This document shows, one piece after another, positions 1 through 64,000 of a stretch of DNA of 64,000 nucleotides. A program made the translations under genes and the position numbers. A model generated the notes under the pieces. It was not told where the DNA came from and ran no database searches. It saw only the letters and a list, made by a program, of their open reading frames with translations. The DNA comes from an uncultured bacterium. Lineage in GTDB: Bacteria > Armatimonadota > Abditibacteriia > Abditibacteriales > Abditibacteriaceae. The stretch lies in NCBI GenBank assembly GCA_963843795.1, contig CAWJLW010000006.1, forward strand, positions 1,922,001 through 1,986,000, given 5' to 3'. Positions within the stretch are counted from its first letter, which is position 1. Every line of letters begins with the position of its first letter.

Positions 1-2085
1 CGCGCCACTAAATGGATTAAAGAAAATCTGCCGCACGCCAAAGTGTCGGGCGGCGTGAGCAACATCTCGTTTTCATTTCGCGGCAACAATCGCGTGCGCG
101 AAGCGATGCACGCGGCGTTTTTGAAACATGGCGTCGATGCCGGTTTGGATATGGGCATCGTCAACGCGGGAATGTTGGAAGTTTACGAAGCCGTCGCGCC
201 CGATTTGCTCGAAGCGGTCGAAGACGTTTTATTGAATCGTCGCGCCGATGCTACTGAACGATTATTGGAAATGGCCGAGCGCGTCAAAGCGGAAAGTTCG
301 GGTGAAGTGGCCGAAGTCAAAACCGAAGCGTGGCGTGAAGAAACGCCCGAAGAACGTTTAAAATATGCTTTGATTAAAGGCATTGATTTATACGTTGAAG
401 CTGACGTTGAAGAAGTGCGCGTGCGTTTTCTGGAAGCGGGCAAAAAGCCGCTGGAAGTGATCGAAGGGCCGCTGATGGACGGCATGAACGTGGTCGGCGA
501 TTTGTTCGGCGCGGGCAAAATGTTTCTGCCGCAAGTCGTGAAATCGGCGCGCGTGATGAAAAAAGCCGTCGCGATTTTGCTACCTTATATGGAAGCCGAA
601 AAGCAGCGCACCGGTGCGCGCGCTCAGGGCAAAGTGCTTCTGGCAACGGTGAAAGGCGATGTGCATGATATTGGCAAAAACATCGTCGGCGTGGTTTTGG
701 GCTGCAACAATTACGAAGTGATTGATCTGGGCGTGATGGTATCTTGCGACAAAATTTTGCAGACCGCGCGCGAAGAAAACGTTGATGTGATTGGGCTTTC
801 GGGCTTGATTACGCCGAGTTTGGATGAAATGCAGCAAGTCGCGCGCGAAATGCAACGACTGGATTTTCAATTACCGCTGCTGATTGGCGGTGCAACAACC
901 TCGCGCATTCATACCGCCGTTAAAATCGCGCCGCATTATGAGCGCCCGATTATTCATGTTCTGGACGCCAGTCGCGCGGTCGGCGTCGTCAGCCAACTTT
1001 TATCGGACGATCAACACGATGAATTTATCGAGCGAATTAGCAACGAACAAGAGCGCGACCGCACGGCGCATTTGAATAAACGCGATAAAAAACCGCTGCT
1101 GTCGATTGAAGAAGCACGCGCGCGCAAAAATCCTATCGAATGGAAAAGCGAAGACATTGCCTCACCACCGTTCACTGGTTTCAAGGTGCTGCAAAACATT
1201 CCCTTAGAAGAATTGCTGCCGTTCATCGACTGGACACCGTTTTTCAACGCTTTTGAATTGAAAGGTTTGTATCCTGAAATTTTCGAGGATGAAACGGTTG
1301 GGGAACACGCCAAGAATTTGTTTGACGATGCACAGCAAGTACTTGCGGGCATCGTGCGCGGCAAACGTCTGCGCGCCAATGCGGTTTACGGTTATTACGC
1401 CGCCAACGCGGTCGGCGATGATGTTGAAATTTACGCGACCGAAGCGCGCGATAAAGCGGCAACGACATTTCATTTTCTGCGCCAGCAAATTGATAAAGCC
1501 GAAGGGCGTTTCGACAACAGCTTGGCCGATTTCATCGCGCCCAAAGAAACTGGTTTACCCGATCATCTGGGCGCTTTTGCGGTTACTGCGGGCATCGGTT
1601 TGGAAGAAATCGTGATGAAATACAAAAGCGCGCACGATGATTACAATGCTTTTATCGCTCAAGCTCTGGCCGACCGTTTGGCCGAAGCCACAGCCGAATG
1701 GCTTCATGCGAAAGTGCGGCGCGAATGGTATGCGCCGAACGAGGAATTGTCGAATCAGGAACTGATTGGTGAGAAATATCGCGGTATTCGTCCGGCTCCG
1801 GGCTATCCGGCGTGCCCGGATCATACCGAAAAAACGCTGCTGTTCGATTTGATGGACGTGCCGCATAAAGCGGGCATCACGCTCACGGAAAGTTACGCGA
1901 TGACACCAGCTTCTTCGGTGTCGGGTTTCTATTTCGCTCATCCGCAAGCGCGATATTTCGCGGTTGGTAAAATCGAGCGCGATCAAATGTTGGATTATGC
2001 CAAGCGCAAAAATTTAGATGCGCGCGAAATTGAGCGGGTGTTGTCGCCGAATTTGAATTACGAGCCGGATGCAATTGTGAAATGA
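1..2085 (+). CDS. metH: B12-dependent methionine synthase (5' truncated by window edge)
   Basis: Frame open from base 1 ([21 protein letters not shown]); cobalamin-binding motif GDVHDIGKN; activation domain [12 protein letters not shown]. Confidence 0.97.
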
Positions 2086-2163
2086 ACTTTTCGACTCGTG
2101 CAAGTACTTGCAATGTGTCCCAATGCGCACCAAGTACTTGCCCAGTCGAGCACACCAATTTCC

Positions 2164-3048
2164 ATGAGCTTAGAATCTTTTTCTTTGCCCTACGTGCGCT
2201 GGGCCGACGTCGCGGTGATGAGTCCGCATTATCTGACGCCAATGCGTCGGCTGTATGATCACGAATTAGTTTATGTGTTGGGCGGCCACGGCACGATCAC
2301 TATCGAGAATCGGAAATATTCGGCTCAGGCCGACCAATTGTATCTGATTATGCCACACGTCCGACACTCGTTCATCGCTGCTATCGACGAAAAAATGCCG
2401 TTACTTGGCGTGCATTTCGATTGGAAATTTTATGACGATGCGATGCCGTTTCCAATTCAATATCCCAGCGATGAACCCGCACGCAACGCGCCTACCTGCC
2501 CGACTTCCACTATTGAAAATTGGGATATAAGTTGCAAACCATTTTTAGATTTGCGCGGAAGGCCGCGCGTTCGGCATTTGCTGGAAGAGCTTGTCGTCGA
2601 GCGCAATCGCAGTGATGACGAAGCGCAGCACATCAGCAGCGCTTTGTTGGCGCTGATACTGACCTGTATCGCGCGCGAAGCACGGCAGTTGCAGCAAATC
2701 GAACAAAATTCGCATTTGGGTGCTGATGCGATTCGGCGCGTCGAGCGCGCGCGCCAAATGTTGGAAAGCGAAGAAATTACCGACGTTGAAACGGTCGCCG
2801 CACAAGTTGGATGGAGCGGCGATCATCTGCGGCGCATGATGCGCGCTGTCCTGCAACAATCGCCCTATCAACTTCAAACCTCAGCGCGTTTGCGACGCGC
2901 GCGCGACCTTTTGCGCGACGAGAACTTGTCAATTGCACACGTTGCCATGCGCTGTGGCTTCGACGACGCTTCGCACTTTTCGCGCGTTTTTAAAAAAGAT
3001 TGCGGACTGACACCGCGTCAATTCCTCACCATGGCGAAGAAGATTTAA
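2164..3048 (+). CDS. AraC-family transcriptional regulator (cupin + HTH)
   Basis: N-terminal cupin (HELVYVLGG); C-terminal AraC signature CGFDDASHFSRVFKKDCGLTPRQF; ATG 2164 preferred because the upstream GTG lies in a palindrome. Confidence 0.9.
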   Translation: MSLESFSLPYVRWADVAVMSPHYLTPMRRLYDHELVYVLGGHGTITIENRKYSAQADQLYLIMPHVRHSFIAAIDEKMPLLGVHFDWKFYDDAMPFPIQYPSDEPARNAPTCPTSTIENWDISCKPFLDLRGRPRVRHLLEELVVERNRSDDEAQHISSALLALILTCIAREARQLQQIEQNSHLGADAIRRVERARQMLESEEITDVETVAAQVGWSGDHLRRMMRAVLQQSPYQLQTSARLRRARDLLRDENLSIAHVAMRCGFDDASHFSRVFKKDCGLTPRQFLTMAKKI

Positions 3049-3191
3049 TCTGCAAAACCAGAGTCGGTAATCTCCTATTTTGCAGATTTATGGCAACTCA
3101 AAATAATTATTGCCGGTTAAAATTCATGGCGAGCGAACAACAATTCCTCTGCAAGTACTTGCAGGAAGTGAAATCAAAGCGAGGAATCACA

Positions 3192-4115
3192 ATGACACAA
3201 AATATTGAACCCATGATTAACGACGAACAAGTGCAGCAATTTCAGCGCGACGGATATTTGGTAGTGCGCAGTTTTTTGTCACCCGAAGAAAACGCCAATC
3301 TGCGCGAGCATTTCATGAAAATGCAAAGCGACGCTTCGCAGCCAGAACATCCTGTACGCAAACATTATCAAGTTCAGACGATGGAAGAAGCGCAGGGCGA
3401 TGTGCTGCGTGTGTTTCCGCGCGTGATGATGCCGCATCGCTTCGACAAAACAAGTTTGGAAATGATGCTAGATGCGCGCACTGAATCCGTTTTGAACGCA
3501 CTTTTCGGCGAACAAGCGATTGCCGCGCAGTCGATGTTTTATTTCAAGCCGCCGGGCGCGCGCGGTCAAGCGTTGCATCAAGATAATTTCTATCTCAAGG
3601 TTTCGCCCGGCACCTGCATGGCGGCGTGGTTTTCGATTGACGACGCCGACGACCAGAACGGCACGCTATTCGTGGTTCCGGGTTCGCACACCGGCGAAAT
3701 TCAATGTCCGCACGCTGCAGATTTGAAAACTTCGTTCACCACCGAAGAAGTCGATATTCCCGAAGGCATGGAACAAGTTCCGGTCAATTTGAAAGCGGGC
3801 GATGTGCTGTTTTTTAACGGCGCGTTGATTCACGGTTCATATCCCAACGCGACCAAAGACCGTTTCCGCCGCTCTTTCATTTGTCATTACGTGCCCGAAC
3901 GCATGACGGCCATGAATTCGGGTTATTACCCGCTGCACTCGTTCGATGGCAAAACTTTCACGCGCGACGTGGCCGAAGGTGGCGGCATTTGCGGAACCGA
4001 AGAATGGCAACGCTTTCAAGACGGAATCGCCGCACAGAAAGTTGAGCACAGCCGCGATATGGAATGGCTCAAACGCTCCGCAGTCGGCGACAAAACCAAA
4101 ACCACCGCGCACTAG
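3192..4115 (+). CDS. Phytanoyl-CoA dioxygenase (PhyH)-family Fe(II)/2OG dioxygenase
   Basis: QFQRDGYLVV start motif, HQD motif (ALHQDNFY), distal His (LIHGS); RBS GAGGA before ATG 3192. Confidence 0.9.
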   Translation: MTQNIEPMINDEQVQQFQRDGYLVVRSFLSPEENANLREHFMKMQSDASQPEHPVRKHYQVQTMEEAQGDVLRVFPRVMMPHRFDKTSLEMMLDARTESVLNALFGEQAIAAQSMFYFKPPGARGQALHQDNFYLKVSPGTCMAAWFSIDDADDQNGTLFVVPGSHTGEIQCPHAADLKTSFTTEEVDIPEGMEQVPVNLKAGDVLFFNGALIHGSYPNATKDRFRRSFICHYVPERMTAMNSGYYPLHSFDGKTFTRDVAEGGGICGTEEWQRFQDGIAAQKVEHSRDMEWLKRSAVGDKTKTTAH

Positions 4116-4207
4116 CAATTCTCCCAATCATCGCAGATCAACGAATTGGAAATAAATTACACAATGCTTGCCATTACTCGCAAGGTACTGAACCAAACAT
4201 TGTCCTC

Positions 4208-4247
4208 AAACCGACCGCACAACGAAACACGTTGTGCGGTCGGTTTT
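4208..4247 (+). terminator. Stem-loop, probable intrinsic terminator after the PhyH gene
   Basis: AAACCGACCGCACAACG-AAACA-CGTTGTGCGGTCGGTTTT. Confidence 0.65.
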
Positions 4248-4277
4248 CCATTAATTCCCACAACTGACTGGAATCTT

Positions 4278-5781
4278 ATGAAACCAAGTATCATTATGTC
4301 TTGCGCGATGGCAATTTCTGCCTCGCAAGTTACTTGCAGCGCCCGCCACGACGAAACTTCCAGTGCAAAAGCCGAATATCGTTCTCATTTACGCCGACGA
4401 CATTGGATGGGGCGACTTGAGCTGCTATGGCGCGAAAACCATCGCCACGCCTCACTCCGACCGCTTGGCCGCACAGGGCTTGCGTTTTACTAACGGTTAT
4501 TGCACGGCTTCGACTTGCACGCCTTCACGCTATTCGCTGCTTTCCGGCGAATACGCGTTTCGCAAAAAGGGCACGGGCATTCTGCAGGGCGATGCCGCGT
4601 TGATTATCGAACCCGGACGCCAGACGTTGCCCTCGATGCTTAAAGGCTCCGGTTACAACACGGCTGTGGTAGGCAAGTGGCATCTGGGTTTGGGCGGAGA
4701 AGGCGGGCCCGATTGGAACGGCGTAATTGCGCCCGGCCCGCTGGAAATCGGCTTTAACCAATCGTTTATTTTTCCCGCCACTGCTGATCGTGTGCCCACG
4801 GTGTACATCGAAGATCATCGAGTGGTGAATCTCGATCCCAACGATCCAATTCACGTCAGCTATCAGGGACCAATTGACGATGGGCCGACGGGAGCAAAAA
4901 ACCCGGAGATAGTGCGTTTGAAGCCGACCAATGCACAGCACAACAATTCAATTATTAACGGCATACCACGCATCGGCTACATGAGCGGCGGCAAAGCGGC
5001 GCTGTGGAAAGACGAAGATTTGGCTAAAACTTTCACCGCGCGCGCCGTGGATTTTCTGCAGAAACAATCAAAGGACAAACCTTTCTTTTTGTATTTTCCC
5101 ACCCATAATAATCATTCTCCGCGCGCTCCCGACCCGCGTTTCGTGGGTAAAACTCCTCACGGTCCGCGGGGCGATGCGGTTATCGAATTCGATTGGATGG
5201 TGGGCGAAATTCTCGATACGCTGGATCGATTGAAGTTCACCGACAACACCCTTGTGATACTTTCAAGCGATAATGGTCCGGTCGTAATCGACGGCTATTA
5301 TGACGGCGCGGAGCGTTTGCTGGGCGATCACAAACCAGCCGGGCCATTTCGCGGTGGAAAATACAGCGCGTTCGAGGGCGGCACAAAAATTCCTTTCATC
5401 GTGCGGTGGCCCGGACACATCGCGCCCGGCATTTCCGAAGCGATGATTTCGCAAGTCGATTTGCTGGCTTCATTGGCCGCTTTAACTGGCCAAACCGTCA
5501 GTGCCCAAAGCGCGCCCGATTCTCAAAACCAGTTGCCCACAATGTTAGGACAAGATAAGGTCGGACGCAACGAAATGGTCGAACTGGGGCTGGGCAACAG
5601 ATTCGGATTGCGCGTGGGGAAATGGAAGTTGATTGCCAAAGAGAACGAGAAGCCGCAATTGTATGATTTGTCCACCGATATTGCTGAAAGCGAGAATTTA
5701 GCCGAGCAAAAGCCTGAACAGTTGCAGCGAATGCGCACGCGGCTTCAGGAAATTCTTAGCGCCCACCAAGCAACAAAATGA
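4278..5781 (+). CDS. Secreted arylsulfatase (Cys-type); +1 frameshift at ~4330 separates signal peptide from catalytic domain
   Basis: KPNIVLIYADD, CTPSR, GKWHLG, SSDNG motifs in ORF 4363-5781; removing one T at 4330/4331 gives MKPSIIMSCAMAISASQVLA-APATTKLPVQKPNIV from ATG 4278. Confidence 0.88.
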
Positions 5782-5841
5782 AAACGTGCTGCTTTTACAG
5801 GGCAAGTACTTGCCGTAGTGATTTATGAGGAGGAAACGAGC

Positions 5842-6663
5842 ATGAAGACGAAAAGGTTTTTGCCTGCTTTCACACTGGCACTTTTTCTATTGGGTTGCGG
5901 TCAAAGTGCGACAAAGAGTGCCGACGGAAAGGTCGCTGCAGTCGAACAGGTCGCGGCCAATGAGGAAACTCAGAAAATGAAACCGAACTCTGTGCAACTG
6001 CTTTTTGATGCTTTGCGCATGAAATGGCCCAATAACCGCACCATCAATCTGGTTTTTCACGGGCACAGCGTGCCCTCGGGCTATCATAACACTCCACTGG
6101 TCAAGCCGTTCGAGTCGTATCCGTTCATGGTTTTTCAAGGCATGAACGAGCGCTTTCCGACTGCAGTTCTCAACTGCATCACCAGTGCAATTGGCGGCGA
6201 AAATTCGGTGCAGGGCGCTGCGCGCTTCGAGCGCGATGTGCTGCCGTATCATCCCGATTTGCTTTTTATAGATTATGCAATCAACGACCGTAATCTCACA
6301 GTTGAAGACGCCGAAAAAGCGTGGCGTTTGATGATTGAAAGCGCGCAAAAAAATCAAATCCCGCTGGTGCTAGTTACCCCGACCGGCACACGCGCCAACA
6401 AGTTTGACGACCCAACCGACGCGCTTTCAATTCGCGCCGCCATGATTCGCAGATTGGGCCAGGAATACAACCTACCCATCGCCGATGTGAGCGCGCGTTG
6501 GCAAGCGGCTTTGAAAGCGGGCACAGATCAGGAAACTTTGCTCAGTCAGCCAGTTCATCCCAGCCGGCAAGGACACATCATCGCGGCTAAAGAAATTCTA
6601 CGCGTGATTGATGAAATGAACGCCACAACAATCGAGACAGCTTTATCAGCCCAGAAGTCGTAA
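5842..6663 (+). CDS. SGNH/GDSL hydrolase-family lipoprotein
   Basis: Lipobox FLLGC; blocks FHGHSV, AIGGENS, DYAIND, PVHPS; RBS GAGGAGG. Confidence 0.85.
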   Translation: MKTKRFLPAFTLALFLLGCGQSATKSADGKVAAVEQVAANEETQKMKPNSVQLLFDALRMKWPNNRTINLVFHGHSVPSGYHNTPLVKPFESYPFMVFQGMNERFPTAVLNCITSAIGGENSVQGAARFERDVLPYHPDLLFIDYAINDRNLTVEDAEKAWRLMIESAQKNQIPLVLVTPTGTRANKFDDPTDALSIRAAMIRRLGQEYNLPIADVSARWQAALKAGTDQETLLSQPVHPSRQGHIIAAKEILRVIDEMNATTIETALSAQKS

Positions 6664-6710
6664 CGCGAAAAAGCGCTCTGCAAGTACGTGCAGAGCGCTT
6701 TTTCGCGTTA
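6661..6710. terminator. 50-bp near-perfect palindrome centred on motif variant TGCAAGTACGTGCA; bidirectional terminator candidate
   Basis: 25-bp arms with one mismatch, between convergent genes. Confidence 0.75.
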
Positions 6711-6737
6711 AAATGGCGGACGATTCACTCAACGCCT

Positions 6738-8174
6738 TCAGTTGTCATCTGCAGCCGTAGCGATGACATCGTTTTCGCGCCACCAGGGAATAAAGGCCGC
6801 ATTATTGGCGTTCCAATCGCGCCAACTTTGCAGCAATCGAGCGACGATTTTGGGATTGGCGTTGGCGACATCATTTTTCTCGCCGATGTCTTTGGTCAAG
6901 TTGAACAATCGGCGTTCGCCTTTGGCTTCCTGCACCATTTTCCAATCGCCCTCGCGCACGGCCCACGAGCCATTGAAATGACGCCAGAACAACCGTTCGT
7001 GCGGCGTGCCTTTATTCGCTCCCTTCAAGAAGGGCAACAGATCGACGCCTTCGATACCCGGCATTCCGACGGTCTTTACTCCGGCTGCGGCCAACGCAGT
7101 CGGCACGAAATCAAGCGTACTGACCGGCTTATCGTAACGCTTGCCTGCCGGAATTTGACCGGGCCACGAAACCACAAACGGCACGCGCACGCCGCCTTCC
7201 CACACTTCACCTTTACGACCGCGCAAAGGCGCATTGGATGAAGAATTGTCTTGCGGCGGGCCACCATTATCCGAAATGAAATAAATCAGCGTGTTGCTTT
7301 CGAGCTTTAATTCTTTGAGCTTGGCGCGCAAGCGTCCGATGCCATCATCCATTGCCAGCATCATCGCCGCGTAAGTTTTGCGGCCTCCCTTGAGTGTGTC
7401 CGGCACGCGCGCCAGATATTCCGGCGAAGCTTCCATCGGCGTGTGCGGCGCATTGTAAGCCAGATATAGAAAAAACGGCTCCGCTTTGTGACGCTCGACG
7501 TAAGAAACGGCTTCATCAGACAATACATCGGTCAGGTAGCGCTTCTCGGTTCCAGGCACAATTTCGCTGTTGCGTAGCAGCGGCGCTTCGTAGTCGCCCC
7601 ATTTGCTATTGATACGTTCTTCGGTTTTTTCCGGCGGAGTTGGCGTCCATTGCCAATAGCGATGGCCGCCACGCAGAAAACCGAAAAACTCGTCGAATCC
7701 ACGTTTATTGGGATGAAAATAAGGATTGCTGCCCAGATGCCACTTGCCAATGATGCCGGTTTTATACCCCGCGCTTTTCATGGCATCGCCCATCGTGCGC
7801 TCGGAAAGCGGCAAGCCAATCGCGGGATTAGTTCTGGTATCACCATCGGCGTTGGTATCGTAACCCATTCGCGCGCCGTGACGTCCGGAAATGAAACCGG
7901 CGCGCGACGGCGAACAAACGGGAAACGTTACATAACCCGCCGTGCAAATCACGCCGCTGCCTGCCAACGAATCGAGGTTGGGCGTCGCGATTTCCTTGCT
8001 GCCCATAAATCCCGCATCAGCATAACCCTGATCATCGCTGACAATCAGAATCACATTGGGTTTTTTGTTAATTCGCACCTTTATGTTCTGTGCGTTAGCG
8101 CTTTGGACTTGTCCTGGAGGCGCACAGAACGCCAAAGTAAGGGCGGGAAACAGAAAAGTGGGAATTTTGTTCAT
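6738..8174 (-). CDS. Secreted sulfatase (Cys-type, arylsulfatase A/N-acetylgalactosamine-sulfatase-like)
   Basis: Signal peptide; KPNVILIVSDDQG, CSPSR, GKWHLG, ISDNGG motifs. Confidence 0.93.
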   Translation of the reverse strand: MNKIPTFLFPALTLAFCAPPGQVQSANAQNIKVRINKKPNVILIVSDDQGYADAGFMGSKEIATPNLDSLAGSGVICTAGYVTFPVCSPSRAGFISGRHGARMGYDTNADGDTRTNPAIGLPLSERTMGDAMKSAGYKTGIIGKWHLGSNPYFHPNKRGFDEFFGFLRGGHRYWQWTPTPPEKTEERINSKWGDYEAPLLRNSEIVPGTEKRYLTDVLSDEAVSYVERHKAEPFFLYLAYNAPHTPMEASPEYLARVPDTLKGGRKTYAAMMLAMDDGIGRLRAKLKELKLESNTLIYFISDNGGPPQDNSSSNAPLRGRKGEVWEGGVRVPFVVSWPGQIPAGKRYDKPVSTLDFVPTALAAAGVKTVGMPGIEGVDLLPFLKGANKGTPHERLFWRHFNGSWAVREGDWKMVQEAKGERRLFNLTKDIGEKNDVANANPKIVARLLQSWRDWNANNAAFIPWWRENDVIATAADDN

Positions 8175-8291
8175 GGGGAAAAGCGTAATTAGGATTGCAT
8201 CAGCGAATTAAAGATTGAAAAAGCAAAAAGCCACCCACAAGTTCGGAGAGGCCTTTTGCCTTTAAAGTTTCACCCGGCTAAATCGGACATT

Positions 8292-9143
8292 TCATTCGTC
8301 GTCGGCAGTAAATCCGATGAGAACATTTTTGCCATTGACATTTTTGCTTTCGCTCATCTGCGAAACTTTCAGCGATTTGACATGACCATCGGCATAAAGC
8401 ATGTTAACGGTTTCCAAATGGCGCATCGCGATGGCCGCACCGTAGTTGGTTCCAACGTTCATCGCCTTGGTTCTGTCGGCATTGACCTGATAAGGCGTGT
8501 TGTAATCATCGAAGGAGATGCGGAATTTGCCGCGCGCTGGGCCAGCTGTATCATTGGGAGCGCTATCCATCACCCAAAATGTCGTGGCCGGAGCTTGCAA
8601 CGCAGCAATTGATTGACCCGAAGCGCCATTTGCAGCACCGTTGGCATAGCAATTGTTGAGGCCATAAGAGCCGAAATAAGCCGATGAATTGGCGGTTAAT
8701 GTCTCAGCCGGTCGAAACTCGGTGGTGTAAGTGCCGCTGGCAATAGTGACAGTAGAATCTGAAGGACACGTAAAAAGCTGGGTGCTTTTTATATAAGGCT
8801 GCACCGCATCCATCCATTTGTAGCGCGGTGGGTTCGCGGCTCCATTGGAAAAACCATCGTTACCGCCAGCCGCATACGGGTAATAAGCGTTCACCATCTG
8901 CTCGTCATAATCTTGCACGTATTGCAGCAAACCTAAACCAAGCTGTTTCAAATTGCTTGAACAGCTCGCGCGCCGCGCATTTTCCCGCGCACGTGCAAAT
9001 ACAGGAAACAAAATCGCCGCCAGAATTGCGATGATTGCTATCACAACTAACAGTTCGATAAGGGTGAAGCCCAAACGACGCTGTTGACTGGAACCAATAC
9101 CGATACCGACACTACAGCTGCGAAATTTTAAATTCAATGTCAT
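8292..9143 (-). CDS. Prepilin-type N-terminal cleavage/methylation, DUF1559/H-X9-DG protein
   Basis: [44 protein letters not shown]-terminal [24 protein letters not shown] before ATG 9143. Confidence 0.92.
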
Positions 9144-9226
9144 TAACGACCTCCTGCACAGCGGCGGCATCTGGCGCGACTGCGCAGACGGAATTCCTGT
9201 TTGACCGCATTGTGTAATAGGGAGTA

Positions 9227-9356
9227 TTTCCGATTCATTACAATTGCTAACTGCTGTTTCCGACATTTCCGGATATTTCCGACTGTGATATTGGTTTTCC
9301 GATAGGAATTCAGGCGTTGTCAAACGAAAATGCCTCAAATATCTGCCATATTCCGA
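9227..9356. promoter_or_regulatory. Array of six (T)TTCCG(A/G) direct repeats upstream of the DUF1559-sulfatase genes
   Basis: Copies at 9227, 9257, 9266, 9276, 9296, 9351; most spacings near multiples of 10 bp. Confidence 0.4.
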
Positions 9357-9480
9357 TATCGCAAGGTTTCACACCAAAAACACCCTGCAAGTTCTTGCAG
9401 GGTGTTTTGCAACCGACGACTGTGACATTGCCAGAAATTGAAATGCCCTACTCGCCAGAAACCAAATTGAATTCGTTGAT

Positions 9481-11106
9481 TCAGTTTTTGCGTCGCGAAG
9501 TGAAACTATCGCGAATTTGTTGCGCGAAAAATCGACCTTTAGAAGGCGCACTCATCAGTTCATCGGCCAGTTTTACTGGCACATCCAGAAATTCCCATGT
9601 CCCGCTGTGCGAGAAGTCGATTTGCAGCGTTTGGGTTTCGGGCAAGTACTTGCACTCGCGCAATGCGGTCGAATCGAGCGGGTCGCGTTCGGGCTTCAGG
9701 AGCGGAAACAGAATCACTTCGCGAATCGAAGTGTTGCCCGTTAAAAGCATCACTAATCGGTCGATTCCAATCCCTAAACCGCCGGTGGGCGGCAGACCAT
9801 ATTGTAAAGCGCGCACATAATCGGCGTCATACGATTGCGCTTCTTCATCGCCCTGCGCTTTGGCCTGAGCCTGAGCGCGAAATCGCTTTTCCTGATCCAA
9901 TGGATCATTTAATTCGGAAAAGGCGTTACCGATTTCTTGTCCGGCGATAAACAGTTCAAAACGATAAGTGAGCTTGGCTTCATCGGTTTTGCGCTTGGCT
10001 AAGGGCGAGACTTCAACCGGGAAATCGAGCACGAAAGTTGGTTCGATCAATGTCGGTTCGATGTGGGTTTCAAAGGCTTCTACCAGATCGTGACCGCCGG
10101 GAATATCCAGCCCAATTTTATCGTGCACCAATTCGCGCATCGTGGCGCGGCGAAAAGGCGCTTTGAGGTCGAACGTGTGTTCGCCAAAAGTGCATTGTGT
10201 CGTACCATTAACACGCATCGCGATATGTTCGAGCATCTTCTCGGTAATGTCCATCATATCGTGATAATCGGCATACGCCTGATACAATTCCATCATCGTG
10301 AATTCGGGATTGTGGCGCGTATCGATGCCTTCATTGCGGAAGTTGCGATTGATTTCGTAAACGCGCTCCAAACCGCCGACGACCAAACGCTTGAGATACA
10401 ATTCGGGCGCGATACGCAGATACAAATCCAAATCCAGCGCGTTGTGATGCGTGACAAAAGGCCGCGCGGTCGCGCCACCAGCGAGCGTTTGCATCATGGG
10501 CGTTTCGACTTCCAAAAAGCCGCGCGCATCGAGAAATTCGCGCATCGCGCGCACGCAAAAACTGCGCTTGCGAAACACTTCAGCGACTTCGGGATTGGAA
10601 ATCAGGTCGGCGTAACGCTGGCGATAGCGCGTTTCCACGTCGCTGAGGCCGTGATATTTTTCCGGCGGTGGCTGAATTGAAGTCGCCAGCAGCGTAAAAT
10701 CGGTAATCGCGACCGAAACTTCGCCGCGCCGCGTTTTGAAAACTTCGCCGGATGCGCCGATAATATCGCCCAATTCAAGCTCAAGAAACTCGGCCATTTT
10801 ATCGGCACCGAGCTTGTCTAGTTGCGCGACAATCTGGATTTTTCCGTCGTTGTCCCACAAATCGGAGAACGCGATTTTGCCCTGCCCGCGCTTACTTTTC
10901 AAGCGACCGGCTAGCTGAACGGTTGCGCCGTCCATCGATTCGAAATTGTTGAGAATTTCGGTCGATAAATGCGAACGCTCGAAGCGCGTTTGCGCGTAAG
11001 GGTCGCGCCCTTCGCTTTGCAGTTTCAGCAAACGCTCGCGGCGCAGCGCCACGATTTCATTTTCGTCTTCAGTGGAATTGGAATTTTGATTGTTCTGGTT
11101 ATTCAT
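9481..11106 (-). CDS. lysS: Lysine--tRNA ligase (class II) with C-terminal KTSC domain
   Basis: OB-fold anticodon domain, [34 protein letters not shown]; ~60-aa tail [10 protein letters not shown]...SAPSKGRFF resembles KTSC. Confidence 0.96.
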
Positions 11107-11166
11107 AGCGAACGCAGTTTAGCAAGCGCGCCGCCAATTTTGCGCTGCAAGTAACTTGCAGCGCGG

Positions 11167-11829
11167 TCATTTGAGAGAAATATCCCAACTCGCATCGACT
11201 TGTGGGCGCGAAAGGTTTTTAACGTGTCCATCCGCGAACAGCACGTTGTAGCGTTGTGCCAGCGGATAAAGCGTGCCGTGCCATTGACCAACAATATCCA
11301 GTAGCAGATTAGTTTCAGGGGGTGTTTTCAAACTGGCTTCATGAAGCTGACGGGCCGCAAACTCGGTGCGATAACCATAGCTGATACCGTATTTTTCAAA
11401 ACTTGACGGAAAAGCATCCATTCTGACGCGACGAAAATCTGACTCTATGAAACCGCTATCTGACGGACAGCGAAATATAGCATTCGACTTGATTTGGGGC
11501 TGTAATACGTCTTGTAACAACGGCAAAGTAGGAATTTGTCGTTGAAACTCGGGAAATTCGCTCCACGCATAGGCGGTGAGACGATCAACCGGATCAATAG
11601 CATATGGATAACGGCCATCGTAATCCTGCAAATACAGCGATATTCCCACACCGATTTGCCGCAGGTTAGAGGCACACGCCATTTCTCGTGCTTTACCTCG
11701 CACTGTCCAAAAAGCTGGTAGCAGCAAAGCCGCCAGCACGCTGATGATGGCCAAGATAATCAACAACTCTAAAAGAGAAAAACCCTGCTGTTTACGTCTC
11801 TGGGAGTATATCGGTCGATGAAGTGACAT
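11167..11829 (-). CDS. Prepilin-type DUF1559/H-X9-DG protein
   Basis: GFSLLELLIILAII...ACASNLRQIG; CPSD; WHG...YNVLFADGHVK. Confidence 0.9.
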   Translation of the reverse strand: MSLHRPIYSQRRKQQGFSLLELLIILAIISVLAALLLPAFWTVRGKAREMACASNLRQIGVGISLYLQDYDGRYPYAIDPVDRLTAYAWSEFPEFQRQIPTLPLLQDVLQPQIKSNAIFRCPSDSGFIESDFRRVRMDAFPSSFEKYGISYGYRTEFAARQLHEASLKTPPETNLLLDIVGQWHGTLYPLAQRYNVLFADGHVKNLSRPQVDASWDISLK

Positions 11830-11913
11830 AACTTATGGCGGCAACGAACAAAGCAAAAGGCGAGAACACAAGAATTATGTACTTGCTGTTCTCGCCTTTC
11901 AAATCAAACTTGG

Positions 11914-12348
11914 TCAAAGGTCGTAACACATTCCATAATCTGTGCTACGATAGTCATTAGGCTGAGTCGGACTGCAAGATGCAACACCCATACTTTGATA
12001 CATCGAGCGGAAATATAAGATATTTCCAGCCTGTTGCTGCGCACCGTTCACTATACAGACACGCAGATTCTGCTCATACTTACAGCAGTTGTAGTAATCG
12101 GTGTTGTTGAAAAAATCTGCTCGCCAAGCCGAGGATTTACGACAAGTCCATCCATTATAGGGATGGGTGGTGTAGTTAGTCCCTGTAGGACAAGGTTGTC
12201 TTTCGTCAATGACATTGGCGCAATTGCCATCCGTATAACCATAGGCAAGCGCGACTTGGTAGTTTGCAACCAAGTAACTTGTTGCCAAACAAACAGTCAA
12301 GGTCCCAAATGCAGCGTTGACTTTGCGCAGCAGAGTTGTCGTCTTCAT
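11914..12348 (-). CDS. Secreted cysteine-rich hypothetical protein (144 aa; 8 Cys in mature part)
   Basis: Strong RBS AAAGGAG before ATG 12348; signal-peptide-like N-terminus ending VALA; Cys pattern C-C-C-CC-C-C-C. Confidence 0.75.
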   Translation of the reverse strand: MKTTTLLRKVNAAFGTLTVCLATSYLVANYQVALAYGYTDGNCANVIDERQPCPTGTNYTTHPYNGWTCRKSSAWRADFFNNTDYYNCCKYEQNLRVCIVNGAQQQAGNILYFRSMYQSMGVASCSPTQPNDYRSTDYGMCYDL

Positions 12349-12371
12349 GCGTAATTCTCCTTTTGTATTAT

Positions 12372-13043
12372 TTAGTTGAGGAAGTGGTAAGGTGGCACTA
12401 ATTCGCGCGACACTTCTTTGAATGTCGGCTGGCCCGAACGGTGTGGTGTGTTTTCTACGGTTTCGGTTTCGGTAACACGTCCACTTGCCCACAACGAGAC
12501 AGTCTTAGAACCACTATTTCCAGATTTAGCAATCCAGATGTCCTGATAATCTTGGAAGCCGTTTTGCAAATCGACTTGCATATTGTGACGCATTTGCGCT
12601 TTGCCACCTTCTGAACTTTGGAATGTTGACCAATCCGAGATTTTCAAAACCGGTTGCCAGGAATATTCGCACACGCCAGCATCCAAGATGTCATGCGTCA
12701 AAGGTGACGGAGATTCTGGCAATGTGGGCAGCGATTGCCAAACTAAATTTTGTGCGTTTTTATCGCCGTTCAACATCCGTTTCAAGTCAGCTTTGTGTTC
12801 TATAGCCCACACGCGCCATCTTTCACGCAGTTCTGCCGCCTTCTTTTTGCGCGCATTTTGTAAAGCCGGAGCCATATCAGGAACGTATTTGTTCTGTTGA
12901 GCATATTGACCTTTGTTTGCTTGACCCTGTAAATAAGTTAAGCTGGCCAAGGTGCCGCCTGAAATCAACAAAGCCATCATAGCTAATATCACTTGACGCG
13001 TCTTACGCCGTGTTTCATCTTTTGTGTTTGTCGGTTCTTTCAT
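12372..13043 (-). CDS. Hypothetical protein with N-terminal membrane anchor
   Basis: RBS GAGGAGG; basic N-terminus then hydrophobic helix VILAMMALLISGGTLASL; 223 aa. Confidence 0.75.
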   Translation of the reverse strand: MKEPTNTKDETRRKTRQVILAMMALLISGGTLASLTYLQGQANKGQYAQQNKYVPDMAPALQNARKKKAAELRERWRVWAIEHKADLKRMLNGDKNAQNLVWQSLPTLPESPSPLTHDILDAGVCEYSWQPVLKISDWSTFQSSEGGKAQMRHNMQVDLQNGFQDYQDIWIAKSGNSGSKTVSLWASGRVTETETVENTPHRSGQPTFKEVSRELVPPYHFLN

Positions 13044-13071
13044 ATTTCCCCTCCTCTACATCGAACATTGC

Positions 13072-13526
13072 CTAACGAAAAAATGAATCAGAAGGAACAC
13101 CTCCTTCCGTTTGGCGAACGATGCGGCCATTAGTGACATTGACCAAGCCAATCTTTTTCTGCGGGCTGAAACGATCAATAACAGATTGATCTGCATTAGT
13201 GAGGACGTGAAGATGCTGCTGTGGTAGCTTATCCCGCTTCAGGGCTACTAACTCTTTGTGAGATTTCGATGAAACAACGACAACATCAAACTGATTATTG
13301 ATACCCAAGCGAACCAGTTCAGAATCGGCGCACAGCCACAATCTTCGGGTGGGAAAGAAACCAGTAAGGTATGCGAATGTTTCGACCAATCCCAACCCTC
13401 AAGCTGCGGAGGTTTCAACTTTGAAGAAGTCTGAAACCAAGCAATTGCCAAACCTAATGAAAACATTAGAAAGCTCATCAGCAAAAGCGGGCTTTCCCAT
13501 AGTTTCCCTGAGCTATTCTTGAACAT
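13072..13526 (-). pseudogene. Membrane-anchored thioredoxin-fold-like protein (CGC motif), frameshifted at ~13325
   Basis: Frame A from ATG 13526: MFKNSSGK...TM helix...TLLVSFPPEDCGCA; continuation in frame B DSELVRLGINNQFDVVVVSS...IGLVNVTNGRIVRQ, resembling a Trx-fold C-terminus. Confidence 0.5.
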
Positions 13527-13650
13527 TTGAAGTTGATGCATCTTTGAAGTTGATGCATCTTTGAAGTTGATGCATCTTTGAAGTTGATGCACCTTTGAAG
13601 TTGATGCACCTTTGAAGTTGATGCACCTTTGAAGTTGATGCACCTTTGAA
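13526..13650. repeat. Tandem repeat, 7 x 17 bp TTTGAAGTTGATGCA(T/C)C plus a 6-bp partial unit
   Basis: Units start at 13526, 13543, 13560 (T variant) and 13577, 13594, 13611, 13628 (C variant). Confidence 0.95.
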
Positions 13651-13822
13651 TACAATATCACGCGTCTTGTTATCGCGCAACAGTAATTACGAAAAAAAGA
13701 TTCTTTTTTATAATACAGTAAATTACGTAACACTTGCACGAGGTACGCAATTCTACATTTCCTTGCCTGACTCGTATTTGCGATTGTAACATCAAAATGC
13801 GTTTTGTACGTACGGGCAACTT

Positions 13823-14816
13823 TTATTTCGTCCGTCTCGAACTGACACCAAATGCCCATGGCGCGCCGCACAAGCTCGAAAGCCACACCGTCGCTTGCCA
13901 CAAGAGCGACCACGCCAGCACCAAACCTTTGGGCCAACTCGCGCCTAAGAGCGCCAACGCCGCTCCTTCGCGCACGCCCAAGCCGCCGATTCCTAAGGGA
14001 ATGAGCGAAGAAACCGCGAGAACCGGCGCGAGCCACGAAACCGACAGCGCGCTGAGTTGCAAACCGACAGCGCGCGCCAGCCACAAATTGATGCCGATTT
14101 GAATGAGTTGCACCAGCAGCGAAAGCACGAGCGCCAGCCACACAACCGCGCGCTGTTGCGGCGCTGCGTAGAGACTTAGCGCGTTTTGTAACGAACGCAC
14201 AATGCCGCCGATTTTGGCCAATGGGCCAGATAATTTGGCGTCTGGAATTTCGCTTGTTTAAAATTCGATTCAGGGCAGCGAAAGCTATCAATGCAACAAT
14301 CAACAGCGCGCTAAAAATCAGAATCAAGCGCCACGCTTGCGCGCTTTGAGCGCCGCGCGATGCGCCGTCGAAAACTAAAGCCAGCGCGCCAATCAGCAGC
14401 AAACCCACCATGCCGCTGACCCTGTCCATCAGAACCGAAGCCGCCGCAATCAAACGACTTTGCACCGTTTCGCCCGCTTGAATCACGCGCGCGGCGTCGC
14501 CGCCAATGCCAGTTGGCATCCACAAATTCCAGAACATTCCGACGCCATACCAGCGCACGCACGACCCTAAATCGACGGGCGCACTTTGCGGGTTGCCAAT
14601 CGCGTTGAGCAGCAGTTGCCAGCGCCACGCGCTGAGTATTTGCCCGAGCCAATAAAGCGCAACGCTTCCCGCAAGTACTTGCCACGACACATTTTGTAAA
14701 GCCGCGCCGACGGGAATATCGCGCGCGCCCCGCACCAGCGCCCACACGATGAGCGCGCCCAGCGACAAGCGCGAAAGCCATTGCCACGGCGCGCGGCGTT
14801 TAGGTTCTTTGGTCAT
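13823..14816 (-). CDS. Lysylphosphatidylglycerol synthase TM / UPF0104 flippase-like protein, frameshifted near 14260
   Basis: AWRWQLLL, FWNLWMPTGIGGDAAR in the 5' frame; IPLGIGGLGVREGA in the 3' frame (13823-14221). Confidence 0.8.
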
Positions 14817-14833
14817 GCAAGTACTTGCTGCGC

Positions 14834-16656
14834 TTACAAACCTTGTTTGCGCGGTGCAACGAAATCGAAAGTGAAGCCTTGTGGCGCGGGGCGATTCGAC
14901 AGCAAACGATAATCGTTACTGCGACCGATGATTTGCAGGCCAGCGGGCAAGTTTTTCAAATCGGGATTATTGACGCGAATCAAGACAAACGCGCGTTTTG
15001 GGTCGCGCGCCAAACGTTCCAGCAAGCCATCGGTTTTGATGAAATAAGGCGAGCGCGCGATAGCGGCTTCGTCCAAGCCGGAAGTGTTTTTGAAGTCGGC
15101 AATCAGAAGCGGACGACCGAGATAGAAAATCGTCGAAGGCAAAAACTGGCGATGCAAGACGAAATTATCGTCTTTTTGAAGATACGGTAGCAGCGCTTTC
15201 ACCATCACGGCGGAATCTTCGTAACGCGCGATGCGACCCGCCGCGAACAGCAGCACAACGTGAATCGCGACCGCTGTCAGCCACTGCGAAAGAAAAATTC
15301 CCTGCGCGTTCTGACGCCGCCAACCGCGCCACACGCCCCAGATGCCGCCCACGCACACCAGAATCACCGCGATGATAAACGGCAAACCTTCGTTCAAGGG
15401 CATAGTTTTGCCGTCGCTGAGGTATAACGCCACGCCAACCGCCAAAACCGCGTAAAACACCATCACAAAGCCCATCGCGATTTGCCACGCGCGCCCGAAT
15501 TTCTCGTCACCCGCATCTTCCGAACGCTGCAAACGCGCCTCGAAAGTCATTGCGATTAAAATGCTCAGCGCGGGCAGCGCGGGCATGATATACGACACCA
15601 ACTTGGTCGAAGACAGTGAGAAAACGCCGGTAATCACCAGCGCCCAAATCAGCAAAAACCAGATGCCGCGCTGCGTGTAAAGCTGGCATTGGCGTCTTCT
15701 TTTCCGCCACCTAAATTCTGGCGCGCGAACAAAATACGTGGCAGGGCCAAGAGCCAACCGCTCCAAGGTAACAGCGCAATCAAAATGACGGGCAGATAAT
15801 AATAAATCGGCGTCGGCTTGTGATATTCGACGCCGCCCGCGAAACGCCCCAGATTTTCTTCAATCAGAAAGCGGCGCAGAAAATTCGGCACGCGCTCTGA
15901 AATGGCGTGAACCCACGGCCACGCCATCGCAACCGCAATCGCAATCGCCACAAACAAAGCCAGCCAGGTGTGCGCACTGGTCAAAACTTGCCAGCGCCGC
16001 ATCGCCAAAATCCACAGAAATGCGATGATTAAAGGAAACGCTAGTCCGACCGGCCCTTTGGCCAAAAGTGCCAAGCCCATTCCGACGCCGGCAACCAGCG
16101 CGCCCGGCCACCAAGCGGACGAAGTTTCGCTCGGCTCGTTTTGGTTCTGCGGCCAGTCGATAACTTGCCACACGCCCAGCGTTGCCAGAGAAATGGCGAA
16201 CGTGAGCAGCATATCGGTGTTAAGAATACGCGCGAAAGCGAAGGGAAATAATGAAGTCGCCCACACAATCGCGCTCAGCCACGCGGCGCGGCGATTGAAA
16301 ATGTGCGCAGCCAGCAGCCACACGATAATCATCGTACCCAAACCGGCCAGCGCCGAGGGCAAACGTCCGGCGATTTCGTTGGCGCCGATGAAATTGATCG
16401 CGGTCGCTGCCGTCCAATAAACCAACGGTGGTTTATTCAAGCGCGGCACGCTGTTGAGATGCGGTACGACCCAATCGGGCGCTTTTCCATCGAAGCCGCG
16501 CGCCATTTCGAGCGAGGCCGAAGCGTAGCGACCTTCATCGGGATTGAAAAACGGCGCGTAATCGAGATGAACGAACAGAAAAATCGCTGCGACCAAGGCG
16601 AGAATGCGCCACAGAGTTTCATCGGGCGCATGTGATTGAACTTTCGTGCGCGCCAC
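14834..16656 (-). CDS. ArnT/PMT-like (GT83/GT39) membrane glycosyltransferase, frameshifted near 15675
   Basis: PDEGRYA, KPPLVYW, LAKGPVG, YYYLP in ORF 15649-16656; FSLSSTKLVSYIMPALP in ORF 14834-15766. Confidence 0.85.
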
Positions 16657-17439
16657 TTAACTTCCTCCGGCAGCACGCCAGCGAACCGGATTGCGCAAAA
16701 CCGGCAAATCGCCGATTTGGGTTTCCAGAATATCGCCGTCTTTCAAAGCGCCAATGCCAACCGGCGTGCCGGTCATAATCACATCGCCCGCTTCGAGCGT
16801 GATGCACTGGCTGAGGAATGAGATAATTTTCGCAACGCTGAAAATCATGTCGCTCGTGTGGCCGTCCTGACGCACTTCGCCATTGACAATTGAACGGACG
16901 CGCACATTCTGCGGATCGAGATCGGTTTCAATGAACGGGCCAAGCGGCGCGTAAGTGTCCATCGATTTGGCGCGCGCCCACTGCGATTCGGCCTTTTGAA
17001 TCACGCGGTCGCTGATGTCCTGACCGTTGGTGAAACCCAGCACATAATCTAAGGCTTCGGCTTCGGAAACATCGCGGCACTGGCGTCCGATAACGACCGA
17101 AAGTTCGGCTTCATAATCGGTGCGATTGTCAGGAAAAACAATTTCAATCGGCGTTTCATGCGCGATAATCGCCGCGGTCGATTTGAACCACATCAGCGGC
17201 TCGTCAGGCAGCGGCTTGCCGGATTCTTTGGCGTGTTCGACGTAATTCAAACCGATGGCGAACAATTTCGGCGGCACAACCGGCGCAAGTACTTGCAGCG
17301 TTTCCAAGGGCGCCATATCGCCGGTGCGACCGATATCGCCCAGGTTCAAAAACGGGTCCACAATGCTGTAAGCGGTTCCGTTTTCAATTTCAATGTAGCG
17401 CGCCTGCTCGTTCCACAACGCCCGTCCGATCAAAGCCAT
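16657..17439 (-). CDS. Fumarylacetoacetate hydrolase family protein
   Basis: IGLNYVEHAKE, DYEAEL, AKSMDTYAPLGP, GDVIMTGTP. Confidence 0.93.
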   Translation of the reverse strand: MALIGRALWNEQARYIEIENGTAYSIVDPFLNLGDIGRTGDMAPLETLQVLAPVVPPKLFAIGLNYVEHAKESGKPLPDEPLMWFKSTAAIIAHETPIEIVFPDNRTDYEAELSVVIGRQCRDVSEAEALDYVLGFTNGQDISDRVIQKAESQWARAKSMDTYAPLGPFIETDLDPQNVRVRSIVNGEVRQDGHTSDMIFSVAKIISFLSQCITLEAGDVIMTGTPVGIGALKDGDILETQIGDLPVLRNPVRWRAAGGS

Positions 17440-17460
17440 AATTTTCCTGTAATTGTAAAT

Positions 17461-17754
17461 TTATTCGAGATTAAGTCGCGCCAGAATTTCCTCGCTGCTT
17501 AAATTCGGACACAACACGATTTTATCGCGCGACTTGCCGCCGCGCTGCAATTGCAGCGAAGTTTTCGCACATTTCAAAGTTTTCGCCAACAATTCCAAGA
17601 CCGCCGCATTCGCCGCGCCATCACTCGGTAACGCCGTAACTGAAACCAAAAGCGCACCTTCACGCACGCCTTCAATGGCATTATGGCGCGCACGCGGCCT
17701 CACGCGCAACGGAATCAGCACGCCATTTTCGCTATCGCTGAGTTCGAGTTGCAT
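17461..17754 (-). CDS. yggU: DUF167 (YggU/UPF0235) family protein
   Basis: VRPRA, VTALPSDGAANAA, GGKSRDK motifs. Confidence 0.85.
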   Translation of the reverse strand: MQLELSDSENGVLIPLRVRPRARHNAIEGVREGALLVSVTALPSDGAANAAVLELLAKTLKCAKTSLQLQRGGKSRDKIVLCPNLSSEEILARLNLE

Positions 17755-17776
17755 GATCTGCCCCACAACTACTGTC

Positions 17777-19345
17777 TCACAGTTGATGTTTGCTGCGCCA
17801 CTCACGCGCGAGCGTGGGAATATCGCGCTTTTCGCCATCGACCGCGTAATTCAAAGCACGCATTTCCTCAGTCGTGATGCTATTTTCCAGGGCGGCAAGT
17901 ACCTGCGAAGCAATGGGCGCGCTTTTCAGCGCCGCATTGCGCACGATATAAACCGCTTGATACGGCGGAAAATATTTTTTATCATCCAGCAATTGCACCA
18001 GATTCAATTTCGCAATTAAACCATCGGTCGAATTGCCCGCAATCATATCGACTTGCCCGCTCGACAACGCGCGATACGTCAGCGACAAATCCATTTCGCG
18101 CGGAGGACGCGCAAATTTGAGATTGTAAGTGCGCGCAAAACCCGGATAGCCATCAGCGCGCGACATGAAATCTTGACCAAAACCAGCCTGATGGGTTGGC
18201 GTGTAACGCGTGGCGTCAGAAATCGTTTTCAAACCAAATTTCTGCGCATCTTTCTGACGCACCAAAATCGCGAAATCGTTGCTAAAACCCAGCGGCGGGC
18301 CGACAGTGAGATCGAATTTTTCCTGATATTCAGCTTTGGTCTGGTTGTAAACCTTCTCGACATCGGAAATCGGTTTATTCCCCAAAATTGCCGTGAACGC
18401 GGTGCCGGTGTATTCGGGATAAGCGTCGATCTGGCCCGCGACCACGCTCTCGTGCGCTAGATTTCCTGCTAACTCGAAACGACGTTGAACCTGCACGCCG
18501 CGCGCTTCCAAAGCCTGCGCGTAAATTTCCGCCAGAATCACCGATTCCGAAAAATCTTTCGAGCCAACGACAAATTTCTGCGGCGCGTAATAATTACGCG
18601 CAAACGAAACGCCCCAAAGCGCCAAAATCGTGACGACAACTGTTGCGCCGACCGTTTTCACGCGGCGCGGCGGCGCTTCGAGCGCGGCAAATTGAGTGGG
18701 GAAATTGAGCGTCGAAGAATCGGGGCGCGATTGATGACTGAGACGATAACCGAGCCAGCCCAGCGCGCCGTCGATAATCAAGGCTAAAAGCGCAGCGGGA
18801 ATCGCACCGGCCAGAATCAGCGCGTTATCGTTTTGACGCAAACCGCGAAAAATTAATTGGCCCAAGCCACCAGCGTCAATCGTGGCCGCAATCGTCGTAA
18901 TGCCGACGCACAACACAGTCGCCACGCGCACGCCGGATAAAATCACGCTCAGCGAAAGTGGCAATTCGACGTGCCACAACAATTGTTTATCAGTCAAACC
19001 CATCGCGCGCGCTGCTTCGCGCACGTTCGGATCAACACCTAAAATTCCAGTCAACGTGTTGCGAATAACCGGCAGCAATGCGTACAAAACCAGCGCGATA
19101 ATTGCGGTTGGCGCTCCGATGCCCAGAAAAGGAATTAAAAGACCAAACAAGGCCAAGCTTGGCACAGTTTGAAAAATGTTGGCGAGTGCGAGAATCGAAG
19201 GCTGCCAGCGTTCGTGTCGCGAAATCCAAATGCCAACCGGCAAGCCGATGGCCACAGCAATCGCCATCGCCATTGCCACCAGTTGCAAATGTTCCAACGT
19301 CAATTGCAAAATCGAGCGTCCGTTTTGGGCCAGCCATTGTTGCAT
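17777..19345 (-). CDS. Osmoprotectant (glycine betaine/proline/choline) ABC transporter, permease fused to substrate-binding protein
   Basis: QTVPSLALFG, EAARAMG loop, GAIPAALLA; VGSKDFSES, AYPEYTGT, DDKKYFPPY. Confidence 0.93.
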   Translation of the reverse strand: MQQWLAQNGRSILQLTLEHLQLVAMAMAIAVAIGLPVGIWISRHERWQPSILALANIFQTVPSLALFGLLIPFLGIGAPTAIIALVLYALLPVIRNTLTGILGVDPNVREAARAMGLTDKQLLWHVELPLSLSVILSGVRVATVLCVGITTIAATIDAGGLGQLIFRGLRQNDNALILAGAIPAALLALIIDGALGWLGYRLSHQSRPDSSTLNFPTQFAALEAPPRRVKTVGATVVVTILALWGVSFARNYYAPQKFVVGSKDFSESVILAEIYAQALEARGVQVQRRFELAGNLAHESVVAGQIDAYPEYTGTAFTAILGNKPISDVEKVYNQTKAEYQEKFDLTVGPPLGFSNDFAILVRQKDAQKFGLKTISDATRYTPTHQAGFGQDFMSRADGYPGFARTYNLKFARPPREMDLSLTYRALSSGQVDMIAGNSTDGLIAKLNLVQLLDDKKYFPPYQAVYIVRNAALKSAPIASQVLAALENSITTEEMRALNYAVDGEKRDIPTLAREWRSKHQL

Positions 19346-19387
19346 AATCACAAAACGCCCTGCAAGTACTTGCAGGGCATGAATATC

Positions 19388-20152
19388 TCAAGTTTCCAGC
19401 GTTTGATAATAAGCGCGTGCGTATGGGTTCTGTGAATTAACGAATTCGTCCGGTGTCGCCAAGAGTTCGATTTGTCCGGCGCGCATCAGTGCGATGCGAT
19501 TGCTCAGCAAAAGCGCTTCGCGGACATCGTGCGTCACTAGAACAACCGTTGTTTCCAAACGCGACGTAAGTTGTTGAAATTCGCGCCGCACTTCTTCGCG
19601 CGTAATGGGGTCTAGCGCACCGAACGGCTCATCCATCAGCAAAAGCTTCGGATCGGTAGCCAATGCGCGCGCCACACCAATGCGTTGGCGCTGTCCGCCC
19701 GAAAGTTCGCCCGGTAAACGCGGGCCAAATTGATCGGCGTCCAAGCCAACCAATTGCAGCATTTCGCGCACGCGCAGGGCGATTTTCTCTTGAGGCCAAC
19801 CTTGCAAAAGCGGGCCGATGGCAATGTTGCGCGCGACCGAAAAATGCGGAAACAAACCGCCGTCTTGCAAGACGTAACCGATGCCACGCCGCAATTGAAT
19901 CGCATCCGACCGCGAAGTTTGCGCGCCATCAATTGTTACCGTGCCGCGCGTCGGCAACAAAAGCGCGTTTATCAAACGCAGCGTGGTTGTTTTGCCGCAG
20001 CCGCTTTCGCCCAGCAAAACCAGCGTTTCACCGCGCCGCACCTGCAGATTGCACTCGCGCAAAATCAGCAGGTCAGTATTAGGTGCTTGATAAGAAACGC
20101 CGCGCAATTCAATCAAATTAGCAACAGCGTTTTCGACGTTAGAAGAGTTCAC
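19388..20152 (-). CDS. Osmoprotectant ABC transporter ATP-binding subunit
   Basis: GESGCGKTT, LSGGQRQR, LLMDEPFGALDP. Confidence 0.93.
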   Translation of the reverse strand: MNSSNVENAVANLIELRGVSYQAPNTDLLILRECNLQVRRGETLVLLGESGCGKTTTLRLINALLLPTRGTVTIDGAQTSRSDAIQLRRGIGYVLQDGGLFPHFSVARNIAIGPLLQGWPQEKIALRVREMLQLVGLDADQFGPRLPGELSGGQRQRIGVARALATDPKLLLMDEPFGALDPITREEVRREFQQLTSRLETTVVLVTHDVREALLLSNRIALMRAGQIELLATPDEFVNSQNPYARAYYQTLET

Positions 20153-20170
20153 AACAGGTGGTTTCGGTTG

Positions 20171-20428
20171 TTAAAGATGTAGAATTGAGCGTCCCAGTTG
20201 GATGATGAGCAAGGCCAGCATCGGCGAAAAATCGACGCCCATGCCGCCGGAAACGGGGATTTGCGCGACGCGGCGCAGCGGCATCAGAATCGGCTCGGTA
20301 ATAATTTTGATTACGCGCGCCCACAAAGTGCGCTGCCACGGCGGCACCCACGACACGATCACACGTGCCAACAGTAAAATCGTCACAAGGTTCAAAGCGA
20401 GGCTGATTAAGCCAAAAACAGCAAACAT
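20171..20428 (-). CDS. yggT: YggT family membrane protein
   Basis: ARVIVSW, ITEPILMPLRR, VDFSPMLA. Confidence 0.9.
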   Translation of the reverse strand: MFAVFGLISLALNLVTILLLARVIVSWVPPWQRTLWARVIKIITEPILMPLRRVAQIPVSGGMGVDFSPMLALLIIQLGRSILHL

Positions 20429-20466
20429 TTTTTCTCCTCAATTCAACCCGCAAGTACTTGCAGCCA

Positions 20467-21267
20467 TTACACACTCAGTTCACGCGAGCGTTGTGTAGCC
20501 GCGTCCACTGCGTCCATCACCGCGCCGCGAAAAGCGTGCGATTCCAGCGCGTGCAATCCAGCGATGGTTGTACCACCGGGCGAAGTCACCATATCTTTGA
20601 GCGCACCGGGATGTTTTCCGGTTTCTAAAACCATCTGCGCCGCGCCCAGCACGGTTTGCGCCGCTAATTTCGTCGCCACATCGCGCGCCAAGCCCGCGCG
20701 CACGCCCGCGTCGCTCAAAGCTTCGATGAAAATGTAAACGTAAGCCGGGCCACTGCCCGACAAACCGGTGACGGCATCAAGCGAATTTTCCGCAACGTCG
20801 ACCGCAATTCCCACCGCGTCGAAAATGCGATGCGCATATTCGCGATGTTTCGCTGCCGCATGACGCCCCAAAGCAATCGCCGTTGCCGCGCGATTGACCA
20901 AAGCCGGCGTGTTCGGCATCACGCGCACGACCGGCACATTGTGCGCGAAACAGGCTTCGATTTGCGCGGTTGTCACACCGGCACAAATGGAAATTAGCGT
21001 TTTTTCCGACGTGAGAGCTGCGCGCAATGGTTCCAGGGCACTGGCAAGTACTTGCGGCTTGACCGCGAGCAACATCGCATCGGCATTCCCACAATCATCG
21101 GCGTTTTCCAACGCAGTGATTTTCAATTCCTGCGCCAATTTTTGTAAACGTGCGGTGTCGGGATCAAAAGCAGACAATTGATCGGCGCGGAAAATTTGCG
21201 CTTCGAGCAGACCGCGCATCAAGGCTTCGCCCATCGCGCCCGCGCCGAGAAAAGAAAGAGAATTCAT
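20467..21267 (-). CDS. proC: Pyrroline-5-carboxylate reductase
   Basis: GAGAMG, LAVKPQ, RVMPNTP, GLSGSGPAY, VTSPGGTT. Confidence 0.97.
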   Translation of the reverse strand: MNSLSFLGAGAMGEALMRGLLEAQIFRADQLSAFDPDTARLQKLAQELKITALENADDCGNADAMLLAVKPQVLASALEPLRAALTSEKTLISICAGVTTAQIEACFAHNVPVVRVMPNTPALVNRAATAIALGRHAAAKHREYAHRIFDAVGIAVDVAENSLDAVTGLSGSGPAYVYIFIEALSDAGVRAGLARDVATKLAAQTVLGAAQMVLETGKHPGALKDMVTSPGGTTIAGLHALESHAFRGAVMDAVDAATQRSRELSV

Positions 21268-21349
21268 AAATCGAAAATCACAAAACTACAAACCAAACGC
21301 GCCCGCAAGTATCGGCACCTGCGGGCGCGTAAAGTTACTGTTTTTTATT

Positions 21350-22087
21350 TCAGCGCTCCCAAGAACGCGGCAAGGTCGGACGTTCGACGTTTGGGCGTTC
21401 AATAGTCGGACGCTCGGAGACGCGCTCGACGTGGGGAGCTCCGACCGAACTGCTAATCGCGCCCGGCGAAGTGCTGACATGAGAAATTGGAGTCGTGCGT
21501 TCGGGCGTTTTTTCTTCCAGTGCGGGCGTTTCTGTTTTGCCGCTGCTGTCGATTTGCGGCACATCTTTAAAGAAAAATTCGGTATTCTCGCCGTAATCGC
21601 TTTCGTCGCTGGAAATTTCAAAGTCGCCGGGCGTGAACAGAAAAATTGTGTCGCCCAACTTCATGGCGTGACCTTGATGTTCCAGTCCGTAGCAAACACC
21701 ACTCATGAAATCAATGATGCGCACAGCAATCATGCGCTCGACTTCGTCCAGATTTAACACGATAGCCGAACCGGTCTTGAGATAATCGGCGGCGATGCTG
21801 GCTTCTTCCTGGGTTTTGGGCTTGAGAGTGTAAATGTTCTTCTCACGACCTCGCAGGGGCAGCGGTACAGCTCCGCTCATGCGGCGCGCACCGCCGCCAC
21901 CGTAAGTGGGACGATACGTCGTTTTTTCTTCGCGATGCGAATCGCGTGAATTGTGCTCGATGTTTTCGGCTTGATAATCATCTTCCTGATAATCATCTTC
22001 TTCATCATCGCCATGCTGCCAAAAACTATTCAGCGTCCGCTTCGCCGTTTGAACCATGCCCATGTGTGCTGCCTCCTGTAGTGCCAT
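21350..22087 (-). CDS. sepF: Cell division protein SepF
   Basis: AIVLNL...RIIDFMSGVCYGLEH...IFLFTP core; yggS-sepF-proC-yggT context. Confidence 0.9.
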   Translation of the reverse strand: MALQEAAHMGMVQTAKRTLNSFWQHGDDEEDDYQEDDYQAENIEHNSRDSHREEKTTYRPTYGGGGARRMSGAVPLPLRGREKNIYTLKPKTQEEASIAADYLKTGSAIVLNLDEVERMIAVRIIDFMSGVCYGLEHQGHAMKLGDTIFLFTPGDFEISSDESDYGENTEFFFKDVPQIDSSGKTETPALEEKTPERTTPISHVSTSPGAISSSVGAPHVERVSERPTIERPNVERPTLPRSWER

Positions 22088-22247
22088 GAATTGCTGTGAT
22101 TGAAAGTGCTATGTAATGTTATCACTTTGTACTTCGTTTCCAAAAACGAACCTAAAGTTGCCTGAAGTATACCCGCAAATCAACGAAAAATCACAGTGAA
22201 AATAATTTTCGCGCTTTTATTTCGACACGTTTGAGCGGCCAGTTCTA

Positions 22248-22973
22248 TCAGTCGCCAATTTGATTCGTTTGACCTGCGCGCGCGCCGAACAACGCGCTGC
22301 CGACGCGAATCATGGTCGCGCCTTCTTCAATCGCGATTTCAAAATCATTCGACATTCCCATTGATAGATGCGTGCAAGTACTTGCCGATACAAAGCGCGC
22401 CTGCAAAGCGTCGCGCAATTCGCGCAACTGCCGAAAGTCTCCGCGTTTCAATTCGTTGTTTTCGCGCGGCGGCGGCAAACACATCAAACCACGCACCTGC
22501 AAACAGGGAAGTTCGCAGCAACTTTCGAAAAGAGCGCCTAATTCCTCGGGCGCGCAGCCCGCTTTGGATGATTCGCCGCCAACATTCACTTGCAGCAAAA
22601 CTTTTATTTCGCGCCCTTGAGCAGCGGCTTCGCGTTGTAAAGCGTGCGCGATTTTCGTTCGGTCGACCGAATGCACCCAATCGAAATGGCGCACAACATC
22701 GCGCGCCTTGTTGCTTTGCAAAGCGCCGATGCAATGCCACTGCGCGGCATGTTGACCCAAGATTTCGATTTTTGCAATGCCTTCCTGCACATAATTTTCG
22801 CCGACAGCATTCAAGCCCACCTGCAAGTACTTGCCGAGCATTTGGGCGCCTACAGTTTTGGCGGCGCCAATTAAAAGCACCGAATTCGCCTCGCGTCCGG
22901 CGCGCGCACAGGCAGTTTCAATGCGATTTTGAATGGTGCGAAGATTGGTTAAAATTTCTGTTTCGGTAGCCAC
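22248..22973 (-). CDS. yggS: PLP homeostasis protein YggS
   Basis: GENYVQE, WHCIGALQSNK, LSMGMSNDFEIAIEEGATMIRVGSALFG. Confidence 0.96.
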   Translation of the reverse strand: MATETEILTNLRTIQNRIETACARAGREANSVLLIGAAKTVGAQMLGKYLQVGLNAVGENYVQEGIAKIEILGQHAAQWHCIGALQSNKARDVVRHFDWVHSVDRTKIAHALQREAAAQGREIKVLLQVNVGGESSKAGCAPEELGALFESCCELPCLQVRGLMCLPPPRENNELKRGDFRQLRELRDALQARFVSASTCTHLSMGMSNDFEIAIEEGATMIRVGSALFGARAGQTNQIGD

Positions 22974-23012
22974 AATTCAAAGCGTAGCAAAAAATCGTTA
23001 CACTGAATTTCC

Positions 23013-23981
23013 ATGAGCCAATTTTCCCATCCCGAACCAGCCGATATTCCCGCTCTGCTCGACCTGTGGAACGCGTGTCTGCCCAATTTTCCTCTCAGTG
23101 AGCAATTGTTGCAGCAAAGCATCATCGACGATCCACATTACGAACGCGAAGGTTGTTTCATCGTGCGCGAAAATGAGCACATTATCGGTTGGGTGATGTC
23201 GAAATCGATGCGCAATGCAGGCAGCGAAGTCGGACGCTTTCAAAATCGTGGGGGCATTGGTGCGCTGTGCGTGCATCCGGAAAGGCAACGTCGGGGCATC
23301 GGCACACAATTGATCGAGCAAGCCGAAAACTGGTTGCAGCAAAACGGTTCGCCACTTACGACTTTATATTTTCCGCATCATTTAGTGTGCGGCGTGCCGA
23401 TTGAATGCGAAGCGGCCCTGAAGTTGTTTCGTCAACGCGGCCTCAATCAATGGCACGAAACTTACGATTTGAAACGCGATTTGCGCGACTTCCAAATACC
23501 GCCGCAAGTACTTGCGGCGTTGCGCGAGAATCCGGACGTGGAAATTCGTGCTTTGAAAGAATCCGAAAGCGTGCAATTAATGGAATTTGTCCTCCGCGAA
23601 TTTCCCGGCGCGTGGGATTACTCGACGCGCGATCACTTTCGTCATGGCGGAATGCCGAGCGATTTTATTGTTGCAGTGGAAAAAGGTGTTATTATTGGTT
23701 TTTGTCATACCAACGACTTCCATAGCACGCGTTTGATTTCCAGCACGCACTGGCATCCATTGTTAGGTAAGAATTATGGCGGGTTGGGGCCGATTGGAAT
23801 AGCGAAAGCGGAGCGCAAACGCGGACTGGGCTTAGCTTTGTGCGCAGTTGCGGTCGATGATTTAAAAAAACGCGGTGTGGAATCGATGTGCATTGATTGG
23901 ACTTCGCTTTTAGATTTTTATGGCAAGTTGGGCTTTACGGTGTGGAAGACCTATTTGCAGGGCGAACGTCAAATCGGTTAA
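23013..23981 (+). CDS. Tandem GNAT N-acetyltransferase
   Basis: Two motif-A copies (VHPERQRRGIG, IAKAERKRGLG) and FYGKLGF. Confidence 0.88.
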   Translation: MSQFSHPEPADIPALLDLWNACLPNFPLSEQLLQQSIIDDPHYEREGCFIVRENEHIIGWVMSKSMRNAGSEVGRFQNRGGIGALCVHPERQRRGIGTQLIEQAENWLQQNGSPLTTLYFPHHLVCGVPIECEAALKLFRQRGLNQWHETYDLKRDLRDFQIPPQVLAALRENPDVEIRALKESESVQLMEFVLREFPGAWDYSTRDHFRHGGMPSDFIVAVEKGVIIGFCHTNDFHSTRLISSTHWHPLLGKNYGGLGPIGIAKAERKRGLGLALCAVAVDDLKKRGVESMCIDWTSLLDFYGKLGFTVWKTYLQGERQIG

Positions 23982-24164
23982 TCTGTTTTGGCTTCGTTTC
24001 AATTTTCCTATCGTGCAACCTTGAGCGCACTTCTTCTGTCTGTTGCTTTTGCACAGTTCAAGTGGCGCTAAATGGCGTTTGCCGATGAACCGATTCTTTT
24101 AATTCAACTTCAATCTTCCGACATTTAAAACTTCGCAAATTAGAAGTTTAAAATCAGGGAAACG

Positions 24165-25625
24165 ATGCCGCACTCGATCATGACTACTCACAGCAATTCG
24201 AACACGCTCACGCCCTCGACAACATCTTCTCCATCTCTACTCCTCGACAACGCCCCTGCGGCCAACGATTCTAATGGAAGCGTTAATGGCAATAGTGCCG
24301 CTTCTTTTCAATTCAGCGCTCTGCGCGCTAAAATCGACGCGCGCACTGCCGTTGTCGGTGTGATGGGCATGGGATACGTCGGCCTGCCCTTGATTATGGC
24401 GTTTTCCGAGCAGGGTTTTCGCACTTTGGGTTTTGATACTAACACCAAAACTATCACGGCCCTGCAAAACGGCGAATCACACATTGGCGATGTGCCGGGC
24501 GAATTGATTAGCCAGATGCGCGAAAACGACCAATTCCGCGCCAGCAGCGATTTTTCACAGTTAAGTGATTGTGATGTCGTTATCGTGTGCGTGCCGACTC
24601 CGCTCAAAGACACGCGCGATCCCGATTTATCATTTGTGGAAAACGCGACCGCACAAATCGCCGCACAGTTGCACGACGGCCAATTGATTATTCTGGAAAG
24701 CACGACTTATCCCGGCACCACCAACGAAATCGTGCGCCCACGTTTGGAAGCCACCGGACGCGTTGCGGGACAGGAATTTTTCTTAGCTTTTTCGCCCGAA
24801 CGTATCGACCCTGGCAACGAGAAATTTCCGATTCGCAAAGTGCCCAAGGTCGTTGGCGGCCACACGCCCGCTTGCTTGGAGTTAGCAACACAACTTTACG
24901 GCACTATCGTCGATCAGCCAGTTCCTGTTACTTCCACTCAGGCGGCAGAATTGACCAAGCTGCTGGAAAACATCTTCCGCAGCGTAAATATCGCGCTGGT
25001 GAACGAAATGGCGATGCTGTGCGACCGCATGGGCATCGATATCTGGGAAGTTATCGACGCCGCCGCGACCAAGCCTTACGGCTTTACGCGCTTTTCGCCT
25101 GGCCCGGGCTTGGGCGGCCATTGCATTCCCATCGATCCATTTTATCTTTCATGGAAAGCACGCGAATTCAATTTTCAAACTAACTTCATCGAACTGGCGG
25201 GCGAAGTCAATTCGGCGATGCCGGGTTATGTGGTCGATAAAATTATGCGCGCGCTAAACGATGAAGGCAAAGCTCTACGCGGTGCGAAAATTGGTTTACT
25301 GGGCATGAGCTATAAAGCCAATGTCGGCGATTGCCGCGAATCACCCTCCGTACGCGTGGCCGAAATGCTGCACGAATTGGGCGTCGATTTAAGCTACAAT
25401 GATCCGTATGTGCCCACTGTGACGCTGTTTCGCAAAAGCGACCACGAAGTGCCGCTGAATAGCAGCGAAGTTTCGGAATTGATGGATTGCGATTGCGTGA
25501 TTCTATTGACCGATCATCGCGATTACGATTACACACAGATTGCAGGGCAAAGCAGAATTGTAGTCGATACACGCAACGCTTTCAAAAACACCGCGGCTTC
25601 TCAGGCACGCATTGTCAAGCTGTAA
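24165..25625 (+). CDS. Nucleotide-sugar (UDP-N-acetylhexosamine) dehydrogenase
   Basis: GMGYVGLP, CVPTP, ESTTYPGTT, FSPERIDPGN, GPGLGGHCIPIDP. Confidence 0.95.
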   Translation: MPHSIMTTHSNSNTLTPSTTSSPSLLLDNAPAANDSNGSVNGNSAASFQFSALRAKIDARTAVVGVMGMGYVGLPLIMAFSEQGFRTLGFDTNTKTITALQNGESHIGDVPGELISQMRENDQFRASSDFSQLSDCDVVIVCVPTPLKDTRDPDLSFVENATAQIAAQLHDGQLIILESTTYPGTTNEIVRPRLEATGRVAGQEFFLAFSPERIDPGNEKFPIRKVPKVVGGHTPACLELATQLYGTIVDQPVPVTSTQAAELTKLLENIFRSVNIALVNEMAMLCDRMGIDIWEVIDAAATKPYGFTRFSPGPGLGGHCIPIDPFYLSWKAREFNFQTNFIELAGEVNSAMPGYVVDKIMRALNDEGKALRGAKIGLLGMSYKANVGDCRESPSVRVAEMLHELGVDLSYNDPYVPTVTLFRKSDHEVPLNSSEVSELMDCDCVILLTDHRDYDYTQIAGQSRIVVDTRNAFKNTAASQARIVKL

Positions 25626-25644
25626 TCTCGAAATTTTGCGCATT

Positions 25645-25687
25645 AAAAGCCCCTTCCGTATTTGCACAAATACGGAAGGGGCTTTTT
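25645..25687 (+). terminator. Intrinsic terminator
   Basis: AAAAGCCCCTTCCGTATTTG-CA-CAAATACGGAAGGGGCTTTTT. Confidence 0.8.
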
Positions 25688-25789
25688 GGTGTTAAGCTGA
25701 ACGTAACCATCAGTGCGGCGTCTGTGAGATATCCGTTGCGCTGCACTATCGAAAAATTTGTTTCGAATCATCGCGCAGAGGAAAAATCC

Positions 25790-26314
25790 ATGAAAACATT
25801 CAAACCATTCTTTCTTGTTTCAACTATTGCGCTGGCTTTATCGCTGGGCACAGCTCGTTTGTATGCGCGAAATGCTCCGTCGCTAAACGTTCAGAATCTG
25901 GCCGTTATCAAAGTTCAAAATGCGCCAGTTGTCGAAGTCAGTGCTGCGTCACTGGCTGAAGCCGCTGCCAAAGGCCGCACTACAACGGTCGAAAATCTGA
26001 TTGCGCAGGGCGTCTCGCCCGATAGCCGCGACGCTAAGGGCACGCCCGCCATCGTTCTGGCCGCCAAAAACGGTTTCGCCGATACCGTGCAAGCTCTGCT
26101 CAAAAGCAATGCGCAAGTCGATGCGCGCGATGAGGACAACGCGACCGCTTTGATTATGGCGGCCAGCGGCGGCCATACCAAAACTGTCAGCGCGCTTCTC
26201 CAAGGCGATGCCGATGTGACACTAAAGCGCAAAGATGGCGAAACTGCCTTGAGCTTGGCGACCAAAAATAAGTTCGACGAAATCGTGCGGTTGTTGCAGG
26301 CCGCGATGAAATGA
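25790..26314 (+). CDS. Secreted ankyrin-repeat protein
   Basis: Signal peptide; ~4 ankyrin repeats (GTPAIVLAAKNG, TALIMAASGGH, GETALSLA). Confidence 0.9.
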   Translation: MKTFKPFFLVSTIALALSLGTARLYARNAPSLNVQNLAVIKVQNAPVVEVSAASLAEAAAKGRTTTVENLIAQGVSPDSRDAKGTPAIVLAAKNGFADTVQALLKSNAQVDARDEDNATALIMAASGGHTKTVSALLQGDADVTLKRKDGETALSLATKNKFDEIVRLLQAAMK

Positions 26315-26334
26315 ACGTCCGGACAGAACCATGC

Positions 26335-26370
26335 AAAAAGCGTCCTGCAAGTACTCGCAGGACGCTTTTT
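26335..26370. terminator. Bidirectional terminator hairpin with motif variant TGCAAGTACTCGCA at apex
   Basis: AAAAAGCGTCCTGC...GCAGGACGCTTTTT between convergent genes. Confidence 0.8.
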
Positions 26371-26389
26371 AGGTTTCAGAACGTTAGTT

Positions 26390-26638
26390 TTACGCTGTGG
26401 CTTGAGCGCTTTGGGCAGCGATGCGCTTGGCCAAACGGCTTTTCTTGCGCGCAGCAGCATTGCGGTGAATGATTCCTTTGGAAGCGGCGCGGTCGATGGC
26501 GCTGAATGCGCTCACGACACTGCTTTCATTCAAAGCATTTTTGGTTTCGTTTTTGATGCGCGTTTTGGCAATCTGGTTGCGCAACTGTTTTTTGACATCT
26601 TGGCGCAAACGTTTTTTGGCGGAACGTAAATTGGGCAT
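26390..26638 (-). CDS. rpsT: 30S ribosomal protein S20
   Basis: MPNLRSAKKRLRQ...IDRAASKGIIHRNAAARKKSRL. Confidence 0.97.
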   Translation of the reverse strand: MPNLRSAKKRLRQDVKKQLRNQIAKTRIKNETKNALNESSVVSAFSAIDRAASKGIIHRNAAARKKSRLAKRIAAQSAQATA

Positions 26639-26746
26639 AAACTCTTTTCTCCTGCTGATTATTCAATCAAAACAATTTTAAAATTTCAATGGGCAAACCC
26701 CAACCATTTTAACTTTTTCGCGCTCGTCGCGCAACCACCACTCGTT

Positions 26747-27253
26747 TTAGCGCACTTGAGCAATGGCCTTGCGCGCCAGCTCGTCGCAGCGTTCATTTTC
26801 TTCATGACCGGCGTGACCGCGCACCCATTCAAATTTGTGAACGCGCGTGCTTAGAAGTTGGTGAATCGCTTCCCACTGCTCTTGATTTTTCACCGGTTTT
26901 TTGGCAGCGGTTTTCCAACCGTTGCGAATCCAGCCGCGCATCCATTGCGTCGCGCCTTTCACCACATACTCTGAATCGGTCACGATATGCACGGGCGCAC
27001 TCGCGGGAATCGAGCGCAAACCTTCAATGAGCGCCTGCAATTCCATCTGGTTATTCGTTGTGCGCGCGCGTCCACCTGACAATTCGCGACGTTCGCCATC
27101 AATTTCCACGATGGTGCCCCAACCGCCTGCACCCGGATTGCCTGAACACGCGCCATCACACCAAATTTGAATCGGCCCGCTTGGCATAATTTCGGTGTCA
27201 GGGGTGGTTTGGCTGTTATTTTCGTCAATTTCTTCGAATAAAGACTTGTTCAT
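26747..27253 (-). CDS. rnhA: Ribonuclease HI
   Basis: DGACSGNPG, TTNNQMEL, TDSEYV, WVRGHAGHEENERCD. Confidence 0.96.
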   Translation of the reverse strand: MNKSLFEEIDENNSQTTPDTEIMPSGPIQIWCDGACSGNPGAGGWGTIVEIDGERRELSGGRARTTNNQMELQALIEGLRSIPASAPVHIVTDSEYVVKGATQWMRGWIRNGWKTAAKKPVKNQEQWEAIHQLLSTRVHKFEWVRGHAGHEENERCDELARKAIAQVR

Positions 27254-27301
27254 GTCCGCTTTATTTTACTCAAAGCGCGCTGCAAGTACTTGCAGCGCAT
27301 T

Positions 27302-27943
27302 TCATTTGAGCGGCTGCGACCAGGCGCGATTAAATGCCGCGACATTAACACTTTTGACATGATTATCAACGAACAGCATGTTGTAACGGCGATCTGGCCC
27401 GCGCAGCATGCCGCCACCCTGCCCGTGCCAGCCACCGTTGGCATCGTTCATAAGGTTAGTTTCAGACGGATTAGGCAGAAATTCCTCAGCCAGGTTCAGC
27501 ATCGTCAGCTCGGTGTGATAAGCGTAGCTAAGGCCGAATTTTTGAAACGCCGTCGGGCGCGCGTCGATTGTAATGCCGGTAATATCGTCGTAATCGTAGC
27601 CGCTATCGGACGGACAAGCCCAAACCTGCTTGCTTTTGATGTAGGGCATTAACACTTCCCACAGCATCGGTGTGTTGGCGAAATCTACATTTGCTGCCGA
27701 AGGATGGCCCGTCCAAATTTGCGGCGTGTTTTTATCCGCAGCATCCAGACCACGAGGATAACGATCCCAGTCTTGCGCATACGTCGCAATGCCCAAAGCA
27801 ATCTGTTTCAAGTTCGACTGACAACTCGCCGAACGCGCCTTTTCGCGCGCGCGAGCAAAAACGGGAAACAAAATCGCCGCCAGAATTCCGATGATCGCGA
27901 TGACCACCAAGATTTCAATGAGGGTAAATCCGCGCTTTTTCAT
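27302..27943 (-). CDS. Prepilin-type DUF1559/H-X9-DG protein
   Basis: [18 protein letters not shown]...[16 protein letters not shown]...[11 protein letters not shown]. Confidence 0.92.
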
Positions 27944-27957
27944 ACAACTGTCCTTAA

Positions 27958-29493
27958 TTACCCCAAGTGCTGTTCCGCCAATGCCAGAGCGCGCAGCGCG
28001 GCGCGCGCTTTGTTGCGTGTTTCCTCATATTCATCGCTCGGCTTGCTATCGGCGACGACGCCGCCACCCGCCTGCACATACGCGACGTTATTTTTCACAA
28101 TAATTGTGCGCAGTGTAATGCAAGTGTCAAGATTGCCATTGAAGCTGAAATAGCCAATCGCGCCGCCATAAGGGCCACGTCGCGTCGGCTCCATCTCGTC
28201 GATAATCTGCATCGCGCGCACTTTAGGCGCGCCCGAAAGCGTTCCCGCCGGAAACGTTGCGCGCAGCACATCGAAACCGGTTTTATCCGTGCGTAGTTGT
28301 CCCGTCACATCGGACGCAATGTGCATAACGTGAGAATAGCGCTCGATAATTTTGAATTCATTGACTTTTACGCTGCCATATTCGCACACGCGCCCCAGGT
28401 CATTACGGCCCAAATCGACCAGCATAATGTGCTCGGCCACTTCTTTCGGGTCGGCCAACAATTCGCTTTCCAAGGCGCGATCTTCGGCTTCGTTGCGTCC
28501 GCGTCGGCGCGTTCCGGCTAATGGTCGCGTGCGCACCAGACCGTTTTTTTCCGTCACCAGAATTTCCGGTGACGCGCCAATAAGCTGCACATCTCCCAAA
28601 CTCAAGAAGAACATATATGGCGCGGGCGAAATATGGCGCAACGCGCGATAAACGCCAAATGGGTCGGCTTGGATTGGCACGCTGAATCGTTGCGAGGGCA
28701 CGACCTGCACACAGTCGCCGCTGTGAATATATTCGATGGTGCGCGCGACGGCATCTTCAAAATCTTCGCGCCGCGCGAAATTCGATTGTGGTTCGGGTTC
28801 GGCCACATCTTGGGCAACCGACAACATCGCGCCCGACTCGCCACTTTGATTTAATTGTTTTACGACCCAACGAATTTTAGTTTTCGCCTCTTCATAGGCC
28901 GCATTCGCATCGCTGTCGGCGGCGATAAAAGCGTTGCAAAGCACTTTGATAGTGTGGCGCACACCGTCGAAAATTAGCAGCGTATCGGTCAAAATTAAGC
29001 GCACATCGTCCAAATCGCGATCATCGGGCGGCGCTTCACTCACGCTGGGCTCGAAAAATCGCACCAGATCGTAGCCCAAATAACCGACGGCACCGCCGCA
29101 GAAATCCGGCAAATCGGGCACATCAACAAATTGAAAACGCCCCATCCATTCTTCGACCAAATGCAACGGATCGCGGCCCTTTTCCAATTCCCATTCGCGC
29201 GTTTCTCCGTTTTCGCTCATCCAAACGTGACGCCCTTTGGTACGCAAACTGGCGCGCGACGACACGCCTAAAAACGAATACCGCGCCGCAACCGCGCCGC
29301 CTTCGACGCTTTCCAGCAGCCAGGCATCGCTTTGTTTGTGTTCATCGCGCAATTTGAGAAACGCCGAAACCGGCGTCTCCAAATCGGCCAACACTTCACA
29401 CCAAACCGGCACTAGATTGCCGCGCGTGGCCAATTCCGCAAATGCGCTGGCATCGCGGGGAAAAAATTGTTCATCCAAATCACTGTCTCTCAT
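27958..29493 (-). CDS. trpE: Anthranilate synthase component I
   Basis: [41 protein letters not shown]. Confidence 0.95.
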
Positions 29494-29556
29494 GGCTGCA
29501 AGTTTAACCCGCGCCTCACAATGACAACTGCACTTAAAACCACATCTTGCGCGCTC

Positions 29557-29594
29557 GAGATACGGGCCTGCAAGTACTTGCAGGCCCGTATCTC
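29557..29594. repeat. 38-bp perfect palindrome centred on TGCAAGTACTTGCA
   Basis: GAGATACGGGCCTGCAAGT|ACTTGCAGGCCCGTATCTC. Confidence 0.95.
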
Positions 29595-29595
29595 A

Positions 29596-30639
29596 TTAAA
29601 TTACGCGCGCTAATTTTGTGATGCGACCCGGTTTGAGCCATTCGACGACATAAATATTGCCGTTTTTATCCCAGCACGCCCCATGCGGCGAACAAAAACG
29701 TCCCGGCACGCGTGCTTCAACTGGCACACCGGGATTGGCGCGCTGCGACTCGTTGGGATTGTCGCCCAGATGCGTTATCAATTGATTTTGCCCATCAAAA
29801 ATTGAAACGCGGCCCGCTAAATCAGGCACCAGCAAATCTGTCCCGCGCGCATCGAAATGACACGGGCGCCGCAAATCAGCGTTCGTCGCGCCGATATATT
29901 CACCAGCCAGTGTGAAGTTCTGGAAGCGATGATTTTCGCGGTCGGCCACTCTCAAAATGGACTCCGCGCCACGCTTATCGACCCAGATGCCATGTGGACA
30001 ATTGAACTGTTCTGCTCCGCCGCCGTTGCCGCCCCACGAACGAATCAGTTCCGCTTTTGAATTGTACTGGTGAATGAAACCTTTGCCATAGCCATCCGCG
30101 ACGTAAAAATCGCCGTTGTCAGCGAACGCCACGTTCGTCGGCTTATATTCGCCTTCGTTGGCGTACAAACCGCCTGCGGGCACGCCAAGCGTCCAAATCG
30201 TTTCACCATCCAAGGTGGTTTTCACCACGATATGACGTACGTAATCGGCGAGATACAAAAATTCCGTATCGCCTTCGCGCCGCATTTGCATCCCGTGCGC
30301 GCCATCTTTGAACTCCTCGCCCCACGACTTGATGAATCGGCCATCGGCGTCGAAAATCATCACCGCATCGGCGCTCTGGTTGTGAACGAAAATGCGCCCC
30401 TGCGCATCTTCTTGCACACCGTGCGTATAGCCCAAGACTTTGCCTTCAGGCAGCGCGCCCCAACCCGCTACCACACGATAACGATGATTCTGCGCACCCA
30501 TCACGTCTTCGGCTTGAGCGTTGACCGTGGAAAGTAAGCCCGGCAGTTGAGCCACGGCGATGGCGCCCAAACCGCTTTGCAGCAGTTGACGACGCGAAAT
30601 TTTCGCGGGAAATGAAACGTTCTCTGGTTTTGATGACAT
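29596..30639 (-). CDS. Tat-exported NHL-repeat beta-propeller protein
   Basis: SRRQLL twin-arginine signal; NHL repeats (FYVADGYG, FNCPHGI, VADRENHR, FCSPHG). Confidence 0.88.
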   Translation of the reverse strand: MSSKPENVSFPAKISRRQLLQSGLGAIAVAQLPGLLSTVNAQAEDVMGAQNHRYRVVAGWGALPEGKVLGYTHGVQEDAQGRIFVHNQSADAVMIFDADGRFIKSWGEEFKDGAHGMQMRREGDTEFLYLADYVRHIVVKTTLDGETIWTLGVPAGGLYANEGEYKPTNVAFADNGDFYVADGYGKGFIHQYNSKAELIRSWGGNGGGAEQFNCPHGIWVDKRGAESILRVADRENHRFQNFTLAGEYIGATNADLRRPCHFDARGTDLLVPDLAGRVSIFDGQNQLITHLGDNPNESQRANPGVPVEARVPGRFCSPHGACWDKNGNIYVVEWLKPGRITKLARVI

Positions 30640-30815
30640 AAATTAACCTCGTAGTGTGACAAGCAATATTTTAACTTACCCATTCTGCACAAAAATTACG
30701 CAGCCAATGCGGCATATTGGCCGATGAACGATGAAACTGAGACGCCCATTTACCTTCATTTCCCAACGTGCTACACTTTCATTCAAGTCAATGAAATCAT
30801 TTGAGGACTACAAAT

Positions 30816-31964
30816 ATGAGCAGAGAACGCATGGTATCGCCCGAGTCGGAAGCGGGCAGCGAGGACGAGAAGTTTAACTGGGGTTTGCGTCCAAAGAGTT
30901 TGGACGAGTATGTCGGACAGCGCGAAAGCGTGGATCGTCTGCAAATTGCCATTGATGCGACCAAAGCGCGCGGCGAAAGTTTGGATCATTTGCTTTTGCA
31001 TGGCCCGCCCGGTTTGGGCAAAACCACTCTGGCGCTGATCATTGCCGAAGAACTGGGACGCGAGATTTCGATGACGAGCGGCCCGGCGCTCGAACGGCCC
31101 GCCGATGTGATGCCGTATCTAATTAACGCCAAAGCGGGCGATATTATTTTCATCGACGAAATTCATCGCATTCCGCGCGTAGTCGAAGAATTTTTGTATT
31201 CGGCGATGGAAGATTGGGTCGTCAACTTCGCCTTGGATAAAGGGATGTATTCCAAGCCGCTGCCATTTCGTTTGGAGCGCTTTACTTTAGTTGGCGCGAC
31301 GACACGGCCAGCAATGTTGACGCGACCTTTGCGCGACCGTTTTGGTATTCAGCAGCATTTGGATTTCTACAACGAAGACGATTTACAAACCATTATTCGC
31401 CGCAGCGCGCACATTTTGGACACGCCAATTGACAAAGAAGGCGCACGCGAACTTGCAGTGCGCAGTCGTGGGACGCCGCGTATCGCTAACCGGTTGTTGC
31501 GCCGCGTGCGCGACTTTGCTCTCGTGCGTGCCGATGGCGAAATTTCACAGCAAGTCGCGAACGATGCACTGAAATTGGAAGGTATTGATGCGCTGGGGTT
31601 GGACAGATTAGATCACGAAGTGATGCGCGTGATAAAAGACACTTACGGCGGCGGCCCGGTCGGCATTGAAGCCCTCGCCGCAACGCTGAACGAAGAAAGC
31701 GACACACTGGTGGATGTGGTCGAGCCGTATCTTTTGAAAATTGGTTTTCTGGCGCGCACGCCTTCGGGACGCCGCATTACGCGGCGCGCTTATGAACATA
31801 TGGGCGAAACGCCACCGCGCAATGCCTTTAACGCACAAACCTCGCTTTTCGATAACGCGCAGCAAAGTGAGAATCGTCAGGAAGCCCAGCAAGTTACGCC
31901 GAAATTGAAAGCCGAGCACAAAGCGGCGCGCGATGAAGAAATCGGCGATTGGAAAGAACATTGA
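30816..31964 (+). CDS. ruvB: Holliday junction branch migration helicase RuvB
   Basis: LRPKSLDEYVGQ, GPPGLGKTT, FIDEIHR, SRGTPRIANRLL. Confidence 0.97.
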   Translation: MSRERMVSPESEAGSEDEKFNWGLRPKSLDEYVGQRESVDRLQIAIDATKARGESLDHLLLHGPPGLGKTTLALIIAEELGREISMTSGPALERPADVMPYLINAKAGDIIFIDEIHRIPRVVEEFLYSAMEDWVVNFALDKGMYSKPLPFRLERFTLVGATTRPAMLTRPLRDRFGIQQHLDFYNEDDLQTIIRRSAHILDTPIDKEGARELAVRSRGTPRIANRLLRRVRDFALVRADGEISQQVANDALKLEGIDALGLDRLDHEVMRVIKDTYGGGPVGIEALAATLNEESDTLVDVVEPYLLKIGFLARTPSGRRITRRAYEHMGETPPRNAFNAQTSLFDNAQQSENRQEAQQVTPKLKAEHKAARDEEIGDWKEH

Positions 31965-32043
31965 GCGCGACTTTGATGCTTTGAGTGTCTCCAAATGGTG
32001 CTGCAAGTACTTGCAGCACCATTTTCTATTTCCGGAGACAAGT

Positions 32044-33660
32044 ATGAAGTCCACACCCCAAATTATCGGCGCATTGACTTTAACCTGCGCGCTCGCATTT
32101 TCCTCACACGCCGATCCACTGTTAAAAAATGGCGACCGCGTCGTTTTCTATGGCGACAGCATCACCGAGCAGAAACTTTACACGCGTGATATTCAGAATT
32201 ATTTCGATGTGCGCTATCCCGAAATGAAGTTGCGCTTTTTCAATGCCGGTTGGGGCGGCGATGTCGCGCCGCGCGCTCTAGACCGTTTGAATCGTGATGT
32301 TCTGTCGCTGAATCCGACTGTTGTAACACTTTTTTTCGGTATGAACGATGGCGGGTACACCAAAGTTACACCCGAAATCGTCAAGCGTTACAGCGATAAT
32401 ATGGAAGGCATCGTCAAGGCGCTGCGAGCCAAAAATGTGCGCGTCGTGGTTTATACGCCGGGCGCGGTCGATTACGACAAGCGGCCCGCTTTGAAAGACG
32501 CCCAGTACAACGAAAATCTTCAGGCGTTGGGCGCAGCGGCGATTGAAATCGCCAAGAAATACGGTTGCGCTTATGCCGATGTGCATGGCGAAATGTTGCG
32601 GGTGCAGGACGCGGCCAAAGCCAAAGATCCTAATTTCAGCATGATTCCCGACGCGGTGCATCCCAACGAAGACGGTCACTTCGTAATGGCGGCGGCCATG
32701 CTCAGAGGATTGGGCGCGGAAGCGATGCCGCCTTTAGTGGATGCGAAAATTGGCGCGCCAAAAGCGCCCGGTATGTATGAAATTAAAGCCAGCGCGAACA
32801 GTCGCTTACCGCTGTGGATTGCGCCCAGCGCGACCGATTTAGCCCAAAGTTCGGGCTTGATGGCTTTGGCCGGACAGCGCGTGAAAATCGGCGGTTTGCC
32901 GGACGGAACTTACGAAGTCAGCGTCGATAATCGCCCGGTCGGCGAATGGAGCGCCCAACAATTAAATGCGGGCGTGACTTTCGGCGGCGCTTACTCGCCG
33001 CAGGCCAAACGCTTATATGACGTAATTGGCTGGAAAGAAAGCAATTATTTCAACGCCTGGCGGAATTTGCGTTTGGGTGATGAAAACGACAACGCAGTGA
33101 AGGGTGCTTACACAAAATTGCTGGACGCCGACGCAGATTACCAAGCCGCGATTGATGTTTTGCGCACGCCACCGCCCGCGCCAACCATCACACTGCAAGC
33201 CGGTTTGCCCGCTGGAGTCGGGCCGAATTTAGCGTTGAAAAAATCGTATGAAGTCAGCGACCCTAACGTTTATAATTACGGCAGTGGCGGCCTGACCGAC
33301 GGTTCGTTTAGCGGCGAAGGGCCGCATACTTTTGCGACCGGCGAAAAAGATACGTTTCCCAAAACCGCAACCGTTGATTTGGGCGAGACACAAACTTTGG
33401 GCTTTGTGCGCTTGGGCGTGCCGAATTTTGGTTCCACCAAAAAAGTGCAAATTTCGCTCAGTTCAGATGGCCAAAATTTCAAAACCGTCGGCGAATACCA
33501 ATTCACCGTGCGCCGCGAGGAAAAGCATTTGTTTTCCTTCGCCGCCACGCCTGCGCGTTACGTGCGCGTGACGTATTTGGATCACTATCCCGATACCATC
33601 GGCTACACACCAACGTTCGCATTTAGCACCGAACTCGAAGCGTACGCAGCCAAGAAGTAA
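32044..33660 (+). CDS. Secreted SGNH/GDSL hydrolase with C-terminal discoidin (F5/8 type C)-like domain
   Basis: FYGDSIT, NAGWGG, FGMNDG, DAVHPN; NLALKK...TVDLG...ARYVRV. Confidence 0.88.
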   Translation: MKSTPQIIGALTLTCALAFSSHADPLLKNGDRVVFYGDSITEQKLYTRDIQNYFDVRYPEMKLRFFNAGWGGDVAPRALDRLNRDVLSLNPTVVTLFFGMNDGGYTKVTPEIVKRYSDNMEGIVKALRAKNVRVVVYTPGAVDYDKRPALKDAQYNENLQALGAAAIEIAKKYGCAYADVHGEMLRVQDAAKAKDPNFSMIPDAVHPNEDGHFVMAAAMLRGLGAEAMPPLVDAKIGAPKAPGMYEIKASANSRLPLWIAPSATDLAQSSGLMALAGQRVKIGGLPDGTYEVSVDNRPVGEWSAQQLNAGVTFGGAYSPQAKRLYDVIGWKESNYFNAWRNLRLGDENDNAVKGAYTKLLDADADYQAAIDVLRTPPPAPTITLQAGLPAGVGPNLALKKSYEVSDPNVYNYGSGGLTDGSFSGEGPHTFATGEKDTFPKTATVDLGETQTLGFVRLGVPNFGSTKKVQISLSSDGQNFKTVGEYQFTVRREEKHLFSFAATPARYVRVTYLDHYPDTIGYTPTFAFSTELEAYAAKK

Positions 33661-33674
33661 TTCGTGTTAAACGC

Positions 33675-33711
33675 AAAAAGCGCGCTGCAAGTACTTGCAG
33701 CGCGCTTTTTT
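33675..33711. terminator. 36-bp perfect palindrome centred on the motif; bidirectional terminator candidate
   Basis: AAAAAGCGCGCTGCAAGT|ACTTGCAGCGCGCTTTTT between convergent genes. Confidence 0.85.
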
Positions 33712-33721
33712 GATGTTTGTG

Positions 33722-34753
33722 TCAATCGCTTTTCAAATCGGCGTGTTTATCAAAGCCGATATAAATGCGCGCTTCGGCATTGCCCGCCAGCGCGGAAAGC
33801 GTTTCCAACTCGCGCAGCCGCAGCAAGCTCGGATTTTGTTGATACAATTGCGCTTCGCTTTCGCGTTGCTGCAAAGTTTGCAGTTCGGCTTGCGCGCGAA
33901 TTTGCATCGCTTCGGCTTCGGATTGCGCGTTCAAGCGTGTGGCTTCGCGGTTTTGTTCGGCTTGCACGCGCGCGATTTCATTGCGTGCGGTCGCTTCGAT
34001 GCGATTCTGCTCGGCTTTGGTGCGCGACTCGACAAGCTGCGCCTGACTTAAGCGTTCGGCAGTCAGAACGCGATTCATAATTTCCTGCAAGTTGCCGGGA
34101 AAAATCAAATCTTTCACATCGGCGCGCGAAATGAGAACGCCGTAACTGGCCGCCGATTCGGTCACGTCGCGCGAAATATCTTCGCTAAGCTGGTTGCGAT
34201 TGGTGAGAATTTCTTCCAGATTCATCGAAGCCAAGCTGCGTCGCGCCGCCAGTTGTACATCAGAATACAAACGATCTTCGTAGTTCTCGACGTTATGCAA
34301 AGCCGCGCGCGGATCAATCACTTGAAATTGCGTGATAATCGAAACTCGAATCGCCACTTTATCGGCGGTGAGAATTTCCTGACCTTTAATGGTCAAATCG
34401 CGCTGCCGCACATCGACGAGCATGATTTCTTCCAGCGCGCCGCGCCCTAAAAAGCCGCGATCTTTGAGTTCGTAACGACCCGCGCCCAACACCTGCGCCA
34501 ATTTGCCATCGAGATATTGCAAACCGCGATGAGTGTCTTTGATGATAATTTCGCGTTTCATAATTTTGGCATTAGATTGAGCGCTGAGTTCGGGCAAAGC
34601 AAATTGAGTTCGTCTGATGAGACGGGCGAGTGAGCGGAGCGCTTTGAAAAGTAGCCACACCGCGCCGCAGATAAGTGCGCCGATAAAAATACCGGCGGCG
34701 ATGACACCCAGCGAAATGCCAAGACCAATCAAGCCACCTTTAATTGCTTCCAT
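33722..34753 (-). CDS. SPFH/band-7 (slipin-like) protein
   Basis: GQEILTADKV, DVKDLIFPG, LLRLRELETL; start uncertain (34753 or 34561). Confidence 0.88.
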   Translation of the reverse strand: MEAIKGGLIGLGISLGVIAAGIFIGALICGAVWLLFKALRSLARLIRRTQFALPELSAQSNAKIMKREIIIKDTHRGLQYLDGKLAQVLGAGRYELKDRGFLGRGALEEIMLVDVRQRDLTIKGQEILTADKVAIRVSIITQFQVIDPRAALHNVENYEDRLYSDVQLAARRSLASMNLEEILTNRNQLSEDISRDVTESAASYGVLISRADVKDLIFPGNLQEIMNRVLTAERLSQAQLVESRTKAEQNRIEATARNEIARVQAEQNREATRLNAQSEAEAMQIRAQAELQTLQQRESEAQLYQQNPSLLRLRELETLSALAGNAEARIYIGFDKHADLKSD

Positions 34754-35011
34754 CGCATTGCAAACAAAAAATGTCGCAAGTACCTGCCGCACAGAGCGTG
34801 CAAGTACTTGCGAGGAAATGTTTCGTAGCGCAACGCGAGGTGAAGGACGAGCTTTCAGATGAGAATTTTGCTAAATCTCGATTGATGGGTTTAATCGCAA
34901 AATCTGATGTCCGCTCGCTCCAGCGTTCGCCGAAACAATTTTCATTATAACTGTTTTTGTGTCGGAAAATCACGCAGGAATTTTTGCACAGGATGCAGCA
35001 GAAAAGAAACT

Positions 35012-35181
35012 CACAGCGCAACAACTCGCAGCGCGGATTCAGCGGTGATGTCGGGTGCGGGTCTCTGATCTATCCTTTCCCGATTCACAATTGTTTTTCG
35101 AATACACGCAACTGGCGCTTAACAAAAGGACGGCTTCAAGCCCCGCACTCTACAAAAATCCGCGCGTCTTCTGCGCCTGTG
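35012..35181. ncRNA. Candidate rod-shaped structured RNA (6S/SsrS-like); strand uncertain
   Basis: Nested complementarity 35012-20/35172-81, 35031-39/35157-65, 35053-61/35142-50, 35073-78/35125-30 across ~170 nt. Confidence 0.4.
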
Positions 35182-35207
35182 CGCGAAATAATTGGATAAT
35201 TAGAAGT

Positions 35208-36503
35208 ATGAATTCCTTACAATCTCCGCGTGGCACTCACGATTTGCTGCCCGATCAGGCCGCGCGCTGGCGCTTCATCGAAAAGAGTTTCCGCACTGTT
35301 TGCGCGCGCTACCACTACGGCGAAATTCGCACGCCGATTTTTGAATCTACCGAACTGTTCGACCGCAGCGCCGGTGCTTCGTCCGACCTGGTTGTCACCA
35401 AGCAGATGTACACTTTCACCGCTCTGGACGGCGAAAGTTATTCGCTGCGTCCCGAAGGCACGGCGGGTGTCGTACGTGCCTACATTCAGCACCATTTAAA
35501 CGAGCGCGGGCCGGTGTGCAAGCTGTATTATCTCAACTCGCATTTTCGCTACGAAGCGCCCCAAGCCGGACGTTATCGCCAGCATCATCAGTGTGGCGTC
35601 GAGATGTTCGGTGCTGATACGCCGGAAAGCGATGTCGAAGTTCTCACGCTCGCGCACGATTTTTTTGAGGCGCTGGGTTTAGAAACCGTTGTGAAAATCA
35701 ATTCCCTCGGCACGCCAGAAAGTCGCGCGGGTTACGTCGAAGAATTGCGCAAGTACTTGCAACCGCACAGCGCGCACCTATCACCCGATTCACAGAAGCG
35801 TTTGGAGATCAACCCGCTGCGCGTTTTCGATTCCAAAGACGCACGCGATGCGGAAATCGTCAAGGGCGCGCCGCGTTTGCTGGATTATCTCAAACCTAAT
35901 GACATCGAATCGATGGCGCATTTTGCGCGCGTCTTACAACTGCTGGACGAACTCGAAATCGCTTATCAAATCGACGCCGATTTGGTGCGCGGATTGGATT
36001 ATTACACGCGCACGGCGTGGGAGTGGACGACGCCGAACTTGGGCGTTAGCATTGGCGGCGGCGGACGTTACAACGGTCTGGTCGAACAGTTGGGCGGGCC
36101 GCCGACGCCTGGCATCGGTTTCGGTATCGGCTTGGAACGTTTGATTTTAGCCTTGGGCGACGAATTGCCAGACGCACGTGGCCTGACCGGATTTCTGGTC
36201 ATGCTAGGCGACGACGCACGCGCAGCGGGGCCAAAAATCCTGCACCGTTTGCGTCAAAGTGGTGTGCGCGCCGACTGCGATTACGCGGGCCGCTCGATGA
36301 AAGCGCAAATGCGCGAAGCCAACCGCCAAAACGCCCAATTCGCACTGATTATGGGCGAAGACGAACTGGCACAAAACGCTCTGGCCGTGAAAGATATGGC
36401 GACCGGCACCCAGCAAGTGCTTGCAATGGACGAAGCGATCGCGCATTTGCAAAATGTCGATGCCGATAATGCAGTGGCGCGTTACTTCGGTGAAGCCAGC
36501 TAA
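35208..36503 (+). CDS. hisS: Histidine--tRNA ligase
   Basis: PRGTHD, LRPEGTAG, FRYEAPQAGRYRQ, LVRGLDYY, GGGRYNGL. Confidence 0.97.
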   Translation: MNSLQSPRGTHDLLPDQAARWRFIEKSFRTVCARYHYGEIRTPIFESTELFDRSAGASSDLVVTKQMYTFTALDGESYSLRPEGTAGVVRAYIQHHLNERGPVCKLYYLNSHFRYEAPQAGRYRQHHQCGVEMFGADTPESDVEVLTLAHDFFEALGLETVVKINSLGTPESRAGYVEELRKYLQPHSAHLSPDSQKRLEINPLRVFDSKDARDAEIVKGAPRLLDYLKPNDIESMAHFARVLQLLDELEIAYQIDADLVRGLDYYTRTAWEWTTPNLGVSIGGGGRYNGLVEQLGGPPTPGIGFGIGLERLILALGDELPDARGLTGFLVMLGDDARAAGPKILHRLRQSGVRADCDYAGRSMKAQMREANRQNAQFALIMGEDELAQNALAVKDMATGTQQVLAMDEAIAHLQNVDADNAVARYFGEAS

Positions 36504-36646
36504 TTTAAAGCTCATTTTTGGTGGGCACCGAATCGTGACGATTGTGTCTGATAAATATCCGTAATAAATAACACGCCCTGCAGGTACTTGCATCCGCACT
36601 TGCAGGGCGTAAACTTGTAAAAATTTAAACGGAACCAAAAATCGGC

Positions 36647-36667
36647 CTTGAGCGTTATACACTCAAG
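36647..36667. promoter_or_regulatory. HAIR (HspR operator)
   Basis: CTTGAGC-N7-ACTCAAG vs consensus CTTGAGT-N7-ACTCAAG; hspR-like gene in the same cluster. Confidence 0.85.
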
Positions 36668-36696
36668 GCAATTTTAATGCTTTCGAGGTGAGAGAA

Positions 36697-36882
36697 ATGG
36701 CAGACAAGCAGATCAAATGTTCAGTGTGCAAGCAGCCGATGAACACGGCTTTCGGGAGCGCATTGAATCGCATTGGGCCGGTGACGTGCCGCCGATGCTT
36801 CGGGGAGCAATCGTATGGAGGCAAAAACTCCGGCTCCGCTCCTGTTGCCGCAGGTCAATTAATCGCAAGTCCAGGCGAATAA
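36697..36882 (+). CDS. Small zinc-ribbon-like protein (CxxC...CxxC), 61 aa
   Basis: MADKQIKCSVC...VTCRRC; GAGGTGA RBS; directly downstream of HAIR. Confidence 0.65.
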   Translation: MADKQIKCSVCKQPMNTAFGSALNRIGPVTCRRCFGEQSYGGKNSGSAPVAAGQLIASPGE

Positions 36883-37020
36883 GCCGCTTTGAGTAGGTGA
36901 GAATTAGGCATACAGGTTGCACAATTTTTGAAAATTCCTGCCACCAAAGTTATACTGATAGCTCGCTCACAAACCAACACCAAAAGTCGGAAGCAATTCC
37001 GGCTTTTGCCGCGCCCAACA

Positions 37021-37041
37021 GTTGAGCGCAAGATTATCAAG
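37021..37041. promoter_or_regulatory. Degenerate HAIR upstream of dnaK
   Basis: GTTGAGC-N7-TATCAAG. Confidence 0.55.
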
Positions 37042-37092
37042 CCGTTTAATAGTTGAGAGATCAAACAATAATTGATTTAGGAGAGAAACATT

Positions 37093-38985
37093 ATGCCAAA
37101 AGCAGTGGGAATTGACTTAGGAACAACAAACTCGGTGGTCGCGGTCGTTCAGGGCGGCGATCCGGAAGTGCTGTTGAACGCCGAAGGTTCGCGTTTGACG
37201 CCTTCGATTGTCGCTTTTACCAAGACCGGAGAGCGTTTGGTGGGCGAACTGGCCAAACGTCAGGCGGTTCTAAATGCGGATCGCACGATCCGTTCGATCA
37301 AGCGAGAAATGGGCACGCGGCACAAAGAATCGATTGATGGCAAAGATTACACGCCCGAAGAAATTTCGGCGATGATTTTGTCGAAGTTGAAAGCCGATGC
37401 CGAAACCCGTTTGGGCGAAAAAGTCAGCGACGCGGTGATTACTGTGCCCGCCTATTTCGATGATAGCCAGCGTCAGGCAACCAAAACCGCTGGTGAAATT
37501 GCTGGTTTCAACGTTTTGCGCATTATCAATGAGCCAACCGCAGCGGCTATCGCTTACGGTTTGGATTCCAAAGATAAAGAAGAAACCATTATCGTTTATG
37601 ACTTGGGCGGCGGCACTTTCGACGTGACAGTTCTGGAAATCAGCGAAGGCTTGCTTGAAGTGAAAGCCACAGCGGGCGATACGCGCTTGGGCGGCGATGA
37701 TTTCGATGAGCGTTTGGTGAATTATGTGGCCGATGAATTTCAAAAATCGGACGGCATCGACCTGCGCAAAGACAAACAGGCCCTCCAGCGTTTGAAAGAA
37801 GCGGCGGAAAAGGCCAAAGTCGAACTGAGTTCGGCGACGACAACGACGATCAACCTGCCGTTTATCACAGCGGATCAAAACGGGCCGAAGCATTTAAATC
37901 TGGATATCACGCGCGCTAAATTTCAGGAAATCACTCACGACCTCTTGGAGCGCACGCGCAAACCGTTCGAGCGTGCTCTTAGCGACGCTGGCTTGAAGCC
38001 GGGCGAAGTGGACGAAGTGGTTCTGGTTGGCGGCTCGACGCGTATGCCTGCAGTTGTGGAACTGGTCAAGCGCGTGACTGGCAAAGAGCCGCATCAGGGC
38101 ATCAATCCGGATGAAGCGGTCGCGGTCGGTGCGGCCGTGCAAGCCAACACGCTGGCCAACCCTGGTAGCGCCGGCACCGGCATGGTTTTGGTTGACGTGA
38201 CGCCGTTGAGCCTGGGTGTGGAGACGGCCGGTGGCGTATTCACCAAATTGATCGAGCGCAACACGGCGATTCCGCACAAGAAAACCGAAACGTTTACCAC
38301 GTATTCCGATTTTCAGCCCAGCGTGGAAATCAACATTTTGCAGGGCGAGCGCGCGATGGCCGGCGACAACAAGAGTTTGGGACGTTTCCAACTCAGCGAA
38401 ATCCCGCCCGCGCCGCGTGGCACGCCGAAAATCGAAGTGACATTCGATATCGACGCCAACGGAATCGTGAACGTCTCGGCCAAAGAGCAGCAAACAGGTA
38501 AAGAGCAGAAAATTACCATTACCGGTTCGAGCGGTTTGAGCAAGGCCGACATCGACCGCATGGTGAGCGATGCCGAGCAAAATGCCGCTGCTGACGAGGA
38601 GCGCCGCACCAAAGCCGATGCGAAAAACCAGTTGGACGCGCTGGTGTTCCAGACCAAGAAGTTTGTCGAGGAACAGGGCGACAAGATTGGTGCAAGCGAG
38701 AAAACTGCTTTAGAAGACGCCATAAAAGGCGCCGAGGACGACTTGCAAAGCGACGATGTCGAGCGCTTCAAGAGCGGTCAAGAAAAATTGACTGCGGCCT
38801 ATCACGCGGCGGGTACCAGCGCTTACGCGCAAGAAGCCAACGCGCAAGGTGCTCCCGACGGCGCGCAACCTTCGGGCAGCGATTTCGCGGGTTACGACAA
38901 CGATGCAAGCACGCAGAATGGCGTTGCCGATGGCGCGGTCGAAGGCGAAGTTGTCGAGGGCGAAGTGACCGACACTAAAGCCTAA
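37093..38985 (+). CDS. dnaK: Chaperone DnaK
   Basis: [33 protein letters not shown]. Confidence 0.98.
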
Positions 38986-38994
38986 GTTCTGCAA

Positions 38995-39036
38995 TTCTAT
39001 CTCACATTGCTGAAAAATCAGCAGTGCGAGATAGAA
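38995..39036 (+). terminator. Stem-loop after dnaK
   Basis: TTCTATCTCACATTGCTGA-AAAA-TCAGCAGTGCGAGATAGAA (imperfect stem). Confidence 0.55.
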
Positions 39037-39122
39037 AATGTCGATAAATCATCTCTGCAAGTACTTGCTAGGTGTAAAGTCTTCAGCAAGTACTTGCAGA
39101 GTGTTTCACAAAGGAAAAAGTC

Positions 39123-39554
39123 ATGGCGATTGTGCGTTATGCGGCGTATCCGCTTTCCAATTTAGAGCAGCGCGTGAGCCAGATGTTCGATGAGTTCGAC
39201 CGCGCCATCGAAGATCAGGAAGGCATGTTTCGGCCCGCCGTCGATGTTTGTGAAGATGCCGAAGCGTTTACGATTCATCTCGAAGTTCCGGGCGTCGCAC
39301 AGGAAAATCTCGATATTTCGATGCAAGATGACATTCTATTGATTCGCGGCCACAAAAAGCAGCACGCAGCCACCGAAGGCACGCGCTTTCGTCGCATCGA
39401 ACGCGCTTATGGTTCGTTTGCGCGGCGCATTCAACTGCCGCACAACGTCGATAGCAACGCGATTACAGCGCACTTGAATGAAGGCGTATTAGAAGTGCGC
39501 CTGCCCAAAACCAACGGTGGCGAGCCTCGCCAAATCGCGATTCGCAAATCTTAA
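39123..39554 (+). CDS. Hsp20/alpha-crystallin small heat-shock protein
   Basis: PAVDV, EVPGV, ERAYGSFARRIQLP, GVLEVRLPK. Confidence 0.95.
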   Translation: MAIVRYAAYPLSNLEQRVSQMFDEFDRAIEDQEGMFRPAVDVCEDAEAFTIHLEVPGVAQENLDISMQDDILLIRGHKKQHAATEGTRFRRIERAYGSFARRIQLPHNVDSNAITAHLNEGVLEVRLPKTNGGEPRQIAIRKS

Positions 39555-39600
39555 TTTTTCTCCCTCGTCATTGAATTTATAACGATAACATTTGATTCTT

Positions 39601-40620
39601 ATGGCCACAGATTTCTATAAATTATTGGGTGTCGAGCGTTCGGCGAGCGAGAAAGACATCAAGCGCGCTTATCGCAAGCAGGCGCGCCAGCATCATCCTG
39701 ATGTCAATCCCAACGATCCTAACGCCGAAGCAAAATTCAAAGAAATCAACCACGCTTATCAGGTGTTGTCGGACAAAGAAAAGCGCTCACTATACGACCA
39801 GTTCGGCCCCGATTTCGACAAAGTAGGACAGGCTCCGCCCGGTTGGAACGGACAAAATTCTGGCGGCAATTCTTACGGTGTGAACAACAACCCATATGCC
39901 GGAGTTGATTTAGAAGATTTGCTGCGCCAGACACAACGCAGTAGCGGCGGCGCGACAAATGTGGAAGCCGGCGCGGGTAGCGATATTTTCGAGAGTATTT
40001 TCGGCGGTTTGCGCGGTCGCGGTGGTTTTGGTAATCGCCGCCGCGAACCACAGCGCGGCGAAAATATCGAGCAGGCGGTGCAAATCACGCTGCCCGAATC
40101 CATTCACGGCACGCAGCGCGCTTTTCAATTTACCATTACCGATCCGAGTACGGGCACAGTTGACCGGCGCAATGTCACGGTGAAAATCCCCGCTGGCGTG
40201 CGCGATGGCGCGACGGTGCGCGTGGCGGGCAAAGGCACGGCGGGCGCAGCAGGTGCGCCCAACGGCGACTTGCTGCTAAAAATCTCTATCGCGCCACACG
40301 CTTACTGGAAGCGCAATGGCGACGATTTATTGATCGAAGTGCCCGTTACTTTTAGCGAAGCAGCGCTGGGCGCGACGATTGATGTGCCGACACAAAGCGG
40401 GCGCGTCAATATGAAATTGCCCGCAGGCACGCAAAGTGGCCAAAAAATTCGGCTCAGCGGGCGCGGCATCAAGCGCAAAGACGGCAGCGCGGGCGATCAA
40501 TATGTGATCGCAAAAATTGATGTGCCCAAAGAACTATCCGATAGAGAACGCGAATTAGTAGAAGAATTAAAAAGTTTACGCGCAGAAAATCCGCGCTCTG
40601 TTCTCTCGGACAAAATCTAA
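39601..40620 (+). CDS. DnaJ/CbpA-type co-chaperone (J domain + C-terminal domain, no Zn finger)
   Basis: HPD motif; VKIPAGV, EAALG, GRGI. Confidence 0.93.
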   Translation: MATDFYKLLGVERSASEKDIKRAYRKQARQHHPDVNPNDPNAEAKFKEINHAYQVLSDKEKRSLYDQFGPDFDKVGQAPPGWNGQNSGGNSYGVNNNPYAGVDLEDLLRQTQRSSGGATNVEAGAGSDIFESIFGGLRGRGGFGNRRREPQRGENIEQAVQITLPESIHGTQRAFQFTITDPSTGTVDRRNVTVKIPAGVRDGATVRVAGKGTAGAAGAPNGDLLLKISIAPHAYWKRNGDDLLIEVPVTFSEAALGATIDVPTQSGRVNMKLPAGTQSGQKIRLSGRGIKRKDGSAGDQYVIAKIDVPKELSDRERELVEELKSLRAENPRSVLSDKI

Positions 40621-40698
40621 TTTCTTAAAGTTCTTTCTCTATCTCTGCAAGTACTTGCAGAGCGCTTTTCCAACATCATCGTAAGCGAGGTGATAACG

Positions 40699-41097
40699 AT
40701 GCACGGACACAATCCTTCCAACAATACCAATTTTCTGTCGAGCAATTCTAAACGCGATAATAGAGAGGCTCAACAACGCACAACGGCCAACGCTCAACAC
40801 ACCGAAGCGCCCGCAGAACGCCAGCGACCGGTTTATCATATCTCTATCGTGGCCGAAATCGTTGATACGCACCCGCAAACCCTGCGCACGTATGAACGGA
40901 TGGGACTGGTTTCACCCCAACGCACGCGCAATAACGTGCGCCTTTATTCCGAAGACGATGTAGAACAAGTGCGCCGCATTCAGCACTTAACCCAAGAACT
41001 CGGCGTCAATTTGGCCGGTGTCGAAGTCGTTTTTAAACTGCTGCAAGAAATAGAAAAAATGCGGCAGGAAATCGAAGCTCAGGAAAACTCGGCCTGA
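40699..41097 (+). CDS. hspR: MerR-family heat-shock repressor HspR
   Basis: YHISIVAEIVDTHPQTLRTYERMGLVSPQRT...LGVNLAGV; located between dnaJ and clpB. Confidence 0.9.
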   Translation: MHGHNPSNNTNFLSSNSKRDNREAQQRTTANAQHTEAPAERQRPVYHISIVAEIVDTHPQTLRTYERMGLVSPQRTRNNVRLYSEDDVEQVRRIQHLTQELGVNLAGVEVVFKLLQEIEKMRQEIEAQENSA

Positions 41098-41157
41098 TTC
41101 CATACACGTAATTTTGCAAGCTGCTAAGTACTTGCAACCCTTTTCGTGCGCCTTCGT

Positions 41158-41178
41158 CTTGAGTGCATTGAACTCAAC
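41158..41178. promoter_or_regulatory. HAIR (HspR operator) upstream of clpB
   Basis: CTTGAGT-N7-ACTCAAC. Confidence 0.85.
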
Positions 41179-41216
41179 CGTGTTAAATAAATTAGTATCA
41201 AGGATGTGAAGGAAAT

Positions 41217-43889
<2,673 letters not shown>

Positions 43890-44276
43890 AATTGTGCCGC
43901 AAGTACTTGCAAGGAAGTCGGAAAGCGAAATGCGTTGCCATCGTAATGATGGCAGCGCATTTCATTTTGGACTGTTTCAAATTTACTAAACGCTGCAATT
44001 TGTAGCCTTCTCAACACATGAGTCGCTTTCGCGTTTCTTGTTGCTAAATATAGCGTTTCAGGGCGCAATCTGGCATTTAAATCGCCATGAATTTTAATGA
44101 GCAATGTAAGTCTTAAAGTTTCAACATTGTCACACAAACGTGATTTTTCGGCGTGCGATTTGCCATTATGAAAGGCACCAAAAAAGAAAAGTTTTCTGTC
44201 ATTTTGGAAGGTTCATTTCTCTTTGGCTTATCTCTTATTTCATGGGCTTTATTAAGTCTGCAAAAGGAAAATCATC

Positions 44277-45611
44277 ATGAAGAACGCACTGAATTTTTCT
44301 GAAATCGCTCCACGTGAGTCGTTTTCTGAATTGCCTATCGAGTTACCGATTGTTGTGCATTCGCATTTGCACTGGGATTGGGTTTGGCAGCGTCCACAAC
44401 AATTTTTGTCGCGCCTGTCAGTGCGTCACCCGATTCTATTTATCGAAGAGCCGTGGTGGGATGAGGGCAACATCGAACCGTATTGTTTTCAATATGAGGC
44501 GCCTGGCTTTCCCAATATTCAAGTGCTGCAATTTCATTTGCCTGAAAAGTGGCGTGACGACCTGAGCGTTATGGGACGCGCTCGCATTGATCGTGCACAA
44601 CGCGAACTGCTGATGCGCCATTGGAGCGCGGGCGAGGGCAAGACTTATCGGCGCGCAGTGCAATGGTTTTATGATCCAATGGCGTTCGGCGTTTTTGATG
44701 GCCTGCTAAAGCCGAGCGCGGTCGTTTATGACTGCATGGACGAACTGGCGCAGTTCAAAGCGCCACCGCCACATCTTATTGAACGCGAACGCGCGCTATT
44801 AAATCGGGCTGATGTGGTATTCGCGGGCGGACGCAAAATGTGGGAATCGAAAAGTCGTTTCAACCACAACTGCCACTTTTATGGTTGCGGTGTCGATGTC
44901 GAACATTTCGCGCGGGCGCGTAAGCCGCAGACGTTGGTGCCGGATGATCTCGATGTGTCGCGCGAAAGCGTACTGGGTTATTTTGGCGTGGTAGATGAGC
45001 GCATGGATTACGAATTGGTGGCAGCGCTGGCCGATGCCAATTCAAACTGGACAGTTGCCATTGTCGGGCCGCATTGCAAAGTTGATCCGGATGCCTTTCC
45101 ACAACGGCCCAATTTGCAATGGCTGGGCGGCAAAAATTACCAAGATTTGCCAGCCTATGCAAAAGGTTTCGATGTTTGCCTGATGCCATTTGCACTCAAC
45201 GAGGCTACCGAATACATCAACCCAACCAAAACACTGGAATACATGGCAACTGGGACACCAGTTGTATCGACTGCAGTGCCCGATGTGGAAAGCAATTTCG
45301 CGGAGGTTGTCAAAATCGCACATTCACAGCAGGAATTCATTGATTTGTGCCGTCGGTTGACGCAAAAGCCCGATAACGAGGCTATACAGCGTGGTTTAAA
45401 GATGGCTGAGGAAAACACCTGGGATGCTATCGTCGAACAATTGGAAAACCATTTGCAAAATGCCATTTGCCGACAAAGCCAAAGGCCTAATGATGCACCA
45501 CCCAACGCCAACGGCATCGCAAACGATGGTGTGACTCGCGCTGGCGTAATTGGCGAGGTCTTGTCGGCGCACAGAAGAAGGGAAATGGCGGAGGAGACCA
45601 GCGCACGATGA
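44277..45611 (+). CDS. GT-B glycosyltransferase
   Basis: HLHWDWVWQRPQQFLSRL, VYDCMDEL, INPTKTLEYMATG. Confidence 0.9.
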   Translation: MKNALNFSEIAPRESFSELPIELPIVVHSHLHWDWVWQRPQQFLSRLSVRHPILFIEEPWWDEGNIEPYCFQYEAPGFPNIQVLQFHLPEKWRDDLSVMGRARIDRAQRELLMRHWSAGEGKTYRRAVQWFYDPMAFGVFDGLLKPSAVVYDCMDELAQFKAPPPHLIERERALLNRADVVFAGGRKMWESKSRFNHNCHFYGCGVDVEHFARARKPQTLVPDDLDVSRESVLGYFGVVDERMDYELVAALADANSNWTVAIVGPHCKVDPDAFPQRPNLQWLGGKNYQDLPAYAKGFDVCLMPFALNEATEYINPTKTLEYMATGTPVVSTAVPDVESNFAEVVKIAHSQQEFIDLCRRLTQKPDNEAIQRGLKMAEENTWDAIVEQLENHLQNAICRQSQRPNDAPPNANGIANDGVTRAGVIGEVLSAHRRREMAEETSAR

Positions 45612-46750
45612 GTACAGCTTCTGGTGCAACTTCCGCGAAGTGGCGGGTGCAGCATCTGGGTTTTGGCGCTCCGCATCGCGTCGAGTGGTTCGCATATGAA
45701 GAAGATGCGCCGCCACCCGGCGGTTTTCGCCTGCGCACGATGTTTTGCGGTCTATCAACCGGCACCGAACTGACACATTTCACCGGTAGTAGTCCATATT
45801 TGCACTCTCACTGGGACGATGAATTGAAATTGTTCCGCGACGATGGGCCACACCAACAGTATCCATTCCCGTTTTCGGGTTATATGCAAGTTGGACGTGT
45901 GGAAGATTCTCGTCAGCCAGGCGTGCGCGATGGCGAAATTGTCGCCATGTCGTATGGCCATAAAAGCGGCCACACAGTTTGCGCGCGCAACGATTTGTTT
46001 TATGTGTTGCCCGATGACATCGAGCCGATTCTAGGCATTTATGTAGCGCAAATGGGGCCGATTTGTGCTAATGGCATTCTGCACGCCGATGCGGAAGCAT
46101 ACGGCGCGCAGGCACAAAATTTCGGCGTGAGCGTGCGAGATAAACGGGTTTTGGTGTGTGGCACTGGTGTAATCGGTTTAATGACGGCGATGATGTGTCA
46201 GGTGGCAGGCGCAGCCGAAGTCGCCGTTGCAGGGCGTAATGCGTGGAAGTTGGACGTGGCGCAAAGATTAGGCTTGACGCCGATTAATAGCACGAAAGTC
46301 GATGTGGGCGAGTGGATTAAGGAACGGTGGCACGACGGCGCGGGCAATCGCGGCGCCGATGTCGCTTTTCAATGCACGGGCGCGCCGCAAATGTTGCAAC
46401 AAGCGTTGCGCGCTCTGCAACCGCAAGCCGCAGTGATCGATATGGGCTTTTATCAGGGCGGCGCCGAAGGGGTTCAGTTCGGGCGCGAATTTCACCACAA
46501 CGGACTAAAACACATCTGCGCGCAGATTTCGCGCGTGCCACGAGCGTTACAAAACAGTTGGGATCGGCGCCGTTTATCGCTGCAAACCATTGAATTTTTG
46601 CGCGCGACGGGCGACGACGTATGCCAACATCTTATTACGCACACACTCCCCTTCGAACAAGCTCAACAAGCCTTCGACCTACTCTGCCACAATGGCAACC
46701 AAGCTCTTCAGGTCGTATTGGAATGCGAAACGGGCATAAGCAACACTTGA
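45608..46750 (+). CDS. MDR/zinc-type alcohol dehydrogenase-like protein
   Basis: GLSTGTE, GTGVIG Rossmann motif, GADVAFQCTG. Confidence 0.85.
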   Translation: MSTASGATSAKWRVQHLGFGAPHRVEWFAYEEDAPPPGGFRLRTMFCGLSTGTELTHFTGSSPYLHSHWDDELKLFRDDGPHQQYPFPFSGYMQVGRVEDSRQPGVRDGEIVAMSYGHKSGHTVCARNDLFYVLPDDIEPILGIYVAQMGPICANGILHADAEAYGAQAQNFGVSVRDKRVLVCGTGVIGLMTAMMCQVAGAAEVAVAGRNAWKLDVAQRLGLTPINSTKVDVGEWIKERWHDGAGNRGADVAFQCTGAPQMLQQALRALQPQAAVIDMGFYQGGAEGVQFGREFHHNGLKHICAQISRVPRALQNSWDRRRLSLQTIEFLRATGDDVCQHLITHTLPFEQAQQAFDLLCHNGNQALQVVLECETGISNT

Positions 46751-46899
46751 ACAACAAACCTTCGTTTCAAAACCGCCGTTTAAGTGATGCCGGCGTCCCC
46801 GACGCACTGTAAAACAGGCAGTGCGAAGGCAAGCGGGAACTTCGCTGCAAACGTGATTCTGACATTTGCAGCGTAATCGCGATAAGAGAAAGCGCAATC

Positions 46900-48090
46900 A
46901 TGTCAAATCCCCAACGCGTCGTCTTTTTCACCGACAGCCTGGAGCCAAGCGGTGTCGGTCGGGTAATGCACACTATGGCGCGCCATTTGTCGCGCGAACA
47001 TTATGAGCTGTTTTTGGTGTGTCCCGACCACGAGGGTGCCGACGAATTGGCGGCCAAAATGCGCGATGAAGTGTGCGACATCGCACGCCTGACGGTACGT
47101 GGCGAAGCCCAACCCGACGACCCCGACGCTTTCGAGGCTTTGGTAAAGCAGTTGTGCAGTTGGCAACCAGAAATTTTTCACGCCCATATCGGCGCAACAT
47201 GGGAAGGCCAACAAGGTATTTTCGCCGCACAAAGAGCCGATGTGCCATTAATCGTAGCGACTGAGCATTTGCCGTGCGTTCTGAAGCACGAAAACGAACG
47301 TGCACTGCGTCGCCGCGCCAACGCGCATTTGCACCGCCTGTTTACGGTTTCGGATAGCGTGCGCCGCTCGCAAATCGAATGCGCCATGATGCCCGATGAA
47401 CGTATCGTAACCGTTGAAAACGGCGTCGAAGAATGTGCTCATCCCGACTGTCGCACCCAAGCGCGGCATGAATTAGAACTTGCCGACACCGAGCGCACAG
47501 TGCTTTTCGTGGGCCGTTTCACGGAACAGAAAGACCCGTTGACCCTGCTTCACGCCATTCGATTTTTGCAAGAAGCGCCCGACGACGAGCGTAAAATAAC
47601 GGCGATTTTTGCAGGTGACGGACCGTTACGCAGCGCAAGTGAGCTTTTGGCGCACGAATTAAAAATTGAGAATTGTGTCCGGTTTATGGGTAACTGCGAC
47701 GAAGTGCCGAGATTGATGGCCGCTGCGGATGTGTTGGCGATGCCATCGCGTTTCGAGGGATTGCCTTTAGCAGTTCTAGAAGCGATGTCTGCTGGTCTGC
47801 CAGTTATAGGTTGCAATGCCGATGGCGTGCGCGACGCCGTGACCCATGATGTCACTGGTTGGCTGGCTCCTGTCGAAAACGCAGAAGAATTGGCGCGCGG
47901 CTTACAAAAGGCGTTCGATGGCGCAACGCACCGACGCTGGGCTGACGCAGCACGCAAGCGTTTTCACGAGTATTTCACTGCGCGCCACATGGCGCACCGA
48001 CAGGACACAGCGTATCAAGAATTGACGCAGCATAATCGTGGCTATTTTTCCACGCCGTTACTCGCGCAGCAATCTTCAAAAATTAACTAA
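46900..48090 (+). CDS. Glycosyltransferase family 4
   Basis: FVGRFTEQKD, PSRFEGLPLAVLEAM. Confidence 0.93.
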   Translation: MSNPQRVVFFTDSLEPSGVGRVMHTMARHLSREHYELFLVCPDHEGADELAAKMRDEVCDIARLTVRGEAQPDDPDAFEALVKQLCSWQPEIFHAHIGATWEGQQGIFAAQRADVPLIVATEHLPCVLKHENERALRRRANAHLHRLFTVSDSVRRSQIECAMMPDERIVTVENGVEECAHPDCRTQARHELELADTERTVLFVGRFTEQKDPLTLLHAIRFLQEAPDDERKITAIFAGDGPLRSASELLAHELKIENCVRFMGNCDEVPRLMAAADVLAMPSRFEGLPLAVLEAMSAGLPVIGCNADGVRDAVTHDVTGWLAPVENAEELARGLQKAFDGATHRRWADAARKRFHEYFTARHMAHRQDTAYQELTQHNRGYFSTPLLAQQSSKIN

Positions 48091-48117
48091 TGGATTAATT
48101 TTTTTGCCACTATTCCC

Positions 48118-48150
48118 AAATAGCGCTACAAGTACTTGCAGCGCTATTTT
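48118..48150. terminator. Hairpin with motif variant between convergent genes
   Basis: AAATAGCGCTACAAGT|ACTTGCAGCGCTATTT. Confidence 0.7.
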
Positions 48151-48152
48151 CG

Positions 48153-48710
48153 TTAATATCCGGGGCCATTGAGATCAATTTCGCCATCGGGCCACGCGAA
48201 ATCTGCGGGATGAATCATTTTGTTTTCCTCCCAGAAAACATCGTCGTAATTTCCCTTGTTGTGAAAACGATTTTCTATCAGGCGGCAGCCCAACTTTTCG
48301 TAGAATTGCGGCACACCAGTTTGGAACAGCGCGACAGTAAGGTTCATTTGAGGTAGGTAATCGAAAGCAGCGCGCACGACATCGGCGCCCCAGCCGCGCC
48401 CGCGATAATCGGGATGAACGCACACCGAAGCCAGCGCGCCGACTTCGAGTGCGCCTTGCGACGTGAAAATTTCGTGCGGAAAAATGCGCGCGTGCGCCAA
48501 CACTAGACGATTTTCGTTTTCGCCCTCGCTAATCACAAAATGCACTGACGATTGAGCTTGCCATTTTTCCATCACAGCATCGGGTTCGGGCGTCAATGCG
48601 CCAGATGCGGACGGCCAGATTTTTTTCGTGAGAGCCAGAATCGCTGCTGTAGCTGGGGGCAAAAGCCCCGACTGCGCTTGGATGATGTGGACTTTGTTCA
48701 TCTTGAGCAT
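48153..48710 (-). CDS. GNAT N-acetyltransferase
   Basis: VCVHPDYRGRGWG, FYEKLG. Confidence 0.9.
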   Translation of the reverse strand: MLKMNKVHIIQAQSGLLPPATAAILALTKKIWPSASGALTPEPDAVMEKWQAQSSVHFVISEGENENRLVLAHARIFPHEIFTSQGALEVGALASVCVHPDYRGRGWGADVVRAAFDYLPQMNLTVALFQTGVPQFYEKLGCRLIENRFHNKGNYDDVFWEENKMIHPADFAWPDGEIDLNGPGY

Positions 48711-48796
48711 GATAACTCATCCCGGCAAGTACTTGCAGCACGTTTCTCGCACATCGAATGCACGATTTTGCATTGATGCGTGTTAAAATCCTCCTC

Positions 48797-50866
48797 ATGG
48801 CTATGGCAACGGCTTCTGCGACGGTGGGCAAAGTGAATTCGGTGAAATTAAATGTAGCGTGGCGCGACCACATCGGCGAAAACGCGCTTTTACAGCGCGA
48901 GTTGCGAGTTGCCTTGCGCTCGCCGCGCGTGTGGCTTCTAATAGCAATTTACGTGTCGTTGTTGGGCGCGGTCGTGCTGACGCAGTTTCCTGACGAGCAG
49001 GCGCTTTCACTAGCGACCGATAGTTCCAGTGCCATTACAGCGGGCGAACGTGGGCACGATTTGATGAAGAATTTCGTTTTCGCGCAGCTGTTTCTAGTGT
49101 GGCTTTTAGTGCCCGCTTTGGCGTGCGGCGCATTGGCTCAAGAACGCGAACGCCAAACCTTACAAACGCTGTTGCTCACGCCGCTTTCGCCGCTGCAAGT
49201 GGTGTGGGGCAAAGCGGCCGGCGTGCTGGCGATTGCCACAGTTTTGCTTTTAGGAACCCTGCCGCTGACTTCGCTGTGCTTTTTACTGGGTGGCGTTTCA
49301 CCGGGCGAAATCGCTGGCTACTACGCGATTTTACTCACACAAGCCTTGTTTTTCACCGGCATCGGTCTGTATTGCGCAGCGCGCTGGCACAACACTCTGC
49401 GCGCGACTTTTGCGGCCTATGCAATGTCGATTGCCGGAGTGGCTTTTCTCATTTTGCTAGCGATTCCAGGCATCGTGGCCAGCGCTTGGTGGGCGATCTG
49501 GGCGCTATCTGCGGCGCTTTTCGCCATTTTGCGCCCGCTATTTAGCTATGAACGCTGGCGCCGAGCGCGTCGCCCCGGACGTTTAGTTTTGATGGTAGCT
49601 TTGTTTGTGGGCGTATATTTCATCGGGCGCGAATTGGCGAGTATCGGCGGTTTCTGGTGGCTGGTTTTGTGCACGGTCTTCATCGCGCCTTACGGCTATC
49701 AGGTTTCGAGTTTGCTGTTGCAAGCTGCGGCACAGGAAGTCGCCAAAAGGCCTGACTCACCGCGTCCGCGCCGCGAATTCAAAGCCGATATCCAGAAATC
49801 TTGGCAGCAAGCGATGCAGCCCGCAGCGATCACACCAATAGCAACACCCGTAACTTATCGCGTGGATGAACACGGCCACACGATTTCAACGGTCTCCAAA
49901 GCCAAAGAACCTGCAGCGAATCCGCAAAAAGTAACGGAAACATACGCGGAATCAGCGTTTTTGAGAGACAACCGCAACGCAATTTTCGCGCGCGATATGC
50001 GTCACGGTTTGGGCGGAAAAGCGAGCACGATGTTTCGTTATGGCTACGTTGTCGTTATCGCGACTGAACTGCTTTTAATTGTTTATTTATCGCTCAACGG
50101 CGATATTAGTCCGCTGGCTTCGCAAACTCAATTCGCGAACTTGGCTTCAGCGCAATTAGTTTTGGTTTTGATGGCGTGCGCGTGGCTGGGCTCGCGCGCC
50201 ATCGCGCCCGAACGCGAAGGTCAAACGTTGTCTCAATTGTTGTCACTTCCCTTATGGCCGCGCCAGATCATCGGGGCCAAAATCGCTTCGGTTTTGTTTT
50301 TCAGTTCCTATGCTGCCCTGCTCGGTTTGCCGCTCACTTTGGCGATGCCAATGCTCGATTTGATCGATTGGCCGCCCGCCTTGTGGTTTCTGGCGATTGA
50401 AATTGCCTTCGGCGCCTTAGCGGCTTCGTGGGGCGTTTTCAGTTCGCTGCAAGTCGAAAATGTGCGGCGTGCCCTCACGCTTTCGCTGGGTGGCGTGGCG
50501 TTTTTGCTACTGGGCACCGCACTGATACGCTCGGTTCTGGAAACGGCAATACCACGCTTTGGAGCCGCCAATGCGATAGGAAATTCGCCCCTTATTACGT
50601 CGTGGCTGAAATCGGTTTTGTTTGTTGTCAATGCGTTGTCGCCCTTAGAATTATTCAACCGCGTGGTGCGACCGATTGAGCCAATGTATAATGGCATGGT
50701 TCAAATTGGCACTTCTTATCAACAAGTAGATCAGGCCATTATGCAGAACATCATACGCATTAACTATTTAACAGTTGCGGCCTCGCTATTGTTAGTGATT
50801 GTTTTGGCAACGTTGCTGTTTATGTGGACGGCGCGCGGATTTCGCCAACTGGCGCGTGAAAGTTAA
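48797..50866 (+). CDS. ABC-2-type permease with two permease modules
   Basis: ERERQTLQTLLLTPL and EREGQTLSQLLSLPL; many TM helices. Confidence 0.85.
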   Translation: MAMATASATVGKVNSVKLNVAWRDHIGENALLQRELRVALRSPRVWLLIAIYVSLLGAVVLTQFPDEQALSLATDSSSAITAGERGHDLMKNFVFAQLFLVWLLVPALACGALAQERERQTLQTLLLTPLSPLQVVWGKAAGVLAIATVLLLGTLPLTSLCFLLGGVSPGEIAGYYAILLTQALFFTGIGLYCAARWHNTLRATFAAYAMSIAGVAFLILLAIPGIVASAWWAIWALSAALFAILRPLFSYERWRRARRPGRLVLMVALFVGVYFIGRELASIGGFWWLVLCTVFIAPYGYQVSSLLLQAAAQEVAKRPDSPRPRREFKADIQKSWQQAMQPAAITPIATPVTYRVDEHGHTISTVSKAKEPAANPQKVTETYAESAFLRDNRNAIFARDMRHGLGGKASTMFRYGYVVVIATELLLIVYLSLNGDISPLASQTQFANLASAQLVLVLMACAWLGSRAIAPEREGQTLSQLLSLPLWPRQIIGAKIASVLFFSSYAALLGLPLTLAMPMLDLIDWPPALWFLAIEIAFGALAASWGVFSSLQVENVRRALTLSLGGVAFLLLGTALIRSVLETAIPRFGAANAIGNSPLITSWLKSVLFVVNALSPLELFNRVVRPIEPMYNGMVQIGTSYQQVDQAIMQNIIRINYLTVAASLLLVIVLATLLFMWTARGFRQLARES

Positions 50867-50910
50867 AAACGCGTAAAGCGCCCTGCAAGTACTTGCAGCC
50901 TCTTTTTCTT

Positions 50911-53853
50911 ATGCCGATTTCCTCTTTGCCAAGCTCATCGAAACGTTTGAAAGCGCCGCGTTTGCGGTTGGGATTGTCGCGCGAGGGCGAAACTAAATCG
51001 CGCGCATCGTGGGGCATGACGATTGGGCTGGCCTCAGCGATTTTCACGATTTTGCTACTGCGCTATTCGCTGATGGGCCGCGAATTCGAATATGATTCGC
51101 TCGATATCTGGTTCAATCTGCGTCAAGGACACACTTCCAATGCGGTCGCGGTCTTAGAAATCGACGATGAGACTTTCGCGCGCTGGAACGGGCGCGCTTT
51201 TGATGCACCCGCAATGGCCCGTGTGCTGCAAATATTGAAAGACAATCGCGCTCGCACCGTCGTTTTCGCCCTTACCGGACTGTGCGCGCAAAATCCCGAA
51301 AGCAAATCATCCAGCGCTTCGCCCTTTTCCAGCACCACAAATCGAATTGACACTCTGCGCAACGAAGCGCGCGATACCGATTTTGTGCAATGGCCGTTGT
51401 TGATGAGCACAGCCAACAGCGCTCACGCCCAATCTGAAAAAACGCCCGATTTACCCGAAAACTGGAGTGTGCCACGCAGCCAATGGCCCGATATCGAAGC
51501 GCCTGTAACCACCTTCGTCGAAACTCCACCAAGTCGTTGGTTAGGTCCGCAAAACGGCGCGGGCCACACTTCATTTGCAACTGATTCCGATAATCGACCG
51601 CGCGCTTCTTTTCCGGCTTTGGCTTTCCAAAATCGCCTTTATCCCGCGCTATCCTTGAGCGCAGCAGCGAAAATGCACAATATAAAGTGGACGAAAACCA
51701 TAGAAGACAGTGAACCTTGGCTTCTCGATTTTTCGCCGCTGGATTTACCGCAAAGTTTCACTCATCGCAAAGATTTAATGCGCGGTTTTCCAACCCTGGG
51801 CATAGCGCAAGTACTTGCACAGCCCACGTTGGCGCGCGGACTGGAAAACAAGTGCGTCGTCATCGGCATGAGCGCGCGCGGTGTGAGCGCACTTTACACC
51901 GCACCCGACCGCCGGCGCATCAACGAAGCGCAATTGCAGGCCATCGCCATTGATAATTTGCTTTCACAATCGACGACCGGCGTTGCACCCGAAGGTTGGA
52001 TTTGGATTCTCACTATGTTGCCGTGCATGATTGTGGGTGGCTTTGTCGCTTCGCGCCCGCCAATGTGGGGCGCAATTATCACATTACTTTCTTTGTTGAC
52101 GATTTTCGTTTTGTCAGCGGGTTTGTTTGCGCAAAATTTGTGGCTCGACATCACAATTCCGTGGCTCGCAGTCGGGTTGACTTATCTCACCAGCGTTATC
52201 GGACGCGCGCGGCGCGATACGCGCGAGGCCACGCGCATCGGTTCAACCGTGAGCGCGCTGGCGCAGGCCAGCAATTTGATCGCGGCACAAAACCAGTCGC
52301 AGGAGCTTTTAGAGCGCGTTTTAGAATGGGCACGCGAAATTTTGCACGCCGAATCGGCCAGCGTTTTGTTGTTCGACAAAAAGCGCGAAAGGCTCGATTT
52401 CGCTGCCGCCCAAGGCCCGATAGCCGACCAGTTGAAGCCGTTTTCGCTCGCTCCAGGCATCGGAATCGCCGGTTGGGTGGCGCAAAACGGACAAGCGGTT
52501 TATACCAACGATGCGCGCAACGATGCGCGTTTTCAATCTGATTTTGACGGCGCGACCGGCTTTGTCACACGAGCGATTGTTTGCGTTCCACTTCGCGCGC
52601 GCGATGAAATTCTGGGCGTCATCGAAGTCGTCAACCGTTTGAACGACGAGCCGTTCACCAGCGACGATGTGGAAATATTGAGCGCGGTCGCCAACCAGAG
52701 CGCTATCGCACTGGAAAACGCGCGCTTATACGAACTGTTGAATTTGCGCGTCGCGGTATCGGAAGAATCGCTGGAAAATACCAACTTGCGTTTGGAAACC
52801 GAAAAGCATCTTTTGCAAACCGTATTGCAAGCGATGACCAACGGAATTGTGGTTATCGACAAGTCGAATCATGTGCAATTAATTAATCGCGCTGCTTCGC
52901 GCGTGTTGCCCGAACTCGACGATGCCATTGGCCAACCATTGGGTCGTGTATTGCCCGAATTTCCCGACGGATTCACGCGGCGTGAAGGCGACCGACGGCG
53001 CGGACTTTCGGCCCAGCTCAAGCGCGGCGATGTCGATGCGCCGCGCACGATTGAAGCGCGCTCATCGCATTTGCCGTTCGCGGCCAACAGCAAAGCAAGC
53101 GGACAAATCATCATCTTTGAAGACGTGACGCAGCAGCGCAACATCGAGCAGGCCAAAAGTGATTTCGTCTCGTTCGTTGCCCATGAAATGCGTTCGCCGC
53201 TCACCACAATCGCCGGTTTTTCTTCGATGCTGCGCTCAAACGAAGCGCGTGAGGCCACGCCCAATGCCCAGCGCAGCCGTTTTTTAGGGCTAATTCACGA
53301 CGAAAGCGAACGCTTGAAACGCTTGATTAATTCGATGCTGGACGTGGCGCGCATCGAAGCCGGACGCGACATCGAAATTCAGATCGACACCTTTGAATTC
53401 GCGCCCTTGGCGATGCAGACCATCGAATCACAGCGAGTTTATTCGAGCCGCCATCAAATCGTGGGCGATTGGCCGCCCGACTTGCCGCCAATCCGCGCCG
53501 ACCGCGATAAAGTCACGCAAATTCTCATCAATTTGCTGTCGAACGCCTTGAAATATTCGCCCGGTGGGCGAGTGCAAGTACTTGCCACGCTCCAAGACGA
53601 TTTTCTCGAAGTGCGCGTGCAGGACGAAGGGCCTGGCATCGAGCCAGATCAACAACTGCGCTTATTTGAACGCTTCGGACGTTTGTCGAATCCGGTCGGC
53701 AGCGGCGAGCGCGCCAAGCCTTCGGGCACCGGCTTGGGCTTGTTTCTCACTAAACATCTGGTTGAATTGCAAGGCGGAACGATTCGTGTCGAAAGCGAAA
53801 TCGACAAAGGCAGCGCTTTTATTTTCACGCTTCCCATAGCCCAGGAGAATTGA
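50911..53853 (+). CDS. Sensor histidine kinase (CHASE2-3TM-GAF-PAS-HisKA-HATPase)
   Basis: LEIDDET CHASE2-like region; GAF (GIAGWVA); VAHEMRSPL; NLLSNALKY; DEGPGI; GTGLGL. Confidence 0.9.
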   Translation: MPISSLPSSSKRLKAPRLRLGLSREGETKSRASWGMTIGLASAIFTILLLRYSLMGREFEYDSLDIWFNLRQGHTSNAVAVLEIDDETFARWNGRAFDAPAMARVLQILKDNRARTVVFALTGLCAQNPESKSSSASPFSSTTNRIDTLRNEARDTDFVQWPLLMSTANSAHAQSEKTPDLPENWSVPRSQWPDIEAPVTTFVETPPSRWLGPQNGAGHTSFATDSDNRPRASFPALAFQNRLYPALSLSAAAKMHNIKWTKTIEDSEPWLLDFSPLDLPQSFTHRKDLMRGFPTLGIAQVLAQPTLARGLENKCVVIGMSARGVSALYTAPDRRRINEAQLQAIAIDNLLSQSTTGVAPEGWIWILTMLPCMIVGGFVASRPPMWGAIITLLSLLTIFVLSAGLFAQNLWLDITIPWLAVGLTYLTSVIGRARRDTREATRIGSTVSALAQASNLIAAQNQSQELLERVLEWAREILHAESASVLLFDKKRERLDFAAAQGPIADQLKPFSLAPGIGIAGWVAQNGQAVYTNDARNDARFQSDFDGATGFVTRAIVCVPLRARDEILGVIEVVNRLNDEPFTSDDVEILSAVANQSAIALENARLYELLNLRVAVSEESLENTNLRLETEKHLLQTVLQAMTNGIVVIDKSNHVQLINRAASRVLPELDDAIGQPLGRVLPEFPDGFTRREGDRRRGLSAQLKRGDVDAPRTIEARSSHLPFAANSKASGQIIIFEDVTQQRNIEQAKSDFVSFVAHEMRSPLTTIAGFSSMLRSNEAREATPNAQRSRFLGLIHDESERLKRLINSMLDVARIEAGRDIEIQIDTFEFAPLAMQTIESQRVYSSRHQIVGDWPPDLPPIRADRDKVTQILINLLSNALKYSPGGRVQVLATLQDDFLEVRVQDEGPGIEPDQQLRLFERFGRLSNPVGSGERAKPSGTGLGLFLTKHLVELQGGTIRVESEIDKGSAFIFTLPIAQEN

Positions 53854-54055
53854 TACGCAGCTATACATCCCGTGCAAGTAACTTGCATACCCTCTTGAGC
53901 GCGGTGAAAATACAACGGCGTCGCGCGCCAAAAGACGCGTTAAACTATTGAATTAATCACGCGACACAACGCGCGACTGGTAACGCCCATCATCGAGAAG
54001 TTTTTATTTGCGGCCCTTTGCACAGCGAAAAGCGCGGGCCGTTGCGAGGAATTTT

Positions 54056-55744
54056 ATGTCTCAATTCCAGTTTGCCGACGAAAAACCCAAAGACACACCC
54101 GAAACCGTTGCAGAACCGGCTTCGAAAGAACCCGCCGAGGCATCTGCACAGCCTTCGGTCGAGGAAGCCGGCGGCGCGGCACCTGCCACTTTCAACTTCG
54201 CCGATGTCATCGAAGAACCCAAAACGCCCTCTCTCAGCGCGTCAGCGAAAAGCGTGTCGCCGCCACAAACAACTGCGGACACGCCTAAAACGCCTTTGGA
54301 ACCGACGGTCGCAGGCGCGCCGGAATCCGCGGCGGCTCAATTAACTCCCAGCGGGCAGAAAGTGCAGAACACAGCAGTTCGTCATCCGCCCGCGCCCGCC
54401 ATTCCACAAAATGCCAATACGCCCGCAGCGAGAAAAGCGCCTCAGAAGGCAGAGCCGCAAGCGCCCACACCACCACCCGTCGCGACCAAAGCCAATGCGC
54501 CAGTCGCACCGGTTGCATCAGGCGCGACGCCGGTTGCGCCCAAAGCACCGCAGTCCACGCGACCGCATGGCGGCACGCCGGGCATGATGCAGCCCAAAAA
54601 TAATGATGTGATCATGCTGGAATCGAAAACGACATGGGACGACATTTATCTCAAAATCGAGCCGGTCGTTTTCTGGGTGTTTCGCATGGGTTCGATTGTT
54701 ACAGCGTTATCCCTGCTTTATTTGTTGTTCGCAATCTTCAGCGGCGGAGCGGGCGCGCCCGTCACCAATGACCCGGGTTCAGCCGAAGCCGCCGCGAAAT
54801 TTGCGGGCGATATCAACACGGTTTCGCGCGTATTTCAAGTTTCGTTTCTGTTGACGATGTTCGCGATGGGCTTGATGCTGCTGGAAGAAAAATGGGTCGG
54901 CGCTGCGTTGGCCGTCGCGGGCGTCGTAATGGCCTTCGCCGTCCCTATTGGCCTAAAAGGCGTTGGCGAAACGCCCGCCATGTCGTTGCTGTCTTCGCAT
55001 ATGCGCCAGACCGGCTTCACGCTGCTCCTTATCGGACTGGTGAAATACGGCTTCGATTTGTATCGTTGGTTCGCCGAACTGCCTGAACGCGCCAAAGCCA
55101 AAGCTACAGTCGGCAACAAGTACAAGGCCGAACCGGCGCAGGCGCGCATTGCGGAAAAAGCCAACATGATGTCGCCCTGTTGGAAACTGCCGTTTTGCCG
55201 CGAAGTCATTCGCAACCAGTGTCCGGCATTTTTGGCCAAAAAACGCTGCTGGAAGTTCGGGCGCGGCTGCTATTGCGATGAAGAAATGGTGGCACGCATC
55301 ATTCGCGGCGAATCGCTCGATAAAATCAAAGCGCCCACGCGTCAGTCTCAGGCGGGCAAACCGCCGTGCGGCGGCTGCCACATTTACCTGGAACATCAAT
55401 CGCTGAAATATAAAATGCTTTCGCCAATGGCCGTTCCAGTGACTGCCCTCGCTGGCTATTTGCTGTGGAAGCCGTATTCAGTAATCTTCAATGCCGGTGC
55501 CGACCGCTTGGATTCGCTGTGGGCGCGCATGTCATTCAGCCCGGAATCGCTAGCCCCCAGCGCCATTGCCACCGATCCATCGAACCAGAACACAGCCGAT
55601 GTTGCTAAAGACGCTTTCGGTTCGATGACACCCGACCAAATGCAAAGCTGGGCTTTGGTAATGTTCGGTGTTATTCTGGGCTTCTTCTTGCTGATTTATG
55701 TTTCCAAGGCCATCGAAGCGGCAATTTATCGCTTGGGTTGGTGA
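54056..55744 (+). CDS. Hypothetical membrane protein with Pro/Ala-rich N-terminus and 8-Cys (two-CW-like) domain
   Basis: Low-complexity ~180 aa; ~6 TM helices; PCWKLPFC...QCPAF...RCWKFGRGCYC...CGGC. Confidence 0.8.
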   Translation: MSQFQFADEKPKDTPETVAEPASKEPAEASAQPSVEEAGGAAPATFNFADVIEEPKTPSLSASAKSVSPPQTTADTPKTPLEPTVAGAPESAAAQLTPSGQKVQNTAVRHPPAPAIPQNANTPAARKAPQKAEPQAPTPPPVATKANAPVAPVASGATPVAPKAPQSTRPHGGTPGMMQPKNNDVIMLESKTTWDDIYLKIEPVVFWVFRMGSIVTALSLLYLLFAIFSGGAGAPVTNDPGSAEAAAKFAGDINTVSRVFQVSFLLTMFAMGLMLLEEKWVGAALAVAGVVMAFAVPIGLKGVGETPAMSLLSSHMRQTGFTLLLIGLVKYGFDLYRWFAELPERAKAKATVGNKYKAEPAQARIAEKANMMSPCWKLPFCREVIRNQCPAFLAKKRCWKFGRGCYCDEEMVARIIRGESLDKIKAPTRQSQAGKPPCGGCHIYLEHQSLKYKMLSPMAVPVTALAGYLLWKPYSVIFNAGADRLDSLWARMSFSPESLAPSAIATDPSNQNTADVAKDAFGSMTPDQMQSWALVMFGVILGFFLLIYVSKAIEAAIYRLGW

Positions 55745-55763
55745 AACCAAAACTTTGCTATCA

Positions 55764-55797
55764 AAAATGGCTCTGCAAGTACTTGCAGAGCCATTTT
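55764..55797. repeat. 34-bp perfect palindrome centred on the motif
   Basis: AAAATGGCTCTGCAAGT|ACTTGCAGAGCCATTTT. Confidence 0.95.
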
Positions 55798-55836
55798 GCT
55801 TTTCTCGACCTTAATTTCCAACAAAATTTTCCCTTG

Positions 55837-57009
55837 ATGTCACTTTCATCCTTTCCATTCTTCACGCGCACCATTTCACTTTTATGCGCCGCTTTGACTT
55901 TAAACGTCTTCCAAACGGCTTTCGCCCAGAACAGCCACAACGTGCCGCGCACTGTAGATGTCACAGAATTTGGCGCACTGGGCGATGGCAAAGCCGATGA
56001 CACCGTTGCTTTACAGCGCGCTTTGGATTCGCTCCAAAATGGAGCCACCTTAGTCATTCCCGCAGGAAAAATCTATCGCCACAGCGATGTTCTCACGATT
56101 CGCCACGCGGGCGTGCATCTGCGCGGGCCGGGAACGTTGCTAGCGACCGAGGAAGCCAAATCGGCGCTGACGATTGAAGCTGACAACGTTCTTATTGACG
56201 GCGGTCTGGAACTGAAAATTAATCAAACCACGCGGCGTTGGGATGCACCCGCTCAGAATAAATTGAACTTGATGAACTCCAGTGGAGCAATTGTGCGTGG
56301 AGTTTCAATTGATGGCTCGGCAGCGGCGGGCATTTTTGCTTTCGGCGCATCGAATTATCTAATTGAAGACGTAACGGTTAAAAATACGCGTGCCGACGGC
56401 ATTCACAACACTCACGGTTCGCATCACGGCACAATTCGCCGCGCACATGTGCGAAACGTCGGCGACGACGGCATTGCCATCGTTTCTTATGGTCAAGACA
56501 AAGAATGGTGCCACGATATCGAGATCGATTCTCCGCGCTTCTACGGCAATATGTGGGGGCGCGGCTTCACGGTCGTGGGCGGCGAAGATATCACATGGCG
56601 CGACATTTATGCCGAAAGTTCCAACGCGGCGGCCTTGTATATTGCTGTTGAAGGCGAGCCGTGGAACACGCATCCGACCAAGCGCGTGAAGGTTTTGGGC
56701 GGCGAATTAAAAAACTCCAATCTCAGTGCGACTGTCGATCATGGCGCCCTTTTGATTTACAATGCGCGCCCCAATTACGCCATCGAAGACGTGCTGATTG
56801 AAAACCTGAAAATTACCGATACCAACCCGAAAGCGTCGCGCCAAATCGGAATTTTAGTTGGCAATAGCGGCGGGGTAAAAAACGTGCAGTTGAAAAATTT
56901 CACCATCGCAAATGGCCCGACCAATCTTTTCGTTTCTGATGCGTCCAAAGAAAATTTCAGCACCAACAATTGGACTTTTAACGGTGCAGAAAAGTCGGTT
57001 AGAAAATAA
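55837..57009 (+). CDS. Secreted right-handed beta-helix (pectate lyase superfamily) protein
   Basis: Signal peptide; VTEFGALGDGKADDTVALQRA; ADGIH, GDDGIA repeats. Confidence 0.88.
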   Translation: MSLSSFPFFTRTISLLCAALTLNVFQTAFAQNSHNVPRTVDVTEFGALGDGKADDTVALQRALDSLQNGATLVIPAGKIYRHSDVLTIRHAGVHLRGPGTLLATEEAKSALTIEADNVLIDGGLELKINQTTRRWDAPAQNKLNLMNSSGAIVRGVSIDGSAAAGIFAFGASNYLIEDVTVKNTRADGIHNTHGSHHGTIRRAHVRNVGDDGIAIVSYGQDKEWCHDIEIDSPRFYGNMWGRGFTVVGGEDITWRDIYAESSNAAALYIAVEGEPWNTHPTKRVKVLGGELKNSNLSATVDHGALLIYNARPNYAIEDVLIENLKITDTNPKASRQIGILVGNSGGVKNVQLKNFTIANGPTNLFVSDASKENFSTNNWTFNGAEKSVRK

Positions 57010-57091
57010 AAAATACCCTTGCAAGTACTTGCGCTGTGGTTTAAAATGAAATGTCGCTCATCGTGCACATTTTCGAAGGTGAGCAACAAAT

Positions 57092-57169
57092 GGCGAATGT
57101 AGCTCAGTTGGTTAGAGCGCGGGATTGTGGTTCCCGAGGTCGTGGGTTCGATCCCCATCATTCGCCCCA
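57092..57169 (+). tRNA. tRNA-His(GTG)
   Basis: G-1, acceptor stem GCGAATG/CATTCGC, anticodon stem CGGGA-TTGTGGT-TCCCG, GTTCGA T-loop, C73, encoded CCA. Confidence 0.96.
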
Positions 57170-57173
57170 AATC

Positions 57174-57215
57174 AAAACGCCCATCTTGAATCAAAATTTC
57201 GAGATGGGCGTTTTT
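57174..57215 (+). terminator. Intrinsic terminator after tRNA-His
   Basis: AAAACGCCCATCT...AGATGGGCGTTTTT. Confidence 0.8.
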
Positions 57216-57305
57216 GCTAGCAGTTTTTAACGCTTTCCCAGCGTAATCTGAGCGCGCATGTGCAGATTACGCTAAAATGTGGCGCGCGTTTTTCAATTCC
57301 ACATC

Positions 57306-58832
57306 ATGGCACTTTCTACTCTCCATCCGTCCGCCGAACGCCACACCACAGCGCCCAATAGCGAATCGCTCAAGATTCTTTTTGTGGCTTCAGAATGTGC
57401 ACCTTTGGCCAAAAGCGGCGGCTTGGGTGATGTCGTCGCGGGGTTGTCCAAAGCGCTGCGTACGCTTGGTCATGATGCGCGCATTGTGCTTCCACTTTAC
57501 AGTTCTATCGACCGCGAACGCTTCGGTATCAGCTTTCAAAGTACTTCATGCGTCCACATGGGCGCGGGAGAAGAACAATGGGTCGGAATTTTTAAAACGA
57601 CGCTCGACGGCGTGCCAGTCTGGCTAATCGAGTGCGATAAATTTTTCGCCCGCCCCGGTTTATACGATGGCGAGGGGGGCGAATATCTTGACAACGCTTA
57701 CCGTTTCGGTTTACTGTCCAAAGCCGCGTTGCAGGTGTGTAAAGATCGCGCGTGGTTTCCCGACGTGGCGCATTTGCATGATTGGATGACCGCGCCCACT
57801 GCAGCATTTTTGAAGACGTGGGATCGTTTTTTATCACCGCTTTCGCAAACCGGCAGCGTATTGACGATTCACAACATCGGTTATCAGGGCACATATTCGC
57901 CCGATGTTTTGAAATATTACGGCATGAGCGGCGAACTTTTCGCGCCCGATATCTTCGAGGCGCACGGGCAGGTCAATCTGCTCAAAGCGGGCATTCATTT
58001 CGCCGACGCCATCACTACAGTTTCGCCCACCCACGCGCGTGAAATTCTCACACCCGCTGGCGGACAAGGCTTGGCGCCCTATTTATCGAACCGATCAAAC
58101 GATGTTTTCGGCATTTTGAACGGCGCCGATTACGATTTGTGGAGTCCCGAAAGCGACAAATTAATCCCTGCCAATTATTCGGCCCAAGATTTGAGTGGCA
58201 AAGCCGAATGCAAACGTGAATTGCAGCGTCGTTTCGGTTTAGAAGAGCGAGACGACTTACCAATTGTTGGCGTCGTATCGCGCTTTGCTTCGCAGAAAGG
58301 TTTCGACCTGATTATGGAAATGCTGCCGCGCGCCTTGGACGAAATGGCAATGCAGTTCGTCGTACTGGGCACTGGCGATAACTACACCGAAGAATTTTTC
58401 CACTGGATGCTTCACACCAAGCGCAATGCGGGCGGCTTTATCGGCTTCTCGAACGAACTGAGCCATCTTATCGAAGCGGGCAGCGACTTTTTCCTGATGC
58501 CTTCGCTTTACGAACCCTGCGGTTTGAATCAGATTTATTCGCTGAAATACGGCACGCTGCCTATCGTGCACGCAACTGGCGGACTGGATGACACCGTCGA
58601 AAATTACGATGAAAACAGTGGCAGCGGGACGGGTTTCAAATTTTGGGATAACAATGCTGCTTCGCTGTACTACACGTTAGGCTGGGCAATTTCGACGTGG
58701 TGGGACAGACCTCAACATTACCAGCAGTTGCAGCAGAACGCGATGGCGCAGCATTTTTCGTGGGACGCCGCCGCGCCCAACTATCTGCCAGTTTATCGGC
58801 ACGCGATGGAAAACCGACGCAAGCATTTATAA
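57306..58832 (+). CDS. glgA: Glycogen synthase
   Basis: KSGGLGDV, HLHDW, TIHNIGYQG, PSLYEPCGLNQ. Confidence 0.95.
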   Translation: MALSTLHPSAERHTTAPNSESLKILFVASECAPLAKSGGLGDVVAGLSKALRTLGHDARIVLPLYSSIDRERFGISFQSTSCVHMGAGEEQWVGIFKTTLDGVPVWLIECDKFFARPGLYDGEGGEYLDNAYRFGLLSKAALQVCKDRAWFPDVAHLHDWMTAPTAAFLKTWDRFLSPLSQTGSVLTIHNIGYQGTYSPDVLKYYGMSGELFAPDIFEAHGQVNLLKAGIHFADAITTVSPTHAREILTPAGGQGLAPYLSNRSNDVFGILNGADYDLWSPESDKLIPANYSAQDLSGKAECKRELQRRFGLEERDDLPIVGVVSRFASQKGFDLIMEMLPRALDEMAMQFVVLGTGDNYTEEFFHWMLHTKRNAGGFIGFSNELSHLIEAGSDFFLMPSLYEPCGLNQIYSLKYGTLPIVHATGGLDDTVENYDENSGSGTGFKFWDNNAASLYYTLGWAISTWWDRPQHYQQLQQNAMAQHFSWDAAAPNYLPVYRHAMENRRKHL

Positions 58833-58910
58833 AAAATTGCGCGTGGCAAGTTCATATGCAAGTACTTGCGCAAGAACTTGCCACGTATAATTGAACAAGG
58901 CGACAAAGGA

Positions 58911-59945
58911 ATGAACGTGACACAAGATAGTGAAGTAAAAGTGCAAGACAAAACTATAACAACGCAGCCCGATTTTTGGCGCGACCGTCCGGTTTTCGTG
59001 ACCGGCGCGACCGGTCTGGTCGGTTCTTGGCTGGTGCATCGTTTGCGTGATGCGGGTGCAGACGTAGTCTGTCTGGTGCGCGACTGGGTGCCGCAGAGCG
59101 CTTTGGTGCGCGACGGACAATTACTGGATGTGAAAGTCGTACACGGCGATTTGCAAGACAGCGCTCTGCTCGAACGCGCGCTGGGTGAATACGAAATCGC
59201 GACGGTTTTTCATCTGGGCGCACAAACTATCGTCACGACAGCCAACCGCAATCCTGTTCCCACGTTTGAAGCCAATATCGGCGGCACATGGACGCTTTTG
59301 GAAGCCTGCCGCCGCTGCCAGACTGTTGAGCAAATCGTCGTCGCTTCATCCGATAAAGCCTACGGCGCCAGCGATACGCTGCCTTACGATGAAAATACGC
59401 CGCTGCGCGGCCAGCATCCTTACGACGTGTCGAAATCTTGCACCGATTTAATTTCGCAAACCTACGCGCATTCTTACGATATGCCAGTTTCGATCACGCG
59501 TTGCGGCAACTTTTATGGCGGCGGCGATTTGAACTGGAATCGCATCGTGCCAGGTACAATTCGTTCGGCCCTGCGCGGTCAGGCTCCGGTGATTCGTTCT
59601 GACGGACAGTTTGTGCGCGATTATTTTTATGTCGAAGATGGCGCGGCGGCTTATATGCTTTTAGCCGAAAAGCTCAAAGATGATCCGAGCTTGAACGGGC
59701 AAGCTTTCAACTTTTCCAACGAAGTGCAAATTACAGTTCTGGAACTTGTCGAGCACATTTTAAAGGCGATGGATTCCAATTTGAAGCCCGAAGTTTTAAA
59801 CCAGGCTTCCAACGAAATTCGCCACCAGTATCTCAGCGCCGAAAAGGCGCGCACCGAATTGGACTGGGCACCACTTTTCACGCTCGATGAGGGCCTGAAA
59901 CGCACCATCGCGTGGTATCGCGATTTCCTGGAAAACAAAAGTTAA
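58911..59945 (+). CDS. NDP-sugar 4,6-dehydratase (CDP-glucose 4,6-dehydratase-like extended SDR)
   Basis: [30 protein letters not shown]. Confidence 0.9.
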
Positions 59946-59947
59946 AA

Positions 59948-60024
59948 CAACCGAAATATGAAAGTCAAAAAGGCGTGCTGCAAGTAACTTGCAGCACGCC
60001 TTTTTGACTTTCATATTTCGGTTG
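59948..60024. repeat. 77-bp palindrome (38-bp perfect arms, 1-nt centre) around TGCAAGTAACTTGCA
   Basis: CAACCGAAATATGAAAGTCAAAAAGGCGTGCTGCAAGT-A-ACTTGCAGCACGCCTTTTTGACTTTCATATTTCGGTTG. Confidence 0.95.
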
Positions 60025-60028
60025 CGTT

Positions 60029-60385
60029 TCACTTGCCAGTCACACGCTGTTTCCATTCATCGACATCTTCGAACACCACGCGAATGCGATTGGTGCGATC
60101 ATCGCTGGGATAAACCGCATTAACTTTCAGCATCGCTTCGTTAGGTGGTGTGGCGCACAACACGCGAATCATCACTTGTTTGGCAGCAGTTTTCGGATAC
60201 TCCTGCGCGAATTCTGCGCTTAAAACGAAATTCACATACGCCGATAATTTATCGACCAACATATTGAAGCGCGTCGCTTCATCTTGAATCGAACCGGCGT
60301 CGATAATCATTAAGTCGAGGCCGTTGGGCGTGCCGTCCAGCGACTTGGTCATCATGTCTATCGTTTCAGTATTTTCAATTCCCAT
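60029..60385 (-). CDS. Hypothetical protein, DUF6572-like
   Basis: MGIENTETID...LVDKLSAYVNFV...EYP pattern recalled for that family; RBS GGTAG. Confidence 0.6.
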   Translation of the reverse strand: MGIENTETIDMMTKSLDGTPNGLDLMIIDAGSIQDEATRFNMLVDKLSAYVNFVLSAEFAQEYPKTAAKQVMIRVLCATPPNEAMLKVNAVYPSDDRTNRIRVVFEDVDEWKQRVTGK

Positions 60386-60511
60386 CTTCTACCTATCCAA
60401 TCAAAATCAACCGCCAAGAGCGTGAAGTATTTTCCCGAATTCTCTCTGCAAGTACTTGCAAGGAAACTTTTCAAAATGCACGTTGCGCCTTTTGCGGTAA
60501 ATTATGAGTTT

Positions 60512-62104
60512 TTATCGTAAATCGACTTGGCGCGCGCCGAACAAATCGGCCTGCGCGTTCAATTTGTCCAACACATCTTGGCCAACGGGTTCTTCCAGCG
60601 AAATTACCATGACGGCGCGTTCGCCAACTTGCTTGCGGCCCACTTCCATCGCGCCGATATTGATGCCGCTTTGCCCCAAAATCGTGCCGACGACGCCGAT
60701 CATGCCGGGTTTGTCGGTGTTGGGCAGAATGAGCAACGTGCCGCACGGAGCGACATCGACGCGCAAGCCTTGAATGCCGACAATGTGCGCTTCGCGGCCG
60801 TTGAAAATCGTGCCCTCAATCGAGCGCACGCGCTGATGTCCGTTATCGTTGCGCGTGACGCGGGTTTCGATCAGGTTCGCGTAATTGCCGCTCTTGTTCT
60901 GCTTGGCTTCCTTGATTTCGATGCCGCGCGATTGCGCCAATTGCGGCGCGTTTACATAACTCACGGTCTGCTCGAACGCGCCTTGGAGCAAACCTTTCAA
61001 GAACACGCGTGTCAAAGCTGACGTATCGTGCGCGTCCAGTTCGCCGCAGTAATTCAATTCGATGGCTTCGATGCGGCCATCGGCAATCTGCGCTTGCATG
61101 CGGCCCAATTTTTCGGCGAGCGGCAAATACGGCGTGAGAAATTCTTTGGTTTCGGGAGGTAGAGGCGGCAAATTAACCGCGCTTTGCGGCGGGCGACCGG
61201 CTAAAACCTCGACGATTTGACGCGCGACATCAACTGCGACTTCGACTTGCGCTTCTTCGGTTGAAGCACCCAGATGCGGCGTTAAAATCACATTCGGCAA
61301 CCCCAGAAGCGGCGAATCGGTCGGAGGTTCGGTCTCGTAAACGTCCAAACCGGCACCGCCCAATTTGCCCGAACGCAGAGCTTCGTATAAAGCCATTTCG
61401 TCGATGATTCCACCACGCGAGCAGTTGAGAATCATCGCGCCGCCTTTCATTTTCTGAATCGATTCGCGGCTAATCAAATGGCGCGTTTCGGGCGTGAGGG
61501 GCGTGTGCAACGTCACGAAATCGCTGTGGAGAAGCACGTGTTCAATGCTGCCAGCCTCGATTTGCAACTGATTGGCGCGTGCGGAAGTCAAAAACGGATC
61601 GTAGCCAATAACTTTCATGCCAAAGCTCTGCGCGCGCTTGGCGACTTCAACGCCGATGCGACCGACGCCGATAACGCCCAGCGTTTTGCCGTAAAGCTGC
61701 GAACCGAGAAATTTCGAGCGCTGCCATTCGCCTGCAGCAACACTGCTATGCGCGGGCAAAAGCTTGCGCACCAAAGCTAGCATCATGCCCAGAGTCAGTT
61801 CAGCTACCGCGACCGTATTGCCCGCAGGAGAATTAACCACGATGACACCGCGTTCGGTCGCAGCTTCGACATCGATGTTATCGACCCCAACACCAGCGCG
61901 CCCGACGATTTGCAGCTTGCTGGCGGCTTCAAGCACGGAGCGCGTGATTTTGGTTTGCGAGCGCACCATGATAGCATCAAAGCGCGCCGCGCGCGCGATA
62001 AGTTCGGCTTCTTTCAATCCGGTTTCGACCACGACGTTTCCGGCGCGACGCAAAATTTCCAGACCTTCGCCAGCGATGGGATCGCAAATGAGAATTTCAG
62101 GCAT
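60512..62104 (-). CDS. serA: D-3-phosphoglycerate dehydrogenase (long form, ACT domain)
   Basis: GRAGVGVDNID, GVGRIG, TPHLGAST, DKPGMIG. Confidence 0.96.
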   Translation of the reverse strand: MPEILICDPIAGEGLEILRRAGNVVVETGLKEAELIARAARFDAIMVRSQTKITRSVLEAASKLQIVGRAGVGVDNIDVEAATERGVIVVNSPAGNTVAVAELTLGMMLALVRKLLPAHSSVAAGEWQRSKFLGSQLYGKTLGVIGVGRIGVEVAKRAQSFGMKVIGYDPFLTSARANQLQIEAGSIEHVLLHSDFVTLHTPLTPETRHLISRESIQKMKGGAMILNCSRGGIIDEMALYEALRSGKLGGAGLDVYETEPPTDSPLLGLPNVILTPHLGASTEEAQVEVAVDVARQIVEVLAGRPPQSAVNLPPLPPETKEFLTPYLPLAEKLGRMQAQIADGRIEAIELNYCGELDAHDTSALTRVFLKGLLQGAFEQTVSYVNAPQLAQSRGIEIKEAKQNKSGNYANLIETRVTRNDNGHQRVRSIEGTIFNGREAHIVGIQGLRVDVAPCGTLLILPNTDKPGMIGVVGTILGQSGINIGAMEVGRKQVGERAVMVISLEEPVGQDVLDKLNAQADLFGARQVDLR

Positions 62105-62215
62105 GATAAAAAGTTTGACTGCTCCAAATTTTGAAATACTATGAGTTGTTATTGAATTTATTGAATCGCCCGCAGTTTAGCCAATTCTGACGCTGCGTTT
62201 AGCCCTTAAATCATC

Positions 62216-64000
62216 ATGCAAGTACTTGCACCGCGTTTTTCACTCTGCTTTCTGTTACTGCTCTGCACTTTCGCGCGCGCCCAAAACGGGGCGGATAATT
62301 GGCAAAAATTTCTTGCGCCACCAGAGCTATCGCCAACCAACTTTCTTTTCACGGTTCAATCCAATGGCGATCAGGCCGAAGGGCAACTTCTGCTGGGGCA
62401 AGATGGCTCGTGGCAGGTGCAAGTACTTGCTGGGCCAAATCCAGCGCGCGCAATTATCGGCAATGGCAAAGAAACGCGCGTTGTGGATAACGCGACCAAA
62501 CGCGTGCAACGCTTCGATTTCGATGCGCTGAATGAATGGTTTCGGGGCTTCGATGTAGACAACGGCGGGCCGGCGAACGTTTGGCTACGGCCTTCACCGC
62601 AACTGGTCGCGCAAAATTACGATGTAAAAATGAGCAGCGTTGGCGGGCAAACCGTGCTCGATTTGACCGCTAATGCGCGTGGCAGGTACTTGCAGCGCGA
62701 GGGCGTTCTGGTCGGCGGTGCCGGCGGCGGACGTTATTACGCGGCGCGCAAGATTCCGGCTTGGAACCGACCTTATCGCATTCAATTGAAATTTTCGGCT
62801 CCGCAAGTACTTGCCATGCGCACCGATTTCGCGCCCGATAATCGGGTGTTGCAAATGCTGGATTACAGCTACGAAAACGCGCGTCCAAAAACCATCACAG
62901 TGCGCGATGCCGATAAACGTGTGCTGGCGACGTGGAGTTATCAGTGGTCAACACCTGATCCAACCGCACCCCCCGGTTTTGTCCTGCCCGATGCGCCAAT
63001 TATCGAAGAAAACACCCCAGGCGAAAATTTCGCCAATCAGGCGTCGCAGGTGTGGAATCAGGGCGTGATTCAAACGCGACGGGAAGATTGGCGCTCGGCG
63101 TTGGCTTCGTTCGCACGCGCCGGACAACTCGCGCCCGCAGCGTTAGCTGCGCCCAGCGCGCAGTTCGATGCCGCGCTGCAAGTGCGAGATACCGCAGCAA
63201 CTTTGGATGCCTTGGCGCACATCGCGAAAATCGCGGGCGACAGCGATTATGAAACCATTTCGCGTCGCTTGCGCTGGTACAGCTTGCAACGCGATTCAAC
63301 CGCGGCGCGCGCCGATTTAAATGCGCTGGCTGCCGATAAAACGCCACGTTCGCAATGGCTGCGCGCGACGACGTGGCGCACTTTGGGCGACCAAGCCGCT
63401 GCCGTTCAAGCGGCCCGCGAGACTTTGGATAATCCGCAAACGCCAGCTAGTCTCGCTTTCGATGCCGCCGCATTTTTGATTGAAATCGCGCCCGCGACTT
63501 TGGCCGCCGAAATCGAAAAAAATACAACCAACGCTCCCGCGCATCAAATTGCCGCACGTTTACTGCGCAACCAAGTCACACCCTTGAGCGCCGCACAACT
63601 CCAAGAAAATGTCACACATGTACGCGCGCTGGTCTTGGTGGCGCGCACGTTGGAAGCACGCGGAGAGGACACGACAACGGTCTGGCAAAAAATCGTGGAC
63701 ACGGCGACAACTCCGCTGCAACAAATCGCGCAACGCCAATTGATGGCGCTGGCCGCACAGCGCGGTGATGCCCCCGCAAGTCTCACGATTTACACCGATT
63801 TGGCTGGGAATTTGAGCGACAACGATGTGGCGAGTTTGCAAAATTACTTGTTCAACGCGTGGGATAAATCAGGCAACATCGAAAAGCTGCGCGTTTCGAT
63901 GCAGAATCGCGCCATCAGCGTGCGCGCCCCTAGTTCCGACGCGCGTTTGTGGCTGGCTTATCAGCAGCAATACGCAAGCGCGGAGGAAGTTGCCAACAGC
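62216..64000 (+). CDS. Secreted protein with TPR-like helical repeats (3' truncated; absent from ORF track)
   Basis: Manual translation from ATG 62216: MQVLAPRFSLCFLLLLCTFARA-QNG..., WNQGVIQTRREDWRSALASFARAGQLAP; no stop seen before the window end. Confidence 0.75.
   Translation, partial: MQVLAPRFSLCFLLLLCTFARAQNGADNWQKFLAPPELSPTNFLFTVQSNGDQAEGQLLLGQDGSWQVQVLAGPNPARAIIGNGKETRVVDNATKRVQRFDFDALNEWFRGFDVDNGGPANVWLRPSPQLVAQNYDVKMSSVGGQTVLDLTANARGRYLQREGVLVGGAGGGRYYAARKIPAWNRPYRIQLKFSAPQVLAMRTDFAPDNRVLQMLDYSYENARPKTITVRDADKRVLATWSYQWSTPDPTAPPGFVLPDAPIIEENTPGENFANQASQVWNQGVIQTRREDWRSALASFARAGQLAPAALAAPSAQFDAALQVRDTAATLDALAHIAKIAGDSDYETISRRLRWYSLQRDSTAARADLNALAADKTPRSQWLRATTWRTLGDQAAAVQAARETLDNPQTPASLAFDAAAFLIEIAPATLAAEIEKNTTNAPAHQIAARLLRNQVTPLSAAQLQENVTHVRALVLVARTLEARGEDTTTVWQKIVDTATTPLQQIAQRQLMALAAQRGDAPASLTIYTDLAGNLSDNDVASLQNYLFNAWDKSGNIEKLRVSMQNRAISVRAPSSDARLWLAYQQQYASAEEVANS

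Follow-up and report, generated by a model that had tools for sequence, protein, structure and literature searches.

Iterated sites in the window

The window considered here is a stretch of 64,000 nucleotides (64 kb) from an Abditibacteriaceae bacterium (G000, 4.3 Mb), which includes a B12-dependent methionine synthase gene, proC, ruvB, hisS, dnaK and hsp20, and in which genes and spacers together carry 35 exact copies of the 12-letter palindrome GCAAGTACTTGC located between 1335 and 62814 (Table 1). About 14 of these copies are coding and 21 intergenic, and 12 of the 35 extend to the full 14-mer TGCAAGTACTTGCA. The roughly 35 copies reported in the original prediction were confirmed by our recount, and no copy appeared in any of 100 dinucleotide shuffles of the window; when one mismatch or fewer was allowed, 46 matches were found compared to a chance mean of 0.10. 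The prediction had also listed about 15 one-change variants, and while this number is correct (11 substitutions plus five single indels), five of the cited positions were off by one (the true starts are 6680, 9387, 26347, 36580 and 48128). It should be noted that the copy at 14671 is inside an ORF (13248–14816) missed by the gene caller. The hisS copy is absent in the relative G001 and has a same-position site in both L133 and L134, which are independent metagenome contigs from other organisms (GC 62–63%) that also contain GCAAGTACTTGC.

Table 1. Copies of GCAAGTACTTGC, variants and associated features in the window.
Feature	Position(s)	Strand
Exact copies, starts (first 18)	1335, 2100, 3151, 5802, 9642, 14671, 14817, 17285, 19362, 20450, 21044, 22374, 22823, 23504, 27282, 29570, 32003, 33687	
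Exact copies, starts (last 17)	34800, 35749, 39057, 39086, 40647, 43899, 48725, 50885, 51807, 53574, 55775, 57021, 58858, 60448, 62218, 62419, 62803	
One-substitution variants (n = 11)	2130, 6680, 9387, 17895, 26347, 34776, 36413, 36580, 48128, 58870, 62682	
One-indel variants (n = 5)	4325, 11147, 41123, 53874, 59980	
Coding copy, B12-dependent methionine synthase	1335..1346	+
Coding copy, class II tRNA synthetase gene (Lys/Asp/Asn type, with KTSC domain)	9642..9653	-
Coding copy, proC; encodes PQVLA (PQIVS without a gap in the G012 orthologue)	21044..21055	-
Two coding copies (22374, 22823), alanine-racemase-domain (YggS-like) gene	22374..22834	-
Copy centring a perfect hairpin that adds 13 pairs; genes on both sides on the minus strand	29557..29594	.
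Copy centring a terminator-like hairpin with T run, 3' of ruvB	31993..32024	+
Bidirectional terminator-like hairpin between convergent genes: A run, GC arms, central motif, T run	33675..33710	.
Coding copy, hisS; encodes RKYLQ	35749..35760	+
Copy pair in the dnaK–hsp20 spacer, 29 bp apart, not extended into a hairpin	39057..39097	.
Copy centring a terminator-like hairpin, 11 extra pairs	55764..55797	+
Exact copy followed directly by a one-mismatch copy	58858..58881	.

Genome-wide abundance and coding copies

The proposal that the palindrome is a genome-wide, HIP1/DUS-like signal with a sequence-specific reader is supported by 2,567 exact copies in the 4,299,948 bases of the G000 genome, against 1.8 predicted by an order-5 Markov model built on the masked genome, with a further 506 one-mismatch variants. 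This amounts to around one copy per gene (there are about 3,430 called genes). No Rfam family matches the palindrome, our literature searches found no earlier description of such a motif system, and the data support the view that it is not the end of a mobile element. Many genes, including those of the pilus operon, are split in the assembly, and an assembly or binning artefact might be suspected; this is refuted by the two independent contigs with one site at an orthologous position, by iterated dialects in nine other assemblies, and by motif placement that is codon- and frame-aware.

Some 30% of classified sites (764/2,558) are coding, compared to 34.5% reported for the N. meningitidis DUS (PMC2817400), and site density is 0.21/kb in coding sequence and 1.9–4.4/kb between genes. 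Coding sites show a strong reading-frame bias (502/144/118) and encode QVLA far more often than the reversed ALVQ (573 vs 29), with the QVLA copies using two rare codons, GTA and CTT, which account for 7.6% of Val and 8.8% of Leu codons, respectively. They sit where protein conservation is low (35% vs 65% identity), and 53 of 65 orthologue comparisons were gapless; coding copies have mostly arisen by substitution. A selfish REP/MITE-type repeat spread by a transposase would fit the mostly intergenic sites and the longer inverted repeats seen in two relatives (G006 and G016, see below), but such an origin is largely refuted by these gapless substitutions, by a shared element body limited to 12–16 bp, by the sole Y1 transposase match in G000 (C6:751935) being flanked by its own, different repeat, and by the lack of a Y1 transposase in G006.

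Flanking sequences and terminators

The palindrome itself had been taken as the only conserved unit with free flanks, and this view has to be given up as we find an extended consensus on both sides, GC-rich at +2 to +5 and with AT-rich tracts at +8 to +11 and +18 to +21. The tracts are also present at 713 deep coding sites (AT 0.64 at +9 vs 0.51 in QVL controls), are helically phased, and together with the core span about 50 bp. The H. influenzae USS is similarly described as having two helically phased T tracts (PMC3458573).

In convergent spacers, 190 of 287 sites are at hairpin centres and 147 of these have a T run, and sites between tandem genes peak 10–30 bp past stop codons; copies of GCAAGTACTTGC are co-opted into intrinsic terminators. 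This placement, and the roughly 70% of sites which are intergenic, might suggest an element acting in RNA or transcription, as a terminator core or RNA-binding site. We regard this as very unlikely, as hairpins are missing at 909/1,226 tandem and 225/256 divergent sites, the 764 coding sites occur in all three frames and alter amino acids, and both the helical phasing of the AT tracts and the spacing on a kb scale are properties of DNA.

Spacing and chromosomal distribution

The mean gap between sites is 1,578 bp, and spacing is more even than chance (CV 0.89 vs a null of 1.19±0.02); spacing of ~1,500 bp is reported for the meningococcal DUS (PMC2397512). Spacers of at least 50 bp have about 0.6–0.75 site each, whatever their length, and coding-site density is lowest (0.097/kb) close to an intergenic site and climbs to 0.467/kb farther away. 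The two longest site-free gaps (26.5 and 25.7 kb) contain IS elements and a type I RM locus, and plasmid-like contigs have 7–35 sites per 100 kb vs 63. There is no ori/ter gradient, with density remaining at 47–83 per 100 kb over most of contig C6 irrespective of GC-skew turning points, and site-pair counts were flat with no period between 2 and 60 kb in a test coarser than the damped-sine one published for HIP1. We note that Chi/KOPS and parS/matS/Noc-type sites are ruled out by palindromy and by the absence of confinement to an ori or ter domain.

Dialects among the Abditibacteriaceae

Among 26 family relatives, six have other GTAC-centred dialects and three a GTAC-free dialect, and 17 of the 27 family genomes, several of them thinly sampled, showed no iterated motif (G017 has only a weak excess of AAGTACTT). 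G000, G001, G009, G012, G015 and G019 all have a perfectly palindromic word. The G016 word, CAGCCACG, is often found within a longer REP-like inverted repeat, and that of G006 is ambiguous, being either a half-site or a long palindrome, and is mostly present as a 24–26-bp inverted pair. There is a single difference in nine positions between the G006 half-site, AAGTACGGT, and the H. influenzae core, but it falls within the critical GCGG inner core and the likeness may be coincidence. Dialects group by phylogeny around a conserved core, as described for the eight clade-clustered DUS dialects of the Neisseriaceae (PMC3630211), and only one of 25 sites was common to different dialects. A palindrome near-identical to GCAAGTACTTGC is also found in a phage record (G043; 37 GCAAGYRCTTGC sites in 67.8 kb, CV 0.56) whose proteins show no close tie to the Abditibacteriaceae, so that a phage genome, for which transformation is not an obvious cause, can also come to have such a pattern.

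The main rival to the explanation we prefer below is that the sites bind an abundant intracellular homodimeric protein which organises or protects the chromosome, with selection for around one site per 1–2 kb; candidates would be a nucleoid protein or a factor of the SMC or replication-related kind, or the sites might mark self DNA for a defence nuclease. Symmetric, phased AT flanks around a perfect palindrome would suit a wrapping dimer, and the even spacing, the phage sites and a role proposed for HIP1 in chromosome architecture (PMC5861425) can be added in support. However, we think this rather unlikely given the absence of an ori/ter gradient or 2–60 kb period, the rapid respelling between sister species with so few sites in common, the many family genomes in which no iterated motif was seen, and the lack of a close family tie for the phage proteins.

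A putative GTAC methyltransferase and its candidate partner nuclease

G000 has one PF01555 (N6/N4 family) methyltransferase gene, an orphan, and no PF00145 or PF02086 match in a profile search. The orthologue is kept in all seven GTAC-dialect genomes, and its candidate partner nuclease was found in none of them; it is present in 13 GTAC-depleted relatives, where it has gained a signal-peptide-like N-terminus. Outside the motif GTAC is depleted in G000 (3,811 vs 5,757 expected), and we infer from word depletion only that GTAC is the methyltransferase target. The nearest solved relative of the enzyme is M.RsrI, which is specific for GAATTC. The association has exceptions, as the methyltransferase is kept in G004 and G007 although both lack the nuclease and a GTAC motif, G016 has a motif but no methyltransferase, and in G017 the nuclease occurs together with the weak word excess. 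The gene–motif correlations (Fisher p 0.006 and 0.02) are overstated by these p values because about two clades of a one-gene tree underlie them. The candidate nuclease gene is convergent with the methyltransferase gene in L155, L171, L193, L224 and L233; the protein has no Pfam hit, and its best folds are NhoI (Z 6.5), MutH (Z 6.4), DpnI and PvuII, all below Z 8, and Foldseek gave only E > 0.1.

The suggested link to a GTAC methyltransferase receives indirect support; methyl-directed repair as the driver is weakened. In this model, Elhai's HIP ratchet, hemimethylated GTAC guides mismatch repair and sites build up around it, which would fit the retention of the orphan enzyme, a 1–2 kb repulsion range matching a repair tract, MutL in 5/5 genomes, and alternative HIPs in cyanobacteria reported to track methyltransferases (PMC4390886). 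We nevertheless judge it improbable because GTAC outside the motif is under-represented, because MutH was found in 0/5 genomes, and because a 4-bp enzyme is unable to specify 12 bp and phased flanks; the eight fixed bases outside GTAC, and the flanks, require another reader. Furthermore, one-mismatch variants strike the GTAC core (140/506) about as often as its flanks, Prosthecobacter-type loci with an orthologous orphan enzyme have no iterated GTAC word, and MutL has motifs similar to those of the endonuclease type.

Competence genes and a candidate self-DNA tag

G000 encodes ComEC, ComEA, DprA, secretins and a type IV pilus operon. ComEC is found in 27/27 family genomes and the pilus operon in all 20 genomes compared, and since they are present family-wide, with or without the motif, the competence genes do not discriminate between genomes. 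A search of the pilus operon across the 20 genomes for a ComP-like receptor co-varying with dialect found no gene which tracks the motif.

Taking the term broadly, GCAAGTACTTGC behaves as DNA uptake sequences do, and our preferred explanation, which we hold with moderate confidence, is that it is a candidate lineage-specific self-DNA tag for natural transformation, probably methylated, HIP1/RAATTY-like and with a USS-like architecture. A competence-associated reader would bind the 12-bp core and bend the flanks, fragments with one site would be preferentially taken up or recombined, and this bias would allow sites to accumulate until there was one per fragment-sized interval. Several observations count against uptake: gaps are commoner at coding sites than in the background (12/65 vs 7%), site density is only slightly reduced in codon-atypical genes (0.60/kb in the lowest decile vs 0.75–0.87/kb), and the Neisseria DUS and Pasteurellaceae USS are both non-palindromic. 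Palindromic methylated transformation signals are reported in HIP1 and C. jejuni RAATTY (bioRxiv 2024.09.10.611283).

In a further part of this explanation, an ancestral GTAC restriction–modification pair in the family would have supplied the motif core; lineages which kept the nuclease with its signal-peptide-like N-terminus would have purged GTAC, while those losing the nuclease and keeping the methyltransferase would have built a positive signal around GTAC, probably read in methylated form. We tentatively suggest, as a possibility we would not expect to be borne out, that this represents a third, independent family-wide sequence-specific uptake system derived from a split RM pair, in which a periplasmic nuclease cuts unmethylated GTAC, a word now nearly purged, and a receptor recognises methylated GTAC-centred palindromes with the flanks as dialects. 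If true, the use of a restriction-type nuclease bearing a signal peptide to screen incoming DNA would be unusual in itself.

Comparison with known systems

Long species-specific uptake signals are established for the Neisseriaceae and Pasteurellaceae. The DUS is reported to share with our motif thousands of copies, around one third of them coding, frame bias, peptide enrichment, terminator co-option, even spacing of ~1.5 kb, absence from recent acquisitions and clade dialects around a core (PMC3630211, PMC2397512, PMC2817400), and differs as it forms an inverted pair in the stem where our perfect palindrome lies at the hairpin centre. The sequence and phylum here are also different, and the core is an inferred methylation site. 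The USS (AAGTGCGGT plus two phased T tracts) resembles it in combining a core with two helically phased AT tracts (PMC3458573), which in our case occur on both sides.

HIP1 (GCGATCGC) is likewise a highly iterated palindrome with a retained orphan methyltransferase; it is described as containing the methyltransferase site, as our motif probably does, and a methylation-dependent gain in transformation has been reported (PMC4390886, PMC5861425, bioRxiv 2024.09.10.611283, PMC13756078). In contrast to HIP1, which has 8 bp and is reported as conserved across its phylum, our motif has 12–14 bp, has an intergenic density about 15 times that within genes and is respelled between species, and showed no tens-of-kb period in the pair counts; the retained methyltransferase is of the N6/N4 family. 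The word CGATCG has an O/E of 0.2 in G000, and the host belongs to the Abditibacteriaceae and is not cyanobacterial. To our knowledge the function and origin of HIP1 are still open after three decades.

The C. jejuni RAATTY/CtsM system also has a palindromic signal and an orphan methyltransferase, with self/non-self discrimination in transformation of the kind proposed here (bioRxiv 2024.09.10.611283), but there the 6-bp methylation site is reported to be the whole signal and to occur every ~60 bp, whereas here a 4-bp core, otherwise depleted, is embedded in a 12-bp word. As for repeats, REP sequences with RAYT transposases are short palindromes enriched downstream of genes, as are our sites, but they differ from our motif with its coding copies by substitution, absence of an element body and Y1 transposase with a different repeat.

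The 27 family genomes form a natural series of palindromic dialects, a paired form, a GTAC-free form and motif-free genomes which spans every methyltransferase/nuclease combination, and the origin of uptake signals from RM sites and the HIP-versus-DUS question are therefore testable by comparison and simple assays. The motif could be key to transforming Abditibacteriaceae, and it provides a species-level binning marker.

Abundance and spacing of the palindrome

The 12-bp palindrome GCAAGTACTTGC, which can be extended to a 14-mer and has GTAC at its centre, is a real iterated element of this DNA, with 35 exact copies in the window compared with none in 100 dinucleotide shuffles, plus 11 one-substitution and five one-indel variants, in good agreement with the original prediction of about 35 exact copies and some 15 one-change variants. 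The enrichment is not confined to the window, as the source genome (G000), assigned to the Abditibacteriaceae by the names of its homologues, carries 2,567 copies in 4,299,948 bases where 1.8 would be expected from the masked genome under an order-5 Markov model, and the word and its overlaps are the most frequent 8- to 16-mers of the genome; an artefact is a weak explanation. Two DNA sequencing runs from one study cover the window in short pieces, but we do not treat them as support because the source sample is possibly among them (the same search listed no RNA run carrying the window). Nor was there a match of the motif to an Rfam family, with a search of the window returning only one tRNA. 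A literature search with the motif string produced nothing related by title among the matches listed (most subscription journals and supplements lie outside this search), and no work was found on Abditibacterium palindromes or Abditibacteri uptake sequences, on AGTACT as an over-represented palindrome or uptake word in prokaryotic genomes, or on Abditibacteri methylation motifs.

On contig C6, of which the window forms positions 1922001-1986000, motif density is 47–83 per 100 kb in all but the first and last bins, and is independent of the GC-skew turning points, which lie at 1.52 and 3.51 Mb. The figure is 7–35 sites per 100 kb on small contigs bearing genes of plasmid or phage type, and IS transposases and a type I RM locus are found in the two longest site-free gaps (26.5 and 25.7 kb). 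Sites are only slightly scarcer in codon-atypical genes in general, which counts against exclusion from foreign DNA. Sites also repel one another, with a variance/mean of 0.65 at 10 kb and a spacing CV of 0.89 (1.84 and 1.19, respectively, in a null which preserves the coding/intergenic split). Mean spacing is 1,578 bp, and PMC2397512 gives a spacing of ~1,500 for the meningococcal DUS, matching the conversion tract length. Spacers of at least 50 bp carry 0.56–0.77 site each whatever their length, coding-site density rises from 0.097 per kb at 0–250 bp from the nearest intergenic site to 0.467 per kb at 2–3 kb, and pair counts stay level over distances of 2–60 kb. We place no weight on a weak helical phasing between adjacent sites (p 0.003–0.01).

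The original prediction took the palindrome alone as the conserved unit because the flanks differ at every copy, and this must be modified, as the flanks depart from randomness. AT fraction has maxima at +8 to +11 and again at +18 to +21 from the core end, in intergenic and deep coding sites alike: at +9, +14 and +19 it is 0.78, 0.44 and 0.63 for 1,233 hairpin-free intergenic sites, and 0.64, 0.30 and 0.54 for 713 deep coding sites (QVL controls 0.51, 0.38 and 0.48). The H. influenzae USS has the same plan but on one side only, as described in PMC3458573.

Placement in genes and spacers

Using 3,430 genes called with a simple hexamer model, 2,558 sites were classified as 764 coding, 1,226 tandem-intergenic, 287 convergent, 256 divergent and 25 overlapping a gene end, these shares being approximate because the caller misses some genes. 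Site density is 0.21 per kb in coding sequence and 3.1, 4.4 and 1.9 per kb in tandem, convergent and divergent spacers, respectively. Coding sites are split 502/144/118 between reading frames; the peptide QVLA occurs 573 times in the genome (29 for the reversed peptide), and 561 of the 941 QVL tripeptides are encoded by a single codon string despite the rarity of GTA (7.6% of Val) and CTT (8.8% of Leu). Orthologue alignments had no gap within six bases of the site in 53/65 comparisons (12/65 with a gap against a 7% background), and protein identity was 35% at sites compared to 65% overall, which means that most sites originate through substitutions in permissive positions. Hairpin extensions of at least six pairs were found at 190/287 convergent, 317/1,226 tandem and 31/256 divergent sites, and as these are a minority we regard terminator use as co-option. 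We consider an RNA-level element or a REP-type repeat to be weak explanations of the palindrome.

Dialects amongst the relatives

The exact 14-mer occurs once in 40 relatives. The palindrome is nonetheless not peculiar to the source genome, as the same word is present in two metagenome contigs (L133 and L134; RuvB identity 80%, GC 62–63%), where the only site that could be compared was present in both. Elsewhere in the family the palindrome takes other spellings, or dialects, and of 25 source-genome sites compared just one falls on a site belonging to another dialect. AGTACT counts are bimodal, with 2,813–4,733 in six of the 27 family genomes and 1–285 in the other 21. The word GTACGGTCG occurs 3,173 times in G006, with 88 of 135 sampled copies forming inverted pairs and the others having a degenerate second half, and could represent either a half-site or a single long palindrome; the half-site is one base apart from the H. 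influenzae USS core. Dialects cluster on a single-gene RuvB FastTree phylogeny of 32 rows (an earlier version omitted six intein-bearing rows), and PMC3630211 similarly describes Neisseriaceae DUS dialects around a conserved core. A GTAC-free word, GCAGCCACG, is found 1,783, 1,411 and 972 times in G007, G018 and G016, respectively, and at most 176 times in other family members. As it is unpaired (and often coding) in G007 and partly REP-like in G016, it may be a phenomenon separate from the GTAC dialects.

A putative GTAC methyltransferase and a putative nuclease

The source genome (92% complete) encodes a single PF01555 methyltransferase, at C6:2517365-2518135, with a DPPY motif and no nuclease neighbour, and has no match to PF00145 or PF02086. 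The nearest solved relative is M.RsrI, and a plasmid search found no close named relative (best match 36%). Of the 27 family genomes, 20 have a full-length orthologue (>55% identity) and two an interrupted one, with none found in the other five. The cultured Abditibacterium utsteinense also encodes an orthologue. When loci from other phyla carrying an orthologue were grouped, GTAC belonged to the six palindromic 4-mers with the strongest depletion in six of the seven groups (O/E 0.15–0.56), Poribacteria being the exception. GAATTC was rejected as a target, as O/E ranged over 0.33–1.21 whether or not the gene was present, with no consistent depletion.

In five loci the methyltransferase is convergent to a 215-residue protein with no Pfam match, and a model of this (pLDDT 91) resembles NhoI, MutH, DpnI and PvuII (Z 5.9–6.5), which is only suggestive of a restriction-endonuclease-like fold. 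This putative nuclease is found in 13 of the 27 family genomes, and no copy was detected in the seven with a GTAC dialect. GTAC O/E, estimated from samples of 9–147 kb per genome, is 0.00–0.42 in the 13 nuclease-bearing genomes and 0.08–0.82 in the five lacking both genes, and we infer that GTAC is the target of both enzymes. Judged by hydrophobicity, the N-terminus is signal-peptide-like in 10 of the 11 family copies whose start could be read (G008 and G014 were unscored), an extension found in 0/119 of the best database homologues of an acidobacterial copy, and in G008 the gene is flanked by comEA and a pilT-like gene. The family protein is possibly a periplasmic restriction enzyme; no literature was found on a periplasmic type II nuclease in transformation. 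Amongst the 14 nuclease-free genomes the methyltransferase is kept in 7/7 with a GTAC dialect compared to 2/7 without, though a test on this overstates the association because these genomes fall in few clades. G004 and G007 have the methyltransferase without a GTAC motif, G016 has an iterated motif but no methyltransferase, and G017 combines the nuclease with a weak AAGTACTT excess. A dead nuclease acting as the reader in the source genome is unsupported, with the family profile finding no homologue in six frames (best E 0.27).

A possible uptake signal and its alternatives

GTAC outside the motif is depleted in the source genome (3,811 compared to 5,757 expected). The 12-bp word and its phased flanks are beyond what a methyltransferase recognising 4 bp can create, and they require a separate reader whose footprint spans several helical turns. 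Saturation at one site per fragment, deserts at islands, use in terminators, dialects and the phasing of the AT tracts are all shared with uptake sequences, and on balance we lean towards the palindrome being an uptake or transformation-type signal. It would work like the DUS and HIP signals but lies outside DUS, USS and HIP1 by sequence or symmetry; HIP1 and a C. jejuni signal are described as palindromic, methylation-dependent transformation signals in bioRxiv 2024.09.10.611283 and PMC13756078. The source genome encodes ComEC, ComEA, DprA, secretins and a type IV pilus operon, and ComEC is also found in every motif-free family member. Amongst 38 prepilin-like proteins of the source genome, ComEA sequences and the pilus operon of 20 genomes, no reader candidate varies with the motif (in G007, G012, G016 and G017 the operon is succeeded by a second large pilus-associated paralogue, which is not the case in G000 or G009). 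The split genes in the operon, like others in this assembly, look like sequencing indels.

Methyl-directed repair, as suggested in the original prediction and discussed in PMC4390886, is an improbable source of the motif, as MutH is found in 0/5 genomes and the core is not spared by mismatches (140/506). The main rival, an intracellular organiser or self-marker reading the palindrome, is unlikely but less so, as it fits the symmetry and spacing of the sites, and the phage record G043 has 37 evenly spaced GCAAGYRCTTGC sites. However, these have a degenerate centre and the phage has no close protein tie to the Abditibacteriaceae. No host was found for the phage motif among 300 other phylum genomes sampled, each having at most 15 copies of GCAAGYRCTTGC, a 16-mer scan of viral contigs gave six single matches, and a crude search found no CRISPR array. 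G043 and G044 are related tailed phages (GC 39% and 45%), and their palindrome might form an array of phage operators or imitate a tag of the host.

Features and loci of the source genome, its relatives and the phage records
Feature	Location	Sequence	Remarks
Prepilin-type N-methyl/DUF1559 genes (three)	window 8292-9338, 11167-11829, 27302-27943		
Class II tRNA synthetase	window 9481-11106		C-terminal KTSC domain
tRNA-Ser (ARAGORN)	window 39458-39540		Within hsp20 ORF, not called by Rfam; probably spurious
Type IV pilus operon	G000:C6:385799-402501		pilC, prepilin peptidase and large pilus-associated genes split
Y1 (RAYT-like) transposase	G000:C6:751600-752480		REP pairs of its own on either side; no relation to the motif
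Dialect	G001	CAAAGTACTTTG	
Dialect	G009, G015, G019	TCGAGTACTCGA	
Dialect	G012	CGAGTACTCG	
Half-site of G006	e.g. L036:3849-3874	AAGTACGGT	Forms inverted-pair terminators
GTAC-free iterated word	L037, L046, L223 (G007, G016, G018)	CAGCCACG	Its 9-mer has 972-1,783 copies
Intein-like RuvB insertion	L020-L025 (G014, G005, G020, G009, G021, G010)		Near Walker A, ending ...FNH or ...YNH; six family genomes scattered across genera
Orphan methyltransferase, Prosthecobacter-type loci	L159-L232		Between the genes for the two acetolactate synthase subunits (large and small) in most verrucomicrobial loci inspected
Putative nuclease	L234-L243 (G017, G003, G011, G041, G005, G042, G018, G013, G024, G022); L244 (G008)		
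Phage G043 (67.8 kb)	L400-L403	GTGCAAGYRCTTGCAC	37 sites, CV 0.56, 14 within ORFs
Phage G044	L404-L408		Iterated palindrome looser and clustered; related to G043

Follow-up and report, generated by a model that had tools for sequence, protein, structure and literature searches.

A single 12-letter palindrome, GCAAGTACTTGC, occurs in 2567 perfect copies in the 4.3 Mb of genome G000, against ~0.25 expected from composition, and inside genes it takes precedence over codon usage and skews the proteome. On the best reading, GCAAGTACTTGC is likely a self tag of the DUS/USS or HIP1 kind that is kept by drive at the DNA level; in the more specific form towards which we tentatively lean, it may be a species-specific tag for self-recognition, with a putative symmetric protein of DNA uptake or recombination reading it on double-stranded DNA. 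Fragments bearing GCAAGTACTTGC would be preferentially taken up or recombined, and through this preference new copies would spread and old ones would be kept where protein constraint permits, as in the drive of DUS and USS. The word enters genes through base substitutions that run counter to codon usage, and is written into spacers at hairpin apices.

Abundance and placement of the palindrome

The palindrome word ranks first among the 8-, 10- and 12-mers of G000. Copies recur approximately once per 1.6 kb of chromosome, on both strands and far above chance, an abundance of the DUS/USS type; single-mismatch variants total 506 and fall most often at positions 4/9 (59 and 68), next at 1/12 (33 and 37). 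Spacing is more regular than random (CV of 0.82), with counts per 20 kb averaging 13.2 and a standard deviation of 3.1, under the Poisson value of 3.6. With genes beyond the window called by a purpose-made crude caller, 1663 copies (65%) are intergenic and 809 (31.5%) lie within predicted genes, in the frames QVLA (538), KYL (147) and ASTC (124); intergenic density is 13 times coding density. Amino acid changes were forced in 652 genes. Density drops as coding constraint rises, with 0.30 per kb at one end of the coding-score quartiles and 0.16 at the other. Copies are contained in 47% of divergent, promoter-side spacers, and 30 tandem pairs of copies abut or overlap.

Gene ends are a favored location: 58% of intergenic copies sit 0–40 nt beyond a stop codon, and ~24% form the centre of a perfect palindrome with at least 10 further paired bases per side and A-/T-run flanks. 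The core is contained in 315 of the 445 strict terminator-like hairpins of G000; 1301 genes possess a copy within 100 nt of the stop, and 315 of those copies lie in such a hairpin. The description as an intrinsic, bidirectional terminator fits a subset of copies and is inapplicable to the 809 within genes. A paired stem accepts any sequence that is self-complementary, which is why the palindrome is found at terminator apices, where sites cost nothing. The earlier note had understated this side of the distribution, namely the 65% intergenic share, the 13-fold density and the core in 315 of 445 hairpins.

In the window, the whole 64-kb stretch of DNA analysed, the core CAAGTACTTG is present 37 times against 0.02 expected from shuffles; 35 of these are full GCAAGTACTTGC, and one-off variants at 2130 and 48128 make up the remainder. 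The earlier note held that the palindrome is written into genes in all three frames, and all 13 of its listed sites were recovered in the frames it gave, in Pfam-supported ORFs, the large ORF at 62419 being without a Pfam match. The QVLA frame is read in metH (1335..1346, DAQQVLAGI), an LPG_synthase_TM ORF on the minus strand (14671..14682), the minus-strand FAA hydrolase (17285..17296) and proC (21044..21055) genes, a GNAT gene (23504..23515; PSKVLEAL in the orthologue), a CHASE2-GAF histidine kinase (51807..51818), a histidine kinase (53574..53585) and, twice, the large ORF (62419..62430 and 62803..62814). The KYL frame is read as KYLP in lysS (9642..9653, gene on the minus strand) and as KYLQ in minus-strand yggS (22823..22834; the orthologue is without the motif, with no indel) and in hisS (35749..35760; RAYLE in the sister species, no indel). 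The ASTC frame is read in yggS, again on the minus strand (22374..22385), where the sister species carries its own dialect, CAAAGTACTTTG, at the matching position. A fourteenth in-gene copy, beyond those listed, lies over a predicted start codon (62218..62229; ATG CAA GTA CTT GC, MQVLA). Within the window, dnaK and clpB are indeed free of copies, as had been remarked.

Two further copies border genes: one adjoins the ATG of the LPG_synthase ORF (14817..14828), 6 nt after the next gene's end, and one covers the predicted TTG start of an epimerase gene (58858..58869), 26 nt after glycogen synthase. Other intergenic copies follow gene ends closely: 15 nt after the metH stop (2100..2111; the one-off variant CCAAGTACTTGC is at 2130..2141), 21 nt after the sulfatase stop (5802..5813), 10 nt after the clpB stop (43899..43910), 12 nt after a gene end with tRNA-His downstream (57021..57032) and, each followed by a T-run, 27 nt after a dnaJ-like gene (40647..40658) and 19 nt after an ABC-2 gene (50885..50896). 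A pair 29 nt apart is situated after dnaK (39057..39068) and before hsp20 (39086..39097). Copies also occupy the spacers between an AraC regulator and PhyH (3151..3162), the OpuA permease and ABC ATPase genes (19362..19373, with a short extended stem), yggT and proC (20450..20461), and DUF6572 and serA (60448..60459), as well as the divergent spacers of Band7/hisS (34800..34811) and GNAT/ABC-2 membrane protein (48725..48736). The remaining copies are embedded in larger palindromes: a hairpin apex (gcgct/agcgc) past a DUF1559 gene (27282..27293), the centre of a long perfect palindrome (gagatacgggcct...aggcccgtatctc; 29570..29581), the apex of a terminator-shaped hairpin 39 nt after ruvB (32003..32014), the apex of a bidirectional terminator (aaaaagcgcgct...agcgcgctttttt) with convergent genes on either side (33687..33698), the apex of a terminator-shaped perfect palindrome (aaaaatggctct...agagccatttt; 55775..55786) and, for the variant ACAAGTACTTGC, a hairpin apex (aaatagcgct...agcgctatttt) between convergent genes (48128..48139).

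Codon and peptide imprint inside genes

Genome-wide, 549 of the 614 QVLA peptides are spelled CAAGTACTTGCN, against 2.4 expected; the motif likewise encodes 125 of 145 ASTC peptides (0.3 expected) and 194 of 317 KYL peptides (13 expected). The peptides themselves are in excess of amino acid composition by 16- to 36-fold (QVLA, 614 against 38.8; ASTC, 145 against 4.0; KYLQ, 108 against 5.1). The earlier note had judged GTA and CTT atypical by eye and had asked for the codon and over-representation comparisons. Its impression was right, with GTA at 7.7% of Val and CTT at 8.8% of Leu codons (GTG and GTC, 68%; TTG and CTG, 66%), and in both comparisons the motif departs from background. The result stands with the 2093 high-scoring genes alone, and also for the 429 copies at least 150 nt inside such genes. 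As for HIP and DUS/USS words, GCAAGTACTTGC is found in coding DNA irrespective of frame.

The flanks of these 429 interior copies favor cT..Ag and A(-10)/T(+10) whatever the frame, with no left–right covariation (z between -2.7 and +1.2), while the flanks of intergenic copies covary strongly (z of 6.7 to 22). A preference on each side without covariation indicates that inside genes the word is kept, not a fold; together with the codon override, this supports the claim that the motif goes beyond a terminator hairpin and is imposed on the DNA itself. The flank preference inside genes is similar to the terminator consensus, and conversion from spacer copies could also yield such flanks.

The orthologue comparison that the earlier note proposed was carried out against the sister species G001 for the 23 in-gene sites with an orthologue at 50% identity or higher. 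At 18 of these, the alignment is ungapped, often opposite a similar xVLx peptide; gaps lie nearby at the other five, one of them of exactly 12 nt. In-gene copies therefore arose by substitution and not by insertion, replacing similar sequence with no change in length (RAYLE to RKYLQ in hisS). Across 96 orthologue pairs, 6 of 24 G000 cores fall at the identical nucleotide to G001 cores, against ~0.014 expected, and three of the six bear each species' own full flanks. These shared positions need not be ancestral, as both species could have gained copies in parallel at the few xVLx sites that permit one.

Dialects, loss of the core and enzyme searches

The host of GCAAGTACTTGC is a bacterium of the family Abditibacteriaceae. 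The sister species has 0 copies of GCAAGTACTTGC, and its own dialect, CAAAGTACTTTG, occurs 1231 times. In another genus, four species carry (T)CGAGTACTCG(A), with G015 and G019 using TCGAGTACTCGA and G012 and G009 using CGAGTACTCG. The dialects surround a constant core (GCA-AGTACT-TGC, CAA-AGTACT-TTG, TCG-AGTACT-CGA), as DUS dialects do, and every one leaves its own peptide imprint on the proteome of its species. In the other 21 of 27 Abditibacteriaceae genomes, AGTACT is depleted or nearly emptied (1–285 copies): the 13 genomes of genus g2 retain 1–126 copies against 305–1419 of a control word, one copy is left in 6.0 Mb of G005 and one in 4.1 Mb of G262, and 40.5 kb of G005 contain no GTAC where 38 would be expected. 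Since most of the family has all but lost the word, something in the family acts on it; this loss points to restriction-type biology around the word, of which the uptake model needs none.

Motif-poor DNA in G000 comprises contig C3, whose 40.6 kb hold 3 copies, and two islands of 26 kb with a single copy apiece; these regions encode transposases, a type I restriction–modification system and contractile-injection genes. Like DUS and USS, GCAAGTACTTGC is almost lacking in mobile DNA. The species dialects, this depletion and the even spacing bear out the likeness to HIP1 and DUS that the earlier note had drawn. Neither a transposase nor a cytosine methylase nor a ScaI-type enzyme was found to account for the motif. 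A C5 cytosine methyltransferase was found in neither G000 nor G001, and a Dam-class enzyme in none of G000, G001, G009 and G006. The only PF01555 methyltransferase of G000 bears a DPPY motif, and the nearest solved relative of the enzyme is M.RsrI; its orthologues are 74% identical in G001, 65% in the depleted G006 and 57.5% in the purged G005. The match to Y1 transposases is weak and partial (PF01797, E 4e-7), and tag-free relatives have more.

Origin of the palindrome and known systems

The sharp 12-mer, its even spread, the coding copies, the dialects, the shared positions and the absence from mobile DNA support reading GCAAGTACTTGC as a self-recognition tag. The competence genes ComEC and DprA, found family-wide, are present in G000 (the G001 genome, 63% complete, yielded no DprA); both also occur in tag-free relatives, and so do not discriminate between tag-bearing and tag-free genomes. 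Two more observations weigh against the tag: the 13-fold higher intergenic density, and a search that returned no candidate reader or receptor. The drive would be biased uptake or recombination, and the reader a dimer whose specificity would have diverged between species. To our knowledge, none of the proven uptake sequences (DUS, USS) is palindromic. A literature search found no transformation data for Abditibacteriaceae and no paper describing an AGTACT-centred tag.

A HIP-type origin without DNA uptake, in which methylation-linked repair or restriction on the AGTACT core, by an orphan methyltransferase or a restriction–modification relic, is coupled to biased mismatch correction, is possible though doubtful. 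GCAAGTACTTGC is palindromic around a classical type II site (AGTACT is the ScaI and GTAC the RsaI site), AGTACT has almost vanished from most of the family, and G000 has a lone PF01555 methyltransferase, conserved in its sister, that may be a cognate enzyme; however, that enzyme is also conserved in the depleted and purged genomes, and 12 to 16 specified bases exceed the usual methyltransferase site. Known repair biases shift word counts few-fold, against a 10,000-fold excess here. Elhai assigns every HIP a cognate methyltransferase and puts forward mismatch repair that depends on methylation (PMC4390886); with no C5 or Dam-class enzyme in the genomes searched, the G-5mC repair model is left without its enzyme. 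The same paper gives one-off HIP variants as biased to the outermost bases (PMC4390886), whereas positions 4/9 lead here. We consider it unlikely that GCAAGTACTTGC instead serves as the docking site for an abundant DNA-binding protein that organises the chromosome or regulates genes, with sites kept by selection for compaction, segregation or global regulation and no transmission bias. A perfect palindrome of 12–16 bp would suit a homodimeric DNA-binding protein, and the even spacing, the half-site flank preferences without covariation in genes and the copies in 47% of divergent spacers agree with one; yet no known organiser requires ~2,600 exact sites or amino acid changes in 652 genes, selection per single site would be weak, and absence from mobile islands and fast turnover of dialects better fit drive.

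Highly improbable is a terminator-hairpin family or a self-copying, REP/MITE-like mobile palindrome with accidental insertions in genes. The 65% intergenic share, the concentration just beyond stop codons, the hairpins and long palindromes centred on the core and the tandem pairs are what such an element would leave, but 18 of 23 in-gene sites show no length change, a strict hairpin serves only 315 of the 1301 genes with a near-stop copy, the 809 in-gene copies are beyond any terminator role, the Y1 transposase match is poor, with tag-free relatives richer, and outer stems vary from copy to copy, so no common element body is being copied. REP elements sit after genes, and RAYT transposases go with REP/BIME; a REP/RAYT system was rejected on the 31.5% of copies in genes, the variable outer stems and the weak partial PF01797 match. 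Rickettsia palindromic elements insert in frame and occur inside ORFs; insertion of this RPE type was rejected on the 18 of 23 ungapped sites. Both groups are dispersed palindromes, as is GCAAGTACTTGC, whose in-gene copies are instead 12-base substitutions with no shared body and no convincing RAYT. The near-absence of AGTACT and GTAC in most relatives is reminiscent of the rarity of CTAG in E. coli (site avoidance, very-short-patch repair); restriction-site avoidance accounts for loss but leaves unexplained how sister lineages gained one extended form 10,000-fold.

With HIP1 (GCGATCGC) and the alternate HIPs of cyanobacteria, GCAAGTACTTGC shares hyper-abundance of a palindrome in coding DNA, lineage variants, a core that resembles a type II methylation or restriction site and, for HIP1, a debated function (PMC4390886; PMC13756078); HIP1 is now itself proposed as an uptake signal (PMC13756078). 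Unlike HIP1, which has 8 bases and is GC-rich, the word spans 12 to 16 bases at 50% G+C, is 13 times denser between genes than within them, has dialects that differ within one genus, and resides in a host that is not a cyanobacterium and has no C5 methylase and no identified cognate methyltransferase. With DUS (PMC3630211) and the USS of Pasteurellaceae (PMC2817400), it shares a 10–12 nt word at ~1 per 1–2 kb, occurrence in genes in all frames with a proteome imprint, placement in terminators, species dialects around a constant core and recently acquired genes without the word. Unlike them, it is a perfect palindrome in another phylum, its peptides are in 16- to 36-fold excess as against approximately 2-fold, and its core word is purged in sister clades of the tag bearers, which is not known for DUS or USS; uptake bias is established for those words, with ComP as receptor in Neisseria, whereas for GCAAGTACTTGC both bias and receptor are putative. 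About one third of N. meningitidis DUS copies lie in ORFs (34.5%, against 31.5% for GCAAGTACTTGC; PMC2817400), and the DUS of Neisseriaceae occur as dialects (PMC3630211), the same pattern as in the GCAAGTACTTGC dialects.

The palindromic word inside genes

The palindrome described in the earlier note is GCAAGTACTTGC; the window contains 37 copies of its 10-base core, against 0.02 in shuffles. The genome under study (G000; 4.30 Mb in 11 contigs, 53.6% G+C, the window sitting in contig C6) holds 2706 10-base cores and 2567 full 12-mers, where composition predicts ~0.25 copies; the outermost G and C are present in 97% of the cores. The motif is the top 8-, 10- and 12-mer of this genome, no rival palindrome comes near it in count, and all 36 single-mismatch variants of the 12-mer total 506, mostly transitions. 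A weaker outer extension surrounds it, with the consensus ...AAA-n-cgcgCT-GCAAGTACTTGC-AGcgcg-n-TTT.... Outside the motif, AGTACT is not depleted (535 vs 348 expected), and GTAC is slightly under-represented, at 0.64 of expectation, as are other 4-base palindromes. More than three copies of the 12-mer were found in 0 of 400 other genomes sampled across the phylum. Chance, an assembly artefact and an adapter are out as sources of the motif, because the copies keep reading frames and align to orthologues.

All 13 in-gene sites listed by the earlier note fall in Pfam-supported ORFs, in the frames it had assigned, and dnaK and clpB indeed carry zero copies; a fourteenth copy in the window falls on a predicted start codon. 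Genome-wide, genes were called with our own two-pass gene caller (3397 genes, 86% coding). By its calls, spacers contain 1663 copies, at 2.83 per kb, and genes 809, at 0.218 per kb; another 95 span a gene boundary. The in-gene copies read as the peptides QVLA (538), KYL (147) and ASTC (124), and their density drops from 0.30 to 0.16 per kb over quartiles of coding score.

That these peptides are spelled against the codon habits of the genome had been an impression by eye, to be checked by comparing peptide spelling with codon usage. Run genome-wide, this comparison returned motif-spelled QVLA in 549 of 614 occurrences where 2.4 were expected, ASTC in 125 of 145 (0.3 expected) and KYL in 194 of 317 (13 expected). 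The QVLA copies use the rare codons GTA and CTT, which make up 7.7% of valine and 8.8% of leucine codons, respectively, in G000. The peptides are themselves over-represented relative to composition (QVLA 16-fold, ASTC 36-fold, KYLQ 21-fold); reversed or permuted forms of the three are not. The codon and peptide result stands in a subset of 2093 high-scoring genes. Its outcome is decisive for imposition of the motif at the DNA level.

The sole other species of the same genus, g1, is G001 (63% complete, ~70–76% nucleotide identity to G000 in genes), in which the G000 12-mer has zero copies. Within 274 kb of G001, 23 G000 in-gene sites have an orthologue of at least 50% identity. The orthologue alignment, likewise proposed as a check, was gap-free at 18 of the 23 sites; gaps lie nearby at five, one of them exactly 12 nt. 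Amino acids were altered to accommodate the motif, as in hisS, where RAYLE in G001 corresponds to RKYLQ in G000, and the G001 residues at motif sites are often similar already (KVLE, AVLA, QPLS). The gap-free sites and these similar residues show that near-matches were converted in place, with amino acids changed to fit, and that in-gene copies arose by substitution, not insertion.

The motif also occurs on or beside predicted start codons. At window 62216–62229, ATG-CAAGTACTTGC gives the N-terminus MQVLA, and at 14817–14831, on the minus strand, the motif immediately precedes the ATG of an LPG_synthase ORF. This LPG_synthase_TM gene (13248–14816, minus strand) looks frameshifted, with profile positions 4–194 in the 522-residue ORF and 204–297 in a second frame at 13823–14221; either the gene is a pseudogene or the assembly is in error here. 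The lysyl-tRNA synthetase at 9481–11106 (minus strand) has a KTSC domain at its C-terminus.

Hairpins in spacers and spread along the chromosome

The two compartments hold the motif in different forms. For the interior of genes we used 429 copies at least 150 nt inside high-scoring genes. These retain the flank preference in all three frames (cT before, Ag after, A-rich near −10 and T-rich near +10), and covariation between left and right flanks is absent (z between −2.7 and +1.2); in spacer copies the covariation is strong, with z of 6.7–22. The motif is kept as a word in genes and as a hairpin in spacers.

About 24% of spacer copies form the centre of a perfect palindrome with at least 10 extra paired bases per side, laid out as AAAA-[variable GC stem]-motif-[complement]-TTTT. 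A stop codon lies within 40 nt of 58% of spacer copies. Density is highest in convergent spacers, at 4.46 per kb, and 47% of divergent spacers carry a copy. A strict terminator-like hairpin is found at most 100 nt from the stop in 445 of 2660 well-scored genes, and the core is present in 315 of these; the 12-mer itself lies at most 100 nt from the stop in 1301 genes, so most gene-end copies are outside strict terminators. Thirty tandem pairs of the abutting or overlapping class occur genome-wide at hairpin apices, e.g. GCGCT-GCAAGTACTTGC-GCAAGTACTTGC-AGCGC, with spacings of 10 (two-base overlap, n = 4), 12 (abutting, n = 16) and 13 (one base apart, n = 10); the overall palindrome is preserved in all 30.

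Rfam detected one tRNA only in the window, a tRNA-His at 57093–57169 that ARAGORN also supports. An ARAGORN call of tRNA-Ser(aga) at 39458–39540, within an hsp20 ORF and lacking Rfam support, is probably a false positive. Over window 31000–40999, contigs from two DNA sequencing runs were short and fragmentary, and they yielded no information about motif polymorphism or termination.

Along the chromosome, 12-mer counts per 20 kb are under-dispersed (mean 13.2, standard deviation 3.1, Poisson 3.6). Three regions depart from this by being motif-poor: two of 26 kb, each with a single copy (C6:56–82 kb and C6:517–543 kb), and contig C3, whose 40.6 kb contain 3 copies. The genes of these islands include transposases of many families, a type I restriction-modification system accompanied by a Schlafen/AlbA_2 protein, and a contractile-injection cluster resembling a phage tail (sheath, tube, baseplate, Pvc16, AAA ATPase) with an ISL3 transposase.

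Dialects and loss of the core word across the family

Related genomes carry differently flanked versions, or dialects, of the AGTACT-centred word. The dialect of G000 is ctGCAAGTACTTGCag (2567 12-mers, 2965 AAGTACTT cores) and that of G001 is tCAAAGTACTTTGa (1231 12-mers, 2725 AAGTACTT cores in 3.1 Mb). Within genus g6, aTCGAGTACTCGAt accounts for 30 of the 37 AGTACT sites sampled in G015 and 27 of the 28 sampled in G019, and (t)CGAGTACTCG(a) accounts for 44 of 116 in G012 and 7 of 14 in G009. Each dialect leaves its own imprint on the proteome, measured per 100,000 residues of long ORFs: QVLA 62, KYLQ 23 and ASTC 32 in G000 and 0–5 elsewhere; KVL 79, KYF 47 and QSTL 50 in G001; and RVL up to 136, EYS up to 107 and SSTR up to 110 in g6.

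The 96 G000/G001 orthologue pairs compared span 31,515 aligned residues and contain 24 cores in G000 and 56 in G001; six coincide at the same nucleotide vs ~0.014 expected. At three of the six, e.g. in yggS (window 22374), each species has its own full flanks. Either the coinciding cores are ancestral and were later retuned to the dialect of each species, or both species gained them in parallel where the same positions were permissive.

AGTACT counts were taken for each of the 31 genomes of the class and set against those of a control, the reversed word TCATGA. The six tag-rich genomes (G000, G001, G012, G015, G019, G009) have 2813–4733 AGTACT and 236–1045 TCATGA. The corresponding ranges are 1–126 and 305–1419 in the 13 genomes of genus g2, 1–15 and 654–1172 in the four of g5, 166–285 and 587–1320 in G006, G017, G004 and G003, and 441–1094 and 936–1228 in the other two families of the class; G025, from the second family of the order, has 25 and 920. 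AGTACT is nearly absent from most Abditibacteriaceae, e.g. G005 (1 in 6.0 Mb), G262 (1 in 4.1 Mb), G022, G008 and G011. Sampled stretches of some of these genomes are almost without GTAC or CTAG: 40.5 kb of G005 had no GTAC (38 expected) and no CTAG, and G007 had 5 GTAC vs 83 expected. The loss of AGTACT in relatives amounts to an extreme purge of the word.

A ClpB tree of 18 genomes, from which G001, G015 and G019 were left out for want of a full ClpB, unites G000, g3 and g6 in one clade with moderate support (82/94) and places the purged g2 and g5 outside. From this tree and the family counts, the tag therefore originated within a family in which the core word is otherwise removed. Either G003, G006 and G017 later lost the tag, or it was gained on more than one occasion.

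On contigs C59 and C63 of G017, an AGTACT-poor genome (175 copies), the G001-type dialect CAAAGTACTTTG occurs about every 2 kb, the 12-mer totalling 18 in the genome. This may reflect contamination of the bin, DNA transferred from an organism like G001, or a tag in decay.

Candidate machinery and comparison with known words

G000 has one PF01555 N6/N4 methyltransferase gene, at C6:2517383–2518069, with a DPPY motif and M.RsrI as closest solved relative; the enzyme is 74% identical in G001, 65% in the depleted G006 and 57.5% in the purged G005. Three ORFs beside it, without Pfam match, had no homologue at any sampled relative locus. PF00145 C5 methyltransferases had no match in G000 or G001, and the PF02086 Dam class none in G000, G001, G009 or G006. 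PF02384 N6 methyltransferases gave scattered matches, the best in a motif-free island, with no tag-linked pattern. The ScaI-type endonuclease family PF09569 had no match in the 31 genomes, and control genomes were equally silent. A REP/RAYT origin was set aside: in G000 the PF01797 Y1 transposase profile matches only weakly and in part, and relatives that lack the tag have more matches. Of the competence genes, ComEC (PF03772) is present in G000 and in five of five genomes tested, and DprA (PF02481) in G000 and all tested genomes but the 63%-complete G001. These family searches yielded no candidate for a reader, a protein recognising the tag. The Pfam content of the window, which helps to assign the organism to Abditibacteriaceae, includes sulfatases, SepF and DUF1559 prepilin-like proteins; three of the latter, at 8292–9338, 11167–11829 and 27302–27943, have prepilin-type N-terminal methylation motifs, and their sole interest is that the known DUS receptor is a minor pilin.

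We tentatively favour the reading that the motif is a self tag of a DNA-exchange route, possible if short of probable. In its favour are the species dialects, the sites that two species share, the even spacing of copies, their absence from mobile DNA, and a share of copies in ORFs that resembles the figure for the Neisseria uptake sequence (34.5% in PMC2817400); moreover, even HIP1, a palindrome, is currently proposed to be an uptake signal (PMC13756078). An origin of the word linked to methylation or restriction draws on the purge of the same hexamer in relatives, and we hold it doubtful. The motif as the site of a chromosome-organiser protein fits the facts more poorly and is quite unlikely; a mobile or terminator-only element, also a poorer fit, is very improbable.

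A broader scheme, which we consider unlikely, would have AGTACT contested family-wide. One restriction-type reader system would have purged the word almost completely in the majority of genera, leaving as little as 1 copy in 6 Mb, and, in g1 and part of g6, turned into a self-tag system writing the 12-bp extended form about 3,000–4,700 times with species-specific flanks. Tag-rich DNA would be self at home and cut in purged relatives, a gene-flow barrier that would drive speciation.

We found no description of the tag in the literature, and none with any of the 12-mers or the 10-mer CGAGTACTCG; matches to CAAGTACTTG and AAGTACTT were, by title, unrelated eukaryotic studies. No work joining "Armatimonadota" with "palindrome" was found, and among the matches listed for Abditibacterium, -ota or -aceae, titles indicated community surveys or unrelated studies.

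Tag-rich and purged genomes occur within one genus (G009 and G012 vs G006), which makes the reader gene findable by comparative genomics; finding it could settle whether such words originate in uptake bias, repair bias or a restriction link. In practice, the motif inflates certain peptides, distinguishes native from foreign DNA in metagenome bins and marks the majority of the recognisable terminators.

To our knowledge, Neisseriaceae and Pasteurellaceae are the only groups with established genome-wide "own-DNA" words, and HIP1 of cyanobacteria is still unexplained. The Abditibacteriaceae tag would add an independent third case, from a phylum that has hardly been studied, and its features are unusually clean. 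The palindrome is long and perfect, the proteome is distorted 16- to 36-fold, dialects vary among species within a genus, two species have sites that were retuned or regained at the same positions, and sister lineages have erased the core word. The earlier note had likened the motif to HIP1 and DUS as a word maintained at the DNA level wherever protein constraint allows, and the facts bear this out in fitting a process that acts on DNA and is limited by protein constraint; in this the motif is like DUS/USS and HIP1.
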